Assembly: GCA_017537175.1 (NCBI GenBank)
Contig: JAFYLH010000010.1
Coordinates: 15,740 to 79,739, forward strand
Reading direction: 5' to 3'
DNA length: 64,000 nt
DNA from: Clostridia bacterium
GTDB lineage: Bacteria > Bacillota > Clostridia > Oscillospirales > CAG-272
Shown here: in pieces, positions 1 through 64,000 of the stretch
How the letters are laid out: the number at the start of each line of letters is the position of its first letter
Numbering within the stretch: position 1 is the stretch's first letter
Position numbers and translations under genes: made by a program
Notes under the pieces: model-generated
What the model was told of the DNA's origin: nothing
Database searches by the model: none
The model's input: only the letters and a program-made list of their open reading frames with translations

Positions 1-2
1 CA

Positions 3-341
3 ATACCCGCCACCACCTTTGACTATATATGGGATACCATCGATACCACCGACACAAGTGATGGGTTTATAAGCTCGATTGCCGACAAATATATTACCGC
101 CGACGGTAAAGGCGGAGATATAGTAAAGGTGCTTGAAACAGGAGGATATCCCCTCTTTATCACCCATTGGCAGAGCCTTATTTCTAACGGTCTGTGTACC
201 GGAATGGATGTGCTTGAGCTTATAGCCAAGCGGGTAAACGAGCATCTGGGTGACCGTGTGGAATGGTGCAGCTATGAGGAAATAATGCACATGGTTATTG
301 CGGATAAGAAAAGCTATCCAAAGCCTGTATTCGATAATTAA
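3..341 (+). CDS. 3' end of a gene starting upstream of the window; function unknown
   Basis: The frame is open from nt 3 (IPATTFDYIWDTIDTTD...) into the listed 129..341 ORF. The stop at 339-341 is followed by a hairpin+T-run at 349-374. Confidence 0.55.
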   Translation: MPATTFDYIWDTIDTTDTSDGFISSIADKYITADGKGGDIVKVLETGGYPLFITHWQSLISNGLCTGMDVLELIAKRVNEHLGDRVEWCSYEEIMHMVIADKKSYPKPVFDN

Positions 342-348
342 AAATAAA

Positions 349-374
349 GGATGTTGCGTGCAACATCCTTTTTT
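349..374 (+). terminator. Rho-independent terminator of the truncated upstream gene
   Basis: GGATGTTG-cgtg-CAACATCC followed by TTTTTT. Confidence 0.8.
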
Positions 375-413
375 CATCATTCACTTTTCACTGTTCACTT
401 TTCACTATTCACT
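371..413 (+). repeat. Heptad array, 6 units NTTCACT (TTTCATC ATTCACT TTTCACT GTTCACT TTTCACT ATTCACT)
   Basis: Strict 7-bp periodicity read directly; it starts at the T-run of the terminator at 349-374. Confidence 0.9.
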
Positions 414-498
414 AAAGAAACGGTCGGGATAATAAAACTTGATTTGCTGTAGTTTATCATTTTGCTGACTAAATATTATTATATTAAACCCAAATTAA

Positions 499-526
499 GT
501 GAATAGTGAATAGTAAAAGTTGAAAG
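499..526 (-). repeat. Inverted heptad array, 4 units (GTGAATA GTGAATA GTAAAAG TTGAAAG)
   Basis: GTGAATA is the reverse complement of TATTCAC; the array runs into the hairpin at 522-549. Confidence 0.85.
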
Positions 527-560
527 CAGCGGATCGCTCCGCTGCTTTCTTTTTGTTTTT
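522..560. terminator. Hairpin terminator downstream of the peptidase gene (bidirectional shape)
   Basis: GAAAGCAGCGG-atcgct-CCGCTGCTTTC flanked by T-rich runs; it lies 3 nt from the stop at 563. Confidence 0.6.
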
Positions 561-562
561 GA

Positions 563-3500
563 TTATTCTACTGTGATTACAAAGTAGTTATAAGACTCAT
601 CGTTGTACTGTACACAGAATGTGTATGTACCTGCCTTGAGGTTCTTAACTGTGATAACACCATCAACAGCTGCGGAAGCCTTAAGTGCTACAGAGCCGGG
701 AGCCTTCTTGATCTGAGAAGAAGTGGTCCACTCGCCTGCTGCATATCTTACGATATAGAGATCGTCGATATTACCGATGGTAACTACATTGTTAGACTGT
801 ACAAAGGTAGGAACCTTCTGCTCTACAGTATATGTGTAGATCTTGGTGTAGCCGTCGTTGTACTGTACTGCAACTGTTACCACACCGTTGTATCTGTACT
901 GGATCTTGTAGCTGTCAGCACCCTTGATATCGTTCTTTGCGGTGAACGCGCGTGCGCCTTCTGCCTTCTTGATCTGAGATACTGTGGTGTATTCGCCGTA
1001 TGCGGTTCTGATAACCTTAACATCTGCAAGGTTGCCAACTGTAAGCTGGAGACCGTTTGCAGAGAAGGTAGGCTCGGTTACGTCAACCTGCTGGTAGAGG
1101 AACTTCTGTGTACCGTCATTGTATCTTACAAGTACGGTGTAGTAGCCGCCTGCCTTAAGTGTGTAGGTGTAGCTCTCTGCACCTGCAAGCTTGTCGGGAG
1201 TGAGACGAACAACTGCGTTAGCCTTAACATCTGCGTAGGTGTTGTAATCACCGAGAGCGATGAATACATCCTTTACGTCAACCATACCTGCAACTGTAAG
1301 GTTGGGACCTTCTGCAGATACTGTAACACCGGTTTCGGGAGCACCGAATGCGGGGATGATCTCTTCAACTACGAGACCGCAACCACGGCGGCAAGTGCTG
1401 GTTCTGAGACCGTCTTCAGTCTCGGTAGCTTCCTTAACTACTACCCATGCACCCATAGCATGACCGAGTACACCTACGGTTTCCTCGTAGCTGTCGCCGC
1501 AAGAACATGTATAGGTCATAATACCGTTACCCTCACAGGTAGGCATTGTTGTCATCTTACCAACGTAGTTGTGTACGTGGGAGAAGTCACTCTCGTATAC
1601 TGCGTAGAGTGTGACAGGCTCGGTGATCTCATAAATCTCACCAACGTCATAGTTTGTACCGGAACCGTCTGCTCTGGTGTTCCAGTAAAGAACGGGCTTA
1701 CCGTCGCTTGCGGGAATAACGGTGAGACCGTTATAGCCTTCACGGTTTGCACGGAGGGTGTTCTTGTTATCCTTTGCAGGATTGAATTCAGAGGAAGAAG
1801 AATACTTGGTAACGTCAGCAGTTGCAAGAATCTGGTACTCATTACCGTCGGTAATGTATACGAAGTCCTGAATCTTAATGCCTGTGCCGTCGTTCATATC
1901 ATATGTAACGATGGGGTCCCAAGCTGCGTTAACAAAGATGTTTGTACCGTAAGGAACACGGTCGGTGTTAACCATAAATACGGAGTTCTTGTAGAGATGC
2001 TCGTAGATCTCGTACTCGTAACCGTTGTTGATGGGGTCATTGTAGGTAAGTCTGCCCTGACCGTTACCGGACCAGAACTCTACCTTGGTCATATCGTCCT
2101 TATCTGTCTGGAGTCTGTAGCCCTTGCGGTCAAGAGTAGCTGTTGCCTTGGGGAATACGAACTCGGTAGCAAAGGTCATAAGACCGTACTGAGACTCGGA
2201 CTTGGTGATGTTGGTGTTTTCGCCGTCCCAAGCACCGCCGTTGGGATCGTAGTATACTGCGTAGTAACCGCCGCCGTTAGTAAACGCGCCGTCACCGTCA
2301 CCCTTTCTCCATACGCCCTTAAGAGTCATGGAGTGGTCAAGCTTGATGGTCTGACCGGGGTTGTAATAACCGTTGTTTGTAAAGCCGTTTTCACTCCAGC
2401 CGATAAACGCCCAACCGGGGAAGGAAGGTGTATTGGTAGGAAGTGTTACGTATGTACCCTTAGATGCGTAAATCATTTCAGGGATATCCTCTGCACCGTC
2501 GATTGCAGGCTCAAAGCTGATAACACCTACAGTACCGGAGAAGTTGGAGTAAAGGAACTTATAAGCATTGGTAACTCTCTGCTTGCCGGGATCCTCAAGT
2601 GCAAGAACGTCTCTTGCCTGAGCCATAAACATATTGTCATCGGGAGAGAAGCCATACTTAAGAGCGGAGTCATAAAGCTCCTGAAGAGCGGAGGTGTCAA
2701 CCTCTACGTCCTCGGTAAACGCCTTGATATATGCGTTACAGGTGTCCATTGTCCAAGAACCGTCTTCGGGATCGTAAACGTAGGACTGACCGGGAAGTGC
2801 TTTTGCATAGGGATCGTACTCATACATACCGTAAGAGGGGTCGCTGCAGTTGGTCTGCATACCAACAACTACTGCAAATCTCTCACCGGGAAGAAGCTCA
2901 ACCGCTTCGGGAAGTCTGATAGTTCTGTAACCGATACCTGAGAAGGACTCGGATACGGTGGCACGAAGCTTACCTGTGTCAGGATTGTGAGGATCGGTCA
3001 TGTTGGTATAGATCTCAATGTGTGCGGTAGCAGCTTCGTTGTAAGACCATACGCCTACCTGCTTGAGCATCTCGTGACCCTTGGCGTGGAACATGTTAGC
3101 CTGCTTGAGAGTATGTCTCTCATAGCCGTTTTCGAACCAGAAGTAGTACCAACCTTCGCCCCAAGCACCATCATACTGATAGTTATTGTCTACATTGTCG
3201 ATACCCTCAAAGTCCATAATCCATGCATCATAGAGAGAGGTGTCATAGTAGGACAGCCAGAAATATCCGCCGCCGTTACCCCAGCTCTCATCCCAGGAGT
3301 TCTTCATAAGCCATGCACCGGGGCCGGGAGGGGGAGTCTTGAACGCAGACTGAGGAATGTTGTCATTCCAACCTACACAGTATACTGCGTGGTTAATACC
3401 TGTCTGGTAGTTCTGATAGTATGTAGTAGCACCGGGTATATCCTTAACCATACCGTGGTCATGATAATAAAGCGCATATACGCCACCGAAGGTCTGGATA

Positions 3501-4243
3501 GCAGACTTCATCATAGCTGCGTTTCTGGTATAAATCATGATATCGGTGATCATATGCTGCTCAGCGATATATCTCATATCGTCTGTCATACCCCAAGAGG
3601 AATATGCACCGTAGAAATCACAGGGAGGAAGCATAGCCTCGTGGATAGGACCGCACCATCTTGCAAGTGCAGAACCTGCGATAAGAGCGTTACCGCCTCT
3701 GTTGTGGGGATCGGGATCATTAACACCGTCGCACCACATGGGGTCGGTAGGATCTGTAGTTCTGGGTCTGTTGCCGAAGTAAGCAAGAGCAGCCTCAGAA
3801 TAGTTTACGTGGGTAGCATCGGGATTGTTACGGATAAAAGCAGTCTCAGCGCAAGCGATAGCTGCGAAAGCCCAACAGTTACCGGAACGACCCTGGTCCT
3901 GCACCTCAGTAATAATGTTGGTGCCGGCAGCATTGGTTACGCCCAAGCTGTTATATTCTGCAGGGAAGCCTGCAACATCGTCGATGATAGTACCTGCCTC
4001 GGAAGCAGCAGCTTCACGGGGAGTCTGAACTCTGTTGCCGTCTTCGTCAATAACGATAGTGTCGGTGACGCCGTATTCAGAGGTAGCTGTAGTATCGGGT
4101 ACAACGGCCATAACTACTCGACCGTCGTCCACTACTGTTACCGCTTCGGCAGCACTCAGTGTCATAGGAACCATAGGCACAAGCATCATTGCGACCAACG
4201 CTAATGCCACGATTCTTTTTGCGGGTGTGAAAAAGTGTTTCAT
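563..4243 (-). CDS. Secreted multidomain papain-like (C1 family) cysteine peptidase with Listeria-Bacteroides-type repeats, a Cys-rich module and three C-terminal tandem repeats
   Basis: ORF 563..4324, with the start moved to ATG 4243 (AAGGAAGG RBS, then MKHFF...signal peptide...LSAAEA). Motifs are QGRSGNCWAFAA (catalytic Cys), NHAVYCVGW (His) and NSWDESWGNGGYFW, plus GWAFIGW-type repeat signatures. Three roughly 80-aa repeats each end in YNDG. Confidence 0.85.
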   Translation of the reverse strand: MKHFFTPAKRIVALALVAMMLVPMVPMTLSAAEAVTVVDDGRVVMAVVPDTTATSEYGVTDTIVIDEDGNRVQTPREAAASEAGTIIDDVAGFPAEYNSLGVTNAAGTNIITEVQDQGRSGNCWAFAAIACAETAFIRNNPDATHVNYSEAALAYFGNRPRTTDPTDPMWCDGVNDPDPHNRGGNALIAGSALARWCGPIHEAMLPPCDFYGAYSSWGMTDDMRYIAEQHMITDIMIYTRNAAMMKSAIQTFGGVYALYYHDHGMVKDIPGATTYYQNYQTGINHAVYCVGWNDNIPQSAFKTPPPGPGAWLMKNSWDESWGNGGGYFWLSYYDTSLYDAWIMDFEGIDNVDNNYQYDGAWGEGWYYFWFENGYERHTLKQANMFHAKGHEMLKQVGVWSYNEAATAHIEIYTNMTDPHNPDTGKLRATVSESFSGIGYRTIRLPEAVELLPGERFAVVVGMQTNCSDPSYGMYEYDPYAKALPGQSYVYDPEDGSWTMDTCNAYIKAFTEDVEVDTSALQELYDSALKYGFSPDDNMFMAQARDVLALEDPGKQRVTNAYKFLYSNFSGTVGVISFEPAIDGAEDIPEMIYASKGTYVTLPTNTPSFPGWAFIGWSENGFTNNGYYNPGQTIKLDHSMTLKGVWRKGDGDGAFTNGGGYYAVYYDPNGGAWDGENTNITKSESQYGLMTFATEFVFPKATATLDRKGYRLQTDKDDMTKVEFWSGNGQGRLTYNDPINNGYEYEIYEHLYKNSVFMVNTDRVPYGTNIFVNAAWDPIVTYDMNDGTGIKIQDFVYITDGNEYQILATADVTKYSSSSEFNPAKDNKNTLRANREGYNGLTVIPASDGKPVLYWNTRADGSGTNYDVGEIYEITEPVTLYAVYESDFSHVHNYVGKMTTMPTCEGNGIMTYTCSCGDSYEETVGVLGHAMGAWVVVKEATETEDGLRTSTCRRGCGLVVEEIIPAFGAPETGVTVSAEGPNLTVAGMVDVKDVFIALGDYNTYADVKANAVVRLTPDKLAGAESYTYTLKAGGYYTVLVRYNDGTQKFLYQQVDVTEPTFSANGLQLTVGNLADVKVIRTAYGEYTTVSQIKKAEGARAFTAKNDIKGADSYKIQYRYNGVVTVAVQYNDGYTKIYTYTVEQKVPTFVQSNNVVTIGNIDDLYIVRYAAGEWTTSSQIKKAPGSVALKASAAVDGVITVKNLKAGTYTFCVQYNDESYNYFVITVE

Positions 4244-4307
4244 GGTTTTCCTTCCTTTACGGCATCGCCGTAGAAAATAATAATTTGCGGACCAAAATCC
4301 TTCGCCT

Positions 4308-4336
4308 ATTTTACCACAAAGCAAACACTTTTGTCA
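4308..4336 (-). promoter_or_regulatory. Sigma-70-type promoter of the C1 peptidase gene
   Basis: The minus strand reads TTGACA-18 nt-TAAAAT with a TG immediately upstream of the -10 (extended -10). It lies roughly 65 nt upstream of the ATG. Confidence 0.6.
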
Positions 4337-4410
4337 AATTTTATTTTTATTTTAGTAACATTTCGGACTCGTTTTGTTCGCATTTTATCTGTGTTTTTTG
4401 TGAACATCAT

Positions 4411-4448
4411 CCAAAAAAAGAAACAGATACACCGAGGTGTATCTGTTT
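4411..4448 (-). terminator. Terminator after the DUF89 gene
   Basis: AAACAGATACAC-cgag-GTGTATCTGTTT with an A7 run on the plus strand (a T-run on the minus strand). Confidence 0.75.
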
Positions 4449-4496
4449 ATATTTGTATATTTTATACGAAAATCCCTATTTTTGCTCCGCTGTAAT

Positions 4497-5339
4497 TTAC
4501 TTCATTTTAAGTACATATTTTCCCATTTCGACCTTAAAATGGCTTGAAATTACAGGGCATTTTACCTTAAAAAGGTAAAAAATTTCCCTGTTTGCGTCAT
4601 CAAGAGCCTCATAATTGCCCTGACCCTTGGATATGACCACGTCAGCTGTTTCAAATGCCGCTTTAAACTCATTGCTTGCCTCGGAGAGGATGGTACCGGG
4701 AGCAGTGGAGCCGCTGGAAATGATACGTGCATATTCTGCTATACCCGAACGCTCTGCTATCTCAACAGTAGCATCGTTTATACTGGGACAGTCACGGACT
4801 GCGTAGATTATCTCAACGTCACCCAATGCACGGAGCATAAGCACGTCAAAGTAGGTCTCACCCGAGTTGTCGGCTAAGATAAGCACCCTTTTGGCAGTTT
4901 TGAGCTTTTCACGCAGAAGCTCGATATCACAGATGCCGTAGGGTGTGTCAAGCTCTGCCGCCATAGATTCCTTAAAGGAGCCGCCGGGGTTTGCCGCACT
5001 GTCAAGGGTGTTGCCCGCACAGGCAGCCTTGATGCCCCAATACAGCGGATCATCCTTTGTAGCGATATACTCCTCTACCAAGGGGAAGTTGGCTTTGGCT
5101 GTGGCCATATCCTCTTCCTTTATATTATAATAGGGATCACGGCACCCGCTCATAGCACGTACACAGTTATGCATAGGTCCTGCGATATGAGGAGGAGAAG
5201 CGTAGCTCTCATAATCCGAGAGTATCTCCAGCTCCTTTTTCATTATATCGTGCTTTGTTTTATCGTCCGCCCCTGTCATGACAACTGCGTCAGTTACCTG
5301 ACGCAGTAAACAGTGCAGACATTCTGCCTGTATTCTCAT
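4497..5339 (-). CDS. DUF89 / ARMT1-like damage-control phosphatase family protein
   Basis: 280-aa ORF with an N-terminal CLHCLLRQ motif, ADNSGE..FD and KGQGNYE, as in DUF89 metal-dependent phosphatases. It overlaps the upstream kinase gene by 4 nt. Confidence 0.75.
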   Translation of the reverse strand: MRIQAECLHCLLRQVTDAVVMTGADDKTKHDIMKKELEILSDYESYASPPHIAGPMHNCVRAMSGCRDPYYNIKEEDMATAKANFPLVEEYIATKDDPLYWGIKAACAGNTLDSAANPGGSFKESMAAELDTPYGICDIELLREKLKTAKRVLILADNSGETYFDVLMLRALGDVEIIYAVRDCPSINDATVEIAERSGIAEYARIISSGSTAPGTILSEASNEFKAAFETADVVISKGQGNYEALDDANREIFYLFKVKCPVISSHFKVEMGKYVLKMK

Positions 5340-6313
5340 TTAAGCTTACCTACTGTCTTGCGGCAAACGTCGATCTCCTCAAGGGTGGGAATAGAGGGAG
5401 CGGCACCTGTCTTTGTGGTGGTAAGAGAGCCTGAAGCGTTGGCAAAGTCAAGGATATCATCAAGCTCGTCGGTGGAGAGCTCTGCGATCTCACAAAGTGT
5501 CTTGTCCTTTAATCTGAAAAGGATAGCACCGAGGAAGGCATCTCCCGCACCTGTGGTATCTACGGTTGCAACATCATAAGTATACATGAACTTAGAGCCG
5601 TTGCGATTGCAATAATAAGAGCCCTTGGCACCCATAGAGATGAATACCAGCTTAGCTCCAAGCTCGAAGAGCTTTGCCGCACCCTTATCAAGGTCATCCT
5701 CTTCGGTCAAGAGCTTAAGCTCCTCGTCGGACACCTTGATGATATCGGCAATTTTAGCACCCTCGGTCATACGCTCAACAGCCAGTTCCACGCTGTCCCA
5801 GAGAAGAGGACGGTAGTTGGGGTCATAGCTGATGATAGCACCCTTACTCTTTGCATACTTTGCAGCCTCTATTGTTGCAGTATATGCGGGATCGTCGGTA
5901 AGAGAAACAGAACCGAAGTGGAATATCTTTGCCGCTTCAAGCTGAGCCTTGTCAACCTCGGCAAAGTCGAGCATTACATCAGCTCCCGGCTTACGGTAGA
6001 AGCTGAAGGATCTGTCACCCTTTTCGTCAAGGGTAACAAAGGCAAGGGTTGTGGGGATCTTCTTGTCAAACAAAAGACCCTTGGTATCGATACCGTAGGA
6101 AACGAGAGTGTCGGATAAGAAGTTACCGAAGGCATCGTCGCCTACCTTGCCGATAAAGGCGGTGTGACCGCCAAAGCGGTTAACTGCCGCAAGCACGTTT
6201 GCCACAGCTCCGCCGGGATTGCACTCAAAGAGTGACATACCTTTTTTTGAAACGCCGTCGGGGGTGAAGTCGATAAGCACCTCACCCACGGCTACTACGT
6301 CGTATTTATTCAT
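5336..6313 (-). CDS. PfkB-family carbohydrate kinase, fructokinase-like
   Basis: N-terminal VVAVGEVLIDF, GGAVANV, and the C-terminal DTTGAGDAF PfkB signature. Confidence 0.8.
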   Translation of the reverse strand: MNKYDVVAVGEVLIDFTPDGVSKKGMSLFECNPGGAVANVLAAVNRFGGHTAFIGKVGDDAFGNFLSDTLVSYGIDTKGLLFDKKIPTTLAFVTLDEKGDRSFSFYRKPGADVMLDFAEVDKAQLEAAKIFHFGSVSLTDDPAYTATIEAAKYAKSKGAIISYDPNYRPLLWDSVELAVERMTEGAKIADIIKVSDEELKLLTEEDDLDKGAAKLFELGAKLVFISMGAKGSYYCNRNGSKFMYTYDVATVDTTGAGDAFLGAILFRLKDKTLCEIAELSTDELDDILDFANASGSLTTTKTGAAPSIPTLEEIDVCRKTVGKLK

Positions 6314-6315
6314 TA

Positions 6316-7269
6316 TTATAAACCAAGAGAAGCAGCACCGATGATGCCTGCATCGTTACCAAGCTCAGCGATCTTGATAACTGTCTTGTCATCGTGAGAG
6401 TTAGTGCCGTACTGATCACGGTCAACGATCTCCTTTACGGGGTTGAGCAGATAATCGCCCTCGCCGCAAACACCGCCGCCGATAGCAAATACCTGAGGCT
6501 GGAAGATGTTTACGATGTTAACCATACCGTATGCAAGGTAGTTGATGTACATGTCAACAACCTCTTTGCCTGCCTTGTCACCCTGCTTTGCAGCGTTGAA
6601 GGCAGTTCTGCCGCTGGTCTTTTCGATATCGCCCTCTACCATATCCCACATGATGGTGTCCTTGGTTTCCATGAGCTTTTCCTTAGTCATACGGATAAGA
6701 CCTGTAGCAGAGGAATAAGCCTCCCAACAGCCCTTTCTTCCGCAGGTACAAGGCTTGCCGCCGTACTCGATTGCCATATGACCGATCTCGGCACCTGCAT
6801 AGTTAAAGCCGGAGTAGAGCTTGCCGCCGATAACCATACCGCCGCCAAGACCTGTACCGAGAGTGATAAGGATAAGATCGTCACAGCCCTTACCTGCGCC
6901 TGCCTTTGCCTCAGCCAGAGCTGCAGCGTTAGCGTCGTTCTCGAGGTAAACCTTCTTTACGGGGATGTGAGACATAAGCTTCTCAGCGATGGGATAGTGG
7001 AACATCTTGATGTTGTTGCAGTACTTAACCACGCCGTTTGCGGGGTCAACGGTACCGGGAGCAGCGATACCAACGTATGCGATATCGTCAAAGGAGATAC
7101 CGGTACGCTCAACAAGGGACTTGATAAGATCAGCCATGTCCTTGATGATCTCGTCGCTGGGTCTGCCTGCAAGGGTAGGAACCTTGTCCTTTAATACAAT
7201 GTTGAACTCCTCGTCAACAATACCTATGGCGATATTGGTACCGCCAAGGTCAACACCTACATAATACAT
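6316..7269 (-). CDS. glcK: ROK-family glucokinase
   Basis: VGVDLGGTNIAIG ATP-binding motif, ENDANAAALAE, and the ROK zinc motif CTCGRKGCWE. Confidence 0.8.
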   Translation of the reverse strand: MYYVGVDLGGTNIAIGIVDEEFNIVLKDKVPTLAGRPSDEIIKDMADLIKSLVERTGISFDDIAYVGIAAPGTVDPANGVVKYCNNIKMFHYPIAEKLMSHIPVKKVYLENDANAAALAEAKAGAGKGCDDLILITLGTGLGGGMVIGGKLYSGFNYAGAEIGHMAIEYGGKPCTCGRKGCWEAYSSATGLIRMTKEKLMETKDTIMWDMVEGDIEKTSGRTAFNAAKQGDKAGKEVVDMYINYLAYGMVNIVNIFQPQVFAIGGGVCGEGDYLLNPVKEIVDRDQYGTNSHDDKTVIKIAELGNDAGIIGAASLGL

Positions 7270-7415
7270 ATATGTAAACCTCCAAAGTTTATATTTCTAT
7301 GATGATTATAACACTTTAATTATGAAAAGTAAATATTTTTGCGGGAAAAGAGTTGTTTTATTCTTTCTTTAATGATATACTTTACTTAATTTACAAAACA
7401 AAGGGGGAAATGAAA

Positions 7416-8102
7416 ATGAAAAAGTTAATATTAATTATTTCAGCAACATTATTATGTATTTCTTTTACTGGATGCGAATCCTATTTTAAAACTTTAGAAG
7501 ATGTTAGTTCTGCATATCAAGAACAATTGGAGAAAGTTACAGGAAACGAAACAAATGATACAACATATGTAAAAAATGAGCAAACCCAAAGTGATACTTC
7601 AATAGAAAGTAACACACTCAAAGCCAACGAAGATACATTAAATACCAAAATAATGGATGATGGCTATATTAACGGAACAAATGCACAAAACATAGAATCT
7701 TCATTAAAAAGTATAGAAGAATATAATTGGTGGGAAGATCATACCCTTACACAATCAAGAATCAACAAAGAGTGGTCTGTTTACTGTGCAAACAATGAGA
7801 GTACTACTTATACGAAATCATATGATTTGAGTGCACATGACACATTGGAAATCGAAATTGCGGAATTCAGAACATATGATTATGATTACGATTATTTATT
7901 ATTATGTGCATCATTTTTCGATACTGATTTAATAGATGCAGAAGAAGTAAAAGAATGGATACGAGAATATGATAAGTCCAAAGGTACCGTCGAAAAAACA
8001 TTTGGAGATGCAGAATTCACTATGAGCTATACTGAATATGATGATGGTGAGTGTTATGTTGAGTTTTCAGTATGGGCTTGCGGAGATATCAACTCTAATT
8101 AA
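7416..8102 (+). CDS. Lipoprotein of unknown function in an AT-rich gene
   Basis: ORF 7353..8102. The likely start is ATG 7416 (or 7410), downstream of AAGGGGGAA. It has a signal peptide with lipobox ISFTGC. Composition is visibly AT-richer than the flanking genes. Confidence 0.7.
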   Translation: MKKLILIISATLLCISFTGCESYFKTLEDVSSAYQEQLEKVTGNETNDTTYVKNEQTQSDTSIESNTLKANEDTLNTKIMDDGYINGTNAQNIESSLKSIEEYNWWEDHTLTQSRINKEWSVYCANNESTTYTKSYDLSAHDTLEIEIAEFRTYDYDYDYLLLCASFFDTDLIDAEEVKEWIREYDKSKGTVEKTFGDAEFTMSYTEYDDGECYVEFSVWACGDINSN

Positions 8103-8108
8103 AATGAT

Positions 8109-8139
8109 ATCAGCCTGTGAAAGCAGGCTGATTTTATTT
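8109..8139 (+). terminator. Terminator after the AT-rich lipoprotein gene (first of two hairpins)
   Basis: ATCAGCCTG-tgaaag-CAGGCTGAT followed by TTTATTT. Confidence 0.75.
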
Positions 8140-8140
8140 C

Positions 8141-8169
8141 GCCTTCCCCGCTGGGGAAGGCTTTATATT
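8141..8169 (+). terminator. Second tandem hairpin
   Basis: GCCTTCCCC-gct-GGGGAAGGC followed by TTTATATT. Confidence 0.55.
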
Positions 8170-8205
8170 ATAATTGTAAAAACTGAATTTTTTGTCGGAA
8201 ATGGG

Positions 8206-8258
8206 TTGTTTTATTTTTCTAATAGTGATATAATTTTCTTAATTATAAATATCACTAT
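8206..8258 (+). promoter_or_regulatory. Putative nagA promoter overlapped by a 10-bp inverted repeat (candidate repressor operator)
   Basis: TTGTTT-17 nt-TATAAT (8206-8234). ATAGTGATAT (8222-8231) and ATATCACTAT (8249-8258) form a perfect inverted repeat straddling the -10 and +1. Confidence 0.45.
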
Positions 8259-8273
8259 CACGAGGACAAAGCT

Positions 8274-9410
8274 ATGAAGTGTATCAAGAACGGCAAGGTT
8301 ATCCTTGCTGACAGCATCGTAGAAAAAGCGGTGCTTTATGATGAAAAGATCATCGGTATTGTGGATGATTGTGACATTCCCGCAGATGCTGAAGTGATCG
8401 ACGCCGAAGGCAACTACGTTGCTCCCGGTCTTGTGGACGTACATATCCACGGTTATATGAATGAGGATGCCTCCGACGGCAAGCCCGAGGGTATCCGCAA
8501 AATGGCACAGGGTGTTGTAAAGAACGGTGTTACCACCTTCCTTCCCACCACTATGACCGTTTCTATCGAAGAGATCGAGGCTGCTCTTGACATCGTCCGT
8601 TCCATGCAGGAGGAAAGTAAGACCTGGGACGGTGCTTACCTTGCAGGTGTTAACGCTGAGGGTCCCTTTATCAATGCATCTAAGAAGGGCGCTCAGGCAG
8701 AGGAGCATATCAAGAACCCCGACGCTGACTGGGTTATCAAGAACAGCGACATAATCAAGCTTGTTACCATAGCTCCCGAAACCGAGGGCGGCTATGATGC
8801 AATAAAGAAGATCAGAGCAAACTCTGACGTAAGAGTATCGGTAGGTCATACCGATGCTACCTTTGAGCAGGCAATGAAGGCATTTGAGTGCGGTGCGGAT
8901 CACGTTACCCACCTTTTCAACGCTCAGACCGCTCTTCACCACCGTAAGCCCGGTGTGGTTGGTGCAGGTATGGTAGGCGACGTTTATGCAGAGCTTATCT
9001 GTGACACATTCCACATCCATACAGGTCTGTTTGAGCTTATTGCAAAGTGCAAGGGTGACAAGTTCGTTATCATCACCGACTGTACCCGTGCAGGCGGTAT
9101 GCCCGACGGCGAGTACTCTCTCGGCGGTCAGCCCATATTTGTTAAGGGTATCCAGTGTCTTCTTGAGGACGGCACCATTGCAGGCTCCGTGCTCAAGCTC
9201 AACGAGGCTGTAAACAACGTGGCTAAGCATACTACTCTTCCCCTGTGGGAGGTTGTGGCTGCAGCTTCTCTCAACCCTGCAAACTCTATCGGCATGGGTG
9301 ACACAAAGGGCTCTATTGCAGTTGGCAAGGATGCGGATATGTTCATCGCTGACAGCGAATTTAACGTAAAGAAAACTATTATCCAAGGAGATATCAGATA
9401 TGAAGCTTAA
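8274..9410 (+). CDS. nagA: N-acetylglucosamine-6-phosphate deacetylase
   Basis: DVHIHGY metal-binding motif, EGPFIN, HLFNA and DTFHIH, with typical length (378 aa). Confidence 0.85.
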   Translation: MKCIKNGKVILADSIVEKAVLYDEKIIGIVDDCDIPADAEVIDAEGNYVAPGLVDVHIHGYMNEDASDGKPEGIRKMAQGVVKNGVTTFLPTTMTVSIEEIEAALDIVRSMQEESKTWDGAYLAGVNAEGPFINASKKGAQAEEHIKNPDADWVIKNSDIIKLVTIAPETEGGYDAIKKIRANSDVRVSVGHTDATFEQAMKAFECGADHVTHLFNAQTALHHRKPGVVGAGMVGDVYAELICDTFHIHTGLFELIAKCKGDKFVIITDCTRAGGMPDGEYSLGGQPIFVKGIQCLLEDGTIAGSVLKLNEAVNNVAKHTTLPLWEVVAAASLNPANSIGMGDTKGSIAVGKDADMFIADSEFNVKKTIIQGDIRYEA

Positions 9411-10776
9411 GGTTGAAGCTATACTTGACAAAGAGTTTACACCCATGATGCTGGTGTACAAGGAATTTACAGAAGGGGCAAAGGCTGCAGGCGGTACAAA
9501 GCTCGTTATCGGCATCGAGCGTAACAAGGGCTACGTTTCCGCATTTGAGACAGTTATCTACCCCGAAGGCACAGGCCATGACGACGAGAACTACGAGTTC
9601 ATCGAGAGACTTGTTAAGTCCCTTCTCTGGGTACGCGGCGGTCACAAGATCATCATCGCTGGCTCAAAGCTCATCGCAGACAAGCTGACAGAGGCTTACT
9701 CTGCTGAAGGTACTCGTGCATTTGACTTTGATTTTATGAGCGGTATCTACGAAACTACCGTTACAGTTGAATACAGAGACATCGCTGATGCTCCCGCAAC
9801 CAACGAGTCCGCTACTCCTATCGGCCGTCACCTTGACGGCTGCCGTATCGGCTTTGATGCAGGCGGAAGCGACAGAAAGGTTTCTGCAGTTATCGACGGC
9901 AAGAGCGTATACAGCGAAGAGGTTGTTTGGTTCCCCAAGACAAACTCCGATCCCGACTATCACTACGACGGTATTCTCTCCGCTATGAAGTCTGCGGCTG
10001 AGCATATGCCCAGAGTTGATGCTATCGGTGTTTCCTCTGCAGGTGTTTACGTTGACAACCGTATTATGGCTGCTTCCCTGTTCCTTAAGGTTTCTAAGGA
10101 AGAGTTTGACGCTAAGTGTAAGGATATGTACATCAACGTAGCAAAAGAATTTGGCGATGTTCCGCTGGAAGTAGCAAACGACGGTGACGTTACCGCTCTT
10201 GCAGGTGCTATGGATCTTAACGACAACAACGTTCTCGGTATCGCTATGGGTACAAGTGAGGCAGGCGGTTACGTTGACGGTCAGGGCAACATTACAGGCT
10301 GGCTCAACGAGCTTGCATTCGTTCCCTGCGACTACTCTAAGAACTCTATGGTTGACGAGTGGTCAGGAGATTATGGCTGCGGCGTTAAGTACTTCTCTCA
10401 GGATGCAGTTATCAAGCTTGCTCCCGCTGCAGGTATCGAGCTTGAGGAGTCCCTTTCTCCCGCTGAAAAGCTTAAGGTAGTTCAGGGTCTTATGGCAGAG
10501 GGTGACGAAAGAGCCGCAAAGATCTATGACACCATCGGTGCATACTTTGGCTACACCATCGCTTACTACTCTCTTTTCTATGATATAAAGCACGTTCTTA
10601 TCATGGGCCGTGTTACCTCCGGTGAGGGCGGTGTAATCCTTCTTGACCGTGCAAAGGAAGTTCTCGCAAAGGAATTCCCCGAGCTTAACGAGAAGATCAC
10701 ACTTCACATTCCCGACGAAAACAGCCGCCGTGTAGGTCAGTCTGTAGCTGCGGCAAGCCTTCCCGAAATCAAGTAA
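9400..10776 (+). CDS. ROK-like / ASKHA-fold sugar kinase homologue with an extra roughly 150-aa N-terminal domain
   Basis: GFDAGGSDRKV phosphate-1 motif, GVSSAGVY and ANDGDVTALAG. It overlaps nagA by 11 nt, so it is probably co-translated. Substrate is not inferable. Confidence 0.6.
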   Translation: MKLKVEAILDKEFTPMMLVYKEFTEGAKAAGGTKLVIGIERNKGYVSAFETVIYPEGTGHDDENYEFIERLVKSLLWVRGGHKIIIAGSKLIADKLTEAYSAEGTRAFDFDFMSGIYETTVTVEYRDIADAPATNESATPIGRHLDGCRIGFDAGGSDRKVSAVIDGKSVYSEEVVWFPKTNSDPDYHYDGILSAMKSAAEHMPRVDAIGVSSAGVYVDNRIMAASLFLKVSKEEFDAKCKDMYINVAKEFGDVPLEVANDGDVTALAGAMDLNDNNVLGIAMGTSEAGGYVDGQGNITGWLNELAFVPCDYSKNSMVDEWSGDYGCGVKYFSQDAVIKLAPAAGIELEESLSPAEKLKVVQGLMAEGDERAAKIYDTIGAYFGYTIAYYSLFYDIKHVLIMGRVTSGEGGVILLDRAKEVLAKEFPELNEKITLHIPDENSRRVGQSVAAASLPEIK

Positions 10777-10786
10777 AACTTGATTT

Positions 10787-10828
10787 CGGAATGCAGAATG
10801 CAGAATTAAGAGTGCAGAATGAAGGAAG
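10787..10828 (-). repeat. Heptad array, 6 units (CGGAATG CAGAATG CAGAATT AAGAGTG CAGAATG AAGGAAG); reverse complement ATTCTGC type
   Basis: 7-bp periodicity; it ends in the GAAGGAA junction to the hairpin at 10828-10857. Confidence 0.9.
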
Positions 10829-10857
10829 AAAACTGTTGCAGTAATGCAACAGTTTTC
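10828..10857. repeat. Variant of the GAAAAC...GTTTTC hairpin (GAAAACTGTTGCA-gtaa-TGCAACAGTTTTC)
   Basis: 13-bp perfect stem sharing the GAAAAC/GTTTTC ends with the GAAAACCGC family. Confidence 0.8.
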
Positions 10858-10861
10858 GACC

Positions 10862-10903
10862 ATAACTATTCTCTATTCACTATTCACTATTCATTATTCA
10901 CTA
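10862..10903 (+). repeat. Heptad array, 6 units (ATAACTA TTCTCTA TTCACTA TTCACTA TTCATTA TTCACTA)
   Basis: 7-bp periodicity between the hairpin at 10828-10857 and the terminator at 10907-10935. Confidence 0.9.
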
Positions 10904-10906
10904 AAT

Positions 10907-10935
10907 AAAATGTGCCTTCGCACATTTTATTTTTA
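10907..10935 (+). terminator. Terminator at the end of the nagA / ROK-like unit
   Basis: AAAATGTGC-cttc-GCACATTTT followed by ATTTTT. Confidence 0.7.
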
Positions 10936-10950
10936 TAAGGAGATAATAAT

Positions 10951-12699
10951 ATGGAAATCAACTTCAGAACAGAGTATCCCCGCCCCCAGTTTGTACGTAA
11001 GGACTGGCTCTGCTTAAACGGTGTATGGGATTTTACCATAGACGATGCTCACAACGGTGAATACCTCGGCTATCAGGTAAAGGATCACTATGACCGCAAG
11101 ATCAATGTTCCCTACTGCCCCCAGTCAAAGCTGTCGGGTATCGGGATCACCGAATTTATAAAGGGTGTATGGTATACCCGTTCCTTTAATATCCCCGCTG
11201 ACTGGAAGGCAAACGGCAAACGTACCATCCTCCATATAGATGCCTGCGACTACTTTACCAAGGTATTTATAAACTCAAAGGAGGTTGGCACGCACCGCGG
11301 CGGTTATACTGCATTTTCCTTTGATATTACCGACTTCATCACCGAGGGTGAGAACAGAATCACCGTTAACGCAACCGATGACGAAAAGGACAAGCGTATC
11401 GGCAGCGGTAAGCAGTCTACAGAGTTCTCCTCCTACGAGTGCTTCTATACCCGTACCACAGGTATCTGGCAGACTGTGTGGCTTGAGAATATTCCCGCTT
11501 CATTTATCAAGAACGTTAAGATGACTCCCTGTGCCAAGGACGGCGAGCTTCGTCTTGAGGTAAGCACAAAGAATGCCGAGCTTATGACCTTTAAGGCTGA
11601 GGTGAGCTTTAAGGGTGAGCATATCCTTACCACCGAGAGAGTTATCGACTGGGATAACGAGCAGTTCAGCATTATTATCCCCGAAGACAAAAGATATTTG
11701 TGGGATACAGAGAATCCTAACCTCTATGACATCAAGTTCACCTTGGGCGATGACGTGGTAGAAAGCTACTTCGGTCTTCGTGACATTGCTCTTCGCAAGG
11801 GTGTAACCTATATTAACGGTAAGGCTACCTTCCAGAGACTGGTGCTTGATCAGGGCTTCTATCCCGACGGTCTCTACACTGCACCCTCTGACGCCGAGCT
11901 TGAGGCTGACGTGCTTCGCGGTCTTGAGATGGGCTTTAACGGAGCAAGACTTCATATGAAGTTCTTTGAGCCCCGCTTCTTCTATCACGCAGACCGTCAC
12001 GGCTATATGGTATGGGGTGAGTACCCCTGCTGGGGTCTTGACACCTGTAATCACGAGATCATCTGCGCAAGCCTGCCTCAGGAATGGTTTGAGATGATAA
12101 TGCGTGACTACAACCATCCTGCCATCATCGGCTGGTGTCCTATGAACGAGACAGGCTATCTGGTTGACCGTGAGTGCACCAGAATGCTCTATGATATAAC
12201 AAAGGCTTATGACCCCAACCGTCTCTTTATCGGTGTATCCGGCTGGGGACACGTTCCCGGCACATATGATATGTGCGACACCCACGACTATACTCAGGAT
12301 GTTGAGGAGTTCAAGAACAAGTATCTGCCTCTCGAAAAGGGCGAGGCTGTCACCATACTTGACGGCTATACCCGTTGGGAAAAGAAGATGCTCACCACAA
12401 ACGAGGTTTGCTTCCTCTCCGAGTTTGGCGGAGCAAGCTGGGTAATCGACGAGGATAAGAAGAACAAGGGCGACTGGGGCTACGGTAACGCTCCCAAGAC
12501 CGAGGAGGAATTCATCGAAAGATACAAGGGTCTGTGCTATGCCCTCTTTGACAACAAGGCCATCGGTGCGTTCTGCTATACACAGCTCTATGACATCGAG
12601 CAGGAGATCAACGGTCTGTATACCTATGACCGCCGTCCCAAGTTTGATCCTAAGGTGATATCCGAAATTACCAAGAGAAAGGCTGTAGTGGAAGAATAA
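10951..12699 (+). CDS. Glycoside hydrolase family 2 protein (beta-galactosidase/glucuronidase/mannosidase-like)
   Basis: N-terminus EYPRPQFVRKDWLCLNGVWDF is typical of GH2. It has a sugar-binding domain, an Ig-like domain and a TIM barrel (NGARLHMKFFE, WCPMNE). RBS is TAAGGAGAT. Confidence 0.75.
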   Translation: MEINFRTEYPRPQFVRKDWLCLNGVWDFTIDDAHNGEYLGYQVKDHYDRKINVPYCPQSKLSGIGITEFIKGVWYTRSFNIPADWKANGKRTILHIDACDYFTKVFINSKEVGTHRGGYTAFSFDITDFITEGENRITVNATDDEKDKRIGSGKQSTEFSSYECFYTRTTGIWQTVWLENIPASFIKNVKMTPCAKDGELRLEVSTKNAELMTFKAEVSFKGEHILTTERVIDWDNEQFSIIIPEDKRYLWDTENPNLYDIKFTLGDDVVESYFGLRDIALRKGVTYINGKATFQRLVLDQGFYPDGLYTAPSDAELEADVLRGLEMGFNGARLHMKFFEPRFFYHADRHGYMVWGEYPCWGLDTCNHEIICASLPQEWFEMIMRDYNHPAIIGWCPMNETGYLVDRECTRMLYDITKAYDPNRLFIGVSGWGHVPGTYDMCDTHDYTQDVEEFKNKYLPLEKGEAVTILDGYTRWEKKMLTTNEVCFLSEFGGASWVIDEDKKNKGDWGYGNAPKTEEEFIERYKGLCYALFDNKAIGAFCYTQLYDIEQEINGLYTYDRRPKFDPKVISEITKRKAVVEE

Positions 12700-12713
12700 T
12701 CGGTCAAAGCTTC

Positions 12714-12742
12714 TTGACAAAAGGAAAAAATTGACGTAAAAT
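12714..12742 (+). promoter_or_regulatory. Promoter of the zinc-ribbon membrane protein gene
   Basis: TTGACA-17 nt-TAAAAT. Confidence 0.6.
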
Positions 12743-12779
12743 GGAGTTAACAAATATTTAATAATAGGAGGGTGAAACT

Positions 12780-13190
12780 ATGTTCTGTAACAACTGCGGA
12801 AAACCTATCGAAGATAATGCTCAGTCCTGCCCCTTTTGCAATGCCACTGTATATAATACAGAGCCTGTACTCGATACAGCCATAACCGAGGAGGAGGATA
12901 ACAAAAAGCAGAGTAATATACTCATTTTCGGTATACTTTCTTTGTTTTTCAATAACAGTATATGGGGTATAATAGCCGGTGCTATCGCCTTGTATCTCAG
13001 TAAATCCTATAAAGACCTAAAGGGTAATCTCCCTGCCTGTGCCCGTACCGGATCTATATTGGGAATTGTAGGTCTTATATTGAGCATATTTAATGTAATA
13101 AGCGCTTTGTTCAGTCTTGTTCTTGTTTTTGTTTTTTATATACTCTGGTTTATAATCATGACCGGAAATATAGCAATTATGAGCATATAA
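12780..13190 (+). CDS. Zinc-ribbon membrane protein (CxxC..CxxC N-terminus plus 3 TM helices)
   Basis: MFCNNCG...CPFCN zinc ribbon followed by hydrophobic helices. It has a strong RBS (AGGAGGGTG) and a consensus-like promoter at 12714-12742. Confidence 0.7.
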   Translation: MFCNNCGKPIEDNAQSCPFCNATVYNTEPVLDTAITEEEDNKKQSNILIFGILSLFFNNSIWGIIAGAIALYLSKSYKDLKGNLPACARTGSILGIVGLILSIFNVISALFSLVLVFVFYILWFIIMTGNIAIMSI

Positions 13191-13195
13191 TAACG

Positions 13196-13230
13196 AAAAC
13201 CCGATGGTTAAAACCATCGGGTTTGTTTTT
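13196..13230. terminator. Bidirectional terminator between convergent genes
   Basis: AAACCCGATGGTT-aa-AACCATCGGGTTT with an A-run and a T-run on either side. Confidence 0.8.
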
Positions 13231-14618
13231 TAATGCTTGAGGAGGTTCTCAATATATTCTATCTGTGCTTCAACTGATGCCACGCAGGTTCCGCCCTTAG
13301 AGATACGCTTGTTTACGCAGGTTTCAAGGTTTATCGCCTCGTAGATATCCTCCTCGAAAAGCTCGCTCATTTCCTTATACTTTTCTAAGGGAAGCTCTTC
13401 AAGAGTGGTGTGATTTTCGATACACATAGCAACGCTCTGTCCCACTATCTTGTAAGCTGTACGGAAGGGCATTCCCTTCTTAACCAGATAGTCGGCACAG
13501 TCGGTGGCGTTGATGAATCCACCGCCTGCGGCACGGTACATATTCTCTTTGTTTACCTTCATTGTTGCAAGCATGGGGGTTGCAATAGAAAGACAGGCAG
13601 AAACAGTTTCAACTGCATCAAATATGCCCTCCTTATCCTCCTGCATATCCTTGTTGTATGCAAGGGGAATACCCTTAAGCACGGTAAGTATGCCCATAAG
13701 ATCACCGTAAACACGGCCTGTCTTGCCTCTTATAAGCTCTGCCATATCGGGGTTCTTCTTCTGGGGCATGATGGAGCTGCCTGTGGAATAGCTGTCATCA
13801 AGGTCGATAAACTTAAATTCCCAGCTTGACCACATAATTATCTCCTCGCAAAGGCGGGAAAGGTGCATCATAATGATCGAGAAGCACGCAGTAAGCTCAA
13901 CACAGTAGTCACGGTCGCTTACACCGTCAAGGCTGTTTAAAGCAACACCGTCAAAGCCAAGCTCGGCTGCCACCATATCACGGTCTGTATCGTAGGTAGT
14001 ACCTGCAAGAGCACAACATCCGAGAGGAGATGTGTTCATAAGGCTCTTTGCGTTCTGTAATCTCTTGATATCACGGCTGAACATCATAGCATAAGCCATC
14101 ATATGGTGACCCAAGGTTACAGGCTGCGCCCTCTGAAGGTGAGTGTAGCCGGGCATAATTGTAGCCTTATGCTCCTTTGCGATCTCAAGAAGCGCCGACA
14201 TAAGATTGCGGGTAAGCTCTATAACCTCGTCGGTACGGGTCTTCATATACATTTTGAGATCAAGTGCGACCTGATCGTTACGGCTGCGCGCGGTATGAAG
14301 CTGCTTGCCGATGTCCCCTATACGCTTGGTCAGCTCCGCCTCAATGAACATATGTATGTCCTCGGCATTCATATCGAACTCAAGCTTTCCGTCGTCTATG
14401 TCAGCCAAAATATAGCCTAATGTTTCTATTATCTTTTCGCTTGACTCCTTGGGGATAATGCCCTTGGCACCAAGCATAGCCGCGTGTGCCATAGAGCCTG
14501 TGATATCCTCACGGTACATCTTAGAGTCAAATCTTATTGATGAGTTAAAATCGTTTGCCGCTACATCAAGCTCTTTTGCAAAGCGGCCTGCCCACATTTT
14601 TTCCATAGCTTTCTCCAT
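13230..14618 (-). CDS. argH: Argininosuccinate lyase
   Basis: MWAGRF N-terminus and the fumarate-lyase signature GSSIMPQKKNPD. The start is ambiguous among ATG 14618, 14606 and 14597; the track ORF extends to 14666. Confidence 0.9.
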   Translation of the reverse strand: MEKAMEKMWAGRFAKELDVAANDFNSSIRFDSKMYREDITGSMAHAAMLGAKGIIPKESSEKIIETLGYILADIDDGKLEFDMNAEDIHMFIEAELTKRIGDIGKQLHTARSRNDQVALDLKMYMKTRTDEVIELTRNLMSALLEIAKEHKATIMPGYTHLQRAQPVTLGHHMMAYAMMFSRDIKRLQNAKSLMNTSPLGCCALAGTTYDTDRDMVAAELGFDGVALNSLDGVSDRDYCVELTACFSIIMMHLSRLCEEIIMWSSWEFKFIDLDDSYSTGSSIMPQKKNPDMAELIRGKTGRVYGDLMGILTVLKGIPLAYNKDMQEDKEGIFDAVETVSACLSIATPMLATMKVNKENMYRAAGGGFINATDCADYLVKKGMPFRTAYKIVGQSVAMCIENHTTLEELPLEKYKEMSELFEEDIYEAINLETCVNKRISKGGTCVASVEAQIEYIENLLKH

Positions 14619-14677
14619 ATAATGATCAATATATAACAGAATACCATATTTCAATGGATAAATCAATAGTTTATAAA

Positions 14678-14699
14678 GAAAACCGCCAAAGCGGTTTTC
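14678..14699. repeat. GAAAACCGC-caaa-GCGGTTTTC hairpin (copy 1 of 5)
   Basis: Perfect 9-bp stem and 4-nt loop, located between argG and argH. Confidence 0.9.
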
Positions 14700-14738
14700 T
14701 TCCTTAATTCCTAACTCCTAACTCCTAATTTCTAATTT
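14700..14738 (+). repeat. Heptad array (TTCCTTA ATTCCTA ACTCCTA ACTCCTA ATTTCTA ATTT)
   Basis: 7-bp periodicity starting with the TTCCTTA junction directly after the hairpin. Confidence 0.9.
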
Positions 14739-14766
14739 AAAAAGCCATCGTTACCGATGGCTTTTA
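14739..14766 (-). terminator. Terminator-like hairpin immediately after argG
   Basis: AAAAGCCATCG-ttac-CGATGGCTTTT. On the minus strand it is followed by TTTTT. Confidence 0.7.
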
Positions 14767-14768
14767 GA

Positions 14769-15995
14769 TTACTTGTTTCTCTGATTGCTCTGAGCCTTAA
14801 CCTTGATGGGAAGACCGAAGAGGTTGATAAATCCGCCTGCATCAGACTGATCGTAAACATCGTCCTCATCAAATGTAGCGATCTCCTCGCTGTAGAGAGT
14901 GTAGGGAGATGTAACACCTGCATTGATCATGTTGCCCTTGTAGAGCTTAAGGGTAACATCACCTGTAACAGTCTCCTGGGTCTTGTCAACAAATGCGGTA
15001 AGAGCCTCGCGAAGAGGTGTGAACCACTGACCGTTGTAAACAAGGTCAGCAAACTTGACTGCAAGCATTTCCTTATAATGCTGGGTATCGCGGTCAAGAG
15101 TGATGGTCTCAAGAACCTGATGAGCTCTGTAAAGGATAGTACCGCCGGGAGTTTCGTATACACCGCGGCTCTTCATACCAACGAGACGGTTTTCAACAAG
15201 ATCAGCAAGACCGATACCGTTAGCACCGCCAAGCTCGTTGAGCTTCTTAACAAGGGATACCGAATCCATCTTAACATCATCGATTGCTACGGGAACACCC
15301 TTTTCGAAGCTGATCTTAACATATGTGGGCTTGTCGGGAGCCATCTCGGGAGATACACCCATTTCAAGAAAGCCTGGCTTGTTGTAAAGAGGCTCGTTTG
15401 CGGGATCCTCAAGATCCAGACCCTCGTGGGAAAGATGCCAGAGGTTCTTGTCCTTGGAGTAGTTGGTCTCACGGTTTATCTTAAGGGGAATGTCGTGTGC
15501 CTCGGCATACTCGATCTCCTCTTCACGGGACTTGATATCCCACTCACGCCAGGGAGCGATGATAGCCATATCGGGAGCGAAAGCCTTGATGGTAAGCTCA
15601 AAACGAACCTGGTCGTTACCCTTACCTGTACAGCCGTGACAGATAGCGTCAGCACCCTCTGCTATTGCGATCTCAACGATACGCTTTGCTATACAGGGTC
15701 TAGCAAAGGATGTACCGAGGAGATAGTCCTTTTCGTAAACTGCACCTGCCTGCATGGTGGGGAAGATGTAATCCTCTACAAATTCCTTTTCAAGGTTCTC
15801 GATGTAGAGCTTAGAAGCACCTGTCTTGATAGCCTTTTCTTCAAGACCGTCAAGCTCGGTACCCTGACCTACGTCACCGGAAACTGCGATAACCTCACAG
15901 TTGTTGTAGTTTTCCTTGAGCCACGGAATAATGATAGAGGTATCAAGACCTCCGGAGTAGGCTAATACTACTTTTTTGATATCTTTCTTGTCCAT
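14769..15995 (-). CDS. argG: Argininosuccinate synthase
   Basis: [15 protein letters not shown]-pyrophosphatase motif; 408 aa with full-length family-typical sequence. Confidence 0.92.
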
Positions 15996-16033
15996 TATAT
16001 ATCCTCAACTTTCGTTTTTTATTCAATTACATA

Positions 16034-16047
16034 CGAATAATTATACG
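16034..16047. promoter_or_regulatory. ARG-box-like palindrome upstream of argG (candidate ArgR/AhrC operator)
   Basis: CGAATAATTATACG matches 11 of 14 positions of the E. coli ARG-box core TGAATAATTATTCA and is a 12/14 self-palindrome. It lies 39 nt upstream of the argG ATG. Confidence 0.4.
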
Positions 16048-16095
16048 ATCCCATTTACTGTTTGTCAAGACTTAATTCATAATTTATTTTTATTA

Positions 16096-16124
16096 TTGCA
16101 AATATTGTTATAATATGCTAAAAT
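16096..16124 (+). promoter_or_regulatory. Candidate promoter of the MoxR operon
   Basis: TTGCAA-17 nt-TAAAAT. An alternative TATAAT is at 16109-16114. Confidence 0.4.
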
Positions 16125-16152
16125 AAATGTAATATCACTTAGGAGAACTTGT

Positions 16153-17091
16153 ATGAAAATTGCAGAATTAGCCTCATTGCTTAAGAATAATATAACCTCT
16201 GTCCTTATGGGCAAGTCAGCTGAGACAGATATGGTCATCTGTACCCTGCTTGCCGCAGGACATATACTTTTGGAGGATGTACCCGGCACGGGCAAGACCA
16301 CCCTTGCAAGGGCACTTGCCGCATCTATAGGCGGAGATGTCAAGCGTATACAGTTTACCCCCGACCTTCTGCCTGCGGATATTACGGGTATAGACTTCTT
16401 TAATATGAAGACCCAGGAATTTACCTTCCACCGCGGCCCGATATTCTCAAATATAATCATAGCCGACGAGATAAACCGCGCCACACCCCGAACCCAGTCG
16501 GCTCTGCTTGAGGCAATGCAGGAAAAGCAGGTAACTGTGGGTAATTCCACCTATGCACTTGCCGCTCCCTTCCTTGTAATAGCAACACAGAACCCCATAG
16601 AGACCAAGGGTACATTCCCTCTGCCCGAGGCTCAGACAGACAGATTTATGATCAAGCTGTCCTTAGGCTATCCCGACAACGAAAGTGAGCTTAATATCTT
16701 AAGAGGACACGGCAAGACAGATCTGCTGTCAGCTATAAGACCTGTATGTAATGCCAAGGATATTTCAGAGGCGCAGAGGCTTATACCTCAGGTCAAGGTA
16801 AGTGACGCGGTGGCAGGTTATATGGTGGCTATATCAAATGCCACAAGACAGGACAGGCGTATCCGTCTGGGTGTCAGCCCCAGAGGTACTCTTGCACTTA
16901 TGAGACTGTCTCAGGCATATGCCGCAATGCGCGGCAGAGATTATGTACTCCCGGACGATGTCAAGGCTGTGGCTGTTCCCTGCCTTGCCCACCGTATCAT
17001 ATCAAGTCAGGGCAGAAGTCTTTCGGTGGTAGAGTCAAACGAGGCTCTTATTACTTCCGTGCTCGATACAGTACCTGCTCCCATAGAATAA
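16153..17091 (+). CDS. MoxR-family AAA+ ATPase
   Basis: Walker A DVPGTGKTTLARALA, Walker B IIIADEINRA and ATQNPIE motifs; 312 aa. Confidence 0.88.
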   Translation: MKIAELASLLKNNITSVLMGKSAETDMVICTLLAAGHILLEDVPGTGKTTLARALAASIGGDVKRIQFTPDLLPADITGIDFFNMKTQEFTFHRGPIFSNIIIADEINRATPRTQSALLEAMQEKQVTVGNSTYALAAPFLVIATQNPIETKGTFPLPEAQTDRFMIKLSLGYPDNESELNILRGHGKTDLLSAIRPVCNAKDISEAQRLIPQVKVSDAVAGYMVAISNATRQDRRIRLGVSPRGTLALMRLSQAYAAMRGRDYVLPDDVKAVAVPCLAHRIISSQGRSLSVVESNEALITSVLDTVPAPIE

Positions 17092-18254
17092 TGCCGTTTA
17101 TAATTTTAGCAATAGGTGCCATACTTCTCTTTTTGATCAGAGCGGCATATTTCCGCAAAAGGGCACTTAACAACATAGTATACAAGGTGCATACCGACCG
17201 CCACGAGGTCATAGAGGGGGATGATATCTACCTCTATGAGACCATAGGCAACGGCAAAAGCATGCCGCTGCCCAATGTAAGGGTGGATGTATGCCTTCCC
17301 GACGGACTTGATTTTTGTCTGTATAATAAAAACGGAGATATGACTACCGTCTCCCATATGCATAATGTAGAAAGCCTGTTTGTCTTAAAGCCCCAAGCTG
17401 CCGTTGAGCGAAGATGGCGTATACGGGCAAGCCGCAGGGGTATATATCATCTGGGAGAAGCCCGTATGGTGGTAAACGACATTTTTGGCACAAACAAGCT
17501 ATCGGCATTTTACGATGCTCCAAAGGAAGAGGAAAACACCCTGACGGTGTTACCCCGAGCCATAGATCTTGAGGAATATTTTATTCCGGTAAGCGACCCT
17601 ATGGGAGAAAGGACCACCGATTTTTCGCTTATAACCGATCCCATACTCTATGCGGGAAGCCGTGAGTACCGTCCGGGAGACCCGATGCGCCGTATTAATC
17701 AGAAGGCCACCGCCCGTATGCATTATCCAATGGTGGATATAAACGAATACACCGAGCAAAATTCCTTTGATATAGTCTTTAACCTCCAGTCCAGAGGCAG
17801 AGAGGATGTGGGAGATACTCCCGAGTCCCGTGAGCAGGTGGAGCTGGGTGTTTCGGTATGCGCTTCGGTGTTTGAGCGGGCTCTTTGCGAGAACATTCCG
17901 GTAAGAATGATATGTAATACCACAAGCGAAAACGACGACAGGGATTATTTTGTTTCGGGATATTTTTCGGCAAGCTCGGACAATTTAGAGATGCTTCGTA
18001 TGCTTGCGGCAATAGAGATGAAGCTGTCCTGCCGTATAGAGGATATGTTAGGTGAGCTGCTTTTTGAAAACGAAAAGGATCCCACCTGCAAAAATCTTGT
18101 GCTTATTACCTCATATATTGACGAAACCATAACCGACTTTGCCTTAAGGATGATGGCGCTGGGAGTAGAGGTTATCATATTTGCCACCTCCACCCTCAGA
18201 AGCATGCCCGAGCTGCCAAAGGAGCTTAAGGTATTTTATAAGACTTATAAATAA
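17091..18254 (+). CDS. DUF58 domain protein (MoxR partner, vWA-like)
   Basis: It overlaps the moxR stop by 1 nt. It has an N-terminal TM helix and the YRPGDPMRRINQKATAR motif typical of DUF58. Confidence 0.8.
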   Translation: MPFIILAIGAILLFLIRAAYFRKRALNNIVYKVHTDRHEVIEGDDIYLYETIGNGKSMPLPNVRVDVCLPDGLDFCLYNKNGDMTTVSHMHNVESLFVLKPQAAVERRWRIRASRRGIYHLGEARMVVNDIFGTNKLSAFYDAPKEEENTLTVLPRAIDLEEYFIPVSDPMGERTTDFSLITDPILYAGSREYRPGDPMRRINQKATARMHYPMVDINEYTEQNSFDIVFNLQSRGREDVGDTPESREQVELGVSVCASVFERALCENIPVRMICNTTSENDDRDYFVSGYFSASSDNLEMLRMLAAIEMKLSCRIEDMLGELLFENEKDPTCKNLVLITSYIDETITDFALRMMALGVEVIIFATSTLRSMPELPKELKVFYKTYK

Positions 18255-18294
18255 AATATTTGACCTTTGGTCAAAAGCAAAAGGAGGAGAGTAA

Positions 18295-19734
18295 ATGAAT
18301 ACAAACAAAAGATTTGCCAAAACCGCAAAGCTGCTTTCGGTATTTGGTATTATGCTTATACTTTCTTCTTTTTTGTATGCCTTTACCGGTGCGGGGGATG
18401 GGGATATATTTGACCTTATCTTCTCGTCATTCGGGCCGATTTTGTTCGTTGGTCTCGGATATATGATCCAAAGCATTGTAGGAACCGTTACCCGATATAA
18501 GCGCAGGGACTCGCATTTTGACGGTGATGTAAAATATGTGGCTCTGTCCGCCTGCATCATTCCCATAGTCCTTTGTATACTGTGCGCCATACCTCTGGCA
18601 ATACTCTACCGCTACTACTGTGTGCTGACACAGAGCTCTATTGACATTTACGATCTTTCTCTTTATATCCCGCCCATACTTTCGGCGGCTATGATGATAT
18701 TGGGTGCTTTAGTGTGGTTCTTTCCCTATCACACCCTTATCCGTACCGAGTGGGTATACGGCTACGGTGCGCTATGGCTTGCGGGATTTATAGTTTCGGT
18801 GGTATTTGGTGTATCCCTTGTACCCATAACCCTGTGCTTTACCCTGTTTATAGGAATATTCTTTACGGTAAGTAATTTAGGCTGCATTGAGGAGTCACTT
18901 TCGGCATCCAAGTTCCGTGTTCCCTCAAATAATTTCAGATCATATAATCTCAAGCTGACCTTAAAGCACTATGCTCTGACCCTTATTGTAGCAGTGCTTA
19001 TCCTGTGCCTTATCATATTGGCAGTAGGCATAATACAGCCCAAAATAACCCCCATTGACCCCGAGAGCTCGGTCCAAGAGGATGATGAGGTAGTACCCGA
19101 GGAGCCGATAGTAAGCGGTGAGGGTGTTGCCGCCGACGGCTTCTGGGCAAAGCTCTTCTATGTAAGAGATGAGTCGGGTATGGCGGGAATAATGAATGTG
19201 GCTATGATAGTAGTTACGGTAGCATTTGCGGTATTTGTGCTTTGGTGGCTCTACCGCAAGCACCTGCTTAAAAGGTTTTTTGCCTTGCTGATCCTTTTGT
19301 TCTCAAGTATTTCCGAGTTTTTTGAGGCTCTTTTGCAGCTTTTTGAGGGCAGGATAAAGGTCAGCGCAACAGAAAGCTATGTGGACACCGAGGTGGATAT
19401 AGACTGCGTGGTGGAATACCGCGAATACAAAGCAGCAGAGGTGCTGACCCGACAAGGCTTTGATGCTGCCCTGAAGGAGCTGTCAACTCTTGAAGAAAAA
19501 TATACCTACGCATACTCGGTATATACCAAGCTTATAAGAGGTCATAAATACGGCATAAAGGCCTCGGATACCCCAAGAGTACTGACCGCAAAGCTCCTTG
19601 CCGCACGAAAGCCCGAGCTTGAAAGGGCAACTCCCGTCTTTGAGGATATACGGTACAGGGATATTTCGCCCGATAAGGCTGTTTGTGAAGCAGAATTAAA
19701 CAAGCTGGCGGGAATGGTGAGAAGGATACTTTGA
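18295..19734 (+). CDS. Polytopic membrane protein with a DUF4129-like C-terminal domain; third gene of the MoxR operon
   Basis: Roughly 8 hydrophobic helices, then a soluble C-terminus (...ASDTPRVLTAKLL...FEDIRYRD...) resembling DUF4129. I saw no transglutaminase Cys-His-Asp core. Confidence 0.6.
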   Translation: MNTNKRFAKTAKLLSVFGIMLILSSFLYAFTGAGDGDIFDLIFSSFGPILFVGLGYMIQSIVGTVTRYKRRDSHFDGDVKYVALSACIIPIVLCILCAIPLAILYRYYCVLTQSSIDIYDLSLYIPPILSAAMMILGALVWFFPYHTLIRTEWVYGYGALWLAGFIVSVVFGVSLVPITLCFTLFIGIFFTVSNLGCIEESLSASKFRVPSNNFRSYNLKLTLKHYALTLIVAVLILCLIILAVGIIQPKITPIDPESSVQEDDEVVPEEPIVSGEGVAADGFWAKLFYVRDESGMAGIMNVAMIVVTVAFAVFVLWWLYRKHLLKRFFALLILLFSSISEFFEALLQLFEGRIKVSATESYVDTEVDIDCVVEYREYKAAEVLTRQGFDAALKELSTLEEKYTYAYSVYTKLIRGHKYGIKASDTPRVLTAKLLAARKPELERATPVFEDIRYRDISPDKAVCEAELNKLAGMVRRIL

Positions 19735-19753
19735 GTTAGGAACTTAATTAGTT

Positions 19754-19781
19754 AAAAAAAGCCTTGCATTGCAAGGCTTTT
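19754..19781. terminator. Bidirectional terminator between the MoxR operon and the SLT gene
   Basis: AAAAAAAGCCTTGCA-t-TGCAAGGCTTTT. Confidence 0.8.
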
Positions 19782-20430
19782 ATCTATAGGTAAGTGTAGC
19801 TATTGTCCGCACTATCTGCCGTGTGTAGTCGGTAGAGTATATCCCCTTTTCCCACATTTCCTTTGCAGCGTTTTCTCCGTAGCGGTAGCACATTGCTATC
19901 TTATTAAAATCGGTATAGCGGTGGTAATAGTCGGACAGCATATATATTCCGCACAGGACATTCTGCTTGTAATCAAGAAAATCGCTGACACCCAGCTCCT
20001 CGATGAGCTTTTGATGGTTTATCTGATTTATCTGCATAATACCGTAGTCACCGTTATCCGATATCCTGTCCTCGGTATAAGTGCTTTCTGCCCCCATTAC
20101 GGCAAACACAAGCTCACAGGGGACATCATATTCCTTGCAGATGTCAAAGACATATGCCTGCTTTTCATCATCTAAGGGAATATCATAATAATAGGCGCTG
20201 TCGGTATAGCTGCAAACCTCGGTCTCTCTGGGTTCAAAGACGGTCTCCAGGGCCTCGGGACGCTTTTGCATATTATTTGCTCCTATACTGAACCCGGTCT
20301 CGCTTTCCTCGGTCACAGGTGGCAGGGTGTCCTCCCTGGCATAGAGCATACTGCCCAGAAACCAGGACATAAAAAAGAATATGACAAGAATACAGCACAG
20401 GCTGATATTATATACCGTATTGACGCTCAC
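19780..20430 (-). CDS. Membrane-anchored lytic transglycosylase (SLT/GH23 domain)
   Basis: N-terminal TM helix. SLT motifs are AVMGAESTY (catalytic Glu-Ser) and DYGIMQINQ. Confidence 0.8.
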   Translation of the reverse strand: MSVNTVYNISLCCILVIFFFMSWFLGSMLYAREDTLPPVTEESETGFSIGANNMQKRPEALETVFEPRETEVCSYTDSAYYYDIPLDDEKQAYVFDICKEYDVPCELVFAVMGAESTYTEDRISDNGDYGIMQINQINHQKLIEELGVSDFLDYKQNVLCGIYMLSDYYHRYTDFNKIAMCYRYGENAAKEMWEKGIYSTDYTRQIVRTIATLTYR

Positions 20431-20537
20431 TATATCAATCTCCTAATTTTTTCCAGTATTTTACCATATATTCCTTGTACAATACTGTCGGAAATTGAAG
20501 GTAACAAAAAACTTCCGTTTTTTAACGGAAGTTTTTG

Positions 20538-21680
20538 TTATTTAGAGCTTCTTACAAGGGTATCAAGACCCTCCTGCAATGCATTGATGAGTATATTTGC
20601 ATCATCGACTGTAAGGGACGCATCAAGGCTCAGGCGTATTGAGCTGTCTGCCTCTTTATCGGTAAGGCCGAAGTCGGGCAGGACATAATTTGCGTGTCCC
20701 GAGTTTGAGGAGCAGGCAGAGCCGCTGGAAACATATATACCCTTGGAGGAAAGGAAGTGGAGCATAGTTTCACTCTTTATTCCCGGGAGGGTAACATTAA
20801 GAATATGGGGTGCGGCTGTTGCCGGAATGTTGGGTCTTATCTCTGCGGGGAGGCTTTTAAGTATATATTCCCTTAACTTGCCCACCGACGAAGGATAGAC
20901 ACCCGCCCTTGCCGCCTCGGCAAAGCCGAGAATTGCGGGAAGATTCTCTGTACCGCTGCGAAATCCCTTTTCCTGTCCGCCGCCAAAGGTATGGGGGGAG
21001 AGAGTACGCTTTTTCATACACTCAGCCGATACATACAAGGCACCTATGCCCTTTGGACCGTGGATCTTGTGACCCGAAAGGGTCATCATATCGCACTTCA
21101 TTGCCTCGGGAGAAAGACGCAGCTTCATATATGCCTGGACCGCATCGGTATGGGTAACTATATCGGGGGATACAGCTTTTGCCATAGTGAACAGCTTTTT
21201 GAGATCGTATACCGCGCCTGTTTCATTGTTAACGGTCATAATGCTGACCATAACCGTATTCTTGTCAAGAGCCGCCATATATTCGTTTATATCCACCCTG
21301 CCGCCGCGGCAGGACAGATATACCACCTCAAAGCCCTCTGCCTCAAGCTGCTTTGCGGTATTGAGTATAGCGGGGTGCTCACTTTTGGTGGTTATGAGCT
21401 TTTTACCCTTATTTCTTGCCTTGGCACGCATTGTGCCCATAAGAGCAAGGTTGTCCGCCTCTGTTCCCCCTGAGGTGAAAAATATCTCAGAGTGAGTGTC
21501 GCGGATGTTAAGCGAGTCAAGTATAACTTTTCTTGCCTCGGTCAGCTTTTTTTCCGCCTCGTAGCCCTTGGTATGAAGTGAGGAGGGGTTACCCCAATAC
21601 TCCCTCATAGCACGGGACATTACCTCTATGACAGAGTCATAGGGCTTAGTGGTGGCGGAGTTGTCAAAATAGAGCTCCAT
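20538..21680 (-). CDS. Cysteine desulfurase (class V aminotransferase, NifS/IscS-like)
   Basis: PLP-lysine motif SGHKIHGPKG and active-site loop SSGSACSS. Confidence 0.85.
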   Translation of the reverse strand: MELYFDNSATTKPYDSVIEVMSRAMREYWGNPSSLHTKGYEAEKKLTEARKVILDSLNIRDTHSEIFFTSGGTEADNLALMGTMRAKARNKGKKLITTKSEHPAILNTAKQLEAEGFEVVYLSCRGGRVDINEYMAALDKNTVMVSIMTVNNETGAVYDLKKLFTMAKAVSPDIVTHTDAVQAYMKLRLSPEAMKCDMMTLSGHKIHGPKGIGALYVSAECMKKRTLSPHTFGGGQEKGFRSGTENLPAILGFAEAARAGVYPSSVGKLREYILKSLPAEIRPNIPATAAPHILNVTLPGIKSETMLHFLSSKGIYVSSGSACSSNSGHANYVLPDFGLTDKEADSSIRLSLDASLTVDDANILINALQEGLDTLVRSSK

Positions 21681-22216
21681 TATTTGTTGAATGAGAAGTT
21701 GCTGATTATCTGATCCACATCCTCGGAATACTCCTCGTAATCCTCGACTGTGGATGTAAAGGTGATAACATATGCATTGTTATTACGGATACATACAACC
21801 TGCATAAACTGATACTCTTCACCTGTAACGGTAGCGGTGTATACATACTTGTGGGCATCCTCCCCCGAAAGCTTGAAGGTCTGGGGATGCTTGCCTATAT
21901 ATTCCATATCACCAAGGGTGGACTTAAACTCTTCCTCATATTTTTTCCAATAATCCTCAAGTGTCTTGGGATCCTCGGCACCGAGAGTTATGGTTGTAAT
22001 GCTTATATTTGAGTTGGAGGTAGGCACACGGGCGCTGAGAAAAGCTGTCGATACATCCTGCTCCCAAAGAGAGGGAATATATGCGGTATAGTCGGTATGC
22101 TCGTTTGAAAAAAGCTTCATACCGTCGGGCACGGCAGCATCGGTAGTATTATTGGCACAGCCCGAAAGCAGCATAACTGCCAAAGTCAAAAGTACAACTA
22201 AATACTTAATCTTCAT
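21680..22216 (-). CDS. Lipoprotein of unknown function
   Basis: ORF 21680..22267, with the start moved to ATG 22216 (AAAGAGGTGA RBS). It has a signal peptide with lipobox LLSGC. Its stop overlaps the start of the desulfurase gene. Confidence 0.7.
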   Translation of the reverse strand: MKIKYLVVLLTLAVMLLSGCANNTTDAAVPDGMKLFSNEHTDYTAYIPSLWEQDVSTAFLSARVPTSNSNISITTITLGAEDPKTLEDYWKKYEEEFKSTLGDMEYIGKHPQTFKLSGEDAHKYVYTATVTGEEYQFMQVVCIRNNNAYVITFTSTVEDYEEYSEDVDQIISNFSFNK

Positions 22217-22347
22217 AAAAATCACCTCTTTAAAGTCAATTATATTACATTCACCCCTGTATTTCAAGCAAACTTTTTATGAACTATTGATTTTAAATCC
22301 TACATATGATAATATTTATATATATTATATCTATTGGGGGGATACAG

Positions 22348-23301
22348 ATGAACAAGGTTCCAAGACCGAGAATACTTACAGTAAGCAGCGCCAACATTGA
22401 CCTGACCGCCAATATGCCGTATATTCCCTCGGCGGGTCAGACTCTTAAATCGAATTACGGATACTCTATCACCCCCGGAGGCAAGGGCGCAAACTCTGCC
22501 TTTGCGGTCAGCCGTTTGGGCGGAGAATCGGTTTTTTGTGCCAAGCTTGGCCGCGATGACTATGCCGACAGGCTTATGGATATGTTCCGCGATGCGGGCA
22601 TCAATATCGACTATATCACCGAAGCCCCCGAGGAGCGCACAGGTCTTGCCCTTGTAATGGTAGAAAAGGACGGCGCAAACCGTATAGTTACATATCCGGG
22701 AGCCAACCGCTGCCTGAGCTATGACGATACCGCCTATGCTATGGAATGCTGCCCGGATGCACTTTTGGTCCAGTTTGAAATAGAAGAAAATACGGTCATA
22801 GATACCGTAAAGTATGCCCGAAGCACCGATGTTCCCGTAATTGTGGATGCAGGCCCCGCATCAAAGGATTTCCCCTTAAGTGCTCTTGGTGCCGTAGAGA
22901 TATTCTCCCCAAACGAGGAGGAGACCTATACATATACCGGCATCAGACCTGTGGGTAAGGAAAACTGTCTTAAGGCGTGTATGGCTCTGGCAAAGCTTGT
23001 CAAGGCTAAGTATTATATCCTCAAATTGGGGGATAGAGGCGTGTTCTTTTATGACGGGCTCTATCACGATATTATTACTCCCCATAAGGTAAAGGCTGTT
23101 GATACAACCTCTGCCGGAGATGTGTTTACCGCGGCTCTTGCGGTGGAATACCTGCGCTCGGGAGATATCAAGCGCGCCTGTGAATATGCCAACATAGCAG
23201 GTGCAATTACGGTTACAAGACAGGGCTCGTTCAATTCGGTTCCCTGCCACAACGATATAAAGGAATTTGCAGAGCAAAGAGCTCTCAAAATAAAAATATG
23301 A
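22348..23301 (+). CDS. rbsK: Ribokinase-family (PfkB) sugar kinase
   Basis: The start at ATG 22348 follows a GGGGGGA RBS. Motifs are GGKGANSAFAVSRLGG and DTTSAGDVFTAA. Confidence 0.7.
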   Translation: MNKVPRPRILTVSSANIDLTANMPYIPSAGQTLKSNYGYSITPGGKGANSAFAVSRLGGESVFCAKLGRDDYADRLMDMFRDAGINIDYITEAPEERTGLALVMVEKDGANRIVTYPGANRCLSYDDTAYAMECCPDALLVQFEIEENTVIDTVKYARSTDVPVIVDAGPASKDFPLSALGAVEIFSPNEEETYTYTGIRPVGKENCLKACMALAKLVKAKYYILKLGDRGVFFYDGLYHDIITPHKVKAVDTTSAGDVFTAALAVEYLRSGDIKRACEYANIAGAITVTRQGSFNSVPCHNDIKEFAEQRALKIKI

Positions 23302-24251
23302 AAGAAAAAACAGGAAGCTTTTTGTCCTCAAACGGCACAAGCAATATAACCTACCGCATCTGTCTGCCCGAGGGTAACGCCAAGGGTATAATACAGATAT
23401 CCCACGGTATGTGCGAGTATTTTGACAGGTACGAGGATACCATAAAATATTTTACAGACTGCGGCTTTGTTGTGTGCGGAAATGACCATATGGGTCACGG
23501 CAAGAGTGTGGCTGCAGAGGACTTGGGCTATTTTGGCTCTGACAACTGGAGATGCCTTGCCGATGATCTGAAGCAATTAAACGATATAGTAAGAAAACGC
23601 TACCGCACCCTGCCCTATATACTGCTGGGTCATTCTATGGGTTCATTTATTGTGCGGGATTATATCACAAGATATGCAGACAGTATAGACGGCTGTATCA
23701 TCTGCGGAACTGCAGGCAGTAACAAGGCTCTGGGCGGCGGACTTTTGCTCTGCTCGGTCATAGAAAGGCTCAAGGGTCCAAGGTACAGAAGCAAGCTGAT
23801 AAAGGATATATCCTTCTCCGGCTACAACAAGCTCTTTAAGAGCGAAAAGGATGAGCTATCCTGGCTCAGCCGTGACGAGGCGGTAAGAAAGGCTTATGCC
23901 GATGATGACTATTGCGGATTTACCTTTACGGTAAGCGCATATAAAAATCTTTTTAATCTGCTTAAATATGTTTCAAGCGAGGAGTGGGCGAAAAATGTTC
24001 CCCTCTGGCTTCCCGTATTCATTATAAGCGGACGCGACGACCCTGTAGGCGGCTACGGCAAGGGTGTTGACGAGGTGTTTGACGCTCTCAATGACTGCGA
24101 GCTTAATTTTTTGAAATACAAATTATACGATGACTGCCGTCACGAGCTTTTTAACGAGAAAAACAAGACCGAGGTCTGTGAGGATGTAAAGGCGTTTTGT
24201 GACGAGGTAATAGAAGGAGTGCTTGAGGCAAGAGGATATGGCTTACATTAA
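23298..24251 (+). CDS. Alpha/beta hydrolase (lysophospholipase / monoacylglycerol-lipase-like)
   Basis: HGMCEY...GNDHMGHGKS and the nucleophile elbow GHSMGS. It overlaps the previous gene by 4 nt. Confidence 0.75.
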   Translation: MKEKTGSFLSSNGTSNITYRICLPEGNAKGIIQISHGMCEYFDRYEDTIKYFTDCGFVVCGNDHMGHGKSVAAEDLGYFGSDNWRCLADDLKQLNDIVRKRYRTLPYILLGHSMGSFIVRDYITRYADSIDGCIICGTAGSNKALGGGLLLCSVIERLKGPRYRSKLIKDISFSGYNKLFKSEKDELSWLSRDEAVRKAYADDDYCGFTFTVSAYKNLFNLLKYVSSEEWAKNVPLWLPVFIISGRDDPVGGYGKGVDEVFDALNDCELNFLKYKLYDDCRHELFNEKNKTEVCEDVKAFCDEVIEGVLEARGYGLH

Positions 24252-24660
24252 GATATTGGCGGTGGATTACGGAGATGTGCGTACGGGACTTGCAATTTCG
24301 GATGCCCTTGGTATGATGGCAAACGGAATAGGTACGGTCAAGGCAAAGGGGATGCACGAGCTCTGTGACATAGTTATAGAACACGCAGTAAAAAACAATG
24401 CGGGCAAGATAGTAATAGGCGATCCCGTGAACATGAACGGCACAAGAGGACCGCGCAGCGAAAAGGCTCATTTGTTTGCAGACTTTTTAAGAGAAAAGAC
24501 AGACCTGCCGGTAGAGCTGTTTGACGAAAGATGCTCCACTATGGTGGCACACACCTATCTTGATGCCACAGGCACCCACGGTAAAAAGCGCAAAGATGTT
24601 GTTGATACTCTTTCGGCGCAGATAATATTGCAGGATTATTTGGATCGGCACAGGTCTTGA
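24223..24660 (+). CDS. ruvX: Putative pre-16S rRNA nuclease / Holliday-junction-resolvase-like protein YqgF
   Basis: ILAVDYGDVRTGLAISD N-terminal motif and SAQIILQDYL C-terminus. The start is uncertain (TTG 24223 or ATG 24238). Confidence 0.85.
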   Translation: MRQEDMAYIKILAVDYGDVRTGLAISDALGMMANGIGTVKAKGMHELCDIVIEHAVKNNAGKIVIGDPVNMNGTRGPRSEKAHLFADFLREKTDLPVELFDERCSTMVAHTYLDATGTHGKKRKDVVDTLSAQIILQDYLDRHRS

Positions 24661-24676
24661 TGCCTTGCATCAAGAC

Positions 24677-24757
24677 GCGATATAAATCCCTTATGGGATT
24701 TGCGATATTCCCCAAGGGGAGCGATATATCCTTCGGATGCGATATGCCCTGTGGGGC
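24677..24757 (+). repeat. Array of 4 units, each GCGATAT plus a different short hairpin
   Basis: The four units are GCGATAT-AAATCCC-tta-TGGGATTT, GCGATAT-TCCCC-aa-GGGGA, GCGATAT-ATCC-ttcg-GAT and GCGATAT-GCCC-tgtg-GGGC. Confidence 0.85.
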
Positions 24758-24852
24758 GCGGGGGATTTATATCATATCGCGTTGAACGAAGTGAGACATA
24801 TCGCGTTTGTATAGCAAACATATCACATACGAACAAAGTGAGTATATATCGC
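24758..24852 (-). repeat. Inverted continuation: 4 units ending in ATATCGC/ATATCAC
   Basis: The units are ...CATATCGC (24773-24780), GTTGAACGAAGTGAGAC-ATATCGC, GTTTG-tatag-CAAAC-ATATCAC and ATACGAACAAAGTGAGTAT-ATATCGC. Units 2 and 4 share GAAC[GA]AAGTGAG. Confidence 0.7.
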
Positions 24853-24883
24853 AAAACACCCCGAGGTCTCTCGGGGTGTTTTA
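24853..24883 (-). terminator. Terminator of the small Cys-rich gene
   Basis: AAAACACCCCGAG-gtct-CTCGGGGTGTTTT directly after the stop at 24884. Confidence 0.8.
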
Positions 24884-25039
24884 TTATATAATCTGCTCTT
24901 CCTTTAGTTTTTCCAGCTGATCGGCAGGAATGTCTACATAAATACATTCTATACACTTGCCTTGAATGTCAAGTGATATACTATCCAATACACATTTATT
25001 TTTTCTGTTATATATACAGTATTCGTTTTCACAGTTCAT
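24884..25039 (-). CDS. Small (51 aa) Cys-rich protein, putative zinc-binding; function unknown
   Basis: ORF 24884..25069, with the start moved to ATG 25039, which sits behind a strong RBS (GGAGGTG). Cys residues are at positions 3, 8, 16, 29 and 32. A terminator lies directly after the stop, and the region is AT-rich. Confidence 0.65.
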   Translation of the reverse strand: MNCENEYCIYNRKNKCVLDSISLDIQGKCIECIYVDIPADQLEKLKEEQII

Positions 25040-25060
25040 AATAGCACCTCCTATCGTTAA

Positions 25061-25123
25061 TTGTAGCACATTTGTAATGCATTTGCAATGGTTATTTGTA
25101 GCACAATATGTATTACAATTGTA
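25061..25123. promoter_or_regulatory. Operator-like repeats in the divergent promoter region of the Cys-rich/RHH gene pair
   Basis: TTGTAGCACA occurs twice, 35 bp apart (25061-25070 and 25096-25105). There is a perfect palindrome TACAATTGTA at 25114-25123. Confidence 0.4.
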
Positions 25124-25149
25124 TCAACAGCGGTACTGTGGAGGTAAGT

Positions 25150-25323
25150 ATGAAAAAATTTAAAATTCCGTCAACTCCCCTAACGACAAACAAATCCATA
25201 AGATTTCCCAATGATATCATAGAAAAAGTTGAAAACGCAATACAAGGTAAGGAATGTACTTTTACCGCATTTGTAGTAGAAGCTGTGCGCGTTGCTTTAG
25301 AAAATTTAGAAGAAGAAGAATAG
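25150..25323 (+). CDS. Small (57 aa) ribbon-helix-helix (CopG/Arc/omega-like) DNA-binding protein
   Basis: The start at ATG 25150 follows a GGAGGTAAG RBS. KSIRFPNDIIEKVENAI (beta strand plus helix 1) and FTAFVVEAVRVALENLE (helix 2) fit the RHH fold. It is divergent from the Cys-rich gene. Confidence 0.65.
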   Translation: MKKFKIPSTPLTTNKSIRFPNDIIEKVENAIQGKECTFTAFVVEAVRVALENLEEEE

Positions 25324-25414
25324 TCGATATGCTTGCTTCGTAAGCTCGATATGTTCGTCTTACGACGAACTCGATATGTCCCTTACGGGACTCGATATGT
25401 TTTGCAAGCAAAAC
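25324..25414 (+). repeat. Array of 4 units, each TCGATAT plus a different hairpin
   Basis: The four units are TCGATAT-GCTTGC-ttc-GTAAGC, TCGATAT-GTTCGTC-ttac-GACGAAC, TCGATAT-GTCCC-ttac-GGGAC and TCGATAT-GTTTTGC-aa-GCAAAAC. Confidence 0.85.
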
Positions 25415-25446
25415 GAGAAAAAGACACCCGAGGGTGTCTTTTTTAT
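25415..25446. terminator. Bidirectional terminator between the RHH gene and the NSS transporter gene
   Basis: AAAAAGACACCC-gag-GGTGTCTTTTTT. Confidence 0.8.
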
Positions 25447-26813
25447 ATCTTAACTATTCCAAGCACATCAAGCACGGAGCTGATAAGTATCAGCACTATG
25501 CATACGGGTGCAATATACTTTATCATAACGGTAAAGAGTTTTTTACGCTTGAAGGTCGCGCCCTGTGCCTCGATCTCGTTTACCATAGTCTTGGGCTTGA
25601 TGATATATCCCACAAAGATACAAGTCAAGAGGGCAACTATGGGCATAATGACAGAGTTACTTACAAAGTCAAACATCTCAAGGAAATAGAGCTTTTCGCC
25701 GTTGGATACTATCTTGATATTGCCCAGCACTCCGTAGCCCAGGGCCGAGGGCAAGCCCAGCAGAACACTTGCCGCCAGAACTATACCGCAGGCAGATTTT
25801 CTGCCAAGACCTGTCTTGTCGCGGATGATGGACACCACCGTTTCCATAAGGGAGATGGAGGAGGTGATTGCCGCAAAAAATACCATAATAAAGAATGCGG
25901 CACCGATTATATCTCCGCCGGGCATAGAGTCAAATACACGGGGCAGGGTCTCAAACATAAGACCCGCACCCTTATTGAGTGCTTCTTCATCACCGCCCGA
26001 GAAGCTGAACACCGCAGGAACTATCATAAGTCCCGCAAGAAATGCTATACCTGTGTCAAACACCTCTATCTGCTTGACAGACTTTTCGAGGTTGATCTCC
26101 TTTTTCATATATGAGCCGTAGGTTATCATAATACCCATTGCCAGCGACATTGAATAGAACAGCTGACCCATAGCCGCAAGCACCGTGGTTACCGAGAACT
26201 TGGAAAAGTCGGGCATAATATAGTACTTGACACCCTCAAGAGCTCCGGGACGGGTAACAACAAATGCCGCAATACACACGCTAAGTACAACAAGCACAGG
26301 CATCATTACCTTGGACATTTTTTCAATACCCTTGTCAACGCCCAAAAGCACCACAAGTGCAGTAAGTCCGATAAACGCACAGAACCAGATTATAGGCTCA
26401 TAGGGATGGGAAATGAAGTTACCGAAGAACTCCTCTCCTGCTGCTGCCCCGCCTTGTCCCGTAACATAAACACCGATATATTTGATGATCCATCCGCCTA
26501 TGACCGAATAGTAAGGAAGGATAAGCACGGGAACAAGAGCCCCTATCCAGCCCACAAAGGACCATTTTTTGTTAAGATATCCAAATGCCGCTATGGCACT
26601 TCTGCCTGTCCGTCTGCCAAGGGCGATCTCGGCACACATAAGTGCAAAGCCAAAGGTCAGAGCAAGGATAACATATACCAAAAGGAATATACCGCCGCCG
26701 TACTTTGCCGCAAGGTAGGGAAAACGCCATATGTTACCCAAGCCTACAGCCGAGCCTGCCGCCGCCAGTACAAAGCCTATTTTGCCTGTAAAGCTGCTTC
26801 TTTTCTGCTTCAT
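25443..26813 (-). CDS. Sodium-dependent transporter of the neurotransmitter:sodium symporter (SNF/NSS) family
   Basis: Signature GSAVGLGNIWRFPYLAAKYGGG; roughly 11-12 TM helices; 456 aa. Confidence 0.88.
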   Translation of the reverse strand: MKQKRSSFTGKIGFVLAAAGSAVGLGNIWRFPYLAAKYGGGIFLLVYVILALTFGFALMCAEIALGRRTGRSAIAAFGYLNKKWSFVGWIGALVPVLILPYYSVIGGWIIKYIGVYVTGQGGAAAGEEFFGNFISHPYEPIIWFCAFIGLTALVVLLGVDKGIEKMSKVMMPVLVVLSVCIAAFVVTRPGALEGVKYYIMPDFSKFSVTTVLAAMGQLFYSMSLAMGIMITYGSYMKKEINLEKSVKQIEVFDTGIAFLAGLMIVPAVFSFSGGDEEALNKGAGLMFETLPRVFDSMPGGDIIGAAFFIMVFFAAITSSISLMETVVSIIRDKTGLGRKSACGIVLAASVLLGLPSALGYGVLGNIKIVSNGEKLYFLEMFDFVSNSVIMPIVALLTCIFVGYIIKPKTMVNEIEAQGATFKRKKLFTVMIKYIAPVCIVLILISSVLDVLGIVKI

Positions 26814-26843
26814 TGTAAAACTCCTAAAAACAAAACTTTTGAT

Positions 26844-26872
26844 ATTATAGCACTATTGTTCCAAAAGGTCAA
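26844..26872 (-). promoter_or_regulatory. Promoter of the NSS transporter gene
   Basis: The minus strand reads TTGACC-17 nt-TATAAT, roughly 30 nt upstream of the ATG. Confidence 0.6.
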
Positions 26873-26891
26873 CTGTATATTCAAAATAAAA

Positions 26892-26919
26892 TTCCCCTGC
26901 CGAATAATCGGCAGGGGGA
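26892..26919 (-). terminator. Terminator downstream of the GH94-like gene
   Basis: CCCCTGCCG-aataat-CGGCAGGGG. On the minus strand it is followed by AATTTTATTTT. Confidence 0.7.
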
Positions 26920-27013
26920 TTAGCTTTAATTATGATTGCTGTTTTATTTTCAATCATTTGGAATGATATAACCTATCACCTTACGATCGCCTCTGTTAAT
27001 AAATTCAGCATTG

Positions 27014-29503
27014 TTATTTAATTACAAACCTCATTCCGTCCTGCAGATGCTGTTTGTCAAAAGCACAAGAGCCGTCGTCCCAGCAGATATCCTCGCCGTC
27101 AAAGTATACGCGGCGGTCCTTTTCGCCCTTGCCCTGAATTTCAAAGCAGAGCTGCTTGCCGTCTATCTTTATTTCAAGCTCCGCCTTTTCGCAGGGGAAG
27201 TACTTAGGCGGCTTGATATATAGCATCTCAAGTGTGGGCTGAATACCGAAGCCGTATTTTACAAGCTCCTTTAAAAGCACCGTGCCGCTGCCCGTGTACC
27301 AGTCACCCATGGAAACACCGTCAATAGAGTATTCCTCGCTGTAGCAGTAGGAGTTAGGCATAACAAAGGTTGTCATGGTGGGATTGTTATGGGTAATGAC
27401 CATAGTCTTTTCAAGCTGCTCCCAGGCCTCCTTTGAGCGACCCATAATAAACAGCGCCATAATACCGAAGGTGGAGGCGTGAGCATAAGCCGCATTGTTC
27501 TCGTATGTACCGGGAGTAATGGTGGAGATACGGCCTACGCGGGGGTCTATCTCGGCAAAGGCCTCGTCAAAGGTAAGAAGACCGTACTTTGAATCAAGCG
27601 AAAGAATATTTGCAATTATATCCTCCTTAAGCTCGGGGTATTTATCGGTAAGACCTGAAATTGCCGCAAAGGCGTGAGCGGTTAAGGATATACGGCTCTT
27701 ATTATCATAGTCGTTGTAGCTGCCTACATAGTATTCCTTTTTGTCGCCCCAGCCGTGGAGAACTCTCTTGACACCGTTTTCCTCGGTGATGGCGTTGTCT
27801 CTGTAGCCCTTTGCCAGCTTCTGTGCTATCTCGGTGTAGGTGAGAACGGTATCATTCATTCCCTCTCTGCCTTCAAGGATATCTATCATCTTGTTAAGTG
27901 CAGAGTAAAGCTGTGCCGTTGCCATAACGCTGACACCCGAGCCGAACTCCTTGCCCTCGTCCTTTGTGTGTCCAAGGCCGTCAAGGGCATCGTTCCAGTC
28001 ACCCCACAGGGCTCTCAGACAGAAGGTCTCGGTATCTATCTTTGAAACAAGATAGTTTGTAATATCTATCATATGCTCAAGGATACTGCTCTTTATCTCG
28101 CTTAAGGACAGCGCTCCGAAGGTGGAGTCTGTATGATAATAGGTACATTCCTCGTCAAGGATAGAGTAATCCCCGGTGAATGCAAGATAAGAATATATGG
28201 TCTCGATTATCCAGGGTCCCTGGTCGATATAGGGTCTAAGGTCAAAGTCGGGTATGGGCTTTTCGGCTGTGGGGAAGGATATCTGTCTTGGAGCTCTGCC
28301 GTCGTCAAGCATATAGTTCATAACCTTTACTATCTGAGCGCGGGATGCCTTGGGATCCCACATAAGGCTTGACTCCAGCTGCTGGAATACATCACGGATA
28401 CCAAGCATATTGCCTGCATAGTTCTTGCCAAGGGCGCAGAGGCTTACCTGACGCTTTACATATTCAAGGAAACGGTTGATAACCCCGGAGCCGATGCGCT
28501 CCTCGTCCCAGCCCTCAAAGCTGAGCTTGAGATTGTCATAGATCTTAGGCTCCTTTGCCGCCATTTCCGAAAGTGCCTGGTCTGCTCCCTTTGTATCTAT
28601 GGCAGATATGCTGAACAGCTCTGCGTTAAGCTCCTTGTCGGTAACCAGCATCTCATAGTCTACCCTTGCACTCTCTCCGTTTGCAAGATCAAAGTAGAGC
28701 ATATCCGAGGTAATGGGAAGCTCGGCGGTATTGGTGTTTGAAACACATCTTTCAAAGCAGCCCTTTTTAAGAGATTCGGCATTGGAAAGGCATCTGCCCT
28801 TGTAGCCTATAAAATCACCCTTGGAGGTGGTGTGGTATTCCCTTGTAGGTGTGCCTGTGACCTTGGTGCGTACAGACAGACAGTCCATACACATATTAAG
28901 GCTCTTGTGGATATAGCTGCCGTTGCCAAAGCGCTTGCCGTACTTGGTCATACGGTTAAAGAAGCCCTCTGCGGCAATATAGCGCAGCATTGGCTCAAAG
29001 AAGGAGGTGAGGTATATTTCCTTTTGGTCGCCCTCATTGTATGCGCCCATAGTAAAGCGCAGGTGCTTGTCGGAGTCCACATAGGCTCTTACCGCAAAGA
29101 TTATATCCTCTGCCTCGGTTATGTAATAAACGGCGGTGGGAGTAAATACGGTATAACGGTTAAAGCTGTCGCCGTATACCTGTGCCGCACCTGTTATGGA
29201 TACGGGCATATAAGAGTCCTCTCTCTTAAGACCTCCAAAGAAAGCGATAACGGTGTCCTCGTTGTAGTGAGCCTGTCTGAAAACATTGAACATACCCTCG
29301 GTTACATCAATATAGCCGTTGGTATGGGCAAAGAGCACAAGGCCGTCGGTCTGATAGGGATAACGGCTGTCACCGTATTTACGGGGATAGCAGAGCACAC
29401 TTCCGTCATCAAGAAAATATGAGTTGTCGGGAAGGGTGTTGTCCTTGGTTTTTCTAAGGTCATTTACCTTTGATACTATTTCTTTTACTTTTTCTGTAAA
29501 CAT
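27014..29503 (-). CDS. GH94-like (alpha/alpha)6-barrel glycoside phosphorylase/hydrolase homologue; specificity unknown
   Basis: ORF 27014..29509, with the start moved to ATG 29503 (GGAG RBS). The roughly 830-aa size and the motif LWGDWNDALDGLG resemble the catalytic DWND region of cellobiose/chitobiose phosphorylases. The N-terminus is divergent. Confidence 0.5.
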   Translation of the reverse strand: MFTEKVKEIVSKVNDLRKTKDNTLPDNSYFLDDGSVLCYPRKYGDSRYPYQTDGLVLFAHTNGYIDVTEGMFNVFRQAHYNEDTVIAFFGGLKREDSYMPVSITGAAQVYGDSFNRYTVFTPTAVYYITEAEDIIFAVRAYVDSDKHLRFTMGAYNEGDQKEIYLTSFFEPMLRYIAAEGFFNRMTKYGKRFGNGSYIHKSLNMCMDCLSVRTKVTGTPTREYHTTSKGDFIGYKGRCLSNAESLKKGCFERCVSNTNTAELPITSDMLYFDLANGESARVDYEMLVTDKELNAELFSISAIDTKGADQALSEMAAKEPKIYDNLKLSFEGWDEERIGSGVINRFLEYVKRQVSLCALGKNYAGNMLGIRDVFQQLESSLMWDPKASRAQIVKVMNYMLDDGRAPRQISFPTAEKPIPDFDLRPYIDQGPWIIETIYSYLAFTGDYSILDEECTYYHTDSTFGALSLSEIKSSILEHMIDITNYLVSKIDTETFCLRALWGDWNDALDGLGHTKDEGKEFGSGVSVMATAQLYSALNKMIDILEGREGMNDTVLTYTEIAQKLAKGYRDNAITEENGVKRVLHGWGDKKEYYVGSYNDYDNKSRISLTAHAFAAISGLTDKYPELKEDIIANILSLDSKYGLLTFDEAFAEIDPRVGRISTITPGTYENNAAYAHASTFGIMALFIMGRSKEAWEQLEKTMVITHNNPTMTTFVMPNSYCYSEEYSIDGVSMGDWYTGSGTVLLKELVKYGFGIQPTLEMLYIKPPKYFPCEKAELEIKIDGKQLCFEIQGKGEKDRRVYFDGEDICWDDGSCAFDKQHLQDGMRFVIK

Positions 29504-29574
29504 ACGCACTCCAAATATAAGGATAATGAAGGTTTTAAAATTAAAACCTTCATTATCTTTTTATTTAATAAATT

Positions 29575-30174
29575 TTATTCGCCTATAAATTTTGCAATGA
29601 TATCCACCGCATTGTCTATTCCGCATACGCTGGAATCAAGACAGAGGTGATAGTTAAGCGCATCTCCCCACTTGGTGTCCGAGTGATAGTTGTAATAGTT
29701 TATACGGCGCTTATCCTTTTTGCGGACATGCTCCTTTGCTTCCTTGGGATCGATATTGTCGATCTTGATGGCACGCTCAATACGGAAATCCATATCTGCG
29801 TGAACAAACACCTTGACAACATTGTCATAGTCAGAAAGGATATAGTCGGCACAGCGACCTATGATAACACAGGGACCCTGATCAGCTATCTTACGGATGA
29901 TCTCGGACTGTGTGGTATATACCGTCTCCTCAAGGCTCCAGGGTGTAGCATTGCGGTACTGATACTGCATTCCGCGAACGATGGAATAAAGAAATGAGTT
30001 GGTTGCGTTCTTTTCGGGATCCTCAAAATATTTTTCTGAAAATCCGCTTTCCTTAGCCGCCATCTCTATAAGAGCGTGATCATAAAAAGGGATACCCAAG
30101 CGCTTAGCCAGCTTATCTCCGATCTCTCTGCCTCCGCTGCCGTAATGACGGCTTATAGTAATTATCTTGTTCAT
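29575..30174 (-). CDS. Cytidylate-kinase-like family protein
   Basis: ITISRHYGSGGREIG P-loop variant typical of this family. RBS is GGGAGG. Confidence 0.75.
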   Translation of the reverse strand: MNKIITISRHYGSGGREIGDKLAKRLGIPFYDHALIEMAAKESGFSEKYFEDPEKNATNSFLYSIVRGMQYQYRNATPWSLEETVYTTQSEIIRKIADQGPCVIIGRCADYILSDYDNVVKVFVHADMDFRIERAIKIDNIDPKEAKEHVRKKDKRRINYYNYHSDTKWGDALNYHLCLDSSVCGIDNAVDIIAKFIGE

Positions 30175-30259
30175 ATGTGAACCTCCCTTTTACAGATTAT
30201 TCTCTGATGTTATTTTACCACACTATTAACAAAAAATCAATAATTTTTGGAAAGATTAT

Positions 30260-31375
30260 TCACAAAATTACAGGCTTATTTTTGAAAATTTTTGATACAG
30301 GAAGCCCTTTTGCAATCAAAAACAGCTTATCGGCTTTGCTTGAGAACTCAAACTGAGCCTCGACACCGTCGTGATCGGCAGGCTTGGTGATGACCGTAAT
30401 GCTTCCCTGCTTTTTGATCTGCTTTACCGCCTTACAGCCTGTTTGGTTTGCGGCAAGGAGAGTGGTATATGCGGGAATCTCTTCAAGTCTGTCCTTAGTC
30501 GTACCTAACAGTATGTTCAGAACACATCGTCTCAGTCTGGAATTGGTATATTTTTTCGATGCCGCCTTTTCCATAAGTGTATCATAGGTGTCTGATTCAA
30601 GGGCGGAGGATATGAGCCTTGATGCTATACCCATATCTATATCGGCATAACCGCAGAGCTCCTCCTTTGTTGCGTTGCAGAGCCTCCAAAGAACTATATC
30701 CCCTATACAGTCGTTGGATATGGGAGTATTACTTTCATACAGATCAAGCACCTCGGAGGGCACGGTGCTTTTGAAATCATCCGCCAGACCGTTTCGGTAA
30801 TACTCCCTTGCGGCGGTAGCAGATGAGGGGAAGGTGCGCTTGTAGGTTACGGGGATAATGTCCCCTGTATTTTTGAGATATTCTATTGCAAGAGTGTTGT
30901 TTGCCCCGTCGGGAATATCGCAGCCATAGAGCTCTCTGTATGCCCTGCGGGAAAGAGATATATATGAGGTGTCCTGCTCTTCCTTTACAAGAGAATCAAG
31001 GTGCTCGGTATATTCCTTGCTGCTTATGCGCTCTGCCGCAGACTTAAGCTCCTCTATGTCTCCCGACTCAGACCCAAAGCAAAGATAGTCTGCGCCTATA
31101 CCCTTGGCTATATCAACGGCACCCCGTGCAAAGTATCCTGCAGAGCCGCCGCACCAGGGATAGGGTAGCTCAAGCACCGCATCCGCTCCGCACAAAACGG
31201 CGCAGTGCGCCCTTGTGTATTTGTCAAGCACGGCAAGCTCTCCCCGCTGAACTATGTTGCCGCTCATTATTGCAACTATGGCGGTGTCCGGCAGATGCTC
31301 CCTTATATATTCGATTTGTTTCAGATGTCCGTTGTGGAACGGATTGTATTCGGTAATTACAGCACAGATCTTCAT
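30260..31375 (-). CDS. tmcAL: tRNA(Met) cytidine acetate ligase (DUF795 nucleotidyltransferase)
   Basis: N-terminus AVITEYNPFHNGHLKQIEY (HxGH nucleotidyltransferase motif); length and architecture match TmcAL/YlbM. Confidence 0.8.
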   Translation of the reverse strand: MKICAVITEYNPFHNGHLKQIEYIREHLPDTAIVAIMSGNIVQRGELAVLDKYTRAHCAVLCGADAVLELPYPWCGGSAGYFARGAVDIAKGIGADYLCFGSESGDIEELKSAAERISSKEYTEHLDSLVKEEQDTSYISLSRRAYRELYGCDIPDGANNTLAIEYLKNTGDIIPVTYKRTFPSSATAAREYYRNGLADDFKSTVPSEVLDLYESNTPISNDCIGDIVLWRLCNATKEELCGYADIDMGIASRLISSALESDTYDTLMEKAASKKYTNSRLRRCVLNILLGTTKDRLEEIPAYTTLLAANQTGCKAVKQIKKQGSITVITKPADHDGVEAQFEFSSKADKLFLIAKGLPVSKIFKNKPVIL

Positions 31376-31406
31376 TTTTTTAAATATAAATTATTCGTGA
31401 ACTCCC

Positions 31407-31435
31407 TTGAATTTACATTATATATATTGTATAAT
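31407..31435 (+). promoter_or_regulatory. Promoter of ackA
   Basis: TTGAAT-17 nt-TATAAT with TG at -15/-14 (extended -10). Confidence 0.65.
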
Positions 31436-31495
31436 GCTTATTATACTAAATAAATCAAAAAAATACAAGTAGATAAATTTTTGGAGGTTACAAAA

Positions 31496-32701
31496 ATGAA
31501 TGTTTTGGTTGTAAATGCCGGAAGCTCTTCACTTAAGTATCAGCTTTTTGATACAGAGACCGGTAATGTAATGGCTAAGGGCCTTTGCGAGCGTATCGGT
31601 ATCGAAGGCAGTAAGATCGAGCACAAGCAGGCTGACGGTACAAAGACCGTTCGCGAGGTTGCAATGGAGAACCACTCTGTTGCTACAAAGATCCTTGTTG
31701 AGACCCTTACCGACGAAAAGATCGGCTGCATCAAGGATATGAGCGAGATCCAGGCTGTTGGTCACAGAATAGTCCACGGCGGTGCTTACTTCTCCGAGTC
31801 CACCCTTATCACCGACGGTGTTGTTGAAAAGCTTGAGCAGTGTATCGACCTTGCTCCTCTCCACACCAAGGCTCACCTTATGGGTATCAAGGGCTGTATG
31901 GATGCTATGCCCGGCGTTCCTCAGGTTCTGGTATTTGACACAGCATTCCATTCCACAATGCCCGAAAAGGCATATCACTATGCTATCCCCTACGAAATGT
32001 ACGAAAAGTACGATATCCGTCGTTACGGCTTCCACGGTACCTCCCACCGTTTTGTTTCCGGTGAGATGTGTAAGATCCTCGGAAAGGTAGAGGGTACAAA
32101 GATTGTAACCTGCCACATCGGTAACGGTTCCTCTATCGCTGCTGTTAAGGACGGCAAGGTTGTTGATACCTCTATGGGCTTTACTCCCCTTGCAGGTGTT
32201 GAGATGGGTACCCGTTGCGGCGATATGGACCCCGCAGTTGTTACCTTCATTATGAACAAGGAAGGCTTTACTCCCGACGAGATGAGCGACTTTATGAACA
32301 AGAAGTGCGGCTTCCTCGGCGTATCCGGTATCTCCTCTGACAGCCGTGACATCGAGGCTGCTATCCTTGAGGGCAACCACCGTGCAGAGCTTGCTGCAAA
32401 CATCCTTGCTTACCAGATCCAGAAGTACATCGGTTCCTACACCGCTGCTATGAACGGTCTTGATGCTATCGTATTCACCGCAGGTATGGGTGAGAACAAC
32501 ACCGAGCTTCGTGAAAGAGTTTGCCGTAATATGGAATACTTCGGCATCGAGATGGACTACGAGGTAAATGCTGCTGCTCACCACCAGTCCAACATCGTTA
32601 AGCTCTCTACAGACAACTCCAAGGTTGCCGTATACCTTATCCCCACAAACGAAGAGCTGGTTATTGCAAAGGATACAGAGAATATCGTAAGCGCACTTTA
32701 A
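31496..32701 (+). CDS. ackA: Acetate kinase
   Basis: The start at ATG 31496 follows a GGAGG RBS. It has the MNVLVVNAGSSSLKYQLF motif and GFHGTSH, with an extended -10 promoter at 31407-31435. Confidence 0.92.
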   Translation: MNVLVVNAGSSSLKYQLFDTETGNVMAKGLCERIGIEGSKIEHKQADGTKTVREVAMENHSVATKILVETLTDEKIGCIKDMSEIQAVGHRIVHGGAYFSESTLITDGVVEKLEQCIDLAPLHTKAHLMGIKGCMDAMPGVPQVLVFDTAFHSTMPEKAYHYAIPYEMYEKYDIRRYGFHGTSHRFVSGEMCKILGKVEGTKIVTCHIGNGSSIAAVKDGKVVDTSMGFTPLAGVEMGTRCGDMDPAVVTFIMNKEGFTPDEMSDFMNKKCGFLGVSGISSDSRDIEAAILEGNHRAELAANILAYQIQKYIGSYTAAMNGLDAIVFTAGMGENNTELRERVCRNMEYFGIEMDYEVNAAAHHQSNIVKLSTDNSKVAVYLIPTNEELVIAKDTENIVSAL

Positions 32702-32725
32702 TTTACGCTTGGCGTAAATTAATTC

Positions 32726-32778
32726 GGAATGCGGCCTGAGGCAAAGCCTCTTGGCACTCCCTCCGGTCGGAGTGCGGA
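32726..32778 (+). repeat. 53-nt repeat element M1, copy 1
   Basis: The sequence is GGAATGCGGCCTGAGGCAAAGCCTCTTGGCACTCCCTCCGGTCGGAGTGCGGA. It contains hairpins GAGGC-aaa-GCCTC and CTCC-ggtc-GGAG. Confidence 0.85.
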
Positions 32779-32781
32779 TCC

Positions 32782-32852
32782 ATGACACCCCGTATCTTTG
32801 ATACGGTTGGTGGAATTATGCAAGGAGTTTGCGGAACGCAAACTGTCGCAAT
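32782..32852 (+). ncRNA. 71-nt conserved structured element M2, copy 1 (candidate small structured RNA or ssDNA motif; strand not established)
   Basis: The sequence is ATGACACCCCGTATCTTTGATACGGTTGGTGGAATTATGCAAGGA-GTTTGCGgaaCGCAAAC-TGTCGCAAT. It is identical to the copy at 49759-49829 except for a 2-nt bulge and 3 compensatory pairs in the second hairpin. Confidence 0.5.
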
Positions 32853-32867
32853 GCGGAATTAAATGAA

Positions 32868-32889
32868 GAAAACCGCCGAAGCGGTTTTC
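32868..32889. repeat. GAAAACCGC-cgaa-GCGGTTTTC hairpin (copy 2 of 5)
   Basis: Perfect 9-bp stem, 15 nt after M2 copy 1. Confidence 0.9.
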
Positions 32890-32896
32890 GACCTCG

Positions 32897-32931
32897 ATTT
32901 TGCATTTTGAATTTTGCATTTTACATTCTTA
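32897..32931 (+). repeat. Heptad array (ATTTTGC ATTTTGA ATTTTGC ATTTTAC ATTCTTA)
   Basis: 7-bp periodicity, 7 nt after the hairpin. Confidence 0.85.
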
Positions 32932-33002
32932 CAACAGTTTACTTCATCGGCAAAGTCTTTTGGGGCTTTGCCGATTTTACCCTAAATTTCAGGAGACCCA
33001 TT

Positions 33003-34586
33003 ATGAAAAAGATTCTTTCTATAATACTTATCATCGCAAGTATACTTTCCGTCTTTGCTGTTACTGCATCCGCAAAGACCCAGCGCGAGCAGGAGATCAC
33101 CGTAGGCAAGGCTACACCCACAGTTGATGCCGAGATCGATATGGCAGAGGGCTGGTCAGCTCCCCTCTATATCAACACAATGTCTATGAGTAACTGCTGG
33201 TCCACCGCCCCCCAGACCACCGAGGGAGTTATGTACTTTGCATACTCCGAGGAGGGTCTCTACTATGCGGCAGACATTGTAGAGGATGTGCACGCAACCT
33301 ATATTGACGGCACACCCACCGACGGTCTTAACAGCTTTGTATACTCTACAGGCTCGGACGATATCGACTACAGCTACGGCTACAACGGTGATGTTTTTGT
33401 TCTTGCCTTTGATGTAGAGCGTATGTGGTACAACGCAGGCTATACAGGTAACAGTAGCTACAGCCCCTGGTACTGTGTAGGTCTGTTTGAGGACGGTACT
33501 GCAAAAATGTACCGTCAGATCAAGCGTAACGGCCTTGACATTACCGAAAAGGTTGAGGTTGCAGCGACCGTTACCGAAAATGGCTGGAGGCTTGAGGCAT
33601 ATATCCCCTGGGATGTTGTTATCGAGGATGTAGAGACCTGTGCCACAAGAGAGCCTGTTACATATTCAAAGGAAATGCTTGCGGCAGGCGACTACACCGT
33701 TTATGCGCAGGCAGTTTACCACGACCGTTTCTACGATAAGGAAGCAGGCGAGGTTGACACCTGGAGCCGTTATGCGGCTGTTGCAGAGTGGCAGCCTGAC
33801 GGCAGACCCGGTTCTGAGTCCTCCAGCATCAATATTCCCTGCTACGGCTTTACCCTCAATATGACAAAGCACTCCCTTGAGCACAGAGTCATAACCGAGC
33901 CTTATATCTATGATGCAGGCAAGGTTGAGCTGTGGTGTACCGAGTGCGGAGAATATGTAGATAGCTACAACAAGTCTGTTGAAAACAATGTAGGCGAGTT
34001 TGACGATGTAAAGGCAAAGCAGTGGTATTCCGAGTCTATCCGTTACTGTGCACAGCATAAGTATATGGACGGCACAGGCTACCGTCTCTTTGATGCGGAC
34101 GCTACCCTTACCCGCGAAATGTTTGTAAAGATACTCTTTAATCTCTCAAACAATTCTGAGTTTGATTTTACCGAGGATATCCCCTATACCGATGTGGTTA
34201 AGGGCTCCTGGTACGAAAATGCAGTAGGCTGGGCTCACCTTACAGGTGTTACCAGCGGTTTGAGCGAGACTACCTTTGGTGTAGGCAAGTCCATTACCCG
34301 TCAGGAGCTCGTAACTATGCTCTATAACTTCTGCAAATACCGTGAATACAACCTTGACATCAGAGAGGACGCACTTCCTCAGTTCAATGATGTAAACGAG
34401 GTTGCAAGCTGGGCATACACAGCCTTATCCTGGGCCAACGACCGCGGCGTTGTCTCCGGCGACAACCTGGGCAATGTTTTGCCCCGCAAGACCGCACAGC
34501 GAAAGGAAGCTGCAGCTATAATCGAGCGTTTTGCCGAGTATGTTGTTAAGGCTGAATATGCTACCTCTGCTATGTTTCTGTATTAA
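33003..34586 (+). CDS. Secreted cell-wall-anchored protein with an N-terminal carbohydrate-binding-like domain and three C-terminal SLH domains
   Basis: The start is moved to ATG 33003 (AGGAGA RBS, signal peptide MKKILSIILIIASILSVFAVTASA). The track ORF start at 32829 runs through non-coding repeats. There are three SLH repeats (FDDVKAKQWY..., YTDVVKGSWY..., FNDVNEVASWAY...). Confidence 0.8.
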   Translation: MKKILSIILIIASILSVFAVTASAKTQREQEITVGKATPTVDAEIDMAEGWSAPLYINTMSMSNCWSTAPQTTEGVMYFAYSEEGLYYAADIVEDVHATYIDGTPTDGLNSFVYSTGSDDIDYSYGYNGDVFVLAFDVERMWYNAGYTGNSSYSPWYCVGLFEDGTAKMYRQIKRNGLDITEKVEVAATVTENGWRLEAYIPWDVVIEDVETCATREPVTYSKEMLAAGDYTVYAQAVYHDRFYDKEAGEVDTWSRYAAVAEWQPDGRPGSESSSINIPCYGFTLNMTKHSLEHRVITEPYIYDAGKVELWCTECGEYVDSYNKSVENNVGEFDDVKAKQWYSESIRYCAQHKYMDGTGYRLFDADATLTREMFVKILFNLSNNSEFDFTEDIPYTDVVKGSWYENAVGWAHLTGVTSGLSETTFGVGKSITRQELVTMLYNFCKYREYNLDIREDALPQFNDVNEVASWAYTALSWANDRGVVSGDNLGNVLPRKTAQRKEAAAIIERFAEYVVKAEYATSAMFLY

Positions 34587-34597
34587 GGAGATTTAAA

Positions 34598-35641
34598 ATG
34601 ATCCGTTTTAACTGTGATTATCTTGAGGGCGCACATCCCCGCATCCTCGAGGCTCTTACAAAAACCAATCTTGAGCAGACCGTAGGATACGGCTGTGACG
34701 AATACTGCGATATGGCAAGGGATGCCGTAAAGAAGGTGTGTAATGATAACAGCATTGATGTTCACTTTCTTGTAGGCGGAACTCAGACCAATCTCACCGT
34801 TATATCCTCAGCGCTGCGGGCTCATCAGGGAGTTCTGTCTGCCGAGACAGGACATATCAACTGTCACGAAACAGGAGCAATAGAGGCTACAGGCCATAAG
34901 GTCATTGCGCTCCCCACCGAGAACGGTAAGATCAAGGCTTGTGATATCGATCATTATGTTGAGAGATACCGCGCGGATGAAGCCTGGGAGCATGTTGTTC
35001 AGCCCAAGATGGTGTATATCTCCAACCCCACCGAAACAGGAACTATATATTCTAAGGCAGAGCTTACAGAGATAAGTGAGTCCTGCCGCAGAAACGGGCT
35101 TTATCTCTTCCTTGACGGTGCAAGACTGGGCTACGGTCTTGCGTGTAAGCGCAACGATCTTGATATCCCTGCCATAACCGCTCTTACGGATGTGTTCTAT
35201 ATCGGCGGAACAAAGGTCGGACTTTTGTTCGGTGAATGTCTTGTTATAACAAATCCCGCGCTTAAAGAGGATTTCCGCTGTGTAATAAAGCAAAAGGGCG
35301 GAATGCTTGCAAAGGGCAGACTGCTGGGTGTTCAGTTCTACGAGATGTTCCGTGACGGTCTCTATTTTGAGATATCAGAGCATGCTATGAATATGGCAGA
35401 AAAGCTCAAGGCGGATATAACAGCTCTTGGCTATGAGTTTGACGGAGATTCCCCTACAAATCAGCAGTTTGTAAAGTTGACAGGTAAGCAGGTTGAGCTG
35501 TTAAGCGAGGATTTCAGCTTTGAAAACATGGGGCTTTTACCCGACGGCAGAGTGCTTGTGCGCTTCTGCACCTCCTGGGCGACCAAGGAAGAAAATATAG
35601 ATAAGTTGATTGAGAAATTAAAGGAAATCAGAGAGGTTTGA
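34598..35641 (+). CDS. Low-specificity threonine aldolase / beta-eliminating lyase family PLP enzyme
   Basis: N-terminus FNCDYLEGAHPRILEAL, FLVGGTQTN and YIGGTKVG (PLP Lys region). Confidence 0.75.
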   Translation: MIRFNCDYLEGAHPRILEALTKTNLEQTVGYGCDEYCDMARDAVKKVCNDNSIDVHFLVGGTQTNLTVISSALRAHQGVLSAETGHINCHETGAIEATGHKVIALPTENGKIKACDIDHYVERYRADEAWEHVVQPKMVYISNPTETGTIYSKAELTEISESCRRNGLYLFLDGARLGYGLACKRNDLDIPAITALTDVFYIGGTKVGLLFGECLVITNPALKEDFRCVIKQKGGMLAKGRLLGVQFYEMFRDGLYFEISEHAMNMAEKLKADITALGYEFDGDSPTNQQFVKLTGKQVELLSEDFSFENMGLLPDGRVLVRFCTSWATKEENIDKLIEKLKEIREV

Positions 35642-35657
35642 CCTCTCTGATTTTTTG

Positions 35658-36005
35658 TTATCTGCTTACGATAACTGCAACAATAGCTGCCGCAAACACC
35701 GCAAAGGCTATAGCGAATATAAATCCGATCGCCACGGCAACATCAACAAGAAATCCGCTCACAAGCCCCAGAGCCAGAGTGTTTACAAGCACCGAAACAC
35801 CCGACAGAAGCAACGGCAGTCTTGATGTGCAGCAGAAGCATCTGAGCAGAGCATAACCGATAAATATAATTGCCGACAGTATCAGCATAAACAATACTGC
35901 AGCAAAATAATTTCCCAGCAATCCAAAGCCCGCAAGTAAGCCGGCTGCAACCCCGCTTATAACAGCGGCGGCAATAATGAGTAAAATGGTACAGATCTTA
36001 TTCAT
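35658..36005 (-). CDS. Small hydrophobic membrane protein (4 TM), unknown function
   Basis: The start is moved to ATG 36005 (GGGAGGGAAG RBS). It is almost entirely hydrophobic, with a central CFCCTS motif. Confidence 0.6.
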   Translation of the reverse strand: MNKICTILLIIAAAVISGVAAGLLAGFGLLGNYFAAVLFMLILSAIIFIGYALLRCFCCTSRLPLLLSGVSVLVNTLALGLVSGFLVDVAVAIGFIFAIAFAVFAAAIVAVIVSR

Positions 36006-36069
36006 TTTCTTCCCTCCCTTCATTTTCATAATATGCTTTGAAAACACATAAGTGCCGAGGGATAAAAAC

Positions 36070-36146
36070 GAAAACCGCAGGTTTTCTCATAACATCAGGT
36101 AAAGCCGGATCTATAACGCTCGCCAAAGGCAATCATAACTCATAAC
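36070..36146 (-). repeat. Array of hairpin plus TCATAAC units (inverted partner of 36606-36714)
   Basis: The units are GAAAACC-gcag-GGTTTTC + TCATAAC (36087-36093), then ...CTATAAC (36111-36117), then GCC-aaa-GGC.. + TCATAAC TCATAAC (36133-36146). Spacings are 24, 22 and 7 nt. Confidence 0.8.
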
Positions 36147-36198
36147 TGAAAGAGGTAGCTTTAAATCGTATTTTATCTCAGGTTTAGAGCATAAAATC

Positions 36199-36227
36199 TT
36201 GACATTCAAAATACTGTATGTTATAAT
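36199..36227 (+). promoter_or_regulatory. Consensus promoter driving the tRNA-Gln locus
   Basis: TTGACA-17 nt-TATAAT (perfect consensus), 111 nt upstream of the mature tRNA 5' end. Confidence 0.75.
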
Positions 36228-36244
36228 ACTACGGTAATAAATTT

Positions 36245-36268
36245 GAATATTGGGATATGGTGTAACGG
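36245..36268 (+). repeat. Duplicated 5' fragment of tRNA-Gln (24-nt direct repeat of 36333-36356)
   Basis: GAATATTGGGATATGGTGTAACGG is identical at both positions. This upstream copy continues into unrelated hairpins GCGGTC-cac-GACCGC and GATAAC-cgaatgaa-GTTATC. Confidence 0.9.
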
Positions 36269-36338
36269 GCGGTCCACGACCGCAGGGATAACCGAATGAA
36301 GTTATCTTTGTTTAACAATTATTCCGCGAACCGAATAT

Positions 36339-36412
36339 TGGGATATGGTGTAACGGCAACACACAAGACTTTGACTCTTGCTTTGTAGGTTCGAGTCCTG
36401 CTATCCCAGCCA
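36339..36412 (+). tRNA. tRNA-Gln (anticodon UUG), CCA encoded
   Basis: Hand-folded cloverleaf. The acceptor is TGGGATA/TATCCCA and the D stem is GTGT/ACAC. The anticodon arm is CAAGA-CTTTGAC-TCTTG and the T arm is GTAGG-TTCGAGT-CCTGC, with discriminator G plus CCA. A consensus promoter lies roughly 110 nt upstream and a terminator follows directly. Confidence 0.9.
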
Positions 36413-36441
36413 ATAAAAAAGATGCTTCGGCATCTTTTTTT
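36413..36441 (+). terminator. Terminator directly after tRNA-Gln
   Basis: AAAAAAGATGC-ttcg-GCATCTTTTTTT. Confidence 0.85.
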
Positions 36442-36443
36442 AT

Positions 36444-36463
36444 TGGCAGCAGGGCTCGAACCT
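36444..36463 (-). repeat. Inverted fragment of the tRNA-Gln T-arm/acceptor 3' end
   Basis: The reverse complement, AGGTTCGAGCCCTGCTGCCA, aligns with tRNA 36387-36412 (AGGTTCGAGTCCTGCT...GCCA). Confidence 0.8.
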
Positions 36464-36559
36464 TGAGAAGGTCCGGGCGTTAAGAAAACAGTCCGGTGGA
36501 CTGTTTTTAGCACGGATGCGTGAGCCGTCAGGCGAGGGTGCGATACGCGAAGCGTATCT

Positions 36560-36575
36560 GTCCTGCTATCCCAGC
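36560..36575 (+). repeat. Duplicated 3' fragment of tRNA-Gln (16-nt direct repeat of 36395-36410)
   Basis: GTCCTGCTATCCCAGC is identical at both positions. This copy is followed by its own terminator-like hairpin. Confidence 0.9.
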
Positions 36576-36604
36576 AAAAAAAGCATCCTTCGGGATGCTT
36601 TTTC
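36574..36604. terminator. Second terminator-like hairpin after the duplicated tRNA 3' fragment
   Basis: AAAAAAAGCATCC-ttcg-GGATGCTTTTT. Confidence 0.7.
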
Positions 36605-36605
36605 A

Positions 36606-36714
36606 GTTATAAGTTATGAGCTTGCCGTTGGCAAGCGTTATGAGAAAACCTTTGGTTTTCGTTATGAAAAAGCCTACGGCTTTTGTTATGATATGGCTGT
36701 CGCCATAGTTGATA
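36606..36714 (+). repeat. Array of GTTATGA plus variable-hairpin units with a constant 24-nt period
   Basis: It begins GTTATAA, then has four GTTATGA units. The first two carry GCTTGC-cgttg-GCAAGC and GAAAACC-tttg-GGTTTTC. The last two carry AAAAGCC-tacg-GGCTTTT and TATGGC-tgtc-GCCATA. It ends GTTGATA. Heptamer starts are at 36613, 36637, 36661, 36685 and 36708. Confidence 0.9.
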
Positions 36715-36741
36715 ATAAAAAACCACACTCAGGAAGTGTGG
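36712..36741 (-). terminator. Terminator of the CHAP/SLH hydrolase gene (the hairpin spans its stop codon)
   Basis: CCACACT-tcctga-AGTGTGG on the minus strand, followed by TTTTTT. Confidence 0.7.
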
Positions 36742-38957
36742 TTCTTTATTATCACAGCCGCTTGGGCTCTTGTTGCGTAATTGCGGGGCAAAAGCTTACC
36801 GTCGCTTCCCGAAATGACCTTGGAATACACAGCCCACGCCATAGCCTCTCTTGCCCAGGAGGAGATGCTTTGATTATCCGAAAAGTCTACAAGCGACTTA
36901 TCGTTAAAGTTGCCATGTGTACCCTTATACTTTTCGTAATTATAAAGTATCACGCAAAGCTGCTCTCTGGTGATGGGTGCATTGGGAGAAAACTTGTCCT
37001 CTGATGTGCCGGATATTATCTTACTGTTATATGCCCATATAAGATATTCGTAATAATAATGAGAGGATGACACATCGCTAAAGGGCAGATCCCCTGTTAT
37101 TCCCGCAGCTCCGTGGAGTCTGCCCAGGAGCGTAACAAACTGCGCTCTTGTAACTGTGGCGTTGGGTGCAAAGTGAGTTGCATCCACACCTGTCATAATA
37201 TTATTGAGATAGCAATATTCTATGGCATCATAGTACCAGGCTTTGCTTATGACATCGCTGAAGGGATTGATCCACAATCCGCCGTTATAGGTAAACTCTG
37301 CCGTTACGGTATGCTTGCCTGTGTCAAGCTCAATAACATACTCGCTCAGATCTCCCGGGATACCTATAGGCTTATCGTCTATCGATATATAGGAGATACT
37401 GTTCTTACTGTCGGCAAGTATACGCACACCCAGAGTGTCATCTGACATATACTTCTGTATTCTTCCGCCCTCGCCCGGGATAAGAGTAAGATCCGGTGTC
37501 TCTTTTGACCATACCGCATACAGGGTAAGAGATGCGTTTTTGTTATATACATCTCCTGCAAAAACACTTGCCCACTTGACATTGCCGGAGTACGCCCAGC
37601 CCTCAAAGGTATATCCCTGTCTGACAGGAGCCTTGTCGGTAATTGTGATCGACATTCCCTCGGTAAACTTTTCTGCCGCAGGAGGATTTTCGCCGCCGTT
37701 GGCATTGTATGTAACGGTAAATACATCGCGGTCTCTTTCCCATACCGCATAAAGTGTAATATCCTTGTTGCCGTCATATACAGAGGTATACTCCGGCTCG
37801 CCGTTCTTTGTACTGCTCCAACCCACCAGCTTGTATCCGTCAAGGACGGGCACAGAGCCCTCAAGTGAAAGAGCTTTGCCGTGCTCCTTTGTAAGGGTGG
37901 CTGTAGCGGGAGTGCCGCCGTTGGCATCAAGAGTAACGGTATAGGTGTTTACCTTCCACTGTGCATAGAGAACTATAGACTTGTTCTCGGTATATCTGTC
38001 CCCTGCCTTGTATACCACCTCACCGTCGGCCGAGGTACTCCAGCCTGTAAAGGTATAGCCTGTGCGTGCAGGCTTTGAGGAGGTGATGACAAGATCTGCA
38101 TAGATGGATTTTATCTGAGTCTGGGGGGCGTTGCTGCCACCGTTGGTGTTGTATTTTACGGTATATCCCATAGTACAGTAGTCAAGGGATATCCAGCCGG
38201 TCTTGCCGTTATAAGCTATCTTGCCCCATATCTCGTTTGCTACCTCGGTAACCTCAACCTCACTTCCGTAGGCAAGCTGACCGAGAGAAGCAGAGGACTT
38301 GGTAGGCTCGGAACGGACATTTAATGAGGATGCGGTAGTTATATATACACCCGGCTCGCGCTTTGCGGATTCTCCGCTATAGTCGGGAACACCATAACCG
38401 AGAACATAGGCAATATCCTTTTTATAGGATACGGTCTGTACCTTCTTGGAGCTGTTACCCTCAATAACATGTATACGGGTATCGTCTACCATATACACTA
38501 TTCCCACATGGGTAGAGTCATAGCCGTTTCCGCTGTTGTATGCCGCACCGAAGTATACTATGTCTCCCCTCTTGGGCTCATATGTACCGCCGTAATAGGG
38601 AGCAAACTGAAACTTACCCCTGTTTATAAACCAGTTCATACCCTCGTCACAGCTTGCGTGCTTGGGTATAACGGTGGTGGGAATGCCCGCCTGATCTGCA
38701 CACCAGGACACGAACATAGCGCACCACGCGTGGTAGTTAAGTCCGTACCACTCACCGTACTTGGTACAGTCGTTACTGCCCTGTACAGTTCCCTCAAGAC
38801 TGCCCTCCATATAGCCCTCCTGAGTGAAGGCTACAGCTAAGATATCATCAACACCGTTTCCTGTATTGACATGGGTATTTTCAAAGGCGGCAAAGACCCC
38901 TAGGGGGAGCATTGCCAGTATAAGAAGTATAATTACTGTTTTTTTCATAATATTCAT
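36729..38957 (-). CDS. Secreted cell-wall hydrolase: CHAP amidase/peptidase, SH3b, Listeria-Bacteroides repeats and three SLH domains
   Basis: It has a signal peptide, the CHAP motif AWCAMFVSWCADQAG...HVGIVY and an SH3b segment (LNVRSEPTKSS...). GYTFTGW/GYKLVGW/GYTFEGW repeats follow. The C-terminal SLH repeats are FSDVISKAWYY... and FSDVSSSHYYY... Confidence 0.85.
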   Translation of the reverse strand: MNIMKKTVIILLILAMLPLGVFAAFENTHVNTGNGVDDILAVAFTQEGYMEGSLEGTVQGSNDCTKYGEWYGLNYHAWCAMFVSWCADQAGIPTTVIPKHASCDEGMNWFINRGKFQFAPYYGGTYEPKRGDIVYFGAAYNSGNGYDSTHVGIVYMVDDTRIHVIEGNSSKKVQTVSYKKDIAYVLGYGVPDYSGESAKREPGVYITTASSLNVRSEPTKSSASLGQLAYGSEVEVTEVANEIWGKIAYNGKTGWISLDYCTMGYTVKYNTNGGSNAPQTQIKSIYADLVITSSKPARTGYTFTGWSTSADGEVVYKAGDRYTENKSIVLYAQWKVNTYTVTLDANGGTPATATLTKEHGKALSLEGSVPVLDGYKLVGWSSTKNGEPEYTSVYDGNKDITLYAVWERDRDVFTVTYNANGGENPPAAEKFTEGMSITITDKAPVRQGYTFEGWAYSGNVKWASVFAGDVYNKNASLTLYAVWSKETPDLTLIPGEGGRIQKYMSDDTLGVRILADSKNSISYISIDDKPIGIPGDLSEYVIELDTGKHTVTAEFTYNGGLWINPFSDVISKAWYYDAIEYCYLNNIMTGVDATHFAPNATVTRAQFVTLLGRLHGAAGITGDLPFSDVSSSHYYYEYLIWAYNSKIISGTSEDKFSPNAPITREQLCVILYNYEKYKGTHGNFNDKSLVDFSDNQSISSWAREAMAWAVYSKVISGSDGKLLPRNYATRAQAAVIIKNHTS

Positions 38958-39403
38958 GGTCTGTCTATCACCATCTGCATATAATCGAGTTCTTCAAAGC
39001 CGTAGCTGCGGTAAAGTGCTATGGCCTTTTCGTTTGAACGGGTCGCTTCAAGTCGCAGGCGCCGTGTTTCACCCTTTACAAGCGAAACACAATAGTCAAG
39101 GAATTCATGTCCTATACCCTGTCCGCGGTAGGGCTCGTCCACAAATATCTCCTCAATGAAGATATATCTTCCGCCCACCTCGGGAGAAAAGGAGAACGAA
39201 AGCTCGGCATAGCCGACAACCTTTCCTTCCTTTTCAAATATATAGCCTTCTAAAAAAGGACTGTCCGAGAGCATCTCGTCAAGAGTGCGCTGTATGACCG
39301 CGGGGTCAACCTCATGGAGTACCCCGGGACCGGAATAAAACTCCTTTGCCATACGCAGAAAGTCAGCGCTGTCCTTCTTTGTCAGCTTCCTTATCTCTGT
39401 CAT
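38954..39403 (-). CDS. GNAT-family N-acetyltransferase
   Basis: Acetyl-CoA motif YRGQGIGHEFL. RBS is AAAGGAAG. It overlaps the upstream gene by 41 nt and the downstream gene by 4 nt. Confidence 0.8.
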   Translation of the reverse strand: MTEIRKLTKKDSADFLRMAKEFYSGPGVLHEVDPAVIQRTLDEMLSDSPFLEGYIFEKEGKVVGYAELSFSFSPEVGGRYIFIEEIFVDEPYRGQGIGHEFLDYCVSLVKGETRRLRLEATRSNEKAIALYRSYGFEELDYMQMVIDRP

Positions 39404-42110
39404 TTTTTCTTCCTTTCAGTAATTTATAGAACTCAAACATACCCAGCACCACTACAGGCTGAATAAGCATGATTCCCCACTGAGGCAGGGTCAGCATACA
39501 GCCGTCAAACAGACCTGTCAATGCCGATAAAGCTATAAATGCCGCCATTATCAGTATACCGATGATCGCCCTCAGGGGAGAAATATATCCCTTTTTGAAA
39601 ACAGAGCGGCGATTGAGAGCCTCTAATGCACAAATAAAGCTTGACAGTATAAATCCGTAAAATACGGTGGCTGACATTGCCTTGCCTGTCATATCCATTC
39701 CGCAAAGAACGGCTATGACAGAGGGCAAAAGTGCTATAGCTCCCCATATTATACCAAAGAGCATATTGCCTGTAAGCTTGTCTCTGGTCTGCCGTTTTGC
39801 AATAATGCCCTTGGAGGATTTTGATGCAAATGCTATCACCGCACCAAGGTCAAATACCAGTCCCAGCAAAAGAAGCTGGACCGGAGTAAGTATGTCCTCA
39901 CCGCAGAAGGGTATTGCCTTTATTGGCAGCATTGCGGAATAGAGGAATATAAAAAGTCTTGCGCTCTGAGAAATAATGAGATATCTTACCGCACGGTGAA
40001 GAGATCCGAAGGCTCTTCTTGCCCTGGCAATAGAGTCTGTAATTGCGTTAAAGCCTCCTATATTGCCCTCGGCAGGAGAAACGATAACATCGCACGCCTC
40101 CTTTAAAGCCTCACTTCCCGTACCCTTTTCCTCACGGGAGCTTATGTAAACAGGAGCGTTCTCAGAGCCCACCGAAAGAGTGGAGTTACCTCTATGAAGA
40201 GTGATACCCGAGGAAAATCCAACATCCGCCTCCCGTACAGGAAGCATATCCTCAAGATCACAGCCGAAATAACCTACACTCTCGCCCGACTTCTGAAGAC
40301 GGAATATGAGCTGTCTCTTCTGAGCTATACTGAGTCCCTCATACAGGGTGTAGCTTGTGAGCTCATTATCTGCTAAGGCATCAAAGCCGACCGAGGTCAT
40401 TATCTCCTCGTCGGTGCCTATAATTCCCACCGATCTTGCATAATCGCGGTTACCCGAATCCTCTGAAAGCATTATCACCTTGATGTCCGCTTCACGGATA
40501 CGGTTGATATTTTCCTTTACACCGCCCAGCCGAGGCTGATTGAATGCAATAAAGCCCTCAAAGATAAAGCCCCTTGTATCCGATATGCTGTCGGTGTTTT
40601 TGGTTGCAATGCACAGAGCATACAGACCCTTTGAATACAGGTCGTCTATAATTGATCTTACCCTGTTCTTTTCGTTCTTTATATCCTTTACCTTTTCGCT
40701 TGCACGGTAATAGGAGCAGAGAGGAAGAATATCCTCTGCCTTGCCGCGGATACATATGCGGCTTCTGCCGTTGACCTCAAGTCTTGTGCGGGTGATCTCA
40801 CCCTCCACCCTGTGATCTGTCATAATGTGGGATGCCATATATACAGGTCCGTCAAAAACAGAGCTCTGCATAGCAAGCGTATAGATACAGTTTTCCTCTA
40901 CACTTGCCTCTCTTGCCTTAAAGCGGTTATAGGTCTTTTCGTAATCCCTTAAGGGATAGGTTGTAGAGTCAAATGCCGCGCTGATAAGAGCCTGACAGTT
41001 ATGGTGGAGATTTCTTTCATCCGGAGCATAAAGCACAGAATCGCAATACAGCTTTTTCAGCTTTATTCTGCCTGCGGTAAATGCGCCCTCTTTAGGCACT
41101 ATAAGGGTGGTTATGCCTGTCAATCTGTCTGTGGAGCCAATGCTTTTTATAACAGCTCCCATGTTTTTCTTTGCATCTCGGCCGGTAACATCAAAGAGCG
41201 AATAGCCCACTATGATATATCCGAATACAAGATAATACTCACACATTGCCGCCGTGGCAATAGACAGTCCCGTGATAAATATATTGAATATACTGCCGCT
41301 GCCAAAGCCTAAAATGAAATCCACAAGAGTAAGGCAGAACACCATTACCAGCATTATAAGGCTCCATACCGAGCAGTATTTTTTAAGCGAAACAAGATAG
41401 GGCGGAACATCCTCGGCTTTGCTCTTATGCTGTTCTTCATTCTTAAAGACAGCCTTAAGTGTATCCTCGCCTATCTCACATACCAGCGCTCTTGCCTCGC
41501 CCGAGAGCACCACCGTACCAGCAAACACCATATCTGCCTGCTTTTCGGGTGAGAGGTTGTTTGCATATATTATCTGTGCGCTTTTACTCTTCTTAACCTT
41601 TTCTCCCGAAAGAGTGGTCTCAAGCACCTGAAGGCGGTATGCCTCTATAAGTCTGGCATCTGCCGGCACAACATCTCCCGGGGTAAGGATTATAATATCT
41701 CCGCGGCAAAGTCTGTCCTGCCGTATAAGATACTGCTTTCCGCCCCTTATTACCGTAGCCGTAGGTATGCTCTTTTCTTCAGAGCGGGCTATGGCATTGC
41801 GTGCCCTGATATATGTGAACAGTACAAACAGGGAGTTGAGTACCACAAGCAGGATTATAAGGGGTGCGCCTACCTTAATATTAAATATCCAGGCAAGAAT
41901 GGCCGCCGCTATGAGCATATATGCACAGGGGTCGCGGAGCACATCCCATATAAGGTCAGAGGGACGGGGACTCTCTGTCCTGTAGATCGTATTTTTACCC
42001 TCTCGGCGCAGGCGGGCCTGTGCCTGCTTGGGACTAAGTCCCGAAGCAAGGTCTGTAGACAGTCTTGCCGCTATCTGCACCGGGGTAAGATTATACCATT
42101 TTTCAGCCAT
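39363..42110 (-). CDS. P-type ATPase homologue with all catalytic motifs degenerate (predicted non-phosphorylatable pseudo-ATPase)
   Basis: It has the Cation_ATPase_N-like start (LSPKQAQARLRREGKNTI), the A-domain GDVVPADARL, N-domain IRGKAEDILPLC and 10 TM-like helices. DKTGT is replaced by VPKEGAFT, TGES by LSGEK, TGD by SED, and GDGVND by GCDLED. Confidence 0.8.
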   Translation of the reverse strand: MAEKWYNLTPVQIAARLSTDLASGLSPKQAQARLRREGKNTIYRTESPRPSDLIWDVLRDPCAYMLIAAAILAWIFNIKVGAPLIILLVVLNSLFVLFTYIRARNAIARSEEKSIPTATVIRGGKQYLIRQDRLCRGDIIILTPGDVVPADARLIEAYRLQVLETTLSGEKVKKSKSAQIIYANNLSPEKQADMVFAGTVVLSGEARALVCEIGEDTLKAVFKNEEQHKSKAEDVPPYLVSLKKYCSVWSLIMLVMVFCLTLVDFILGFGSGSIFNIFITGLSIATAAMCEYYLVFGYIIVGYSLFDVTGRDAKKNMGAVIKSIGSTDRLTGITTLIVPKEGAFTAGRIKLKKLYCDSVLYAPDERNLHHNCQALISAAFDSTTYPLRDYEKTYNRFKAREASVEENCIYTLAMQSSVFDGPVYMASHIMTDHRVEGEITRTRLEVNGRSRICIRGKAEDILPLCSYYRASEKVKDIKNEKNRVRSIIDDLYSKGLYALCIATKNTDSISDTRGFIFEGFIAFNQPRLGGVKENINRIREADIKVIMLSEDSGNRDYARSVGIIGTDEEIMTSVGFDALADNELTSYTLYEGLSIAQKRQLIFRLQKSGESVGYFGCDLEDMLPVREADVGFSSGITLHRGNSTLSVGSENAPVYISSREEKGTGSEALKEACDVIVSPAEGNIGGFNAITDSIARARRAFGSLHRAVRYLIISQSARLFIFLYSAMLPIKAIPFCGEDILTPVQLLLLGLVFDLGAVIAFASKSSKGIIAKRQTRDKLTGNMLFGIIWGAIALLPSVIAVLCGMDMTGKAMSATVFYGFILSSFICALEALNRRSVFKKGYISPLRAIIGILIMAAFIALSALTGLFDGCMLTLPQWGIMLIQPVVVLGMFEFYKLLKGRKNDRDKEADKEGQR

Positions 42111-44438
<2,328 letters not shown>

Positions 44439-44459
44439 AGGTATTTCCTTTACTGTAAT

Positions 44460-45155
44460 TTATAATAAGTTGAATATTGTTAGCGGATTAAAGCTGTATA
44501 AAAGCTTAAGAACGATAGTTTCCTCTACCGTAAATGACCCGAAAAGCTCGGGAAATGCAGAGCCGAGAAGAGGCATTGCCGTTCCCAGCACCGCCGCGAT
44601 GACCCATACCAGAGCAAGTCCGCTCACAGCACCAAGGGCAGATCCCAAGGCTGCGTTGGCTGTCTTTAATACGGGCAGATCGCATAAACGATCGATAAGA
44701 CGGCCAAGGAGGATAAGAAGCACAAGCAGGACAACAAATACTGCAAGAAATGCCAGCACATCGGATATTCCCCGTGCAATAGGCTCTGCCATAAATGCAC
44801 TTATTGCCGAAATACTTTTTTCCAATGCGGTGTTATAAAATTCCTCGACCCTTTCGACAGTCGAAAACCTGTCAAGTATACCGAAAAATATATCGTTTTG
44901 TCCCTCAAAAAGCTCGGCAAGGCTTTTGCCCCCGCACTCGGTACGGATAGCGTTTTCTATGATCGAGCTGATCTTAGGTAAAAACAGATGCTTATACATA
45001 ATGTCTGCGGGAACAGGATAGAGAAAATAAGCACCCACCTGCGCCAGCACAAATGCCGCCAGCTTCATCACCGCAGAAACAAAGCCTCTTTTATAGCCGA
45101 TAAATGCAAGTATGAGGACTATACCGATCAAAATAACATCGATCGCTATACTCAT
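44460..45155 (-). CDS. cvpA: CvpA-family membrane protein
   Basis: N-terminus IDVILIGIVLILAFIGYKRGFV is typical of CvpA; 4-5 TM helices. Confidence 0.75.
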   Translation of the reverse strand: MSIAIDVILIGIVLILAFIGYKRGFVSAVMKLAAFVLAQVGAYFLYPVPADIMYKHLFLPKISSIIENAIRTECGGKSLAELFEGQNDIFFGILDRFSTVERVEEFYNTALEKSISAISAFMAEPIARGISDVLAFLAVFVVLLVLLILLGRLIDRLCDLPVLKTANAALGSALGAVSGLALVWVIAAVLGTAMPLLGSAFPELFGSFTVEETIVLKLLYSFNPLTIFNLL

Positions 45156-46402
45156 TTTTCATCCTCCCCCGAAAACAGCTCCGCTGTCTTATAGGGCTGT
45201 GCCATATTTGAATAGCCGATTACCACGCTGTTTTTGTCGGAGAGGTGTACAGAGGTTGCGGAGCTTTCGATATTACAGCTCATCTGCTCCCCTGTTTTCA
45301 TATTTATAAAATTCAGCTTGCCGTCGGTAAGCAGATACAGATCCTCCATAAAGAATGCCGTATCAAGTATCTTGTCCGAAACCGAGGTGTCCAGTATTAT
45401 TTCACCCTTGGTGTCAAAAATGCTGACATGGGTCTGGGAGCCTACGATGTTTTCGTTATAGCAAAGCACCGCATAATTGTCCATTATAAGACAGTTTGTG
45501 GGTACTGTGTTGCCTAATGGATGTTCGACGGCAGTCTTGTTATTCCTATCAAAGAAGACTAATGCCCCGTCGGTCAGAACTGCGTATCCGCCGTCCGAGA
45601 AGAAGCCGCAGCTTACAGCAAAGCTGCCCTGAAAAACGGTTGAGCTTTCCTCCTTGTCGGTATAGGGCGCATAGGTCACAACCTCGGATACAAAGTCGCC
45701 GTCCTTTGCTATCACGGCGGTACATACAAGTCTTTTACCCTGTGAATCTATACGGATATCGGTAATATATTTGTCCTTGTACATCTTTGAAACAAGATTG
45801 AAGTTATGGTCATACAGGTGTATAACCGACTGATACTCCAGGCTTTCGGTAACTATGGCATACATACCGTCACCCGAAATTGCCGCACAGGAAATGGGAT
45901 AATCATAGCTCTGGGTAGTCAAAAGAGAGAAGTTGTTAAACAGCCTTGCGTTCTGACCGCCAAGATCGTAGACCAGCATATATTTTCCCTTGGTGACCAC
46001 GGTGGGAGAGACCTGATTGATCTCATAGCTTGCCACATTACTGCCGTTCATATCATAAAGATCTATACTGTCGCTCTTTACGGTAACAAAGTCGGAGTTG
46101 AACATATCCACATCAATTACACCTGTGGTGTCATAATATATGCTCTCATAGTCACCCGAGTATACAGTATTTGCAGAGGAAAAGAATCTGACAAGATATT
46201 TGAAGTTTTCTAATGTGACATCGCTTCTGAACACCGATATCATAAAAAGTATAAATACCACCAGCAGTATGATGGAAATGAACTTTGCTGTCTTGAACTT
46301 GTTTGCAACATCAATATAATATTCGTTTACAGGGGTCTCGGGGGTGACCTCAAGCTCCCGTACCCGGTTTACTTCTATATCCCGTGTACCTTTATTCTTC
46401 AT
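45152..46402 (-). CDS. Membrane-anchored repeat (beta-propeller-like) protein, DUF5711-like
   Basis: ORF 45152..46435, with the start moved to ATG 46402 (AAGGAGGAAG RBS). It has one TM helix followed by a repetitive beta-rich ectodomain. The family name is from memory and unverified. Confidence 0.55.
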   Translation of the reverse strand: MKNKGTRDIEVNRVRELEVTPETPVNEYYIDVANKFKTAKFISIILLVVFILFMISVFRSDVTLENFKYLVRFFSSANTVYSGDYESIYYDTTGVIDVDMFNSDFVTVKSDSIDLYDMNGSNVASYEINQVSPTVVTKGKYMLVYDLGGQNARLFNNFSLLTTQSYDYPISCAAISGDGMYAIVTESLEYQSVIHLYDHNFNLVSKMYKDKYITDIRIDSQGKRLVCTAVIAKDGDFVSEVVTYAPYTDKEESSTVFQGSFAVSCGFFSDGGYAVLTDGALVFFDRNNKTAVEHPLGNTVPTNCLIMDNYAVLCYNENIVGSQTHVSIFDTKGEIILDTSVSDKILDTAFFMEDLYLLTDGKLNFINMKTGEQMSCNIESSATSVHLSDKNSVVIGYSNMAQPYKTAELFSGEDEK

Positions 46403-47162
46403 ATGCCTCTTCCTCCTTTGCATAAAATACCTCATACAGACACAGACCCTCGGGGGGTGCTGTCTGTCCTGAGTTTTTTCGGTCCTTTGAGTCTATAGCC
46501 GCTCTGATATCGGCTCTTGTACGCTTGCCGTGACCGACCTCGGCAAGTGTACCTGCAATTATACGCACCATATTATACAAAAATCCGTCGGCTGATATAT
46601 ATATTTTGACCTCGTCACCCTGACGGCTCACACGGCATTGCTGTACGGTACGCACCGTATCCTCTATTTTTGAGCCGCTTGCCATAAAGGCTCTGAAATC
46701 CTGCTTGCCTATGATCTCCCTTGCGGCATCATTCATAGCCGCCTCGTCAAGACGGGGAAGAATATGGGCTACCCTGCCATGTAAAAAGGGATCTCTTACG
46801 GCGCTGTCATAAAAGGTATATTCATATGCCTTGCCAAGGCAGGAATATCTGGGATGAAAATCCTCGGCTGCCTCCTCTGCCTGTCTTACCGCAATATCAT
46901 CGGGAAGATATCTGTTCATCACAAGGGGTATGCGGTCACAGGGGATACTGTTGGCGCTGCCGTCAAGGGCAACTGTACAGATAAATGACCTTGCGTGAAC
47001 ACCCGAGTCTGTACGGCTGCAGCCTGTAAGAGGATATCTCTTGCCAAAGGTCTTTTCTATTGCATCCTGTACCCTCTGCTGAACAGACACGGCATTGGGC
47101 TGGACCTGCCAGCCGCAGTAAGCTGTGCCGATATAGGAAATATTCAGTTTTATATTTTTCAT
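46392..47162 (-). CDS. truA: tRNA pseudouridine(38-40) synthase
   Basis: The start is moved to ATG 47162 (MKNIKLNISYIGTAYCGWQ). The catalytic motif is GCSRTDSGVHA. Confidence 0.9.
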   Translation of the reverse strand: MKNIKLNISYIGTAYCGWQVQPNAVSVQQRVQDAIEKTFGKRYPLTGCSRTDSGVHARSFICTVALDGSANSIPCDRIPLVMNRYLPDDIAVRQAEEAAEDFHPRYSCLGKAYEYTFYDSAVRDPFLHGRVAHILPRLDEAAMNDAAREIIGKQDFRAFMASGSKIEDTVRTVQQCRVSRQGDEVKIYISADGFLYNMVRIIAGTLAEVGHGKRTRADIRAAIDSKDRKNSGQTAPPEGLCLYEVFYAKEEEAYEE

Positions 47163-47196
47163 ATCAACACCCTTACCAATTCTCAATTCTTAATTC

Positions 47197-48009
47197 TTAA
47201 TTCCTAATTAGTACTATCCCCACACCGTAGGCAATAAATATAATAAGCATCAGCCAGTCGGTAAATCTTGTTTTTAAAACTGTCATTCTGGTTCTGCCCT
47301 CGCCGCCGTTATAGCAACGGCACTCCATAGCTGTAGCAAGCTCACCCGCACGCATAAATGCGGAAACAAACAGCGGAATAAGTATGGGTATGAGAGCCTT
47401 GACTCTGCGGACGAGATTTCCCTCGGTAAAGTCTGCTCCTCTTGCCTTCTGGGCATTCATTATCTTGTCCGTTTCCTCTATGAGGGTGGGTATGAAGCGC
47501 AGAGCTATAGTCATCATCATTGCAAACTCGTGCACCGGGAGCTTTATCAGCTTAAGGGGAGCAAAGAGCCTTTCTATTCCGTCTGTCAGCGCAATGGGGG
47601 ATGTGGTGTAGGATACAAGCACATTTGTTCCCATTAAGAGACAGGCAAGCCGCAGAACCATCTTGCCTGCGTGCTCAAGTCCCTCGGTATATATCCTTAT
47701 CTTCCAGAAGGACCACAGGGGCTCATTGTCGCCCGAGGTCCAGAAGATATTGAGTATTGCGGTAAAAACTATGATAAGCATAACAGCCTTAAAGCCGCTT
47801 ATCACTATCCTTAAGGGAATACGGGAGAAGAGGATGATAAGCACGGCACCCATAACCATAACAAGGTATGACCACCAGCTGTCAGCCAAAAATACCGCGG
47901 CTATATAAAGAGCGGTAAGAACTATCTTCATACGGGGGTCTGTACGGTGAAAAACCGAGTTGCCCGGAAAATACTGACCTAATGTGATATCACGAAGCAC
48001 CGCCGTCAC
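47197..48009 (-). CDS. ecfT: Energy-coupling-factor transporter transmembrane subunit
   Basis: Polytopic protein carrying the ARG...R coupling-helix motifs. It sits downstream of two ECF ATPase genes and upstream of truA, which is the canonical Firmicute order. Confidence 0.85.
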   Translation of the reverse strand: MTAVLRDITLGQYFPGNSVFHRTDPRMKIVLTALYIAAVFLADSWWSYLVMVMGAVLIILFSRIPLRIVISGFKAVMLIIVFTAILNIFWTSGDNEPLWSFWKIRIYTEGLEHAGKMVLRLACLLMGTNVLVSYTTSPIALTDGIERLFAPLKLIKLPVHEFAMMMTIALRFIPTLIEETDKIMNAQKARGADFTEGNLVRRVKALIPILIPLFVSAFMRAGELATAMECRCYNGGEGRTRMTVLKTRFTDWLMLIIFIAYGVGIVLIRN

Positions 48010-48859
48010 CTCCCTTGAAATAAGGAATAAGCGCTCTGTAGACCTCGCCTACGGTGTACAGGTTATCACCTAAGTCTACTCCCTCTGCCTTAAGCATACG
48101 CACAAAGCGTGCTATCTGAGGGATGTCAAGACCTATTGCCTCAAGCTCGTCAGCACGGTTGAAGATCTCATCACAGCTACCCTCTGCCCAGACCTGACCC
48201 TTTGACATAACAAGCACGCGGTCACAGTAACGGGCGATGTCCTCCATAGAGTGGCTGACTATGATAACGGTAGCACCTGTCTTGCGGCGGTACTCGCATA
48301 TTCCGCCAAAGATATCCGAGCGGCCCTGAGGGTCAAGACCTGCCGCAGGCTCGTCAAGTATAAGCACCTCGGGTGTCATTGCCATAACTCCCGCTATGGC
48401 TACCCTTCTTTTCTGACCGCCGGACAGCTCAAAGGGCGACTTTTTTAAAAGCCTTTGATCAAGACCGCAGAATTTTGCGGCGTCCGCTACACGGTGCCGT
48501 ATCTCCTCATCTGACAGTCCCATATTTTTGGGCCCAAAGGCAATATCCTTTTCTACCGTCTCCTCAAAGAGCTGGTACTCGGGATACTGAAACACCAGCC
48601 CCACCTTAAAGCGAAGATCTCTCATCCTTGCCCGCTTTTCCCATATGTCACGGCCGTCAAGGAGCACCTGACCCTCCATAGGGCGCAACAGTCCGTTGAG
48701 CAGCTGAACAAGGGTAGATTTGCCCGAGCCTGTATGTCCGATAAGGCCTGTGATACTGCCCGCCTCTATACAGGCATTGATATTATTCAATGCTTTCTTT
48801 TCAAATGGAGTTTTGCCCCCGTAAAGGTAGCTTACTCCTTTAAGCTCAATTTTTGTCAT
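47990..48859 (-). CDS. ecfA2: Energy-coupling-factor transporter ATPase (second)
   Basis: Walker A GHTGSGKST, ABC signature LSGGQKRRVAIAG and Walker B LILDEP. Confidence 0.88.
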   Translation of the reverse strand: MTKIELKGVSYLYGGKTPFEKKALNNINACIEAGSITGLIGHTGSGKSTLVQLLNGLLRPMEGQVLLDGRDIWEKRARMRDLRFKVGLVFQYPEYQLFEETVEKDIAFGPKNMGLSDEEIRHRVADAAKFCGLDQRLLKKSPFELSGGQKRRVAIAGVMAMTPEVLILDEPAAGLDPQGRSDIFGGICEYRRKTGATVIIVSHSMEDIARYCDRVLVMSKGQVWAEGSCDEIFNRADELEAIGLDIPQIARFVRMLKAEGVDLGDNLYTVGEVYRALIPYFKGGDGGAS

Positions 48860-49713
48860 TTATTCTTCAGTAAACGAGCCAACACACGGGCTCCTTCTTC
48901 CTCTGTAATTATGCTCTCGGGCAGATCTGCTCCAAGGCATCTTAACATATCAAACAATTCTGTAACCTGGGGAACAGCCAAGCCAAGATCCCACAGCTCA
49001 TAGGGATCGGCAAAGACCTCCGTGGGCTTCCCCTGCTTGACTATATGTCCGTTGTCTATAACAACTATACGGTCCCCCCGTACGGCCTCCTCCATATTAT
49101 GGGTTATGGCGATTACGGTTATCCCCTTTTCGCGGTTAAGCTTTTCTATGGTATCCATTACCTCCTGCCGTCCCTTGGGATCAAGCATTGCGGTGGATTC
49201 GTCAAATATAATACATTCGGGCAGCATTGCAATAATTCCCGCAATGGCAATTCGCTGCTTCTGTCCGCCTGAGAGCTGGTGAGGACTGTGACGGGCAAAC
49301 TCAGTCATACCCACGGTTTCAAGAGCATCGTCTACCCTTTGTCTTATCTCGGCAGAGGGGATACCTAAGTTCTCGGGGCCAAAGGCTATATCCTCCTCAA
49401 CTATGGTGGCAACAAGCTGATTGTCGGGGTTCTGAAACACCATACCCACACGGCGTCTTACCGCCATAAGCTCCTTGTCGCTAAGCTCCACGGCTATGTT
49501 CTTACCATCGATAATGACCTCACCCGAATCGGGGGTAAGGATCATATTTATGATCTTTGCAAGGGTGGATTTACCCGAGCCGTTACGCCCGAGGATAGTT
49601 ACGAACTCTCCCTTTGCGATATCTAAATTGATATCGTGTAACACGGGAATAGACTCGCCCTCGTCACCCTTATAGGAAAAATTAAGGTTTTTTATTTCAA
49701 TAAATTTGCTCAT
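48856..49713 (-). CDS. ecfA1: Energy-coupling-factor transporter ATPase (first)
   Basis: Walker A GRNGSGKST, signature LSGGQKQRIAIAG and Walker B IIFDES. Confidence 0.88.
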   Translation of the reverse strand: MSKFIEIKNLNFSYKGDEGESIPVLHDINLDIAKGEFVTILGRNGSGKSTLAKIINMILTPDSGEVIIDGKNIAVELSDKELMAVRRRVGMVFQNPDNQLVATIVEEDIAFGPENLGIPSAEIRQRVDDALETVGMTEFARHSPHQLSGGQKQRIAIAGIIAMLPECIIFDESTAMLDPKGRQEVMDTIEKLNREKGITVIAITHNMEEAVRGDRIVVIDNGHIVKQGKPTEVFADPYELWDLGLAVPQVTELFDMLRCLGADLPESIITEEEGARVLARLLKNK

Positions 49714-49758
49714 TTTGTGTAAACGCTTTTACTATATCAAATTTGCAGTTAATGATCA

Positions 49759-49829
49759 ATGACACCCCGTATCTTTGATACGGCCGGTGGAATTATGCAA
49801 GGAACTTGCCAAAGGCAAGTTGTCGCAAT
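49759..49829 (+). ncRNA. 71-nt conserved structured element M2, copy 2
   Basis: The sequence is the same as copy 1 except the bulge is CC (versus TT) and the hairpin is ACTTGCC-aaa-GGCAAGT (versus GTTTGCG-gaa-CGCAAAC). It lies between the methyltransferase gene and ecfA1, which are both on the minus strand. Confidence 0.5.
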
Positions 49830-49846
49830 AATGAATAATTGAGGTC

Positions 49847-49868
49847 GAAAACCGCTTTGGCGGTTTTC
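49847..49868. repeat. GAAAACCGC-tttg-GCGGTTTTC hairpin (copy 3 of 5; the loop is the reverse complement of caaa)
   Basis: Perfect 9-bp stem, 17 nt after M2 copy 2. Confidence 0.9.
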
Positions 49869-49910
49869 TTCCTTAACTCCTCACTCCTAACTCATAACTC
49901 CTAACTATTT
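49869..49910 (+). repeat. Heptad array (TTCCTTA ACTCCTC ACTCCTA ACTCATA ACTCCTA ACTATTT)
   Basis: 7-bp periodicity; the last unit overlaps the stop codon of the methyltransferase gene. Confidence 0.9.
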
Positions 49911-50774
49911 TGCTTGCCAACGGGAAGCCGCTCCGCAAGGAAGTGCTCCCCCGGTTCTCGTTACGGGAAGTCCTATTTCATCCGAATGAGTTTTGCCCTT
50001 GTGTGTGTCTGCTAATGCCAGATCAACTACATATCCCATAGTGCTTGCCGAAAGTCCTGTGGTATAGGAGTTAAGCAGGAAGAAAAGCGCGTCCGGAGCC
50101 AGCACCTTTGCGGTGAGCTTTACAAGATCATCTATAGATTCCTCAAGCTTCCATACCTCGCCGTTGGGACCTCTGCCGTAGCTGGGGGGATCCATAATGA
50201 TTCCGTCATAGAAGTTGCCGCGGCGAATTTCTCTTTCAACAAACTTCTTGCAGTCGTCAACTATATATCTGATGGGATGATCACTAAGTCCCGACAATGC
50301 CGCGTTTTCCTTTGCCCAGGCAACCATACCCTTAGAGGCATCTACATGAACAACGCTTGCGCCCGCCTTTGCCGCAGCAACGGTGGCACCGCCTGTATAG
50401 GCAAAGAGGTTAAGCACCTTAACGGGTCTGCCTGCGTTCTTAATAATGGGGGTAAACCACTCCCAGTTTGCCGCCTGCTCGGGGAAAAGTCCGGTATGCT
50501 TAAAGCCTGTGGGCTTTATCTTGAACTTAAGGTCAAGGGATTTGTATTCTATAGTCCATTCCTCGGGAAGTCTGTTTTCGTTCCAGGCTCCGCCGCCCTT
50601 ACGGGAACGGCGGTAGGATGCATCGGGCTTTTTCCACAGGGGATGCTTTTTTTCGCCCTTCCATATTACCTGAGGGTCGGGGCGCACAAGGGTATACTTA
50701 CCCCATCTTTCCAGCTTCTCACCGTCAGAGCAGTCAAGAAGCTCATAGTCATTCCATTTATCTGCGTAGATCAT
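49905..50774 (-). CDS. Class I SAM-dependent methyltransferase (RlmI/RlmK-like RNA methyltransferase fold)
   Basis: SAM-binding motif VLNLFAYTGGATVAAA and DPPSYGRG (the DPP[FY] motif of N/C5 RNA methyltransferases). Confidence 0.7.
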   Translation of the reverse strand: MIYADKWNDYELLDCSDGEKLERWGKYTLVRPDPQVIWKGEKKHPLWKKPDASYRRSRKGGGAWNENRLPEEWTIEYKSLDLKFKIKPTGFKHTGLFPEQAANWEWFTPIIKNAGRPVKVLNLFAYTGGATVAAAKAGASVVHVDASKGMVAWAKENAALSGLSDHPIRYIVDDCKKFVEREIRRGNFYDGIIMDPPSYGRGPNGEVWKLEESIDDLVKLTAKVLAPDALFFLLNSYTTGLSASTMGYVVDLALADTHKGKTHSDEIGLPVTRTGGALPCGAASRWQAK

Positions 50775-51850
50775 TAATTTTCCTCACTAAACATTCCGAC
50801 CTGCTCATTTGAACCCTTAAAGGGTATCTTTAAATGCTCGTAAGCAAGTCTTGTTACCATACGGCCTCTGGGTGTACGGCTTAAAAATCCTATCTGCATA
50901 AGATAAGGCTCGTAGACATCCTCTATGGTTATTGCCTCCTCGCCTACCGTTGCGGCAAGGGTGTCAAGTCCCACGGGACCGCCGTTGTAGATCTTGATGA
51001 TCGTCTCAAGCATACGCCTGTCAACGTTATCAAGTCCCAGGGGGTCTATCTCAAGACGGTCAAGGGCGTAAGCAGCCGCCTCACGGTCGATGCGCTCCTT
51101 ACCCAAGAACTGGGCAAAGTCGCGGACTCTCTTTAAAAGTCTGTTGGCTATACGGGGCGTGCCTCTTGAACGGGAGGCTATCTCAAGTGCGCCCTCATCG
51201 TCTATGGGCATATTGAGTATCCCCGCACTTCTCTTTACAATGCTTGCAAGCTCCTCGTTTGAGTAGAGCTCAAGCTTTGAAATTATACCGAAACGGTCAT
51301 GGAGGGGAGTGGAAAGCTGTCCCGCACGAGTGGTTGCACCCACAAGCGTAAACTTGGCAAGAGGCATACGGATACTGCGTGCCGAAGGGCCCTTGCCCAC
51401 GATAATATCAAGGCAGTAGTCCTCCATTGCGGGATAAAGTATCTCCTCTACCGAACGGTTGAGACGGTGTATCTCATCTATAAATAATATGTCATTTTCA
51501 TTTAAGTTGGTCAAAAGTGCCGCAAGGTCTCCCGCCTTTTCTATAGCAGGACCTGAGGTTATACGGAGATTAACACCCAGCTCGTTTGCCATAATGCAGG
51601 ATAGGGTTGTCTTACCAAGACCGGGAGGGCCGTAGAGCAGTACATGGTCAAGGGCATCCTTACGCATCTTGGCGGCGGATATGTAGACCTTTAAATTTTC
51701 CTTTGCCTTTGCCTGACCCACATATTCGTCAAAGGTCTGGGGACGAAGGGAGATCTCCTCGCTGTCCCGATCCTCGGCTACCTCCGAGGAGGACATTATT
51801 CTGTTTTCGTAGTCGATATCAAGATCAAAATCTTTGTTTTTTTCTATCAT
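50774..51850 (-). CDS. ruvB: Holliday junction branch-migration helicase
   Basis: Walker [21 protein letters not shown] and RTPRGR motifs. Confidence 0.93.
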
Positions 51851-51918
51851 AATTCCATCTCTGTTAGTTTGTGTAATGTGTTAAGCGGAATGCATAAATG
51901 CATTCCCTACATAAGGTA

Positions 51919-52518
51919 TCACTTTGCCATCTTTTTGAGTGCCAACCTGATAACCTCTTCTAAAGGAAGCGAAGCATCTATTCCCTTAAGGGCTGCCGCA
52001 GCCTCGCCCCGCTTATAGCCGAGAACGATAAGAGTATCTATTGCATCCGATATATTGTTGCCTGCAGGCTCCTCTGTAAAGACCTCGCCTGTGTCGGTGT
52101 CCACCGTTATCTGCTTTGCCATCTTGTCCTTAAGCTCAAGGATTATGCGCTGTGCTATCTTTGGGCCTACGCCCTGCGCCTTGGCTATCGCCTTTGCATC
52201 CCCTGCGCCTATTGCCATTGCAAGTCGGGAGGGTGTCATAAGCGACAGTATGGAAAGTGCAAACTTTGCACCTACACCGGATACCGATATTAAGAGCTTA
52301 AAGGTCTCAAGCTCGTCCTCGTCTGCAAAGCCGTAGAGATCTACTGCATCCTCGCTGACCTTCATATATGTAAAGAGCTTGACCCTTTCTCCCACCTTGC
52401 CCGATATCTTGCCGAGAGTATTGCCCGATATCAGTAATTTATATCCTACACCTGCGCAGTCTATGACCGCAACGGTCATATCGCAGAGCACTAATTCTCC
52501 GTTTAAATGGTATAACAT
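51919..52518 (-). CDS. ruvA: Holliday junction DNA-binding protein
   Basis: N-terminal OB fold (MLYHLNGEL...), HhH motifs (LISVSGVGAKFALSIL, AQGVGPKIAQRI) and a C-terminal domain III. Confidence 0.9.
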   Translation of the reverse strand: MLYHLNGELVLCDMTVAVIDCAGVGYKLLISGNTLGKISGKVGERVKLFTYMKVSEDAVDLYGFADEDELETFKLLISVSGVGAKFALSILSLMTPSRLAMAIGAGDAKAIAKAQGVGPKIAQRIILELKDKMAKQITVDTDTGEVFTEEPAGNNISDAIDTLIVLGYKRGEAAAALKGIDASLPLEEVIRLALKKMAK

Positions 52519-52531
52519 AATTTACCTTTCC

Positions 52532-52566
52532 AATTCTCAATTCTCAATTCTCAATTCTCAATTAAA
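52532..52566 (+). repeat. Heptad array (AATTCTC x4 perfect, then AATTAAA)
   Basis: It lies 13 nt upstream of the ruvA start codon (minus-strand gene). Confidence 0.9.
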
Positions 52567-52599
52567 TGTGGATTTTTGTTCCCAAAAGGAACAAAAATC

Positions 52600-52627
52600 G
52601 TCCTTAATTCCGCACTCCGCACTCCGA
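52600..52627 (+). repeat. Heptad array (GTCCTTA ATTCCGC ACTCCGC ACTCCGA) merging into M1 copy 2
   Basis: It follows the hairpin GATTTTTGTTCC-caaaa-GGAACAAAAATC (52571-52599). Confidence 0.85.
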
Positions 52628-52668
52628 CCGGAGGAAGTGCCAAGAGGCTTTGCCTCAGGCCGCATTCC
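52616..52668 (-). repeat. 53-nt repeat element M1, copy 2 (inverted)
   Basis: Its reverse complement matches 32726-32778 at 52 of 53 positions. Confidence 0.9.
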
Positions 52669-52685
52669 GCATTATTTTTGCAACC

Positions 52686-53183
52686 CTAAAGGTTGTAAAA
52701 ATCCTTCAGCCTGCTTCCGCCTGTATGGGCATTGCATACCGCTATCGCCAGCGCATCCGCCGTATCGTCCGGCTTTGGGATCTTGGGTAATCCCAAAAGG
52801 GTGGTGACCATAGTCTGCACCTGCTGCTTTTCGGCTCTGCCGTAGCCAACCACCGCCTGCTTGACCTGCAGGGGAGTATATTCGTTTATACGGACATTGT
52901 TGTTGCGTGCCGCAAGAAGAATAACTCCTCTTGCCTCGGCAACCTGTATTGCGGTCTTTTGGTTAGAGTTGAAAAACAGCTCCTCTATTGCCATTTCCTC
53001 TGGGCGGTAGTTTTTTATGAGGGTGTTCATATCCGCATAAATAGTCGCCAGTCTGTCCTCGGGGGGAGTATGTGCGGGGGTGGTGATAGCGCCGTAGTCC
53101 AGCACATGGAATTTTCCCTTTGAGTAATCTATTAACCCGTAGCCCACTATGGCTATACCCGGGTCGATACCCAATATTATCAC
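52686..53183 (-). CDS. ruvC: Crossover junction endodeoxyribonuclease
   Basis: The start is moved to GTG 53183, 7 nt after GGAGGTGA. It has the ILGIDPG catalytic Asp motif and ADALAIA near the C-terminus. Confidence 0.88.
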   Translation of the reverse strand: MIILGIDPGIAIVGYGLIDYSKGKFHVLDYGAITTPAHTPPEDRLATIYADMNTLIKNYRPEEMAIEELFFNSNQKTAIQVAEARGVILLAARNNNVRINEYTPLQVKQAVVGYGRAEKQQVQTMVTTLLGLPKIPKPDDTADALAIAVCNAHTGGSRLKDFYNL

Positions 53184-53354
53184 CGCCTCACCTCCCAAAG
53201 GATACTATTATCGCATTATATTAGTATATTATATCATAGTATATTAATTAAGTCAAATAAATGACAGCTTATTTTTATATTTTTTTGTAAATAATCTTTA
53301 TTAGTTCACAGTTTGGTGGTATAATGTTTTCATAATATTTTCTAAAGGTGAAAA

Positions 53355-53549
53355 ATGGATATAATAAAGTTCAATGTGGGTGACATCCTCACAATGAAAA
53401 AGAATCACCCCTGCGGTGCAGATACCCTTAAGGTACTGCGTACAGGCTCGGATATAAGGGTCCAATGTACCCTCTGCGGCAGAGATATGACCATCCCCCG
53501 CGAAAAGCTGGAAAAAAACATAAAGGCGGTAAACAATGAAAAAGCTTGA
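53355..53549 (+). CDS. DUF951 family small protein
   Basis: FNVGDILTMKKNHPCG...CTLCGR matches the conserved DUF951 pattern. Confidence 0.75.
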   Translation: MDIIKFNVGDILTMKKNHPCGADTLKVLRTGSDIRVQCTLCGRDMTIPREKLEKNIKAVNNEKA

Positions 53550-56193
53550 TATTAAAAAGGATATTCCCTATTTATTTGCGGCATTTCTTATACCTCTGCT
53601 CCTTATGGCGGCGATCCACGCCTGTATAGGCGTATGGCCCTTTGGCGAGAGGTCTATACTGGTGCTTGACCTTAACGGTCAGTATGTATATTATTTTGAA
53701 GCTCTCAAGCACAAGGTCCTTGAGGGCGGCAGCCTCTTCTACACCTGGTCAAGAGCCATGGGCGGAGAGTTTATGGGCATTTTTGCCTACTATGTAGCCA
53801 GCCCCTTTGCCCTTATCCCCTGTCTGTTCCCGGATAACTTTATGACAGAGGGTCTTATTACCATGATACTCTTAAAGACAGGTCTTTCGGGTGCGACAAT
53901 GGCATTCTACCTTGACCGTACAGGTAAGGGCGACCGCGTAAAGACGGTAGTTATCTCCACCATGTATGCCCTGTCCTCCTATGCGGTGGTTCAGGCGCAC
54001 AATACTATGTGGATAGATGCTCTTGTATATCTGCCTCTGCTTACCTATGGCCTTGAAAGCCTTATATCAAAGCACCGCTTTAAGATGTTTGTCATCATAC
54101 TGACCCTGACTTTGACGGCAAACTATTACATCGGCTTTATGATATGCATCTATGTGCTTATCTACTCGATATACTACTATATCGCCTACGGCGAAAACAA
54201 CGAAAATAACTTCTACTACGAGGAGCATCATCTCCCCAAATCCATACTGCGTGTAGGCGGTGCATCCCTTATTGCCGGAGCAATGTCCTCCTGGGTGCTT
54301 ATGCCTGCCTACTATTCTCTTACCTTTGGTAAGACCACCTTTACCGATCCCAGCTATTACCCCAGTCTCACCTTTAATCCCCTTGATCTGATATCCAAGT
54401 TCTTTATAGGCTCATACGACACGGTAGAGCCCTCGGGTCTGCCCTTTGTATACTGCGGAACCCTTATGCTGATACTGCTGCCGGTATATTTCTTCTCCAA
54501 GCGCTTCAGCGCCCGTAAGAAGATATCAGCGGGAATACTGCTTACGGTATTTTGTATTTCCTTCTCGGTATCCACAATCGATATCGTATGGCACGGCTTC
54601 CAGCATCCCAACTGGCTCAACTACCGCTACAGCTTTATATTTATATTCCTTGCGCTTATCTTCTCCCACCGCGTGCTTTGCGAGCTTGAAAAGATAAGCT
54701 TCCGCATAGTTACCGTGGTTACCTGTGTGGTGGTGCTTATATCCTTTATCATAAAGAGCATCGGCTTTGAGCATTTTGATACAGAGGCGGTGGTAGGCAC
54801 CTTTGCCTGCTGTGTAGTTCTGCTTCTGACCCTTCACGCAATAAGATACGGCTACCTTGAAAGAGGCGGTGTGCTGATACTCTGCGTTGTTATAATGGTA
54901 GAAATGTTCTGTGGAGGACTGCTTAACACCAACGCTCTTGATGAGGATGTATACATCAGCTCAAGAGCCTCCTATAACGATTTTATGAACCGCTTCAGAC
55001 CTATAGTAGAAAGCGTACAGTCACAGGATGACGGCTTCTACCGTATGGAAAAGACAGTCCACCGTAAGACCAACGACAACTTTACCCTCAATATGAAGGG
55101 TCTGTCAAACTCTACCTCTACACTTAACGAGGCGCAGATAGAGTTCCTTGATCGGATGGGCTATGCCTCCCGCTCCCATTGGTCAAAATATCTTGGCGGA
55201 ACTCCTGTATCCGATTCACTTTTAGGTATCAAATATATCATCTCGGATAAAGAGCTTGACAGCGATTTATTTGAGATAGTAGAGGAGGATGAGGCAAACA
55301 AGCTTACCGCTTACCTCAATCCCTATGCCCTGCCTATAGCATACGGTGTAAGCTCGGGCATTAAGGATGTTAAGTTTGATTCCTTTAAAACTCCCTTTGA
55401 ACGAATGAATACTATGGTTGCCGCAATGACAAGCGCCCCCGAGGCGGTACCCCTCTTTAAGGAGATACCCATAGAGGACACCACTACCGACAATCTTTCC
55501 AATTCCTTTGTGGACAGTCATATCAAGTATACTGTAGATAACACCTCTGACAAGGCGCGGATCACCTTTAAGATCACCGCGGTAAACGATGATGTCATAT
55601 ATATGTACATCCCCACCGACAAGCCTGTGGAGTGCGACCTCACGGTAAACTCCTACTCAAAGGGCACATATTTTGCTAACGAGACCAAGCGTATAGTAGA
55701 GTTAGGCAGCTACAGCAAGGGCACTACCCTCTTTGTTACCCTTACTCTTACCGAAAACTATGTGTATATCCTCAACAACGCCACAAATTACTTCTATTAC
55801 CTTGACAAGGAGCTCTATACCGAGACCATGACCGCTTTGGCGGACAGTCCCCTTAATGTTACAGCGCATTCTGACACCAAAATAAAGGGTAATATAACCG
55901 TATCCCAGGGCGATGATATGCTCTTTACCACCATACCCTATGACGAGGGCTGGCGCGTAAAAATTGACGGCAAAAGAGCCGAGCTTATAAAAACCGCAGA
56001 CTCTATGCTGGCAGTAAGCATAACCCCCGGAGAGCATACAGTTGAAATGATTTATCTGCCCAACCTGTTTGTGCTTGGTATCATAACCAGTGTTGCAGGC
56101 TTCATCGCTTTTGGCATAAGCTGGGGAGTTTATGACAAAAAGCGAAAGAAAAGGGTTCAAAAGTGGCTTATGTCGGTTGACATAAACAGCTGA
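53536..56193 (+). CDS. YfhO-family polytopic membrane protein (putative glycosyl-transfer/glycopolymer modification)
   Basis: 885 aa with roughly 13 TM helices plus a C-terminal ectodomain and a final TM. The N-terminal region is typical of YfhO. It overlaps the DUF951 gene by 14 nt. Confidence 0.75.
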   Translation: MKKLDIKKDIPYLFAAFLIPLLLMAAIHACIGVWPFGERSILVLDLNGQYVYYFEALKHKVLEGGSLFYTWSRAMGGEFMGIFAYYVASPFALIPCLFPDNFMTEGLITMILLKTGLSGATMAFYLDRTGKGDRVKTVVISTMYALSSYAVVQAHNTMWIDALVYLPLLTYGLESLISKHRFKMFVIILTLTLTANYYIGFMICIYVLIYSIYYYIAYGENNENNFYYEEHHLPKSILRVGGASLIAGAMSSWVLMPAYYSLTFGKTTFTDPSYYPSLTFNPLDLISKFFIGSYDTVEPSGLPFVYCGTLMLILLPVYFFSKRFSARKKISAGILLTVFCISFSVSTIDIVWHGFQHPNWLNYRYSFIFIFLALIFSHRVLCELEKISFRIVTVVTCVVVLISFIIKSIGFEHFDTEAVVGTFACCVVLLLTLHAIRYGYLERGGVLILCVVIMVEMFCGGLLNTNALDEDVYISSRASYNDFMNRFRPIVESVQSQDDGFYRMEKTVHRKTNDNFTLNMKGLSNSTSTLNEAQIEFLDRMGYASRSHWSKYLGGTPVSDSLLGIKYIISDKELDSDLFEIVEEDEANKLTAYLNPYALPIAYGVSSGIKDVKFDSFKTPFERMNTMVAAMTSAPEAVPLFKEIPIEDTTTDNLSNSFVDSHIKYTVDNTSDKARITFKITAVNDDVIYMYIPTDKPVECDLTVNSYSKGTYFANETKRIVELGSYSKGTTLFVTLTLTENYVYILNNATNYFYYLDKELYTETMTALADSPLNVTAHSDTKIKGNITVSQGDDMLFTTIPYDEGWRVKIDGKRAELIKTADSMLAVSITPGEHTVEMIYLPNLFVLGIITSVAGFIAFGISWGVYDKKRKKRVQKWLMSVDINS

Positions 56194-56245
56194 TTGGTAT
56201 ATAATATAATTTAACATTAATATTTGTAAAAGGATTTTTTTAAAA

Positions 56246-57682
56246 ATGGCAAACGATAAGAAATTAGTTGAAGAAATAACCTCTATGGATGAGGATTTTG
56301 CCCAGTGGTATACAGATATAGTCAAAAAGGCTGACCTTATAGATTATTCCTCTGTTAAGGGCTGTATGATCATCCGTCCCTACGGCTATGCTATCTGGGA
56401 AAACATCCAGCGCATCATGGATGCCCGCTTTAAGGAAACAGGCCACGAGAATGTATGCATGCCTATGTTCATTCCCGAGAGCCTTTTGAACAAGGAAAAG
56501 GATCATGTTGCGGGCTTTGCTCCCGAGGTTGCCTGGGTAACCCACGGCGGCAGCGAAAAGCTCCAGGAAAGACTCTGTGTAAGACCTACCTCCGAGACCC
56601 TTTTCTGTGAGCATTATGCCAACATCATCAAGTCCTACCGCGACCTGCCCAAGCTCTATAACCAGTGGTGCAGCGTTGTAAGATGGGAAAAGACAACCCG
56701 TCCCTTCCTCCGCAGCCGTGAGTTCCTCTGGCAGGAGGGTCATACCATGCACGCCACCGCAGAAGAGGCAGAGGCAGAAACAGTACAGATGCTCAACATC
56801 TACGCCGACTTCTACGAAAAGGATCTCTGCATCCCCGTGATCAAGGGTCAGAAGACCGACAAAGAGAAGTTTGCAGGTGCAAAGGCTACCTACACCGTTG
56901 AGGCTCTTATGCATGACGGTAAGGCACTGCAGGGCGGTACATCCCATAACTTCGGCTCAGGCTTTGCAGAGGCATTCGGCATTCAGTATCTTGATAAGGA
57001 TAACAAGCTTAAGCCCTGCTATCAGACCTCCTGGGGTGTTTCTACCCGTATGATCGGTGCTATCATTATGGCACACGGCGACAACAACGGTCTGGTGCTT
57101 CCTCCCGCAATCGCTCCCATCCAGGTAATGGTCATCCCCGTGCAGATGCACAAGGAGGGCGTTGTAGAGAAGGCAACCGAGATCCAACAGAGACTCAACA
57201 AGACCTTCAGATGTAAGATAGATGCAAGTGACAAGAGCCCCGGATGGAAGTTCTCTGAATATGAGATGAAGGGTGTTCCCCTCCGTCTTGAGATCGGTCC
57301 CCGTGATATCGAGAGTAACCAGTGCGTGCTTGTACGCCGTGACAACCGTCAGAAGTACTTTGTATCCCTTGACGAGCTTGAAAGCAAGGTTGCAGAGCTC
57401 TTAGACGAGCTGGCACAGGGTCTTTATAACGATGCTCTTGCCCGCCGCGAGGCTATGACCGAGACTCCCGCAGACCTTGATGCATTTATCGAAAGCGCAA
57501 AGGAAAAGCCCGGCTTTAAGAAGGCTATGTGGTGCGGTGACCTTGAGTGCGAAATGAAGCTTAAGGAATTAGCCGATGTCTCCAGCCGCTGTATGCCCTT
57601 TGACGAGGAGCCTGTAGGCGACAGATGTATCGTATGCGGTAAGCCTGCGCATAAGCTGGTTTATTGGGGAAAGGCATATTAA
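56246..57682 (+). CDS. proS: Proline--tRNA ligase (short archaeal/eukaryote-like type)
   Basis: [17 protein letters not shown]...[15 protein letters not shown]-terminus, class II motifs and a C-terminal zinc-binding CxxC...CIVCG; 478 aa. Confidence 0.92.
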
Positions 57683-57823
57683 GCAGGCAGTGCCTGCACC
57701 CACAATCGCGTGAAGACAGCATAAATTGCTTTAAATCACACGAGGTTGAGGTTCGGGAAATCCCGTTATAGCGATCCCTTAAAGTAAAAAAATTTTTTTC
57801 ACATAAGTGAAAGGAGATAAAAA

Positions 57824-59650
57824 ATGAAAAAGACAAGAATACTTATTGCTTTGATGCTCTGTGCAGCAGCGCTGTTTGTTCTGGCGTCCTGCGGCGGCGG
57901 TTCTACCAAAGCAACCATCGACCTTACCAAGGTTGATATGTCCCTTGAGGATGCTTGTGCCAAGGTTACCGAGGCAGGCTGTACTCCCGTTGTTGTAAGC
58001 GTTTACGACGAAAAGAACGAGGACGGCGCAGTTCTTTCTATCGGTGCGTTTAGCGCAAGTGACGAAAGCGGCTTTGTTACCGTTATCGTAAACGACCTTT
58101 CCATCAAGGAAACCGTTGAGGCTCAGCCTCTTGCTCCCCGTATGCTGACTAAGGACAGCTATGAGAAGAAGATCTTTTCCAAGATCTCCTCTGACGAGAG
58201 CCTTAAGAAGACCTTTGAATCCTTCTATACCTTAAAGGATGCAGATGCTGCCTCTGAGAGAGAAATTGAGGTAATGAACCGTTCCTACCCTGTTACAAAG
58301 ACTCAGGATATCTATGTTCTTGACACAGGTGTCAGCGCAAAGGAGATCGCTACCATTGCAGGCTACATCGCAGACATGACCGACTACAGCGCAACCGATA
58401 TGTTCAATGACTATGTTGCGGTAGGTATCGTTCCCACTCCCGAAGCAGGTCTTAAGGCTGAGGTTCTTTCCGCTGACAACTGTGAGTTTGAAGAGGTTGA
58501 CGGCGGTATCAAGATCACACTCTACAAGGGTGAGGGTCAGAACATCGTTGTTCCCGCAGAGATCGACGGCAAGGCTGTTGTATCTGTAGCTGACGGTGCT
58601 ATCCCCCAGTCCAATCTCCACGCATTTACCACAGTAAGCGGTCTTAAGTACATCGAGTCAGAGGCTTGCTCCAATGCATACGGTCTTTTGAATGTTACAC
58701 TTTCCGAAACAGTTATGGAGCTGGGTAAGGACGCATTTGAAAATGTTCTCTTTACCGAGACCGACGGCAGCTTTGTTACATTTGCAGATGATATCCTTCT
58801 CTCCTACACAGGCTCTGACGCAGAGGTTACAGTTCCCGACGGCATCAGATTTGTAGGTGCAGAGGCATTCCTCGAAAATGCTGCACTCACCAAGGTTACT
58901 CTTCCCGAGGGTGTTCAGTCCATCGGTACAGCAGCCTTCAAGCTCTGTGAAAATGTAACCGAGTACAATATCCCCTCCACCACTCTTAAGGTTTGTGACG
59001 AGGCATTCTACCGCATCAGACATGTCACCGTTCTTAACATTCCCGATTCTGTTATCGAGATCGGTAACTATGCATTCTATGAGAACAACGACATCGTTGA
59101 GTTCTCCCTGGGTCAGAATGTAAAGAAGATCGGCGACAACGCCTTTGAGTATCTCCACCTTGTAACAGCTCTTGATATTCCCGCATCTGTTGAGTATCTG
59201 GGCAACGGCGCTTTCCTTAAGTGTAAGGAGATCGCAACCGTTACAGGCGGTACAGGTCTTACATTTGTAGGCGCTGATGTGTTTGGCGAGGTTAAGTGGT
59301 TTGTTGATCTTGCAGAGGATTATAACTTCCTTGCAGACAGTATCCTTGTTAAGTGCAACTTAAACGAGCCCGAAATGACCGTTCCCGCAAAAACCAAGTG
59401 TATCTCCGGTGCGTTCAACGGTAAGAAGAAGCTTACCAAGCTGGTTATCAATGACGGCTGTACCACCATCGCAATGAACTCCTTTACCGACTGTGCTAAG
59501 CTTATCGATGTAGTTATCCCCGCATCTGTTACCTACATTGATGCAGGCGCATTTGAAAAGAGCAACAGCATCACATTCCATGTTGAGGCAGGCTCTGTAG
59601 CTGAGCAGTTCTGTAAGGACAATCATTATAAGTACGACAATAATATATAA
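57824..59650 (+). CDS. Surface lipoprotein with BspA-type leucine-rich repeats
   Basis: Signal peptide with lipobox LASCGG. It carries many roughly 23-aa repeats of the IP..V..IG..AF..C..L type. Confidence 0.8.
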   Translation: MKKTRILIALMLCAAALFVLASCGGGSTKATIDLTKVDMSLEDACAKVTEAGCTPVVVSVYDEKNEDGAVLSIGAFSASDESGFVTVIVNDLSIKETVEAQPLAPRMLTKDSYEKKIFSKISSDESLKKTFESFYTLKDADAASEREIEVMNRSYPVTKTQDIYVLDTGVSAKEIATIAGYIADMTDYSATDMFNDYVAVGIVPTPEAGLKAEVLSADNCEFEEVDGGIKITLYKGEGQNIVVPAEIDGKAVVSVADGAIPQSNLHAFTTVSGLKYIESEACSNAYGLLNVTLSETVMELGKDAFENVLFTETDGSFVTFADDILLSYTGSDAEVTVPDGIRFVGAEAFLENAALTKVTLPEGVQSIGTAAFKLCENVTEYNIPSTTLKVCDEAFYRIRHVTVLNIPDSVIEIGNYAFYENNDIVEFSLGQNVKKIGDNAFEYLHLVTALDIPASVEYLGNGAFLKCKEIATVTGGTGLTFVGADVFGEVKWFVDLAEDYNFLADSILVKCNLNEPEMTVPAKTKCISGAFNGKKKLTKLVINDGCTTIAMNSFTDCAKLIDVVIPASVTYIDAGAFEKSNSITFHVEAGSVAEQFCKDNHYKYDNNI

Positions 59651-59651
59651 A

Positions 59652-59680
59652 ATAAACGCCCGCAAGGGCGTTTATTTTAA
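59652..59680 (+). terminator. Terminator of the LRR lipoprotein gene
   Basis: AAACGCCC-gcaa-GGGCGTTT followed by ATTTTA. Confidence 0.8.
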
Positions 59681-59713
59681 TTCTCAATTCTTAATTCTCA
59701 ATTCGCAATTGAA
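59679..59713 (+). repeat. Heptad array (AATTCTC AATTCTT AATTCTC AATTCGC AATTGAA)
   Basis: It starts at the terminator T-run and ends in the GAAGGAA junction to the hairpin at 59718-59739. Confidence 0.9.
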
Positions 59714-59717
59714 GGAA

Positions 59718-59739
59718 GAAAACCGCCAAGGCGGTTTTC
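59718..59739. repeat. GAAAACCGC-caag-GCGGTTTTC hairpin (copy 4 of 5)
   Basis: Perfect 9-bp stem. Confidence 0.9.
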
Positions 59740-59746
59740 AACCACA

Positions 59747-59767
59747 ATTATTCATTATTCATTACAA
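59747..59767 (+). repeat. Short heptad array (ATTATTC ATTATTC ATTACAA)
   Basis: 7-bp periodicity over 3 units. Confidence 0.6.
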
Positions 59768-59802
59768 AAGCATCATAGGGAAAACTCCCTATGATGCTTT
59801 TG
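59766..59802 (-). terminator. Terminator of the 50-aa Cys/Gly-rich gene
   Basis: GCATCATAGGG-aaaact-CCCTATGATGC with A4/T4 flanks. Confidence 0.75.
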
Positions 59803-59804
59803 GT

Positions 59805-59957
59805 TTAGTGGCAGCAGCGGTCGCCTGAATAGGTATTGCCGCAACCGTTATTGTAGCCGCAACCGCAGCCGCTGTTGCAGAGTGCAGAGAGCACGAGAAG
59901 TATGATGATCCATACCCAGATATTTCCGTCTTCAAAAATATTGCAAAGGCAGTTCAT
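59805..59957 (-). CDS. Small (50 aa) membrane-anchored Cys/Gly-rich protein; not in the supplied ORF track because it is under 60 aa
   Basis: My translation is MNCLCNIFEDGNIWVWIIILLVLSALCNSGCGCGYNNGCGNTYSGDRCCH. It has a strong RBS (GGAGGATAAAATA-ATG) and a hairpin+T-run directly after the stop. Confidence 0.6.
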   Translation of the reverse strand: MNCLCNIFEDGNIWVWIIILLVLSALCNSGCGCGYNNGCGNTYSGDRCCH

Positions 59958-60058
59958 TATTTTATCCTCCAAGTTATCGGCAGCCCCTTTCGGGGTGCTC
60001 TGTTATTAGTTTATGGCGGAATGAAGGTTTTGTTACTAAAACTATAGAACACCATATT

Positions 60059-60093
60059 TTAGTTAGGAGTTAGGAGGGAGGAGTTAGGAGTTA
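60059..60093 (-). repeat. Heptad array (TTAGTTA GGAGTTA GGAGGGA GGAGTTA GGAGTTA); reverse complement of the TAACTCC type
   Basis: 7-bp periodicity. It is followed by GAAAACCGC hairpin copy 5 and is the inverted partner of 60236-60291. Confidence 0.9.
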
Positions 60094-60098
60094 TGGTT

Positions 60099-60120
60099 GA
60101 AAACCGCCAAAGCGGTTTTC
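60099..60120. repeat. GAAAACCGC-caaa-GCGGTTTTC hairpin (copy 5 of 5)
   Basis: Perfect 9-bp stem. Confidence 0.9.
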
Positions 60121-60235
60121 TTCTAATTAATCATATAATTAAGAAACAATTAATTATCAAATATTGCATTAATACAACATAACAAAAAAACAAATTATAT
60201 AATTAATCCGAAGCTTTTCGTATAAAACGAAAAGC

Positions 60236-60291
60236 TTCCTTAACTCCTAACTCCTAACTCCTAACTCCTAACTCCTAACTCCTAACTCCTA
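60236..60291 (+). repeat. Longest heptad array: TTCCTTA + (ACTCCTA) x6 perfect + ACTGTAT
   Basis: It follows the hairpin GAAGCTTTTCG-tataaaa-CGAAAAGCTTC (60210-60238) and ends 15 nt before the -35 box of the blaI-like promoter. Confidence 0.95.
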
Positions 60292-60305
60292 ACTGTATTC
60301 CCCTC

Positions 60306-60356
60306 TTGACAAATTCATTCTAATGTGTTAGAATATCTATACTAACAGATTAGAAT
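60306..60356 (+). promoter_or_regulatory. Promoter of the blaI/blaR1-like operon with two dyad operators
   Basis: TTGACA-17 nt-TAGAAT (60306-60334). Dyad 1, ATTCTAA-tgtg-TTAGAAT (60317-60334), overlaps the -10. Dyad 2, TACTAA-caga-TTAGAA (60340-60355), is around +1. Confidence 0.6.
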
Positions 60357-60371
60357 AGCGAGGTGAAGATC

Positions 60372-60722
60372 ATGTCCGTACCAAAAATCTTTGAAAGCGA
60401 ATACCGTTTTTGTCTCATACTCTGGGAAAACGAGCCCATTTCCTCAAGGGCTTTGTCAGAGCTTTGCAACGAAAAATTAGGCTGGTCTAAGACCACTACC
60501 TACACGGTCATAAAGAGGCTGAGTGAACGGGGTGTAATCAAGAACGAAAAGACAATAGTTACCTCCCTTGTATCAAAGGAAGAGGCACAGATATCCGAAA
60601 TTGACGAGCTTATCGAAAAGAAGTTTGAAGGCTCTCTGCCCGCATTTATTGCGGCGTTTACCAAGAGAAAGCAGCTCAATGATAAGGAGATCGAGGAGAT
60701 CAGAAGGCTGATAGGTGAATAA
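60372..60722 (+). CDS. BlaI/MecI/CopY-family winged-helix transcriptional repressor
   Basis: ESEYRFCLILWENEPISSRALSE...WSKTTTYTVIKRLSERGVI is typical of the family. The start is ATG 60372 (after GAGGTGA) or GTG 60363. It is followed immediately by an M56 peptidase gene. Confidence 0.85.
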   Translation: MSVPKIFESEYRFCLILWENEPISSRALSELCNEKLGWSKTTTYTVIKRLSERGVIKNEKTIVTSLVSKEEAQISEIDELIEKKFEGSLPAFIAAFTKRKQLNDKEIEEIRRLIGE

Positions 60723-63466
60723 TGGAAAATATCTTTTTAAGCTTTCTAAATATAAGCATAACCGCGGGCTGGATAGTTCTGGCGGTAGTTATCCTGAGAT
60801 TATTACTTAAAAAAGCACCCAAGTGGATAAGCTGTCTTTTGTGGGCGGTGGTGGGAATAAGGCTGGTTCTTCCCTTTTCTATAGAGAGTATATTCAGCCT
60901 TATACCGGCCAAGACCACCGTTGACCCGAATATTGTATATCAGGCAGAGCCCACGGTAAATACCGGCATTGATGCGGTAAACTCGATGGTCAATCCTATA
61001 ATTACAAGCAGCTTTGCTCCCAATCCCGGGGACTCGGCAAATCCTCTGCAGATCTGGACATTTATTGCGGCGTGGGTATGGGTAATAGGTATAGGCTTAA
61101 TGCTTCTCTATACCCTTATAAGCTACATCGCCTTAAGGGTAAAGGTAAGAGCTGCAGTAAAGCACGAGGGTAACATCTATCAGAGCGAAAGGGTGTCCTC
61201 TCCCTTTATTTTAGGCGTTATAAGGCCGAGGATATATCTGCCCTTTAAGATATCAAAGGAGGATATAGACCATGTTGTGGCTCACGAAAGGGCGCATCTA
61301 AAGCGCTGTGACCATCTTATAAAGCCGATAGCATTTGTACTTTTGTCGGTGTATTGGTTTAACCCTCTTATGTGGGTGGCATATATTCTTCTCTGCCGTG
61401 ATATAGAGCTTGCCTGCGACGAAAGGGTCATAGGCCGTATGGAGCATACCCAAAAGCAGGAATACTCAAAGGCTCTGCTTGATCTGAGTGTAAGACGCAT
61501 AAACGTTGCAGGGTGTCCCCTTGCCTTTGGCGAGGTGGGAGTAAAGCAGCGTATAAAGAATGTAATGAACTACAAAAAGCCTGCGTTTTGGATAATAATA
61601 GCGGCTCTTATAGTATGTATTGTTGTAAGCGTATGCTTTTTGACAGATCCGGTCGATAATAATATAAAACTATACGAATTAGAAGAAGGTAGAGTTTTTA
61701 TAAATATTTACGATAATATAGATCATATAGAGATAAACGATGATGCGCTGATATATTTGAGCACCAACGATACCCAGGTGGAACTGATAAAAAACAGACT
61801 TTTTGAAATAGAGATATCTGCCTCTGAAATTTCACAAAGTCGAAGTGAGGATCGGGACAAAATCCGCAGAATATATCTGCATTACAATCAGGACGGTACA
61901 TCCATAACCTCTATATACTTCAATGCTGATTGCACACAGCTCTGGATAGATGACGGAGTAAAACCCACCTATACTTACAGAGTTATAAATCCTGAAGCTG
62001 TAATTGATATTTTTGAGGGGAATTATCTGCCGCAAGTCACCAAAGCTGACGATCCTATATCATATAACAATATAGAAAATTGTATCCTTGAGCACAACAA
62101 GGATGCTTATCTCAAGGGAGATGTGGGGGTTTGCACTTACCGTGAGCTTCTCACCGAGGGCAGAGACGGCAAGATGTATATTTATCTTATGACCCTATAC
62201 GGTGAATATACACAGAACGATGATACCGGAGATATAGAGCTTATAAGCGGCGGTGCTGCTCCCGTAATGCTGACCTTTGAGCTTGAGAACGGAGAATATA
62301 TTTGTACCGAATATTATTCAAAGGAAAAGGGCTTTGAAAAGGATTTTCCCGAAGCGGCACTAAAAGCCCGTGACTCTGTCGATATGGACGAGATGTGGGC
62401 AGAGCTTGAAAACAAGGCAACACAGCAGTTAACAAGCGTAGTTTATTATTACAGCGACGGAGAGTCTGCACTTAAATCCGCATCCCTGGTCCTCTGGGGA
62501 AAGGAAAACTTTCAGTTTTCCTATTCCTATTTATCAAGCAATCTGTGTATGGGTAAATACACCCGTGAGGGCAACAAGCTGGTGCTGCGTGAGGATGACA
62601 GCGACAAGGTATATACCTTTATAATAAATGACAGAGAGCTTGGCAAATTGGTCTTTGATGCCGGAAATTCCTCGGAATTGCCTAAGTACAAGTACGGTAC
62701 GAATGCCCAACCCGAGGTGTGTCTGCCTGACGGTGCAGTTTTTAAAACAGCGGTTAATATAGATGCAAGCTATGATGCGATCTTGGATGTAGAGATTATA
62801 GACGGAGTTGTTTATACTCTACATGTAAATTCAAAGTTAGTAACTGAAAACAAGGTCAACACCTGTGGCAGTGTTATACTGATATCATTGATCGAAACCA
62901 TAAGCGACGATGTTGCAAATAAAAGAACCGACGGTGCTTTTCTCTCCACACCTATAAATAAAGCCATAGTTGATATAGACTATCCCTACACCGAAACGGG
63001 CAGGGACGGAACCACGGTCAGCGCCTATGAATATCATCTGAAGGATGTTCCGGCAGGAACTACCGTACACGTAACTATAACAAAAGAACTCCAAGAAAGA
63101 TTAGGTCTTGAAAGTGACGTTATAGAGATCACAACGGTTGAAAACCAAGTTAATACCGAGTCGGATATCTATACCGAGGATGATATTTTATCCGCCGCAG
63201 CCGTGATAGAAAAGGATTTTGAGGCAGGCTGGCAGGGATGCGTTCTGAACGAAATATATTATGCGGGGGATGAAAAGTCAAAGGAATATCAGGATTGGGC
63301 TGACAGAAATGATGCCGATGAAGCTCTGGTGCTTCTCTCCTCCTTCTACGTTGACCAAAGCTGTCCCATAGGCTCCTTAAACAAAGGCAATATCTACTCA
63401 AACTGGATGTGGATACTTGTCAGAACAGACGGCGGCGAGTGGATACACGTAGACCATGGGTACTAA
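60722..63466 (+). CDS. BlaR1/MecR1-like M56-family membrane metalloprotease with a roughly 600-aa C-terminal ectodomain of unknown type
   Basis: 4 TM helices plus the zinc motif VAHERAHLKRCDH. I did not see a penicillin-binding SxxK sensor motif in the C-terminal part. Confidence 0.8.
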   Translation: MENIFLSFLNISITAGWIVLAVVILRLLLKKAPKWISCLLWAVVGIRLVLPFSIESIFSLIPAKTTVDPNIVYQAEPTVNTGIDAVNSMVNPIITSSFAPNPGDSANPLQIWTFIAAWVWVIGIGLMLLYTLISYIALRVKVRAAVKHEGNIYQSERVSSPFILGVIRPRIYLPFKISKEDIDHVVAHERAHLKRCDHLIKPIAFVLLSVYWFNPLMWVAYILLCRDIELACDERVIGRMEHTQKQEYSKALLDLSVRRINVAGCPLAFGEVGVKQRIKNVMNYKKPAFWIIIAALIVCIVVSVCFLTDPVDNNIKLYELEEGRVFINIYDNIDHIEINDDALIYLSTNDTQVELIKNRLFEIEISASEISQSRSEDRDKIRRIYLHYNQDGTSITSIYFNADCTQLWIDDGVKPTYTYRVINPEAVIDIFEGNYLPQVTKADDPISYNNIENCILEHNKDAYLKGDVGVCTYRELLTEGRDGKMYIYLMTLYGEYTQNDDTGDIELISGGAAPVMLTFELENGEYICTEYYSKEKGFEKDFPEAALKARDSVDMDEMWAELENKATQQLTSVVYYYSDGESALKSASLVLWGKENFQFSYSYLSSNLCMGKYTREGNKLVLREDDSDKVYTFIINDRELGKLVFDAGNSSELPKYKYGTNAQPEVCLPDGAVFKTAVNIDASYDAILDVEIIDGVVYTLHVNSKLVTENKVNTCGSVILISLIETISDDVANKRTDGAFLSTPINKAIVDIDYPYTETGRDGTTVSAYEYHLKDVPAGTTVHVTITKELQERLGLESDVIEITTVENQVNTESDIYTEDDILSAAAVIEKDFEAGWQGCVLNEIYYAGDEKSKEYQDWADRNDADEALVLLSSFYVDQSCPIGSLNKGNIYSNWMWILVRTDGGEWIHVDHGY

Positions 63467-63473
63467 TTTAACG

Positions 63474-63499
63474 GATATCCGTGCATCCGCACGGATATC
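63474..63499. repeat. 11-bp-stem hairpin preceding a heptad array
   Basis: GATATCCGTGC-atcc-GCACGGATATC, 8 nt after the blaR1-like stop. Confidence 0.8.
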
Positions 63500-63541
63500 T
63501 TCCTTAATTCTGCATTCTGCATTCTGCACTCTGCATTAAAA
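63500..63541 (+). repeat. Heptad array (TTCCTTA ATTCTGC ATTCTGC ATTCTGC ACTCTGC ATTAAAA)
   Basis: 7-bp periodicity starting with the TTCCTTA junction directly after the hairpin. Confidence 0.9.
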
Positions 63542-63542
63542 C

Positions 63543-63580
63543 AAATAAGGAACTGCAACGCAGTTCCTTATTTATTTTCT
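63543..63580. terminator. Bidirectional terminator between the blaR1-like and dtxR-like genes
   Basis: AATAAGGAACTGC-aac-GCAGTTCCTTATT followed by TATTTT. It overlaps the dtxR-like stop codon. Confidence 0.7.
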
Positions 63581-63936
63581 ATAAACCTTTTAAGACATTC
63601 CACCGTTTCGGATGAAATATAATGCTCGATTCGGCAGGCATCCTCCTCGGCTGTTTCCTTGGATACACCTACAAGCATAAGCGCCTTTGCCAGTATTGTG
63701 TGGCGGGCGTAGACCTCCTCTGCTACCCTTTGTCCCTCGTCGGTTAAGTGGATATAGCCGTCGGGGTCAATGCTTATCATACCGCCGTTTTTAAGTATTC
63801 CCATGGCGCGGCTGACACTTGGCTTTGAATAGCCTGTGTGATTGACCACATCTATTGAACGGACATTTGCCTTTTCGCGGGAGAGCACCAGTATAGTTTC
63901 AAGGTACATCTGTCCCGATTCCTGTATATTCATCAT
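63568..63936 (-). CDS. DtxR/MntR-family metal-dependent transcriptional repressor (no SH3-like C-domain)
   Basis: ESGQMYLETILVL...VRSIDVVNHTGYSKPSVSRAM wHTH followed by a metal-binding/dimerisation helix region. RBS is GAGGAG. Confidence 0.82.
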   Translation of the reverse strand: MMNIQESGQMYLETILVLSREKANVRSIDVVNHTGYSKPSVSRAMGILKNGGMISIDPDGYIHLTDEGQRVAEEVYARHTILAKALMLVGVSKETAEEDACRIEHYISSETVECLKRFIENK

Positions 63937-64000
63937 CTGAACTCCTCGGGTAAAAATTCTGCATCTATAACATCACGCACTATATCGCTCAGACTTTCCT
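63933..64000 (-). CDS. 3' end of an upstream gene truncated by the window edge; unknown
   Basis: The minus-strand frame is open from nt 64000 (...ESLSDIVRDVIDAEFLPEEFR*). Its TGA overlaps the ATG of the DtxR-like gene (ATGA overlap). Confidence 0.4.
   Translation of the reverse strand, partial: ESLSDIVRDVIDAEFLPEEFR

Follow-up and report, generated by a model that had tools for sequence, protein, structure and literature searches.

Heptanucleotide arrays and dispersed hairpins in the non-coding DNA of a narrow clade of uncultured gut Clostridia

Heptad arrays in the window

The stretch of Clostridia DNA that we analysed (64,000 nucleotides, hereafter the window) includes genes for RuvA, EcfT, TruA, argininosuccinate synthase, a methyltransferase, BlaI and an M56/BlaR1-like protein. 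Using Tandem Repeats Finder and our own periodicity scan, we found 15 period-7 arrays among these genes, a density of one per approximately 4 kb. Each of the 14 arrays named in a preliminary description was recovered at its reported coordinates or a few bases off; the further array, absent from that list, consists of four ATTCTYA units between ecfT and truA (47177-47211). The arrays and hairpins are as follows, with a strand given where one is assigned.

346-371: hairpin AAAGGATGTTGC-GT-GCAACATCCTTT, between the first gene and array 376-414
376-414, +: array of five (A/T/G)TTCACT units, beginning 5 nt past hairpin 346-371
494-517, -: array, ATTCACT x2; inverted partner of 376-414, downstream of hairpin 522-549
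522-549: bidirectional terminator-like hairpin of a 1226-aa gene, adjoining array 494-517
10787-10826, -: array; TTCCTTC junction, ATTCTGC ACTCTTA ATTCTGC ATTCTGC
10828-10857: central hairpin GAAAACTGTTGCA-GTAA-TGCAACAGTTTTC, flanked on both sides by arrays
10857-10905, +: array; flank GACCATA, about five ATTCACT/ATTCTCT units, then a canonical terminator (10907-10928)
14678-14699: hairpin GAAAACCGCCAAAGCGGTTTTC, copy 1 of the five of the dispersed hairpin
14699-14745, +: array; TTCCTTA junction, ATTCCTA ACTCCTA ACTCCTA ATTTCTA; hairpin on one side, argininosuccinate synthase terminator (14740-14765) on the other
32868-32889: hairpin GAAAACCGCCGAAGCGGTTTTC, copy 2 of the dispersed hairpin
32890-32932, +: array; flank GACCTCG, about four ATTTTGC units (degenerate core, ATTT)
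47177-47211: array, ATTCTCA ATTCTTA ATTCTTA ATTCCTA; no hairpin; three related species have differently tailed arrays at this site
49833-49846, -: flank GACCTCA and the start of two ATTATTC-type units, reading outward from hairpin 49847-49868
49847-49868: hairpin GAAAACCGCTTTGGCGGTTTTC, copy 3 of the dispersed hairpin, its loop opposite in orientation to that of the other copies
49868-49909, +: array; TTCCTTA junction, ACTCCTC ACTCCTA ACTCATA ACTCCTA; touches the methyltransferase stop codon
52531-52566: array of four perfect units, ATTCTCA (+) or AATTGAG outward (-); ends at the ruvA ribosome-binding site
52571-52599: hairpin GATTTTTGTTCC-CAAAA-GGAACAAAAATC, orthologous in relatives L208 and L209, missing from L207
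52600-52630, +: array; GTCCTTA junction, ATTCCGC ACTCCGC ACTCCGA
59679-59713: array, ATTCTCA ATTCTTA ATTCTCA ATTCGCA (+), or outward (-) TTCCTTC and four AATTG/AATTA units; canonical terminator (59650-59677) on one side, hairpin 59718 on the other
59718-59739: hairpin GAAAACCGCCAAGGCGGTTTTC, copy 4 of the dispersed hairpin
59740-59767, +: flank AACCACA, ATTATTC x2
60059-60098, -: array; flank AACCATA, ACTCCTA ACTCCTC CCTCCTA ACTCCTA; inverted partner of 60236-60297
60099-60120: hairpin GAAAACCGCCAAAGCGGTTTTC, copy 5 of the dispersed hairpin
60210-60238: hairpin GAAGCTTTTCG-TATAAAA-CGAAAAGCTTC, 3' end overlapping a TTCCTTA junction
60236-60297, +: longest array; TTCCTTA junction, seven perfect ACTCCTA units, stopping 9 nt short of the blaI -35 (promoter 60306-60334)
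63473-63499: hairpin GGATATCCGTGC-ATC-CGCACGGATATC, straight after the M56/BlaR1-like gene stop
63500-63541, +: array; TTCCTTA junction, ATTCTGC x3, ACTCTGC, then the terminator of the convergent gene (63543-63573)

At a strict threshold the window held seven arrays of period 7 and none of periods 4 to 6 or 8 to 12, and dinucleotide-preserving shuffles yielded none. The periodicity reported in the preliminary description is therefore real and, at this threshold, specific to 7 bp. At a lax threshold there were 15 arrays of period 7, five of period 6, one of period 9 and none of periods 5 and 8.

The arrays are almost wholly confined to non-coding DNA, which makes up 8.1% of the window (5187 nt) and of which about 11% is array sequence. 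The earlier claim that all of them are intergenic stands for nearly their whole length but fails at 47177, where the array provides the ecfT stop codon and extends over the TTG called as the start of truA. Fourteen of the 15 are found at the end of a gene or at a hairpin rather than at a promoter; array 60236-60297 is the only one just upstream of a promoter. Relative to the flanking genes, approximately eight arrays are in sense and seven in antisense orientation, as judged by inspection.

The open reading frame at 25150-25323, proposed earlier as a ribbon-helix-helix (RHH) protein, encodes a YlcI/YnfO-family protein (NF041551, E 7.6e-11) with a weak CopG match in PDB (E 0.41). The nearest heptad array is more than 7 kb away, and upstream of the frame there is a separate set of 11-nt repeats.

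Units, junctions and hairpins

A shared AYTC core with tails differing between arrays had been described, and our counts bear this out: 52 of the 72 units, with junction and frayed end units counted in, follow the phase AYTCNNN. The core columns are dominated by A (0.83), Y (0.94), T (0.89) and C (0.88), the next three positions are variable, and this tail is array-specific. On the strand that reads AYTC, G is nearly absent. No orientation can be assigned to the arrays at 47177, 52531 and 59679: their core is AATT, so that one strand gives AATTC and the other AATTG. The unit ATTCACT is found in only three of the 15 arrays.

About half of the arrays begin at a (T)TCCTTA or TTCCTTC junction that adjoins a hairpin, and read away from it. 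TCCTTA followed by three AYTCNNN units occurs five times in the window and not once in 100 shuffles. The earlier view of hairpin and array as an oriented, non-random module is supported. Of the assertion that five arrays open with TTCCTTA, the number stands for TCCTTA, while the junction at 52600 reads GTCCTTA. As also described, GAAGGAA, the reverse complement of the junction with one change, lies ahead of the hairpins at 10828 and 59718, and arrays are paired as inverted arms around cores.

The hairpin GAAAACCGC-N4-GCGGTTTTC is a dispersed repeat, with five copies in the window against an expectation of zero. Most of the array-linked hairpins are not canonical terminators, as a terminator scanner found no qualifying T tract on the TTCCTTA side; separate canonical terminators frequently adjoin them. 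As judged earlier, the family is distinct from REP/BIME, BOX, RUP, ERIC and Correia elements, and a search of the window against Rfam gave no match at arrays or hairpins. The hairpin module is inverted relative to an 83-nt repeat with copies at 32777 and 49754.

Turnover among relatives and occurrence in other phyla

We compared six loci syntenic across ruvCAB-ecf. The window has eight arrays there, and relatives have five (97% RuvB identity), two (96%), one (94%), none (87%) and none (81%). Among family-level relatives, 80 loci totalling 880 kb contained a single array. The array burst is thus limited to one narrow clade of uncultured gut Clostridia. Short-read assemblies break inside arrays.

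Arrays turn over at orthologous sites. The relatives with 94-97% RuvB identity carry them at partly the same sites, with shifted tails and copy numbers. The ecfT-truA site, hairpin-free in all four species, holds AATTAAG, AATGCAG or AATGCGG units depending on the species. Between ruvC and ruvA the hairpin is kept beside GGAGTGC x3 plus AATTGAG x4, or GAGTGAA x6, or GAGAGAA, and one species is empty. Orthologous arrays are wholly gone in close relatives while the neighbouring genes are unchanged. A single site can hold different hairpin types in different species, and the 10828-type hairpin is found at a different locus in L207 and L208, with a compensated stem change. Upstream of blaI there are about eight units in the window and about five in L207. 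The inverted arms of this pair share an identical internal variant unit in L207; in the window, arm 60059-60098 retains that variant and the other arm now has seven perfect units.

The TCCTTA junction and the core were found together in more than 10 phyla, the junction recurring beside unrelated hairpins. At 120 loci from other phyla we counted 244 arrays of period 7, 25 of period 8 and at most seven of any other period. Measured over the phyla, the median distance from an array's distal end to a gene boundary is 22-35 nt, and on the hairpin side there is a spacer of 139-175 nt. A partner within 300 nt is inverted for 37% of arrays and direct for 13.5%. Orientation relative to flanking genes is mixed, with sense about equal to antisense; downstream neighbours encoded on the opposite strand outnumber the others by 63 to 36. 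Where two genes lie in tandem, a gene and its stop are usually followed by the purine-strand array, then (T)AAGGA and then the hairpin. No protein family recurred beside the arrays in the 120 loci.

From genomes rich in AAYTC arrays we took 165 arrays that had not been selected by the search pattern. AYTC was present in 88 of these, against 28 after letters were permuted within units, and AAYTC in 55, against eight. Another 55 had no AYT[C/G] core, and amplified heptads unrelated to it include CAGGTAT, GCCATCA and TGCCCAA. Variation within arrays was two- to threefold lower at the core A (3.4%) and T (4.0%) than at tail position 6 (11%), A2 and T4 being the least variable positions of the unit.

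Known repeat classes and possible origins

The preliminary description had named this system the strongest candidate in the window for something new; however, heptanucleotide repeats spread through the intergenic DNA of whole genomes have been reported before (PMC4679880, PMC4692102). The window arrays are heptanucleotide simple-sequence repeats, of the class of the cyanobacterial STRR of Calothrix and Anabaena and the repeats with 5-11 bp units. Like LSSR and STRR, they consist of tandem 7-nt units, heptamers outnumber other lengths, they are intergenic and very patchy among lineages, and slippage has been proposed. The STRR units CCCCAGT, CAACAGT and TTGGTCA contain AYTG when one of their strands is read; this would be consistent with a relaxed AYT[C/G] core and is a lead only. 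Documented heptamers include three Calothrix heptanucleotides (STRR), TAACTGA in Beggiatoaceae, GGGAATC in Xanthomonas and GGGGAYT in Nostoc (PMC4679880, PMC4692102); as these two papers report it, Mrazek 2007 described long simple-sequence repeats (LSSR) with units of 5-11 bp, and PMC4692102 cites that work for putting the heptamer excess down to polymerase slippage. What sets the window apart is its unit, (A)AYTC with a tail that varies, its origin in a clade of gut Clostridia, and its fixed TCCTTA-hairpin junction and dispersed hairpin family, the last two not described in those papers.

The TAACTGA heptamer (MacGregor 2015, PMC4679880) has been put one base from the commonest unit here, TAACTCC. 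Its repeats, in hundreds of sets of 2-6 copies, are likewise all intergenic and scattered over distant phyla (marine Beggiatoaceae, some Cyanobacteria, Bacteroidetes), but they have one dominant unit and lie mostly forward, directly upstream of start codons, whereas the window arrays have many tails side by side, mixed orientation and sites mainly at gene ends or hairpins. GGGAATC, with ATTC on its other strand as in the window core, and GGGGA(T/C)T are also intergenic; Rehm et al. 2015 describe inverted heptamer pairs, and the same intergenic sites in two Xanthomonas species with other length or sequence (PMC4692102), behaviour that the window arrays share. These heptamers are G-rich and studied as quadruplex formers, while the window arrays are nearly G-free on one strand and G4 is impossible. 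REP/BIME elements with RAYT resemble the window hairpins as small imperfect intergenic palindromes behind genes, in both orientations and in lineage-specific bursts; REP clusters, however, have no flanking 7-nt tandem arrays, and here we see neither a GTAG-type tetranucleotide nor a RAYT gene.

Omega (pSM19035) reads WATCACW heptads and ParG (TP228) reads ACTC boxes, in contiguous short units, direct or inverted, with a 4-5 bp core. The preliminary description had proposed such RHH operators, a reading that is unsupported and weakened by the rarity of ATTCACT, the stop-codon and hairpin sites and the lack of linkage to the proposed RHH protein. We consider it unlikely, more generally, that the arrays are cooperative platforms for a sequence-specific protein, RHH or nucleoid-associated, whose gene has spread horizontally. 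The constant core with two or three free bases per unit, enriched beyond composition and least variable at A2 and T4, would suit such a reader, as would the frequent inverted pairs, the independence of orientation from transcription and a patchy, clade-specific spread by gene gain. For TAACTGA, MacGregor suggested a mobile protein that binds the repeats (PMC4679880), and the Nostoc heptamers have likewise been assigned a hypothetical binding partner (bioRxiv 10.1101/2022.06.06.494920). Against this, the arrays bound by omega and ParG are few, adjoin the RHH gene and occupy promoters or centromeres of partition and copy-control genes that belong to the plasmid itself. The chromosomal arrays here number about 15 in 64 kb, a density that far exceeds any known RHH regulon, have many tails, lie at gene ends and have no cognate gene: the sole RHH-like frame of the window is more than 7 kb from any array, and no protein family came up repeatedly at the arrays of the 120 loci. 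Orthologous arrays also vanish with neighbouring genes unaltered, and the unrelated units that make up one third of arrays in the same genomes point to a process tied to the period and not to a single sequence-specific reader.

A small non-autonomous mobile element (REP/BIME-like or foldback-MITE-like), moved in trans, for example by a RAYT-like Y1 transposase, and with the arms serving as its terminal inverted repeats or left behind by cleavage and rejoining, seems to us quite doubtful. It would account for the five hairpin copies, the presence or absence of modules at orthologous sites, the exchange of hairpin types between species and loci, the inversion relative to the 83-nt repeat, the excess of inverted arms and the burst in one clade. 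Y1 enzymes, however, recognise one hairpin family, and here a single junction is common to unrelated hairpins; hairpins are missing from several arrays, neither a target-site duplication nor defined ends could be made out at the compared loci, and a transposase gene is absent from the window and does not recur in the 120 loci. An action in RNA is improbable, whether as G-poor unstructured tracts curbing read-through or antisense, as Shine-Dalgarno-like purine repeats (GGAG, AAGGA) in 3' or 5' UTRs binding ribosomes or proteins, or as stabilising long stem-loops formed by inverted arms. The G-poor strand does read 5' to 3' away from the hairpin, the order in tandem gene pairs and the excess of opposite-strand neighbours would fit, and arrays 52531 and 47177 end at ribosome-binding sites, as TAACTGA does (PMC4679880). 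Yet the mixed orientation argues against a strand-specific role, the array-linked hairpins have no canonical T tract, many tails have no Shine-Dalgarno-like motif and close relatives manage without arrays at the same operon junctions. Rho loading cannot be general, since heptamer-rich cyanobacteria, to our knowledge, have no Rho.

We tentatively prefer, as a real possibility, that the arrays are products of replication error at the DNA level rather than an operator code, heptads having spread beside small GA...TC hairpins in one clade. Slipped-strand mispairing in a 7-nt register would add or remove whole units and homogenise each array, so that tails would agree within an array but not from one array or species to the next; mismatch repair largely misses loops of more than 3 nt (PMC4060949). 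Template switching at a hairpin, of the kind that corrects quasipalindromes and is well established as a source of mutation (PMC7202029), might copy an array to the opposite arm in inverted form, giving arrays that read outward on both sides. The arrays would be nearly neutral, selection merely barring them from coding sequence, with growth up to a stop codon, ribosome-binding site or promoter. That arrays have the (A)AYTC core and TCCTTA junction in common may be due partly to shared descent within a genome and partly to a seed or a preference of the process for certain sequences, for which the pyrimidine-rich 3' flank of the hairpins is an example. Counting against slippage are the low variation of the core A and T and the TCCTTA junction beside unrelated hairpins in many phyla; the excess of AYTC and AAYTC over permuted letters means that letter order matters, which pure slippage leaves unexplained, and we know of no mechanism that would single out 7 nt. 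The abrupt appearance of arrays in one clade calls for a specific genetic cause, presumably a heritable factor that switches the process on, which array-positive and array-negative sister genomes could reveal.

Heptad arrays and their hairpins in the window

Tandem Repeats Finder and a periodicity scan together identify 15 head-to-tail arrays of period 7 in the window, each with 2.4 to 7.7 copies of a 7-nt unit (heptad). The preliminary description had listed 14 arrays, and Tandem Repeats Finder reports period 7 at every position it named; the one it overlooked begins at 47177 (47178-47209 by Tandem Repeats Finder). At a strict threshold, which was also used for the shuffle control, the periodicity scan found seven arrays at period 7, none at periods 4-6 and 8-12, and none in shuffled sequence. 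At a lax threshold it found 15 at period 7, five at period 6, one at period 9, and none at periods 5 and 8. Based on gene calls from the source contig (ENA metagenome assembly ERZ28018753, k141_1372111, 157.6 kb), non-coding DNA makes up 8.1% of the window; the arrays lie almost wholly inside it and occupy about 11% of it. The earlier claim that the arrays are intergenic is thus correct for nearly all array bases, but the array at 47177 gives ecfT its stop codon and overlaps the called start of truA. Positions 47197-47211 of this array encode the final residues of ecfT as well as the stop.

Aligned in a common phase, 52 of the 72 units read AYTC, with column frequencies of 0.83 (A), 0.94 (Y), 0.89 (T) and 0.88 (C) followed by three variable tail positions, and G is nearly absent from the AYTC strand. 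AYTC lies on the + strand in nine arrays versus three, a small sample. The arrays had been described as oriented, which does not extend to those with an AATT core, for which no orientation is defined. Convergent and tandem gene pairs alike have arrays between them, with sense and antisense placements about equally numerous.

The sequence TCCTTA followed by three AYTCNNN units occurs five times in the window and not once in 100 shuffles. The junction pattern between hairpin and array is therefore real, but the proposal that five arrays share the junction TTCCTTA needs correction, because at 52600 it reads GTCCTTA. About half of the window arrays contact a hairpin. Reading outward from the hairpin, 5' to 3', one side begins with (T)TCCTTA or TTCCTTC and the other with (G/A)ACC(A/T)YR, and AYT-type units follow each kind of flank, so that several hairpins (10828, 49847, 52571 and 59718) carry two outward-reading arrays. 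One hairpin, GAAAACCGC-N4-GCGGTTTTC, recurs as a dispersed repeat (five copies in the window, zero expected); its feet read GA...TC and are flanked by TTCCTTA or (G/A)ACC(A/T)YR. The copies lie at 14678, 32868, 49847, 59718 and 60099. Their loop (CAAA/CAAG/CGAA versus TTTG) is not fixed in orientation relative to the TTCCTTA and GACC flanks, and in this respect the copies resemble flip and flop forms.

For the most part, the hairpins linked to arrays are not canonical terminators. A consensus scanner called no intrinsic terminator on the TTCCTTA side of the hairpins at 14678, 49847, 52571, 60210 and 63473, because the T tract is too poor. Separate terminators were called directly beside several arrays (522-549, 59648-59679 and 63543-63573).

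A longer repeat also accompanies two of the hairpin modules:

32777-32859 and 49754-49836, + strand: two copies of an 83-nt repeat, 84% identical, with two stem-loops, CCGTATC-TTTG-ATACGG and a second that reads GTTTGCG-GAA-CGCAAAC versus ACTTGCC-AAAG-GCAAGTT

The second stem has compensating changes between the copies. After each copy come heptad units and the GAAAACCGC hairpin, and the hairpin module is inverted in one copy relative to the other. The 83-nt repeat has no match in Rfam, and the syntenic loci of relatives lack it. A permissive Rfam search around 32650-33050 gave only chance-level matches, and a search of the whole window at the gathering threshold gave tRNA-Gln alone.

Onset and turnover among relatives

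Relatives were found by a RuvB search, and syntenic loci of 18-21 kb (LRR-proS-yfhO-ruvCAB-methyltransferase-ecfAA'T-truA) were compared with the corresponding part of the window.

Period-7 arrays in the window part and in the syntenic loci of relatives (L207 to L214).
Window part: RuvB identity 100%, 8 arrays
L207: RuvB identity 97%, 5 arrays
L208: RuvB identity 96%, 2 arrays
L209: RuvB identity 94%, 1 array
L213: RuvB identity 87%, 0 arrays
L214: RuvB identity 81%, 0 arrays

The array-positive genomes are GCA_054285205.1, GCA_054298955.1 and GCA_054284265.1, and the array-negative ones GCA_045657645.1 and ERZ15610166. A metagenome scan, which found no relative above 76% RuvB identity, yielded 80 loci (880 kb, RuvB 67-76% identical) that hold a single period-7 array, and that one is G-rich. 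Arrays are thus a recent trait, roughly at the genus level.

Within the clade the array sites are partly common, and their content differs. Between ecfT and truA the window has units of AATTAAG/AATTGAG, L207 has AATGCAG, L208 has AATGCGG and L209 has one AATGCGG-like unit. Between ruvC and ruvA the same hairpin (GATTTTTGTTCC...) is retained in the window, L208 and L209, flanked by three GGAGTGC and four AATTGAG units in the window, by six GAGTGAA-type units in L209 and by GAGAGAA-type units in L208; in L207 the spacer is just 9 bp long. The methyltransferase-ecfA spacer holds a full module in the window and contains no module in L207 and L209. At this site L208 has a GGAGTGC array (13425-13459) with another hairpin, and the array forms the 3' end and stop codon of the methyltransferase gene. 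Genes can therefore be entered by arrays, as at the ends of ecfT in the window and of the methyltransferase gene in L208. Upstream of blaI, both inverted arms of L207 contain the same odd internal unit (GGGAGGA / TCCCTCA), while in the window one arm retains this variant and the other consists of seven perfect ACTCCTA units. An array can thus be copied onto the opposite arm. The variation at these shared sites indicates that tails become uniform within each array and are exchanged for others from one species to the next, and copy numbers of orthologous arrays differ in whole units. The five tails listed previously form part of a wider family of units, since GAGAGAA / GAGTGAA arrays occur in relatives where the window has other tails. 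Purine-rich period-7 arrays of this kind lie at 2317-2355 in L207 and at 9209-9250 in L209.

At about 1640-1850 in L208, the site of the window's arrays upstream of the blaI promoter, there is a different repeat, with the motif AACTTCAC every ~25-30 nt and small hairpins between. Two Logan contigs, L211 and L212, which are independent short-read assemblies of the same organism, end (position 1) inside the 60241-60294 array. Heptad repeats fragment assemblies and mask copy-number variation. In practice, arrays break short-read assemblies, can provide a gene with its stop codon or change its end, and could serve as strain markers.

Arrays in other phyla and the class to which they belong

We scanned one genome per species for the junction pattern and obtained at least 120 loci; the matches listed include Clostridia, Bacteroidota, Patescibacteria, Cyanobacteria, Nitrospirota, Planctomycetota, Acidobacteriota and others. 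Because about 140 chance matches are expected for a 33-bit pattern in 596 Gb, the match count alone is uninformative. The matches are nevertheless real, since 54% of those listed extend to a fourth AYTC unit in register versus 0.8% by chance. Carriers include Clostridium magnum DSM 2767, which is in culture, and Haloimpatiens lingqiaonensis, whose genome is complete (NZ_CP172402.1). The listed loci (857 kb) contain 244 arrays at period 7, 25 at period 8 and at most seven at any other period. Among the 165 arrays at these loci that do not overlap the searched pattern, the consensus contains AYTC in 88 and AAYTC in 55, versus 28 and 8 after letters were permuted within units. The AYT[C/G] core is absent from 55 of the 165, and these genomes also amplify unrelated heptads. 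Expectation-maximisation alignment of unit consensus sequences across phyla gives (T)AAYTC at 5.5 bits; the procedure overfits, as permuted units reach 4.2 bits, so the cross-phylum consensus is real but modest. This is a hint that arrays across many phyla prefer the same (A)AYTC core. Variation within arrays at the listed loci is lowest at the core A (3.4%) and T (4.0%), versus 11% at tail position 6.

Across phyla, a perfect stem ends exactly at the junction in 28% of cases versus 13% of controls. An inverted partner lies within 300 nt of 37% of arrays, versus 13.5% for a direct partner. The distal end of an array is typically 22-35 nt from a gene, and orientation relative to neighbouring genes is mixed. 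No protein family recurs beside the arrays in an all-against-all BLAST of 4149 ORFs from the listed 120 loci; the families found are generic (sensor-kinase-like proteins, ABC transporters and glycosyltransferases). A phage feature was excluded, as viral contigs carry very few arrays (13 pattern matches, of which about seven are true arrays).

Tandem repeats of 7 nt that fill the intergenic DNA of some bacteria have been known for about 35 years. The window arrays belong to the heptanucleotide class of simple-sequence repeats (LSSR of 5-11 bp, or STRR-type) and show every defining feature tested: tandem units of at least about three copies, an excess of period 7, intergenic location, patchy distribution among lineages, and variation at the same locus between relatives, here in length and sequence at ecfT-truA, at ruvC-ruvA and upstream of blaI. 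They are a real, dense and dynamic repeat system, and a variant of a known, unexplained class rather than a new category. What is new is the sequence family within the class, the host group, the hairpin junction and the dispersed hairpin. The suggestion that the system had not yet been described is therefore too strong, since heptamer repeats are already in the literature (PMC4679880, PMC4692102). MacGregor reported that TAACTGA forms hundreds of intergenic sets in Beggiatoaceae, Cyanobacteria and Bacteroidetes, and also reviewed the finding of Mrazek that heptanucleotides, very sporadically distributed, are in many genomes the commonest long simple-sequence repeats (PMC4679880). Rehm et al. 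described GGGAATC in Xanthomonas and GGGGAYT in Nostoc, with inverted pairs and with repeats between the same genes in sister species that vary in length and sequence; they also cite three heptanucleotides of Calothrix (PMC4692102). A preprint on Nostoc locates repeats of (TTCAAAA)n and of (GACYAAT)n close to promoters and postulates a binding partner (bioRxiv 10.1101/2022.06.06.494920). Literature searches on unit sequences such as TAACTCC and AATTCTT gave no relevant result, and broader ones found only general heptamer-repeat papers. In the TAACTGA network of Beggiatoaceae the unit lies forward, just upstream of start codons, whereas the nearest unit in the window is TAACTCC and only about two or three window arrays abut a start codon or ribosome-binding site.

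Possible origins, and further features of the window

We tentatively favour a mutational model for the heptad arrays. Slipped-strand mispairing in a 7-nt register would add and remove units, template switching at hairpins, of the kind seen in quasipalindrome mutagenesis (PMC7202029), would copy them between arms, and selection would act only to keep arrays out of genes. Slippage loops of such size largely escape mismatch repair (PMC4060949), slippage is proposed as the origin of the heptamer excess (PMC4692102), and quasipalindrome template switching is described as a mutational route (PMC7202029). The model would account for the exclusive period, the array-specific tails, their turnover between species and the whole-unit copy differences. 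It would likewise explain why paired arms have internal variants in common, why inverted partners are over-represented, why arrays grow as far as gene boundaries and lie in either orientation, and why unrelated heptads occur in the same genomes. The fixed hairpin junction and the inverted arms with common internal variants point to template switching in particular. The (A)AYTC preference, the constant TCCTTA junction, the length of 7 nt and the sudden onset within the clade are left unaccounted for, and these four points call for a specific factor.

A heptad-binding protein, as first suggested, is a rival reading that we consider unlikely. The omega protein recognises the unit WATCACW, and ParG binds ACTC boxes spaced 8 bp apart. 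The unit ATTCACT, with one mismatch to WATCACW, is present in three of the 15 arrays, and different units make up the remaining 12; the period is 7, against the 8-bp spacing of ParG boxes. Only the 60236-60297 array is adjacent to a promoter, stopping 9 nt short of the -35 element of the blaI promoter (60306-60334), and the other 14 flank stop codons and hairpins. Membership of the omega/ParG type is thus unsupported, and the likeness appears to be one of architecture only. The candidate reader at 25150-25323, proposed as a ribbon-helix-helix protein, is an unlikely one: it belongs to the YlcI/YnfO family, has no Pfam match and only a weak CopG match in the PDB (E 0.41), lies more than 7 kb from any array with 11-nt repeats of its own upstream, and has no link to the arrays. 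Somewhat less likely again is a mobile module of REP or MITE type. The dispersed imperfect palindrome resembles REP/BIME elements, but these have a GTAG-type tetranucleotide at the hairpin foot where the window has GA...TC, and no RAYT (Y1 transposase) was seen among the window's called genes or recurred in the listed 120 loci. As regards a MITE or foldback element, inverted arms exist and modules are present or absent between species, and no target-site duplication or sharp element end was recognised at the syntenic loci of relatives. Slippage can, however, be combined with a mobile hairpin. Roles at the RNA level seem less likely still. Rho loading on G-poor tracts with YC every 7 nt was set aside, as orientation is mixed and cyanobacteria, which are rich in heptamer repeats, are not known to have Rho; mimicry of the Shine-Dalgarno or anti-Shine-Dalgarno sequence fits the ACTCCTA family alone.

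More speculatively, and with little confidence, the (A)AYT[C/G]-core arrays with the TCCTTA junction may be one cross-phylum system, created or bound by a dedicated 7-nt-register factor that is gained sporadically. Candidates for it are a protein that binds DNA or ssDNA and an altered enzyme of replication or repair. If so, the Clostridia arrays, cyanobacterial STRR, TAACTGA of Beggiatoaceae and GGGAATC of Xanthomonas would be faces of one mechanism, and array-positive and array-negative sister genomes would allow the factor to be identified. In this case from gut Clostridia the onset is very sharp (RuvB at least 94% identical with arrays, 87% without), and comparing the gene content of such sister genomes could reveal its cause and make testable why some bacteria make 7-nt repeats.

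Further features of the window are the following:

25069-25124: two 11-nt repeats upstream of the 57-aa YlcI/YnfO-like gene
25324-25412: directly after that gene, four copies of TCGATATG, with a different short hairpin after each (period 21 by Tandem Repeats Finder)
36245-36268 and 36333-36356: exact 24-nt duplication, GAATATTGGGATATGGTGTAACGG
59805-59957, - strand: small cysteine-rich ORF of 50 aa, not among the called genes, MNCLCNIFEDGNIWVWIIILLVLSALCNSGCGCGYNNGCGNTYSGDRCCH; its ribosome-binding site is good

The second GAATATTGGGATATGGTGTAACGG copy overlaps the 5' end of tRNA-Gln (36339-36412), and the duplication could be a partial tRNA copy or an attachment-site remnant. The small ORF is conserved in L207 and L208 and lies midway along the array-rich spacer that separates the LRR gene from blaI.

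Follow-up and report, generated by a model that had tools for sequence, protein, structure and literature searches.

Hairpin arrays between ruvX and an SNF transporter gene in a Clostridia genome belong to a dispersed family of intergenic repeats

The arrays of a constant heptamer and ever-changing hairpins that flank two small genes between ruvX and an SNF transporter gene belong to a family of repeats dispersed over intergenic sites and are not a device of the two genes that they flank. Rfam already lists this type of motif as Gut-1 (RF01706), which had gone unnoticed in a sequence-only reading of the window, by which we mean the whole 64-kb stretch of DNA that was analysed. Our preferred reading, which we consider somewhat better than an even bet (roughly 0.55), is that the family is a repeat made of palindromic units, which resembles REP/BIME and also rearranges readily at a local scale, with a function that we infer from structure and position. 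The 790-bp interval would then hold two unrelated things, namely the repeat copies (a complete one at 24654-24852 and a half at 25324-25414, made of short palindromes between which stands an unvarying heptamer with GATAT as its core) and a gene pair, made up of a conserved YlcI/YnfO-type gene and a lineage-specific Cys-rich ORF, both in an AT-rich stretch.

Architecture of the arrays in the window

The array features of the interval, their immediate neighbours and the related arrays at the tRNA-Gln locus are given below.

24223-24660, plus strand: ruvX (YqgF; Pfam PF03652, E = 4.6e-37), with the left element in its 3' region
24654-24676, plus strand: hp0, a hairpin specific to this locus, GTCTTGATGC-ctt-GCATCAAGAC, which overlaps the stop codon of ruvX and stands immediately 5' of the element
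24677-24757, plus strand: element 5' half, four copies of GCGATAT (at 24677, 24702, 24721 and 24739), each followed by a hairpin
24758-24773, plus strand: element centre, conserved in most copies
24774-24852, plus strand: element 3' half, four mirrored units with ATATCGC at 24774, 24798 and 24846 and ATATCAC at 24820
24853-24882, no strand assigned: bidirectional terminator-like hairpin, AAAACACCCCGAG-gtct-CTCGGGGTGTTTT, common to ruvX and the Cys-rich gene
25324-25414, plus strand: half element, four copies of TCGATAT, each followed by a hairpin (41.7 bits with our own model R1, E = 7.7e-8)
25418-25443, no strand assigned: bidirectional terminator-like hairpin common to the ribbon-helix-helix (RHH) gene and the SNF transporter gene
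36066-36145, plus strand: related array of mirrored units, each a hairpin with TCATAAC or TATAAC, inverted relative to the next array across tRNA-Gln
36613-36707, plus strand: related array, four copies of GTTATGA, each followed by a hairpin, with a 24-nt period; absent in sister species L170

Arrays of an exact 7-mer, defined by at least three copies at 14-36 nt spacing, occurred at three loci in the window compared with 0.17 arrays per dinucleotide-preserving shuffle, a comparison that excludes chance as their source. The hexamer CGATAT was found 80 times where 34 +/- 6 were expected, with 11 of the 80 inside the region first noted, and the element folded far more stably than its shuffles (z = -5.95 and -6.81 for the two strands). 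The left array represents a full copy of an element of about 180 nt. Its 5' half, in which every GCGATAT is followed by a different hairpin (stems AAATCCC, TCCCC, ATCC and GCCC), scored 103.7 bits with R1; its 3' half reads as word plus hairpin on the minus strand, where R1 matched 24764-24889 with 24.1 bits (E = 1.3e-3). Within the centre, the 12-mer GGGATTTATATC (24762-24773) is the perfect complement of GATATAAATCCC in unit 1 (24679-24690). The right array is a half copy that begins 1 nt past the RHH stop codon and is followed by GAGAA, as in canonical copies.

The arrays lie where the sequence-only reading had placed them, and its description needed some corrections, among them the addition of the conserved 12-mer between the halves and of hp0. 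The loops are short as it said, but several of its tetraloops are really 3-nt loops (TTC). The words of its four inverted hairpin units are all there, but two of the four units (24781-24797 and 24827-24845) depart from the plain hairpin form, and a drawing made by eye gives them as possible GA-bulged mini-hairpins with a C-GAA-G loop.

A dispersed family and its relation to known systems

It had been allowed at the outset that the arrays might be unique to this locus. A metagenome scan with unit 1 instead returned 66 loci and 3 viral contigs that share the same ordered architecture. The commonest layout was a stand-alone '>>>><<<<' with abutting halves (23 cases), found after the stop codons of many unrelated genes, and the proposal of a general cassette-bracketing system was not supported by this comparison. 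All copies were intergenic. Two loci lie in the 64-kb window, one contig (L153) carries three copies in 10.6 kb, and L094, L103 and L009 carry two to three each. When a CGATAT-type model was run over 88 loci from relatives, some 1.3 Mb of sequence, it matched at only 3 of them, and the annotated plasmid and phage collections held no meaningful match to the element.

Against the Rfam Gut-1 model, positions 24675-24750 of the window scored 32.6 bits (E = 2.5e-4), below the gathering cut-off of 50 bits, and homologues scored 39.7 (L122), 65.7 (L126) and 56.4 bits (L169, an array orthologous to the mirrored units at the tRNA-Gln locus). As same-architecture homologues pass the cut-off (65.7 and 56.4 bits), and L126, which passes it, carries the exact unit 1 and centre of the window element, we file the window copies as a divergent branch or relative of the Gut-1 family. 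The right array and the GTTATGA array gave no match to RF01706. Gut-1 calls for at least three tandem hairpins split by a G[U/C]GA[A/U]AU heptamer, which is what the four GCGATAT units present. The likeness extends to a conserved heptamer (GUGAAAU, GUGAUAU or GCGAUAU) that alternates with hairpins of free sequence, to UUC- and UUGC-type loops, to the source in gut metagenomes and uncultivated Clostridia, and to the seed alignment itself, which includes GCGAUAU and GUGAUAU words and in which the 3' flanks of two of the five seeds inspected show the same centre and a mirrored half of AUAUCAC arrays. Unlike Gut-1 as modelled, the window copies use GCGAUAU/UCGAUAU or GUUAUGA words and have four hairpins rather than three.

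Gut-1 was described by Weinberg et al. (2010; PMC2864571) and has stood in Rfam since then as an orphan motif from the 'human gut only', to which neither an organism nor a function is assigned, and only the 5' half, with three hairpins, was modelled; the published description, as we read it, contains no mirrored half, half copies or multi-copy dispersal, and no post-stop-codon position or DNA-like symmetry. Titles and abstracts in the literature yielded nothing on Gut-1 or RF01706 beyond this 2010 paper. Our analysis places relatives of Gut-1 in Acutalibacteraceae-like gut and rumen Clostridia, and shows that the three hairpins of the catalogue entry make up just one half of a mirrored element of about 180 nt that is multi-copy and sits just past stop codons. 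The question of what Gut-1 does can thereby be recast as a choice between a REP-like 3'-end module, a DNA recombination site and an sRNA.

Among known systems, the REP/BIME (REPIN) sequences of Proteobacteria offer a close parallel to our preferred reading, for they too are brief palindromes outside genes, flanked by a conserved word of a few letters, dispersed in many copies after stop codons and between convergent genes and clustered in both orientations. REP sequences are known to protect the 3' ends of mRNAs and to act as hot spots of rearrangement. The family qualifies as dispersed, extragenic, repeated imperfect palindromes but differs in its word and in showing no recurrent transposase near the 69 loci: the window word is a 7-mer with a GATAT core, the stems differ from unit to unit, the element consists of four direct and then four inverted units around a specific centre rather than alternating ones, the word is not the GTAG of REP, no RAYT-type (Y1 HUH) transposase has been linked to it, and its host belongs to the Oscillospirales (Firmicutes). 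The earlier statement that the pattern is neither CRISPR nor classical REP is borne out. CRISPR arrays have identical repeats of at least about 23 nt, unique non-palindromic spacers and cas genes; here the repeat is only 7 nt, the 'spacers' are palindromes of 11-19 nt, and matches to Rfam direct repeats were at chance level (E >= 1).

Integron attC sites also conserve structure over sequence, with short 7-mers flanking the fold and variable small genes nearby. An attC site is an imperfect palindrome of 57-141 nt that has RYYYAAC and GTTRRRY at its ends; each cassette carries one, and intI lies in the vicinity. The units of our element are 18-25 nt long and stand in tandem without intervening genes, and most copies are free of cargo; TCATAAC/GTTATGA and ATATCGC/GCGATAT misfit the consensus, GTTATGA failing at two positions, and no integrase was found in the flanking ORFs inspected. 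We rejected an attC reading, and likewise a MITE, which would have terminal inverted repeats, a duplicated target site and copies that are nearly identical, as no target duplication was seen and every stem differs between copies, though the ends are complementary (TCGATAT...ATATCGA). A type III toxin-antitoxin system of the ToxI kind, in which tandem repeats of nearly identical sequence precede the gene of a toxin endoribonuclease, was set aside, the units differing in sequence and the neighbours being ruvX, the Cys-rich ORF, the RHH gene and SNF; PADLOC returned no match. The hairpin clusters reported for intrinsic termination (Sci Rep 2021, PMC8355165) share with our arrays several adjacent hairpins past stop codons, but as far as we could judge they are generic, with no invariant linker word, mirrored half or family relation between sites.

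Structure, position and variation of the element

Covariation among 32 homologues was strong, with 96.7% of cells paired against 81.5% in shuffles and 91 double-change cells against 26.5, values that none of 500 shuffles attained. The grammar first proposed from the window alone, a fixed word with structure kept and stem sequence free, is both real and general. Linker length was constant at exactly 7 nt despite varying stem length, and unit 1 and the centre were invariant across genomes of very different G+C content. A generic 'hairpin barrier' does not explain a heptamer strongly conserved across such genomes, a point that counts against our preferred reading and hints at a sequence-specific partner, either a protein or a nuclease. 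Peptide coding within the arrays was rejected because the stems are free to vary.

The element showed a DNA-like symmetry. Stems were nearly all Watson-Crick, with no G:U excess on either strand (6 forward versus 6 reverse and 8 versus 8, of about 400-480 pairs per half), fold stability was equal on both strands, and the loops of the 5' half (TTC, TGAC, TTT) were mirrored in type by those of the 3' half (GAA, GTCA, GCAA, GTAA). The variable base of the words was complementary across halves in 85 of 100 cases, compared with 44 when halves were permuted between elements. As G:U and A:C counts are symmetric, neither strand is favoured and a single favoured RNA strand was rejected; the absence of such an excess, like the mirroring of the loops, speaks against selection on one RNA strand, and the evolution of the element appears to resemble that of DNA palindromes more than that of a single-stranded RNA.

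This symmetry weighs against the annotation that Gut-1 carries in Rfam, where it is classed as gene/sRNA with covariation. Under that annotation the arrays would be a trans-acting structured sRNA whose GAUAU heptamers, placed between hairpins, titrate an RNA-binding protein in a CsrB/RsmZ-like manner. Protein-sponge RNAs carry repeated motifs in their linkers, and a strongly conserved heptamer between variable stems resembles such a grammar. We nevertheless regard an sRNA as quite unlikely. Beyond the absence of G:U excess on either strand and the mirror-image halves, no promoter is conserved: unit 1 contains a -10-like TATAAA, but there is no conserved -35 among loci, because hp0 differs at every locus, being sometimes a terminator that abuts the element. 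Many copies, moreover, continue directly into the ribosome-binding site of the next gene, and several copies per contig, as well as half copies, would not be expected of an sRNA gene.

With respect to genes, element starts usually fell 1-50 nt past a stop codon, with the upstream gene on the same strand in 22 cases versus 9; in L153, each of the three copies follows a stop codon in the sense orientation. A terminator lay directly after the element in 14 of 42 copies and directly before it in 8 of 42. Position and orientation suggest co-transcription with the upstream gene. As the genes of Firmicutes are mostly co-oriented with replication, however, the orientation bias could mirror replication direction rather than transcription, and the 8 of 42 copies with a terminator-like hairpin directly upstream would be largely untranscribed from that side, which speaks against a REP-like reading. 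A site just past stop codons and mostly within a presumed transcription unit, hairpins kept by structure-preserving change, and mirror-image halves with complementary words are the traits in which the family is REP/BIME-like. At the RNA level, an array that is transcribed, either behind a gene or in the gap separating two cistrons, could form a stable stack of hairpins that keeps 3' exonucleases away from the RNA upstream and insulates the units on either side, and the AU-rich single-stranded heptamers could serve as endonuclease entry sites, each cut leaving a hairpin on both new ends. At the DNA level, direct and inverted heptamers together with palindromes would foster slippage and template switching.

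Differences between sister species are of the kind that slippage and template switching would produce. The ruvX-SNF neighbourhood was conserved in none of the 80 related species fetched, and the comparison of the window interval rests on one sister lineage (L164-L167). In sister species L164 the left copy is kept and the right array has one unit versus four in the window, the 65-nt indel being bounded by words, so that unit number differs between sister species. The pairing of hp0 is kept in L164 through two double changes while its loop is reverse-complemented (CTT to AAG), and two mirrored 3'-half units are replaced by plain hairpins; across the stems of the two species we counted, by eye on the alignment, six compensatory double changes and no one-sided change. 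Hairpin 2 has been exchanged between the orthologous loci L087 and L095, and at one locus the words are uniform within an array yet different between species (TCATAAC, TCATATC, ATATCAT). Five metagenome contigs of the same species were uninformative on strain variation because all were 100% identical to the window. Slippage and template switching would account for the loss and gain of units at word boundaries, whole-hairpin replacement and loop inversion, and also for the perfect Watson-Crick stems, the inversions and partial duplications beside arrays, and the variable small genes often found there.

The arrays do adjoin variable DNA. L169 has the tRNA-Gln module in inverted form and L170 has it plain, and in the window it carries fragments and an extra array; in L009, L030 and L105 small genes are flanked by arrays, duplicated terminators or both, with the duplications adjoining arrays. 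We flag the arrays as markers of local genome plasticity in these poorly studied gut bacteria. A general link to stable RNA genes, hinted at by L126, L030, one Gut-1 seed and the window, was rejected, tRNA genes being present at only 2 of 60 loci. All-against-all clustering of the ORFs near the 69 loci identified a single recurrent neighbour family, PF05635, whose genes recur immediately beside elements in different contexts; the remaining clusters that spanned several loci consisted of orthologous sets or of antisense ORFs, and no transposase, recombinase or integrase recurred. Nothing in the titles and abstracts of the literature connected PF05635 genes with hairpin repeats.

Such neighbourhoods would also be expected of a dedicated DNA-level cassette system, in which the arrays are sites for a structure- and word-specific recombinase or HUH-type nuclease that acts on a single-stranded DNA fold, possibly a four-way-junction ladder formed through pairing of words between halves, and in which arrays mediate the insertion, inversion or exchange of bracketed genes. 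Stable DNA mini-hairpins typically have C-GAA-G and GNNA loops, which is what the ATATCGN-bearing strand carries, and the purely Watson-Crick stems, mirrored loops and complementary words fit a DNA fold. The RHH cassette, tRNA-Gln and L009 all show an order of mirrored units, then cargo, then direct units; the inversion of the tRNA-Gln module between sister species, the duplicated terminators or targets around small genes in L105, L030 and L009, and the PF05635 genes point the same way. We still hold such a system to be unlikely, given that most copies stand alone without cargo, that the 69 loci have no recurrent recombinase, transposase or integrase in their surroundings and that defined target-site duplications are absent; orientation bias and the post-stop-codon site better fit an element linked to transcripts, and the rearrangements could arise passively from the repeats. 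Somewhat more doubtful again is the fullest version, in which Gut-1-type arrays would be DNA elements and not RNA genes, their strands folding into a four-way-junction ladder with words paired between halves and each strand sending out a hairpin at every rung, and a word- and structure-specific enzyme would give the Oscillospirales an integron- or REP/RAYT-like means of moving, inverting and swapping small genes (RHH/Cys-rich pairs, PF05635 genes, even the tRNA module) at intergenic sites.

The same variability could mean that the family has no host role at all and is a selfish or by-product repeat, arising by slippage and quasi-palindrome template switching in intergenic sites that tolerate it. 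Perfect stems with no strand-specific signal, unstable unit number and swapped hairpins, a patchy distribution among relatives, and words homogenised within an array yet differing between species at one locus are all in keeping with this. A functionless repeat seems to us improbable, however, in view of the fixed order of four units, centre and four units, of a unit 1 and centre that do not vary across very different G+C, of a linker that stays at 7 nt although stem length varies, and of the orientation bias and the preference for sites just past stop codons.

The gene pair between the arrays

The features enclosed by the left and right arrays are the following.

24884-25039, minus strand: 51-aa Cys-rich ORF, lineage-specific with homologues in 8 clusters only; weak DUF1540 match (E = 0.11)
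25061-25118, no strand assigned: operator-like repeats in the divergent promoter region, TTGTAGCAC at 25061 and 25096 and inverted TTGTAATAC at 25110
25150-25323, plus strand: 57-aa YlcI/YnfO-family protein (NCBIfam NF041551), probably ribbon-helix-helix

As the sequence-only reading had it, the two genes are divergent and AT-rich and lie between the terminator-like hairpins at 24853-24882 and 25418-25443; the G+C content of 24884-25323 is 33% versus 46.4% for the window, within the lowest 1% of 440-nt windows. The 57-aa protein matched NF041551 with 41.9 bits (E = 7.6e-11), above the cut-off of 30, and phrog_949 with E = 1.2e-9, and weakly matched a CopG-family RHH structure in the PDB (E = 0.41). 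In a low-confidence AF2 monomer model (pLDDT 60.8), the predicted helices at residues 21-31 and 38-51 fit an RHH fold, in which a dimer forms from chains that each have an N-terminal strand and then two helices, and the strand was not predicted.

In plasmid partition systems, RHH proteins bind to arrays whose short repeats are direct or inverted, and the arrays do flank an RHH gene in the window, so that the protein might bind the CGATAT arrays as a partition site or operator array in the manner of omega, ParG or ParR. We consider this very improbable and have dropped the proposed link between protein and arrays. RHH orthologues that are 79-100% identical sit in other contexts and species without arrays, and the RHH gene is independent of the arrays. 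No close RHH or Cys-rich homologue was found at the 69 element loci, 68 of which lack any RHH homologue; L105 alone has an RHH-like gene, 33% identical. The sister species, moreover, has only one unit downstream of its RHH gene. A different repeat, TTGYARYAC, is conserved upstream of the RHH gene in four species: it occurs two to three times in the 130 nt upstream of the orthologues (the window, L164, L155 and L161), against a background of 0.04 per 130 nt over the whole window. These repeats, rather than the arrays, are the likelier binding sites of the RHH protein, and the gene is likely to encode a small DNA-binding protein of the YlcI/YnfO type that regulates itself through its own operator-like repeats.

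Arrays in the window and their kinship with Gut-1

The sequence-only reading had placed arrays of a constant 7-mer (the word) plus hairpin on either side of a small-gene pair between ruvX and the SNF transporter gene and again at a tRNA-Gln locus. Reading of the sequence together with a mechanical scan bore this out, with exact 7-mer arrays at three loci in the window versus 0.17 expected per shuffle. A different perfect hairpin lies directly 3' of each word, with 0 unpaired bases between word and stem.

24677, 24702, 24721, 24739: GCGATAT words, left array
24774-24852: four mirrored units with ATATCGC/ATATCAC at their ends; a bidirectional terminator-like hairpin comes next
25324, 25346, 25371, 25392: TCGATAT words, right array
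36613, 36637, 36661, 36685: GTTATGA words, array of the tRNA-Gln locus

The sequence CGATAT was found 80 times in the window (34 +/- 6 expected). The fourth left unit is followed by GCGGGGGATTTATATC, the final 12 bases of which form a perfect complement to GATATAAATCCC in unit 1. Both the left and the right array have a stop codon on one side and a terminator on the other. Elsewhere in the window (52530-52562), an 8-mer, AATTCTCA, forms a short tandem run of about four copies shortly before the start of a minus-strand gene.

By related genomes, the window falls near the Acutalibacteraceae (best match of the SNF transporter 72% identical), and in one relative (L009) an array that agrees in its first hairpin and in the order of parts stands behind a different gene. 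Contig scans with a unit-1 query (CGATATAAATCCC-N4-GGGATTT) returned 66 loci in metagenome contigs and 3 in viral contigs, nearly all sharing one architecture: a locus-specific hairpin, four [G/T]CGATAT + hairpin units of which hairpins 1 and 4 are conserved and 2 and 3 free, a centre of GAGAA-GGGATTTATATC, three to four ATATCG[A/C] + hairpin units, and finally a terminator or else the next gene's ribosome-binding site. The layout of four forward and four mirrored units was the commonest (23 cases), and half copies accounted for 33 arrays. A covariance model, R1, built from 32 homologues scored 103.7 bits on the left half (by construction), 41.7 bits on the right array (E = 7.7e-8), and 24.1 bits on the minus strand of the mirrored half. 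Among 88 relatives' loci (~1.3 Mb) it matched only L009, L164, and L169, and the distribution is therefore patchy.

In a permissive Rfam scan the 5' half in the window matched Gut-1 (RF01706) with 32.6 bits (E = 2.5e-4), below the cut-off of 50. The Gut-1 consensus, GUGAAAU + hairpin three times over, follows the same grammar as the window arrays. L126, a scanned locus with the window's unit 1 and centre but GTGATAT words, scored 65.7 bits, and the array of L169, at the locus orthologous to the window tRNA-Gln array, scored 56.4 bits; the mirrored halves of L122 and L126 matched on the opposite strand (27.9 and 37.7 bits). GCGAUAU/GUGAUAU words occur in the published seed alignment, and the 3' flanks of two of the five seeds inspected carry the same centre and AUAUCAC arrays. 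The window arrays are thus a divergent, sub-threshold branch of this known orphan family. The 2010 paper (PMC2864571) describes 43 examples from the human gut only, with no organism or function, and a search of one literature collection on Gut-1 or RF01706 returned nothing beyond that paper. The architecture of the element as seen here extends past the published three-hairpin description.

Arrays with other words were seen at L133 (1214-1358), L109 (5471-5542), L021 (14721-14772), and L030 (17060-17250), on the same contigs as CGATAT-type copies or related ones and sometimes adjoining a copy. Their words are GTGAAAT/GTGATAT (true Gut-1 words), AATTCAT, GTTATAG/GTTGTAT, and TATAAT-like 7-mers, so the grammar describes a superfamily in which each locus has words of its own. 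In L021 a ~127-nt unit stands three times in tandem (14294-14700), adjoining the GTTATAG-type array on its upstream side.

Pairing, symmetry, and change between species

In the alignment of 32 sequences, 96.7% of cells were paired versus 81.5% in shuffles, and double-change cells numbered 91 versus 26.5; none of 500 shuffles attained either value, and pairing fell to ~45% when partners were slid. The stems are almost purely Watson-Crick, with G:U pairs equal on both strands: among about 400-480 pairs per half, the 5' half has 6 vs 6 and the 3' half 8 vs 8. The loops are mirrored (C-TTC-G, TGAC, and TTT in the 5' half; C-GAA-G, GTCA, GCAA, and GTAA in the 3' half), and at the single variable position of the word the two halves of one element have complementary bases in 85 of 100 cases versus 44 after permutation (maximum 73), the pairs including 6 G:U and 4 A:C. 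Other word types also keep the reverse complement (GTGATAT/ATATCAC, ACGATGT/ACATCGT, GTTATGA/TCATAAC). Such stems, mirrored loops, and complementary words do not look like an RNA made from one strand. For the window element, both strands are predicted to fold equally well, and the predicted minimum-energy fold pairs words across the halves.

A sister lineage (L164-L167; GCA_045133915.1 and metagenome contigs) keeps the order GH94, SNF, RHH, Cys51, ruvX, with flanking DNA ~79% identical to the window over the aligning 3.2 kb of L165. Comparison of this interval across species showed the left element retained and the right array reduced from four units in the window to one, through a 65-nt indel that starts and ends at words. 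Six stem differences, counted by eye in the alignment, were all compensatory double changes and none was one-sided: two fall in the locus-specific hairpin over the ruvX stop (24654-24676), hairpins 2 and 3 have one apiece, and a mirrored unit accounts for one or two. In the first of these hairpins the loop of L164 is exactly reverse-complemented (CTT to AAG); with the stem kept through two double changes, this looks, from the sequence, like a flip of the palindrome. Two mirrored units were replaced outright in the sister species, and the orthologous loci L087 and L095 differ by a swap of hairpin 2 for an unrelated hairpin.

The tRNA-Gln locus (36040-36720) is a rearrangement hot spot that differs among the window and two relatives (L169 and L170). 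In L170 the tRNA-Gln is plain, two mirrored units (word TCATATC) accompany it, and the right array is absent; in L169 the promoter-tRNA-terminator module is inverted, with four units (word ATATCAT) and an additional DUF6560 gene. The window has the word TCATAAC, 5' and 3' tRNA fragments, an inverted 3'-end remnant, and the GTTATGA array. Words are uniform inside one array and differ between species at the same locus.

36249-36268: copy of the first 20 nt of tRNA-Gln, preceding the intact gene
36339-36412: intact tRNA-Gln
36443-36462: remnant of an inverted tRNA 3' end, after the intact gene
36560-36576: copy of the last 17 nt of tRNA-Gln, after the intact gene

Slippage and template switching at quasi-palindromes may be the source of this variation, and the DNA-like symmetry, perfect stems, loop inversion, word-bounded indels, and nearby rearrangements agree with such a process. 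The arrays would then be passive hot spots, with variable small genes accumulating next to them.

The enclosed genes and other neighbours

24884-25039, minus strand: Cys-rich ORF (51 aa)
25150-25323, plus strand: 57-aa gene (RHH)

The two genes are divergent and their stretch has 33% G+C versus 46.4% for the window. The 57-aa protein matches YlcI/YnfO (NF041551) with 41.9 bits (cut-off 30) and phrog_949, with a weak match to CopG-family RHH proteins; a low-confidence AF2 model predicts two helices at the places expected for an RHH fold. Upstream of the RHH gene, two to three TTGYARYAC repeats are present in the window, L164, L155, and L161 (background 0.04 per 130 nt), and in L164 two of them make a perfect 11-bp inverted repeat.

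The sequence-only reading took the arrays to bracket a two-gene cassette, with the RHH protein perhaps binding them. The 57-aa protein has 2981 homologue clusters (the best 120 are 79-100% identical), lying in varied contexts (by GGDEF, flavodoxin-like, and PALP genes) without arrays, the Cys-rich ORF has only 8, and none of the 69 element loci has a close homologue of either protein. The arrays are members of a dispersed family independent of the RHH gene. Of the proposed system, the generality of the grammar and its tie to rearrangement hold, and the cassette device and the link to the RHH protein fall away.

Other small genes were seen beside elements. A PF05635 gene ('23S rRNA intervening sequence protein', a four-helix bundle) follows a full element at a distance of 20-45 nt in 7 of the 66 metagenome loci (L092 781-1393; L148 842-1450; L093, L104, L130, L132, L090), behind differing upstream genes (rubrerythrin, RNA methyltransferase). 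At L030 (16284-17290), adjoining 5S/23S genes, a PF05635 gene has arrays, a terminator present in duplicate, and a piece of 5S rRNA on its flanks. L105 (200-741) has a distant RHH-like gene (33% identical to the window RHH protein) and a further small Cys-rich ORF; the two are divergent, as in the window, and flanked by two ~41-nt terminator hairpin copies (200-240 and 700-740) with one differing position by eye and an exact 24-nt repeat. At L009 (4960-6481) a 265-aa membrane/zinc-ribbon ORF with no Pfam match has the mirrored half of an element on one side; on the other, 51 nt of the upstream deacetylase gene and the element's whole 5' half stand a second time (repeats of 51 and 95 nt, 1.2-1.4 kb apart).

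Position and putative role

By crude ORF calls, the closest ORF upstream shares the strand of the element in 22 cases versus 9 opposite, the element starts 1-50 nt past the stop codon of that ORF, and downstream genes are mixed in strand (17 vs 13). Of 42 copies, 14 have a terminator-like hairpin with a T tract directly behind the element and 8 have one directly in front of it. Among the copies read by eye, roughly a dozen continue into the next gene's ribosome-binding site.

Because of position, orientation, and hairpin content, a putative REP/BIME-like role is the best-supported reading of the arrays in our analysis. They might serve in 3'-end protection, insulation, or processing at AU-rich linkers; enzymes of the RNase Y type cleave at AU-rich, single-stranded sites immediately 5' of hairpins. 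A REP/BIME-like role combined with slippage does not explain why the heptamer is strongly conserved across genomes of very different G+C, and this leaves room for a sequence-specific partner of the heptamer, so that a dedicated DNA-level system may exist.

T-type centres, for example in L107, L113, and L093 (GCGAGAAGGGATTT), contain GAGAAGGG in many copies, and the window carries GAGAAAAAG at 25415-25423. GAGAAGGG is the 8-mer that gives SpoIIIE its direction along the chromosome of Bacillus subtilis, and its presence may be a coincidence since the variants GAGAGGGG and GTGAGGGG are common. L153 (IMG/VR, classed viral, a 10.6-kb contig) has three element copies (5006-5085, 7055-7158, and 10041-10185), each just past the stop codon of a gene on its own strand, the three genes being successive, and the viral contigs L152 and L154 have one copy each.

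Follow-up and report, generated by a model that had tools for sequence, protein, structure and literature searches.

A covarying two-hairpin cassette within a mosaic intergenic repeat of uncultured gut Clostridia

Background

Mosaic repeats interspersed between genes are known from several bacterial groups. The REP/BIME sequences of Enterobacteria are multi-copy intergenic mosaics of hairpin units and further short motifs, located usually just behind stop codons and sometimes between genes within operons. They become part of 3' UTRs upon transcription, affect the stability of mRNA 3' ends and are polymorphic for presence or absence between relatives. An individual REP consists of one imperfect palindrome (~35 nt) in which GTAG is conserved, and it is paired with a cognate RAYT transposase. 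The BOX elements of Streptococcus pneumoniae have the order boxA-boxB(n)-boxC, with modules of 45-59 nt and mutually complementary ends in boxA and boxC. In the neisserial mosaic elements, RS units are flanked by dRS3, a 20-bp inverted repeat that phage integrases use. Heptamers in direct repetition form further intergenic repeats, such as the cyanobacterial STRR, and a 7-nt period also occurs beside terminators where HutP binds (UAG-N4)x3. According to one report (PMC4679880), TAACTGA heptamer repeats occur in 2 to dozens of copies in intergenic regions of Beggiatoaceae, Cyanobacteria and Bacteroidetes; their function is given there as unknown, and they are proposed to be sites for RNA-binding proteins.

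The element analyzed here lies in a 64,000-nt stretch of clostridial DNA (the window), in which a first-pass annotation had described it as a candidate novel structured RNA. Its core family resembles REP/BIME in being multi-copy, intergenic, mosaic, close to stop codons and polymorphic, but the two have no sequence similarity; here heptad arrays converge on a hairpin, the core consists of two hairpins with an unpaired linker, and no RAYT is seen. With BOX it shares the modular plan of a Firmicutes repeat, a tandem internal module, a predicted stable transcript structure, intergenic location and variable module number. However, its units are 7 nt and not 45-59 nt, the sequences are unrelated, and BOX lacks the terminator-centered symmetry. 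The neisserial elements likewise place unique 50-150-nt units between copies of a short repeat in intergenic mosaics, but the short repeat is here a direct heptad array and not an inverted repeat. For the arrays, though not for the core, there is also a likeness to HutP and TRAP sites, since many heptads carry UAG, UAA or GAG every 7 nt before a hairpin, whereas others, such as AATGCGG, lack the triplet. The TAACTGA-type repeats have the same 7-nt period and intergenic setting, but they are reported to consist of one fixed heptamer located mostly just upstream of start codons, while the heptads described here are locus-specific, point at hairpins and carry structured cassettes.

Judged by these analogies, the closest known kind is the mosaic interspersed intergenic repeat, as represented by REP/BIME, BOX and the neisserial elements. 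A literature search for the element sequence gave no match, and one for heptad repeats returned only the Beggiatoaceae TAACTGA paper. The combination of locus-specific heptads, interchangeable hairpins and orientation-fixed cassettes is not described in the searchable literature.

Results

Two copies of the element in the window

Both copies are on the plus strand, copy 1 at 32782-32852 and copy 2 at 49759-49829, and ATGACACC...GTCGCAAT spans each of them. Pairwise alignment upholds the differences that had been annotated: the copies are identical apart from a two-nucleotide bulge (TT at 32807-8, CC at 49784-5) and the second hairpin, which reads GTTTGCGgaaCGCAAAC in copy 1 and ACTTGCCaaaGGCAAGT in copy 2, with three pairs altered on both sides and one loop base changed. 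A 23-mer and an 18-mer of the element occur in the window at these two sites only, even with up to three mismatches allowed, against a shuffle expectation of 0 to 0.06 matches. Similarity between the copies extends a further 4-5 nt in the 5' direction, as (G)ATCC or (G)ATCA from 32777/32778, and the heptads on either side delimit a unit of 72 nt (32778-32849 and 49755-49826). We call this unit the core. Copy 1 lies after ackA and before a gene for an SLH-domain protein. The two minus-strand genes that flank copy 2 are ecfA and one for a SAM-methyltransferase. The GAAAACCGC-N4-GCGGTTTTC hairpin that had been noted downstream is found 15 and 17 nt after the respective copies, with heptad arrays beyond it.

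The module with copy 1 begins after the ackA stop codon with a small hairpin (TTTACGCttgGCGTAAA), the heptads AATTCGG and AATGCGG, and a second cassette that we term insert B (32702-32777, insert B at 32735-32775, plus strand). The core follows (ATCC...GTCGC, 32778-32849; 107 bits with covariance model R1, described below), with AGTGCGG/AATGCGG heptads on both of its sides. Its first hairpin, P1 (32786-32812), has the form CACC-CCGTATC, loop TTT, GATACGG, TT bulge and GGTG, and across the family both partners have changed in 4 of its 11 pairs. A possible extension of P1 is predicted, consisting of a tandem G-A step (GA at 32784-5 with GA at 32813-4) and two A-U pairs. The conserved linker GAATTATGCAAGGA (32813-32826) carries two GGA motifs if the G of P1 is counted. 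Hairpin P2 (32826-32844; A-GTTTGCG, loop GAA, CGCAAAC-T) has double changes at 5 of 8 pairs. In the conserved 3' tail GTCGCAAT (32845-32852), the GCA is a possible pairing partner for UGC in the linker, both being invariant. Beyond the core are the heptad AATGCGG and a junction, AATTAAATGAA (32850-32867; junction consensus AATTAWGGWW), and then the terminator-like central hairpin GAAAACCGCcgaaGCGGTTTTC (32868-32889), a stem present five times in the window. All of these parts are read on the plus strand. The opposite arm consists of the minus-strand heptads AATGTAA/AATGCAA/AATTCAA (32890-32930), which are directed at the central hairpin.

Copy 2 has the same composition on the plus strand, with a core (ATCA...GTCGC, 49755-49826; 104 bits with R1) that comprises P1 with the CC bulge (49763-49789), the linker (49790-49803) and P2 (49803-49821). 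Downstream (49827-49868) are the heptads AATAATG and AATAATT, the junction GAGGTC and the hairpin GAAAACCGCtttgGCGGTTTTC (49847-49868). The opposite arm on the minus strand, AGTTAGG AGTTATG AGTTAGG AGTGAGG AGTTAAGGAAG (49869-49904), starts at the stop codon of the methyltransferase gene. The complete module with copy 2, considered irrespective of strand, spans 191 nt (49714-49904) and is missing in two close relatives.

Secondary structure and covariation

Pair statistics were calculated from an alignment of 18 sequences and compared with 500 shuffles and with controls in which the pairing partner was slid. Standard pairs occupy 97% of the pair cells, compared with 89% in the shuffles and 29-36% with slid partners. 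Double compensatory changes are present at nine of the 19 stem pairs, and none of the 500 shuffles reaches the observed values. RNAalifold recovers P1 and P2 independently, and it adds two invariant elements, the extension of P1 over the tandem G-A step and a 3-bp UGC/GCA helix around P2. The conserved segments of the core that stay unpaired are AUGA, GAAUUAUGCAAGGA and GUCGCA. The core is a selected secondary structure that has been kept by compensatory substitution, and it unites compensatory pairs with conserved unpaired nucleotides, as structured non-coding RNAs generically do. A further helix between the flanks GACA and TGTC had been proposed to close a three-way junction. Its C and A are shared with the outer P1 strands CACC and GGTG, and RNAalifold does not predict it. 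The GACA/TGTC helix is unsupported because the covariation backs the overlapping outer stem of P1 instead.

The structure itself says little about strand. Single-sequence folds are about equally stable on either strand, and the alignment contains four G-U pairs as read on the plus strand versus three A-C pairs, which would be G-U pairs on the minus strand, with most of these wobbles in two decayed copies. This 4:3 ratio singles out neither strand, nor RNA over DNA. The orientation of the terminators and the arrays adjacent to stop codons favor the plus strand in most loci.

Further copies and a divergent homologue

A scan of species-representative genomes with an 18-mer of the linker returned 52 loci, among them 33 full-element copies, which brings the total to 35 with the two in the window. 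The 33 are distributed over five MAGs from gut, with the labels Clostridia or Eubacteriales (8 in RGIG1815; RGIG1713, 5; fecal_MAG_474, 12; SGB_1607, 6; SGB_6839, 2). The copies represent 14 distinct sequences whose loops and bulge vary freely. Stem variants include ACTTACC/GGTAAGT and ACTTGC/GCAAGT in P2 and CCAAAT/ATTTGG, which replaces CCGTATC/GATACGG, in P1. In most copies the stems do not differ between species, although the adjoining terminators drift freely. Against a reading at the RNA level, such stem identity fits recent copying, gene conversion or sequence-specific recognition no less well than selection on an RNA.

A covariance model built from the distinct copies finds no additional copies in the window or in the loci of the 18-mer scan. 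When models R1 and its rebuilt version R2 are run over ~0.9 Mb of fetched loci, they detect one divergent homologue in RGIG1713 (locus L192, 13110-13201; 25.7 bits and E ~3e-5 with R1, 46 bits with R2). Its outer P1 stem is TGCC/GGCA versus CACC/GGTG, which amounts to two more compensatory pairs; it has a longer hairpin at the tip of P1, and the sequence of P2 is replaced. The unpaired segments are kept as ..GTGA, GAACTTATGCAGGGA and GAGTCGCA, and a terminator follows. The linker is invariant in the 35 copies, which were ascertained with the linker, and it is nearly kept as GAACTTATGCAGGGA in the divergent homologue; this retention matters because the invariance among the 35 is partly an artefact of the search. 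The annotated element has further homologues, in which its pairings are preserved through extra compensatory changes. A second weak match to R1 and R2 in the same locus (L192, 3971-4046) is a terminator that resembles P1. The divergent copy adjoins an 18-nt duplicate of the 3' end of tRNA-Gln, and these adjoining tRNA-Gln fragments have suggested, but not established, that the core is of tRNA-related origin.

Searches elsewhere were negative. A metagenome scan for copies in which P2 starts with a base other than G yielded two chance matches only, viral contig scans with a 15-mer and an 18-mer gave matches in coding sequence only, and blastn of plasmids and phages returned no similar sequence. 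The repeat family occurs in a narrow group of uncultured gut Clostridia, and the ackA homologues carry the labels Clostridia or Oscillospiraceae.

Heptad arrays, hairpins and gene context

Every copy of the core sits within a heptad array and in the orientation of that array, with the same heptad type on both flanks (AATGCAG, AATGCGG, AATGCAA, AATTCGG, AATTGAG, AGTGAAT, AGTGAAG or AATAATG). After the core come one to three heptads, a junction near AATTAAGGAAG and a strong hairpin of locus-specific sequence, often followed by a T-run. A script places this hairpin 1-34 nt downstream of the core in 27 of 31 copies, and three more that are imperfect or large-looped can be recognized by eye (30/31); none is visible at L136. 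The script mis-called L138, where a nearer hairpin lies at ~18 nt. The window contains 16 period-7 arrays, every one of them intergenic, and a hairpin of at least 9 bp lies near 14 of these. Arrays converge from both sides on a central hairpin, for example at 10789-10903, 14678-14760, 52531-52690 and 59640-59800. Another cassette of 41 nt, also with two hairpins and unrelated to the core, occurs in arrays at 32735-32775 (insert B) and 52619-52659. This defining context, a cassette within the heptad arrays of an insertion-polymorphic intergenic repeat, was overlooked by the first-pass annotation.

At about two-thirds of the loci, the core is preceded at a distance of 12-60 nt by the end of a co-directional gene, and the array often begins at the stop codon of that gene. 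The genes upstream of these sense copies include ackA and those for a DtxR-like regulator, a radical-SAM protein, a HAD hydrolase, an E1-beta subunit, a ThuA-like protein, MazF and an ABC-F protein. No functional theme is apparent among the genes upstream of the copies, and since they are unrelated, the element is not a gene-specific regulator. At about one-quarter of the loci (copy 2 of the window, L151, L134/L166 and L165), the arm with the core has the hairpin on one side and the start of an opposite-strand gene on the other, and the plus strand of the core has no co-directional gene upstream. No promoter-like site that would drive the plus strand was detected at these loci, and a consensus scan finds no promoter inside the core. 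At copy 2 there is a TTGATC-17-TATAGT site that makes use of the core edge in that locus only. L134 has a perfect promoter outside the core, the only strong one of the locus, which is directed away from the core, and L151 has no room for a promoter.

Comparison with described families

The element matches no family in Rfam 15, a collection that covers self-cleaving ribozymes, riboswitches and small RNAs. Only tRNA is found in the whole window at the gathering score, and a search of 32690-32960 at E<=10 gives only terminator-like noise of 11-14 bits. The proposal of a novel structured RNA stands as far as the selected structure, the homologues that keep its pairings and the missing Rfam match are concerned. 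Its reading as an RNA gene does not hold up, as there is no conserved promoter, the wobble pairs pick no strand and about one-quarter of the loci are without a co-directional upstream gene.

We also compared the core with other classes of element. A cis-regulatory leader or riboswitch would consistently precede functionally related genes, but the core follows genes that are unrelated and precedes a terminator. It is not a MITE in the usual sense, in that it has no terminal inverted repeats beyond the four nucleotides GACA/TGTC and its ends, ATCCATGA and CTGTCGC, are not inverted. An element derived from IS200/IS605 (PATE) or of the REP-RAYT type is rejected on the grounds that P1 and P2 are unrelated in sequence, GTAG is absent and the left flank is not fixed (GCAG, GCGG, AGTG, AATG, TGAG and GCAA all occur). 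Integron attC sites would adjoin gene cassettes and have R''/R' core sites (RYYYAAC ... GTTRRRY) around an imperfect palindrome; such core sites are lacking here, and the context is one of housekeeping genes; the gene calls of a syntenic relative, which correspond to ~21-61 kb of the window, contain housekeeping genes only. The core is instead multi-copy, intergenic, combined with other modules in varying ways and polymorphic for insertion and deletion, which are the properties of a mosaic interspersed intergenic repeat. The alternative that was raised with the original description, a known MITE whose hairpins vary randomly, comes close: the element does belong to an insertion-polymorphic mosaic repeat, but this is not a known family and the hairpins are not random.

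Empty sites and constraint among relatives

Orthologous loci were retrieved by means of the flanking proteins. In L174, where ackA is 95% identical, and in L177/L178 (90%), the ackA stop codon leads straight to the ancestral terminator and there is no module. In L175 (RGIG1713) and L190, the sequence after ackA consists of a small hairpin, heptads of type AATGCAG, a junction and then another hairpin, but lacks the core. The window has heptads there, followed by insert B, then the core and more heptads, and finally a hairpin and the reverse arm. At the position of copy 2, the methyltransferase and ecfA genes overlap in the two closest relatives (TAATG, TGATG); the window has 191 nt there, made up of one arm, then a hairpin, a second arm that contains the core, and 41 nt of unique sequence. 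Similarly, the ruvC/ruvA junction measures 10 nt in a relative and is ~155 nt longer in the window, where it carries a module. The only duplication at a whole-module junction is a 6-nt CAAAAT repeat, and a 7-bp target duplication is not demonstrable against arrays whose heptads flank the core periodically anyway.

Modules that are shared between relatives also differ in their parts. The module at 59620 keeps its architecture in the orthologue with every heptad and hairpin sequence different, those at 60061 and 60241 keep their heptads in different copy number, and the orthologues of the 47178 module differ only by a 39-nt central hairpin cassette. The orthologues L124 and L144 differ in the number of heptads, as is expected from slippage. 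In the orthologous intergenic region represented by L143 and L165, two species carry the core on opposite arms. Taken together, the empty sites and these differences indicate a mosaic repeat in which both the core and whole modules are polymorphic for insertion and deletion.

Where orthologous copies exist, the core is far more conserved than its flanks. L122 and L171 agree at 75 of 75 core positions, 273 of 300 in the upstream coding sequence and 108 of 162 downstream. For L168 and L158, the latter a decaying copy, the corresponding values are 70/76, 231/313 and 93/173. Either purifying selection or homogenization among copies would account for this difference.

Discussion

The array context, the hairpin, the unrelated neighboring genes and the empty sites identify the core as one cassette in a repeat of the mosaic interspersed intergenic kind. 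The explanation that we favor, and to which we would give about an even chance, is that this non-coding cassette of 72 nt belongs to an undescribed family of such repeats and acts at the RNA level. The repeat unit is assembled from heptad arrays (approximately A-R-T-N-N-N-N), the AATTAWGGWW junction, a G+C-rich terminator-like hairpin and optional hairpin cassettes, with the core as one such option inserted into the arrays. From its position and orientation we infer that the core is, in most loci, transcribed from the plus strand within the 3' UTR of the upstream gene and that this transcript ends at the intrinsic terminator. If so, the two hairpins may present the conserved purine-rich linker and the tail to a trans-acting factor, and binding of this factor could then influence expression. 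Alternatively, the core might serve as a stable 3' structure that alters the stability or processing of the 3' end of any transcript that carries it, as has been shown or proposed for REP/BIME and BOX.

The same observations could be explained at the level of DNA, by a miniature mobile cassette, a site of recombination or a protein-binding site whose transcription is incidental, and we regard this as a possible but less probable account. Its hairpins would be recognized as single-stranded or cruciform DNA by a transposase or recombinase and would enter heptad arrays in a fixed orientation. Mobility of this sort would suit the presence and absence of the core in homologous arrays, the polymorphism of whole modules at tight gene junctions, the switch of arms between L143 and L165, and the near-identical copies at non-orthologous sites across five MAGs. 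The orientation of the core follows the array and hairpin and not the direction of the genes, and the P2 subtype is loosely correlated with the heptad type. The identical heptads on both sides would resemble a 7-bp target duplication, although such a duplication is inseparable from a periodic array and the module junctions show only CAAAAT. The tRNA-Gln duplicate beside the divergent copy is what one might see at an integrase att site, but no transposase or integrase is present in the gene calls of the syntenic relative (window ~21-61 kb), and the phage and plasmid collections gave no match. Terminal inverted repeats do not go beyond GACA/TGTC; P1 is unlike P2 and the left flank has no fixed tetranucleotide, so the core is not IS200/IS605-like, and it has no attC core sites. 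Moreover, orthologous copies are stably inherited and conserved above their coding flanks. More doubtful is a third account, in which the core is an RNA domain of a new class within a genome-wide post-transcriptional system of heptads and hairpins, or in which the islands are a foldback-like mobile element. In the former case, the arrays might be 7-nt sites for a multimeric RNA-binding protein beside terminators, in the manner of HutP and TRAP, and the oriented cassettes might recruit a further factor or act as decoys; in the latter, the heptad-repeat arrays would be the arms of the mobile element.

A family of trans-acting small RNAs, either stand-alone or derived from 3' UTRs, with the linker as a seed for target mRNAs or as a decoy for an RNA-binding protein such as CsrA, seems unlikely to us. 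The layout of a structured 5' part, a conserved single-stranded stretch and an intrinsic terminator would be appropriate, and even the divergent homologue keeps the unpaired nucleotides. There are also two GGA motifs 10 nt apart and an AAGGAAG in the junction, and we take the former to resemble CsrA sites. However, no promoter is conserved, the sequence upstream is unrelated between copies, the stop codon is only 12-45 nt from the core in many loci, and the window contains no site complementary to the linker with up to three mismatches. Dozens of near-identical copies would also be unusual for a small RNA of the seed type. Explanations by coding potential or by chance are effectively excluded. 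That the element is a chance or neutral repeat with randomly varying hairpins is highly improbable: membership in a repeat family and the decay of L158 would agree with it, but the frequency of standard pairs relative to shuffled and slid controls, the nine compensatory pairs and the conservation of the core above coding flanks do not. A small protein gene, reading from ATGACACC to give MTPRIFDTVGGIMQGVCGTQTVAMRN*, is the least credible of all, even though in both window copies the frame from that ATG stays open for 26-27 codons, until a stop within the heptads downstream. Between copies, the substitutions affect paired stem positions and are not synonymous, intact copies contain non-triplet indels (-1 in L125, +1 in L158), the number of 7-nt units after the core shifts the frame and the stop, and copy 2 has no ribosome-binding site.

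Two covarying copies alone would be insufficient for calling a riboswitch or a small-RNA gene. If the favored explanation, an RNA-level cassette of a mosaic repeat, is true, then uncultured gut Clostridia from ruminants and feces build their gene ends from a modular kit of heptad arrays, interchangeable terminator hairpins and structured cassettes that can enter between overlapping genes of an operon. The family would be a new example of interspersed repeats that reshape transcription units, and it would supply a well-conserved, covarying 72-nt domain in search of a binding partner. Several copies are located at contig ends, as expected for a repeat that breaks assemblies, and the element accounts for contig breaks in these MAGs.

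Heptad arrays and their central hairpins

All 16 of the period-7 arrays in the window are intergenic, with array regions at 371-514, 10789-10903, 14678-14760, 47178-47209, 52531-52690, 59640-59800, 60061-60294 and 63476-63537. In these arrays, arms from both sides converge on a central G+C-rich hairpin, and each arm consists of heptads of the approximate form ARTNNNN, which vary in sequence between loci, followed by AATTAWGGWW. A hairpin with the stem GAAAACCGC-N4-GCGGTTTTC has five copies in the window (14678, 32868, 49847, 59718 and 60099) and is capped by the loop CAAA or its complement TTTG. Further hairpin families (GATTTTTGTCC.., GATATCCGTGC.. and GCCTTTCGG..) recur in MAGs at unrelated loci.

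Many heptads carry UAG, UAA or GAG every 7 nt and adjoin a terminator, as at 60061-60093 and 498-514. HutP sites consist of three UAG-N4 units, and by analogy the spacing of the heptads would match that of HutP sites.

Modules and cassettes at gene junctions

Whole modules of heptad arms and hairpin separate the methyltransferase gene from ecfA (49714-49904) and ruvC from ruvA (52519-52690). In the relative GCA_054285205.1, the genes of these two pairs overlap or are 10 nt apart, and therefore the modules of the window were inserted into tight operon junctions. At 47178-47209, a palindromic AATT joins two heptad arms directly, without a central hairpin, and the relative (L191, reverse complement, approximately 7420-7500) carries a 39-nt hairpin cassette exactly where these arms meet. 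A segment of approximately 626 nt (24746-25372) is not present in the relative; besides short repeats of the CGATAT type with hairpins, it contains a small ORF whose putative product resembles a ribbon-helix-helix protein.

The left edge of the second copy of the 72-nt core cassette supplies the -35 element of a promoter-like site, TTGATC-17-TGnTATAGT, on the minus strand (49731-49759). Downstream of the inserted terminator, ecfA could be transcribed from this site, which is not general among the other loci. A second two-hairpin cassette of 41 nt (CCTGAGGCAAAGCCTCTTGGCACTCCCTCCGGTCGGAGTGC) is likewise embedded in heptads, here AATGCGG/AGTGCGG. Its two copies, at 32735-32775 on the plus strand and 52619-52659 on the minus strand, differ by one mismatch, and no copy occurs in the other fetched loci.

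Duplicated tRNA-Gln ends

Ahead of the tRNA-Gln gene of the window (36339-36409, within the region 36230-36600) stand an 18-nt duplicate of the gene's 5' end and a 70-nt insert; behind the gene come a terminator and then 16 nt that duplicate its 3' end. Locus L192 of RGIG1713 (13060-13340) has the divergent core homologue flanked on one side by the tRNA terminator and on the other by a similar 3'-end duplicate. Site-specific integration may have left this arrangement of tRNA-Gln end duplicates and core homologue.
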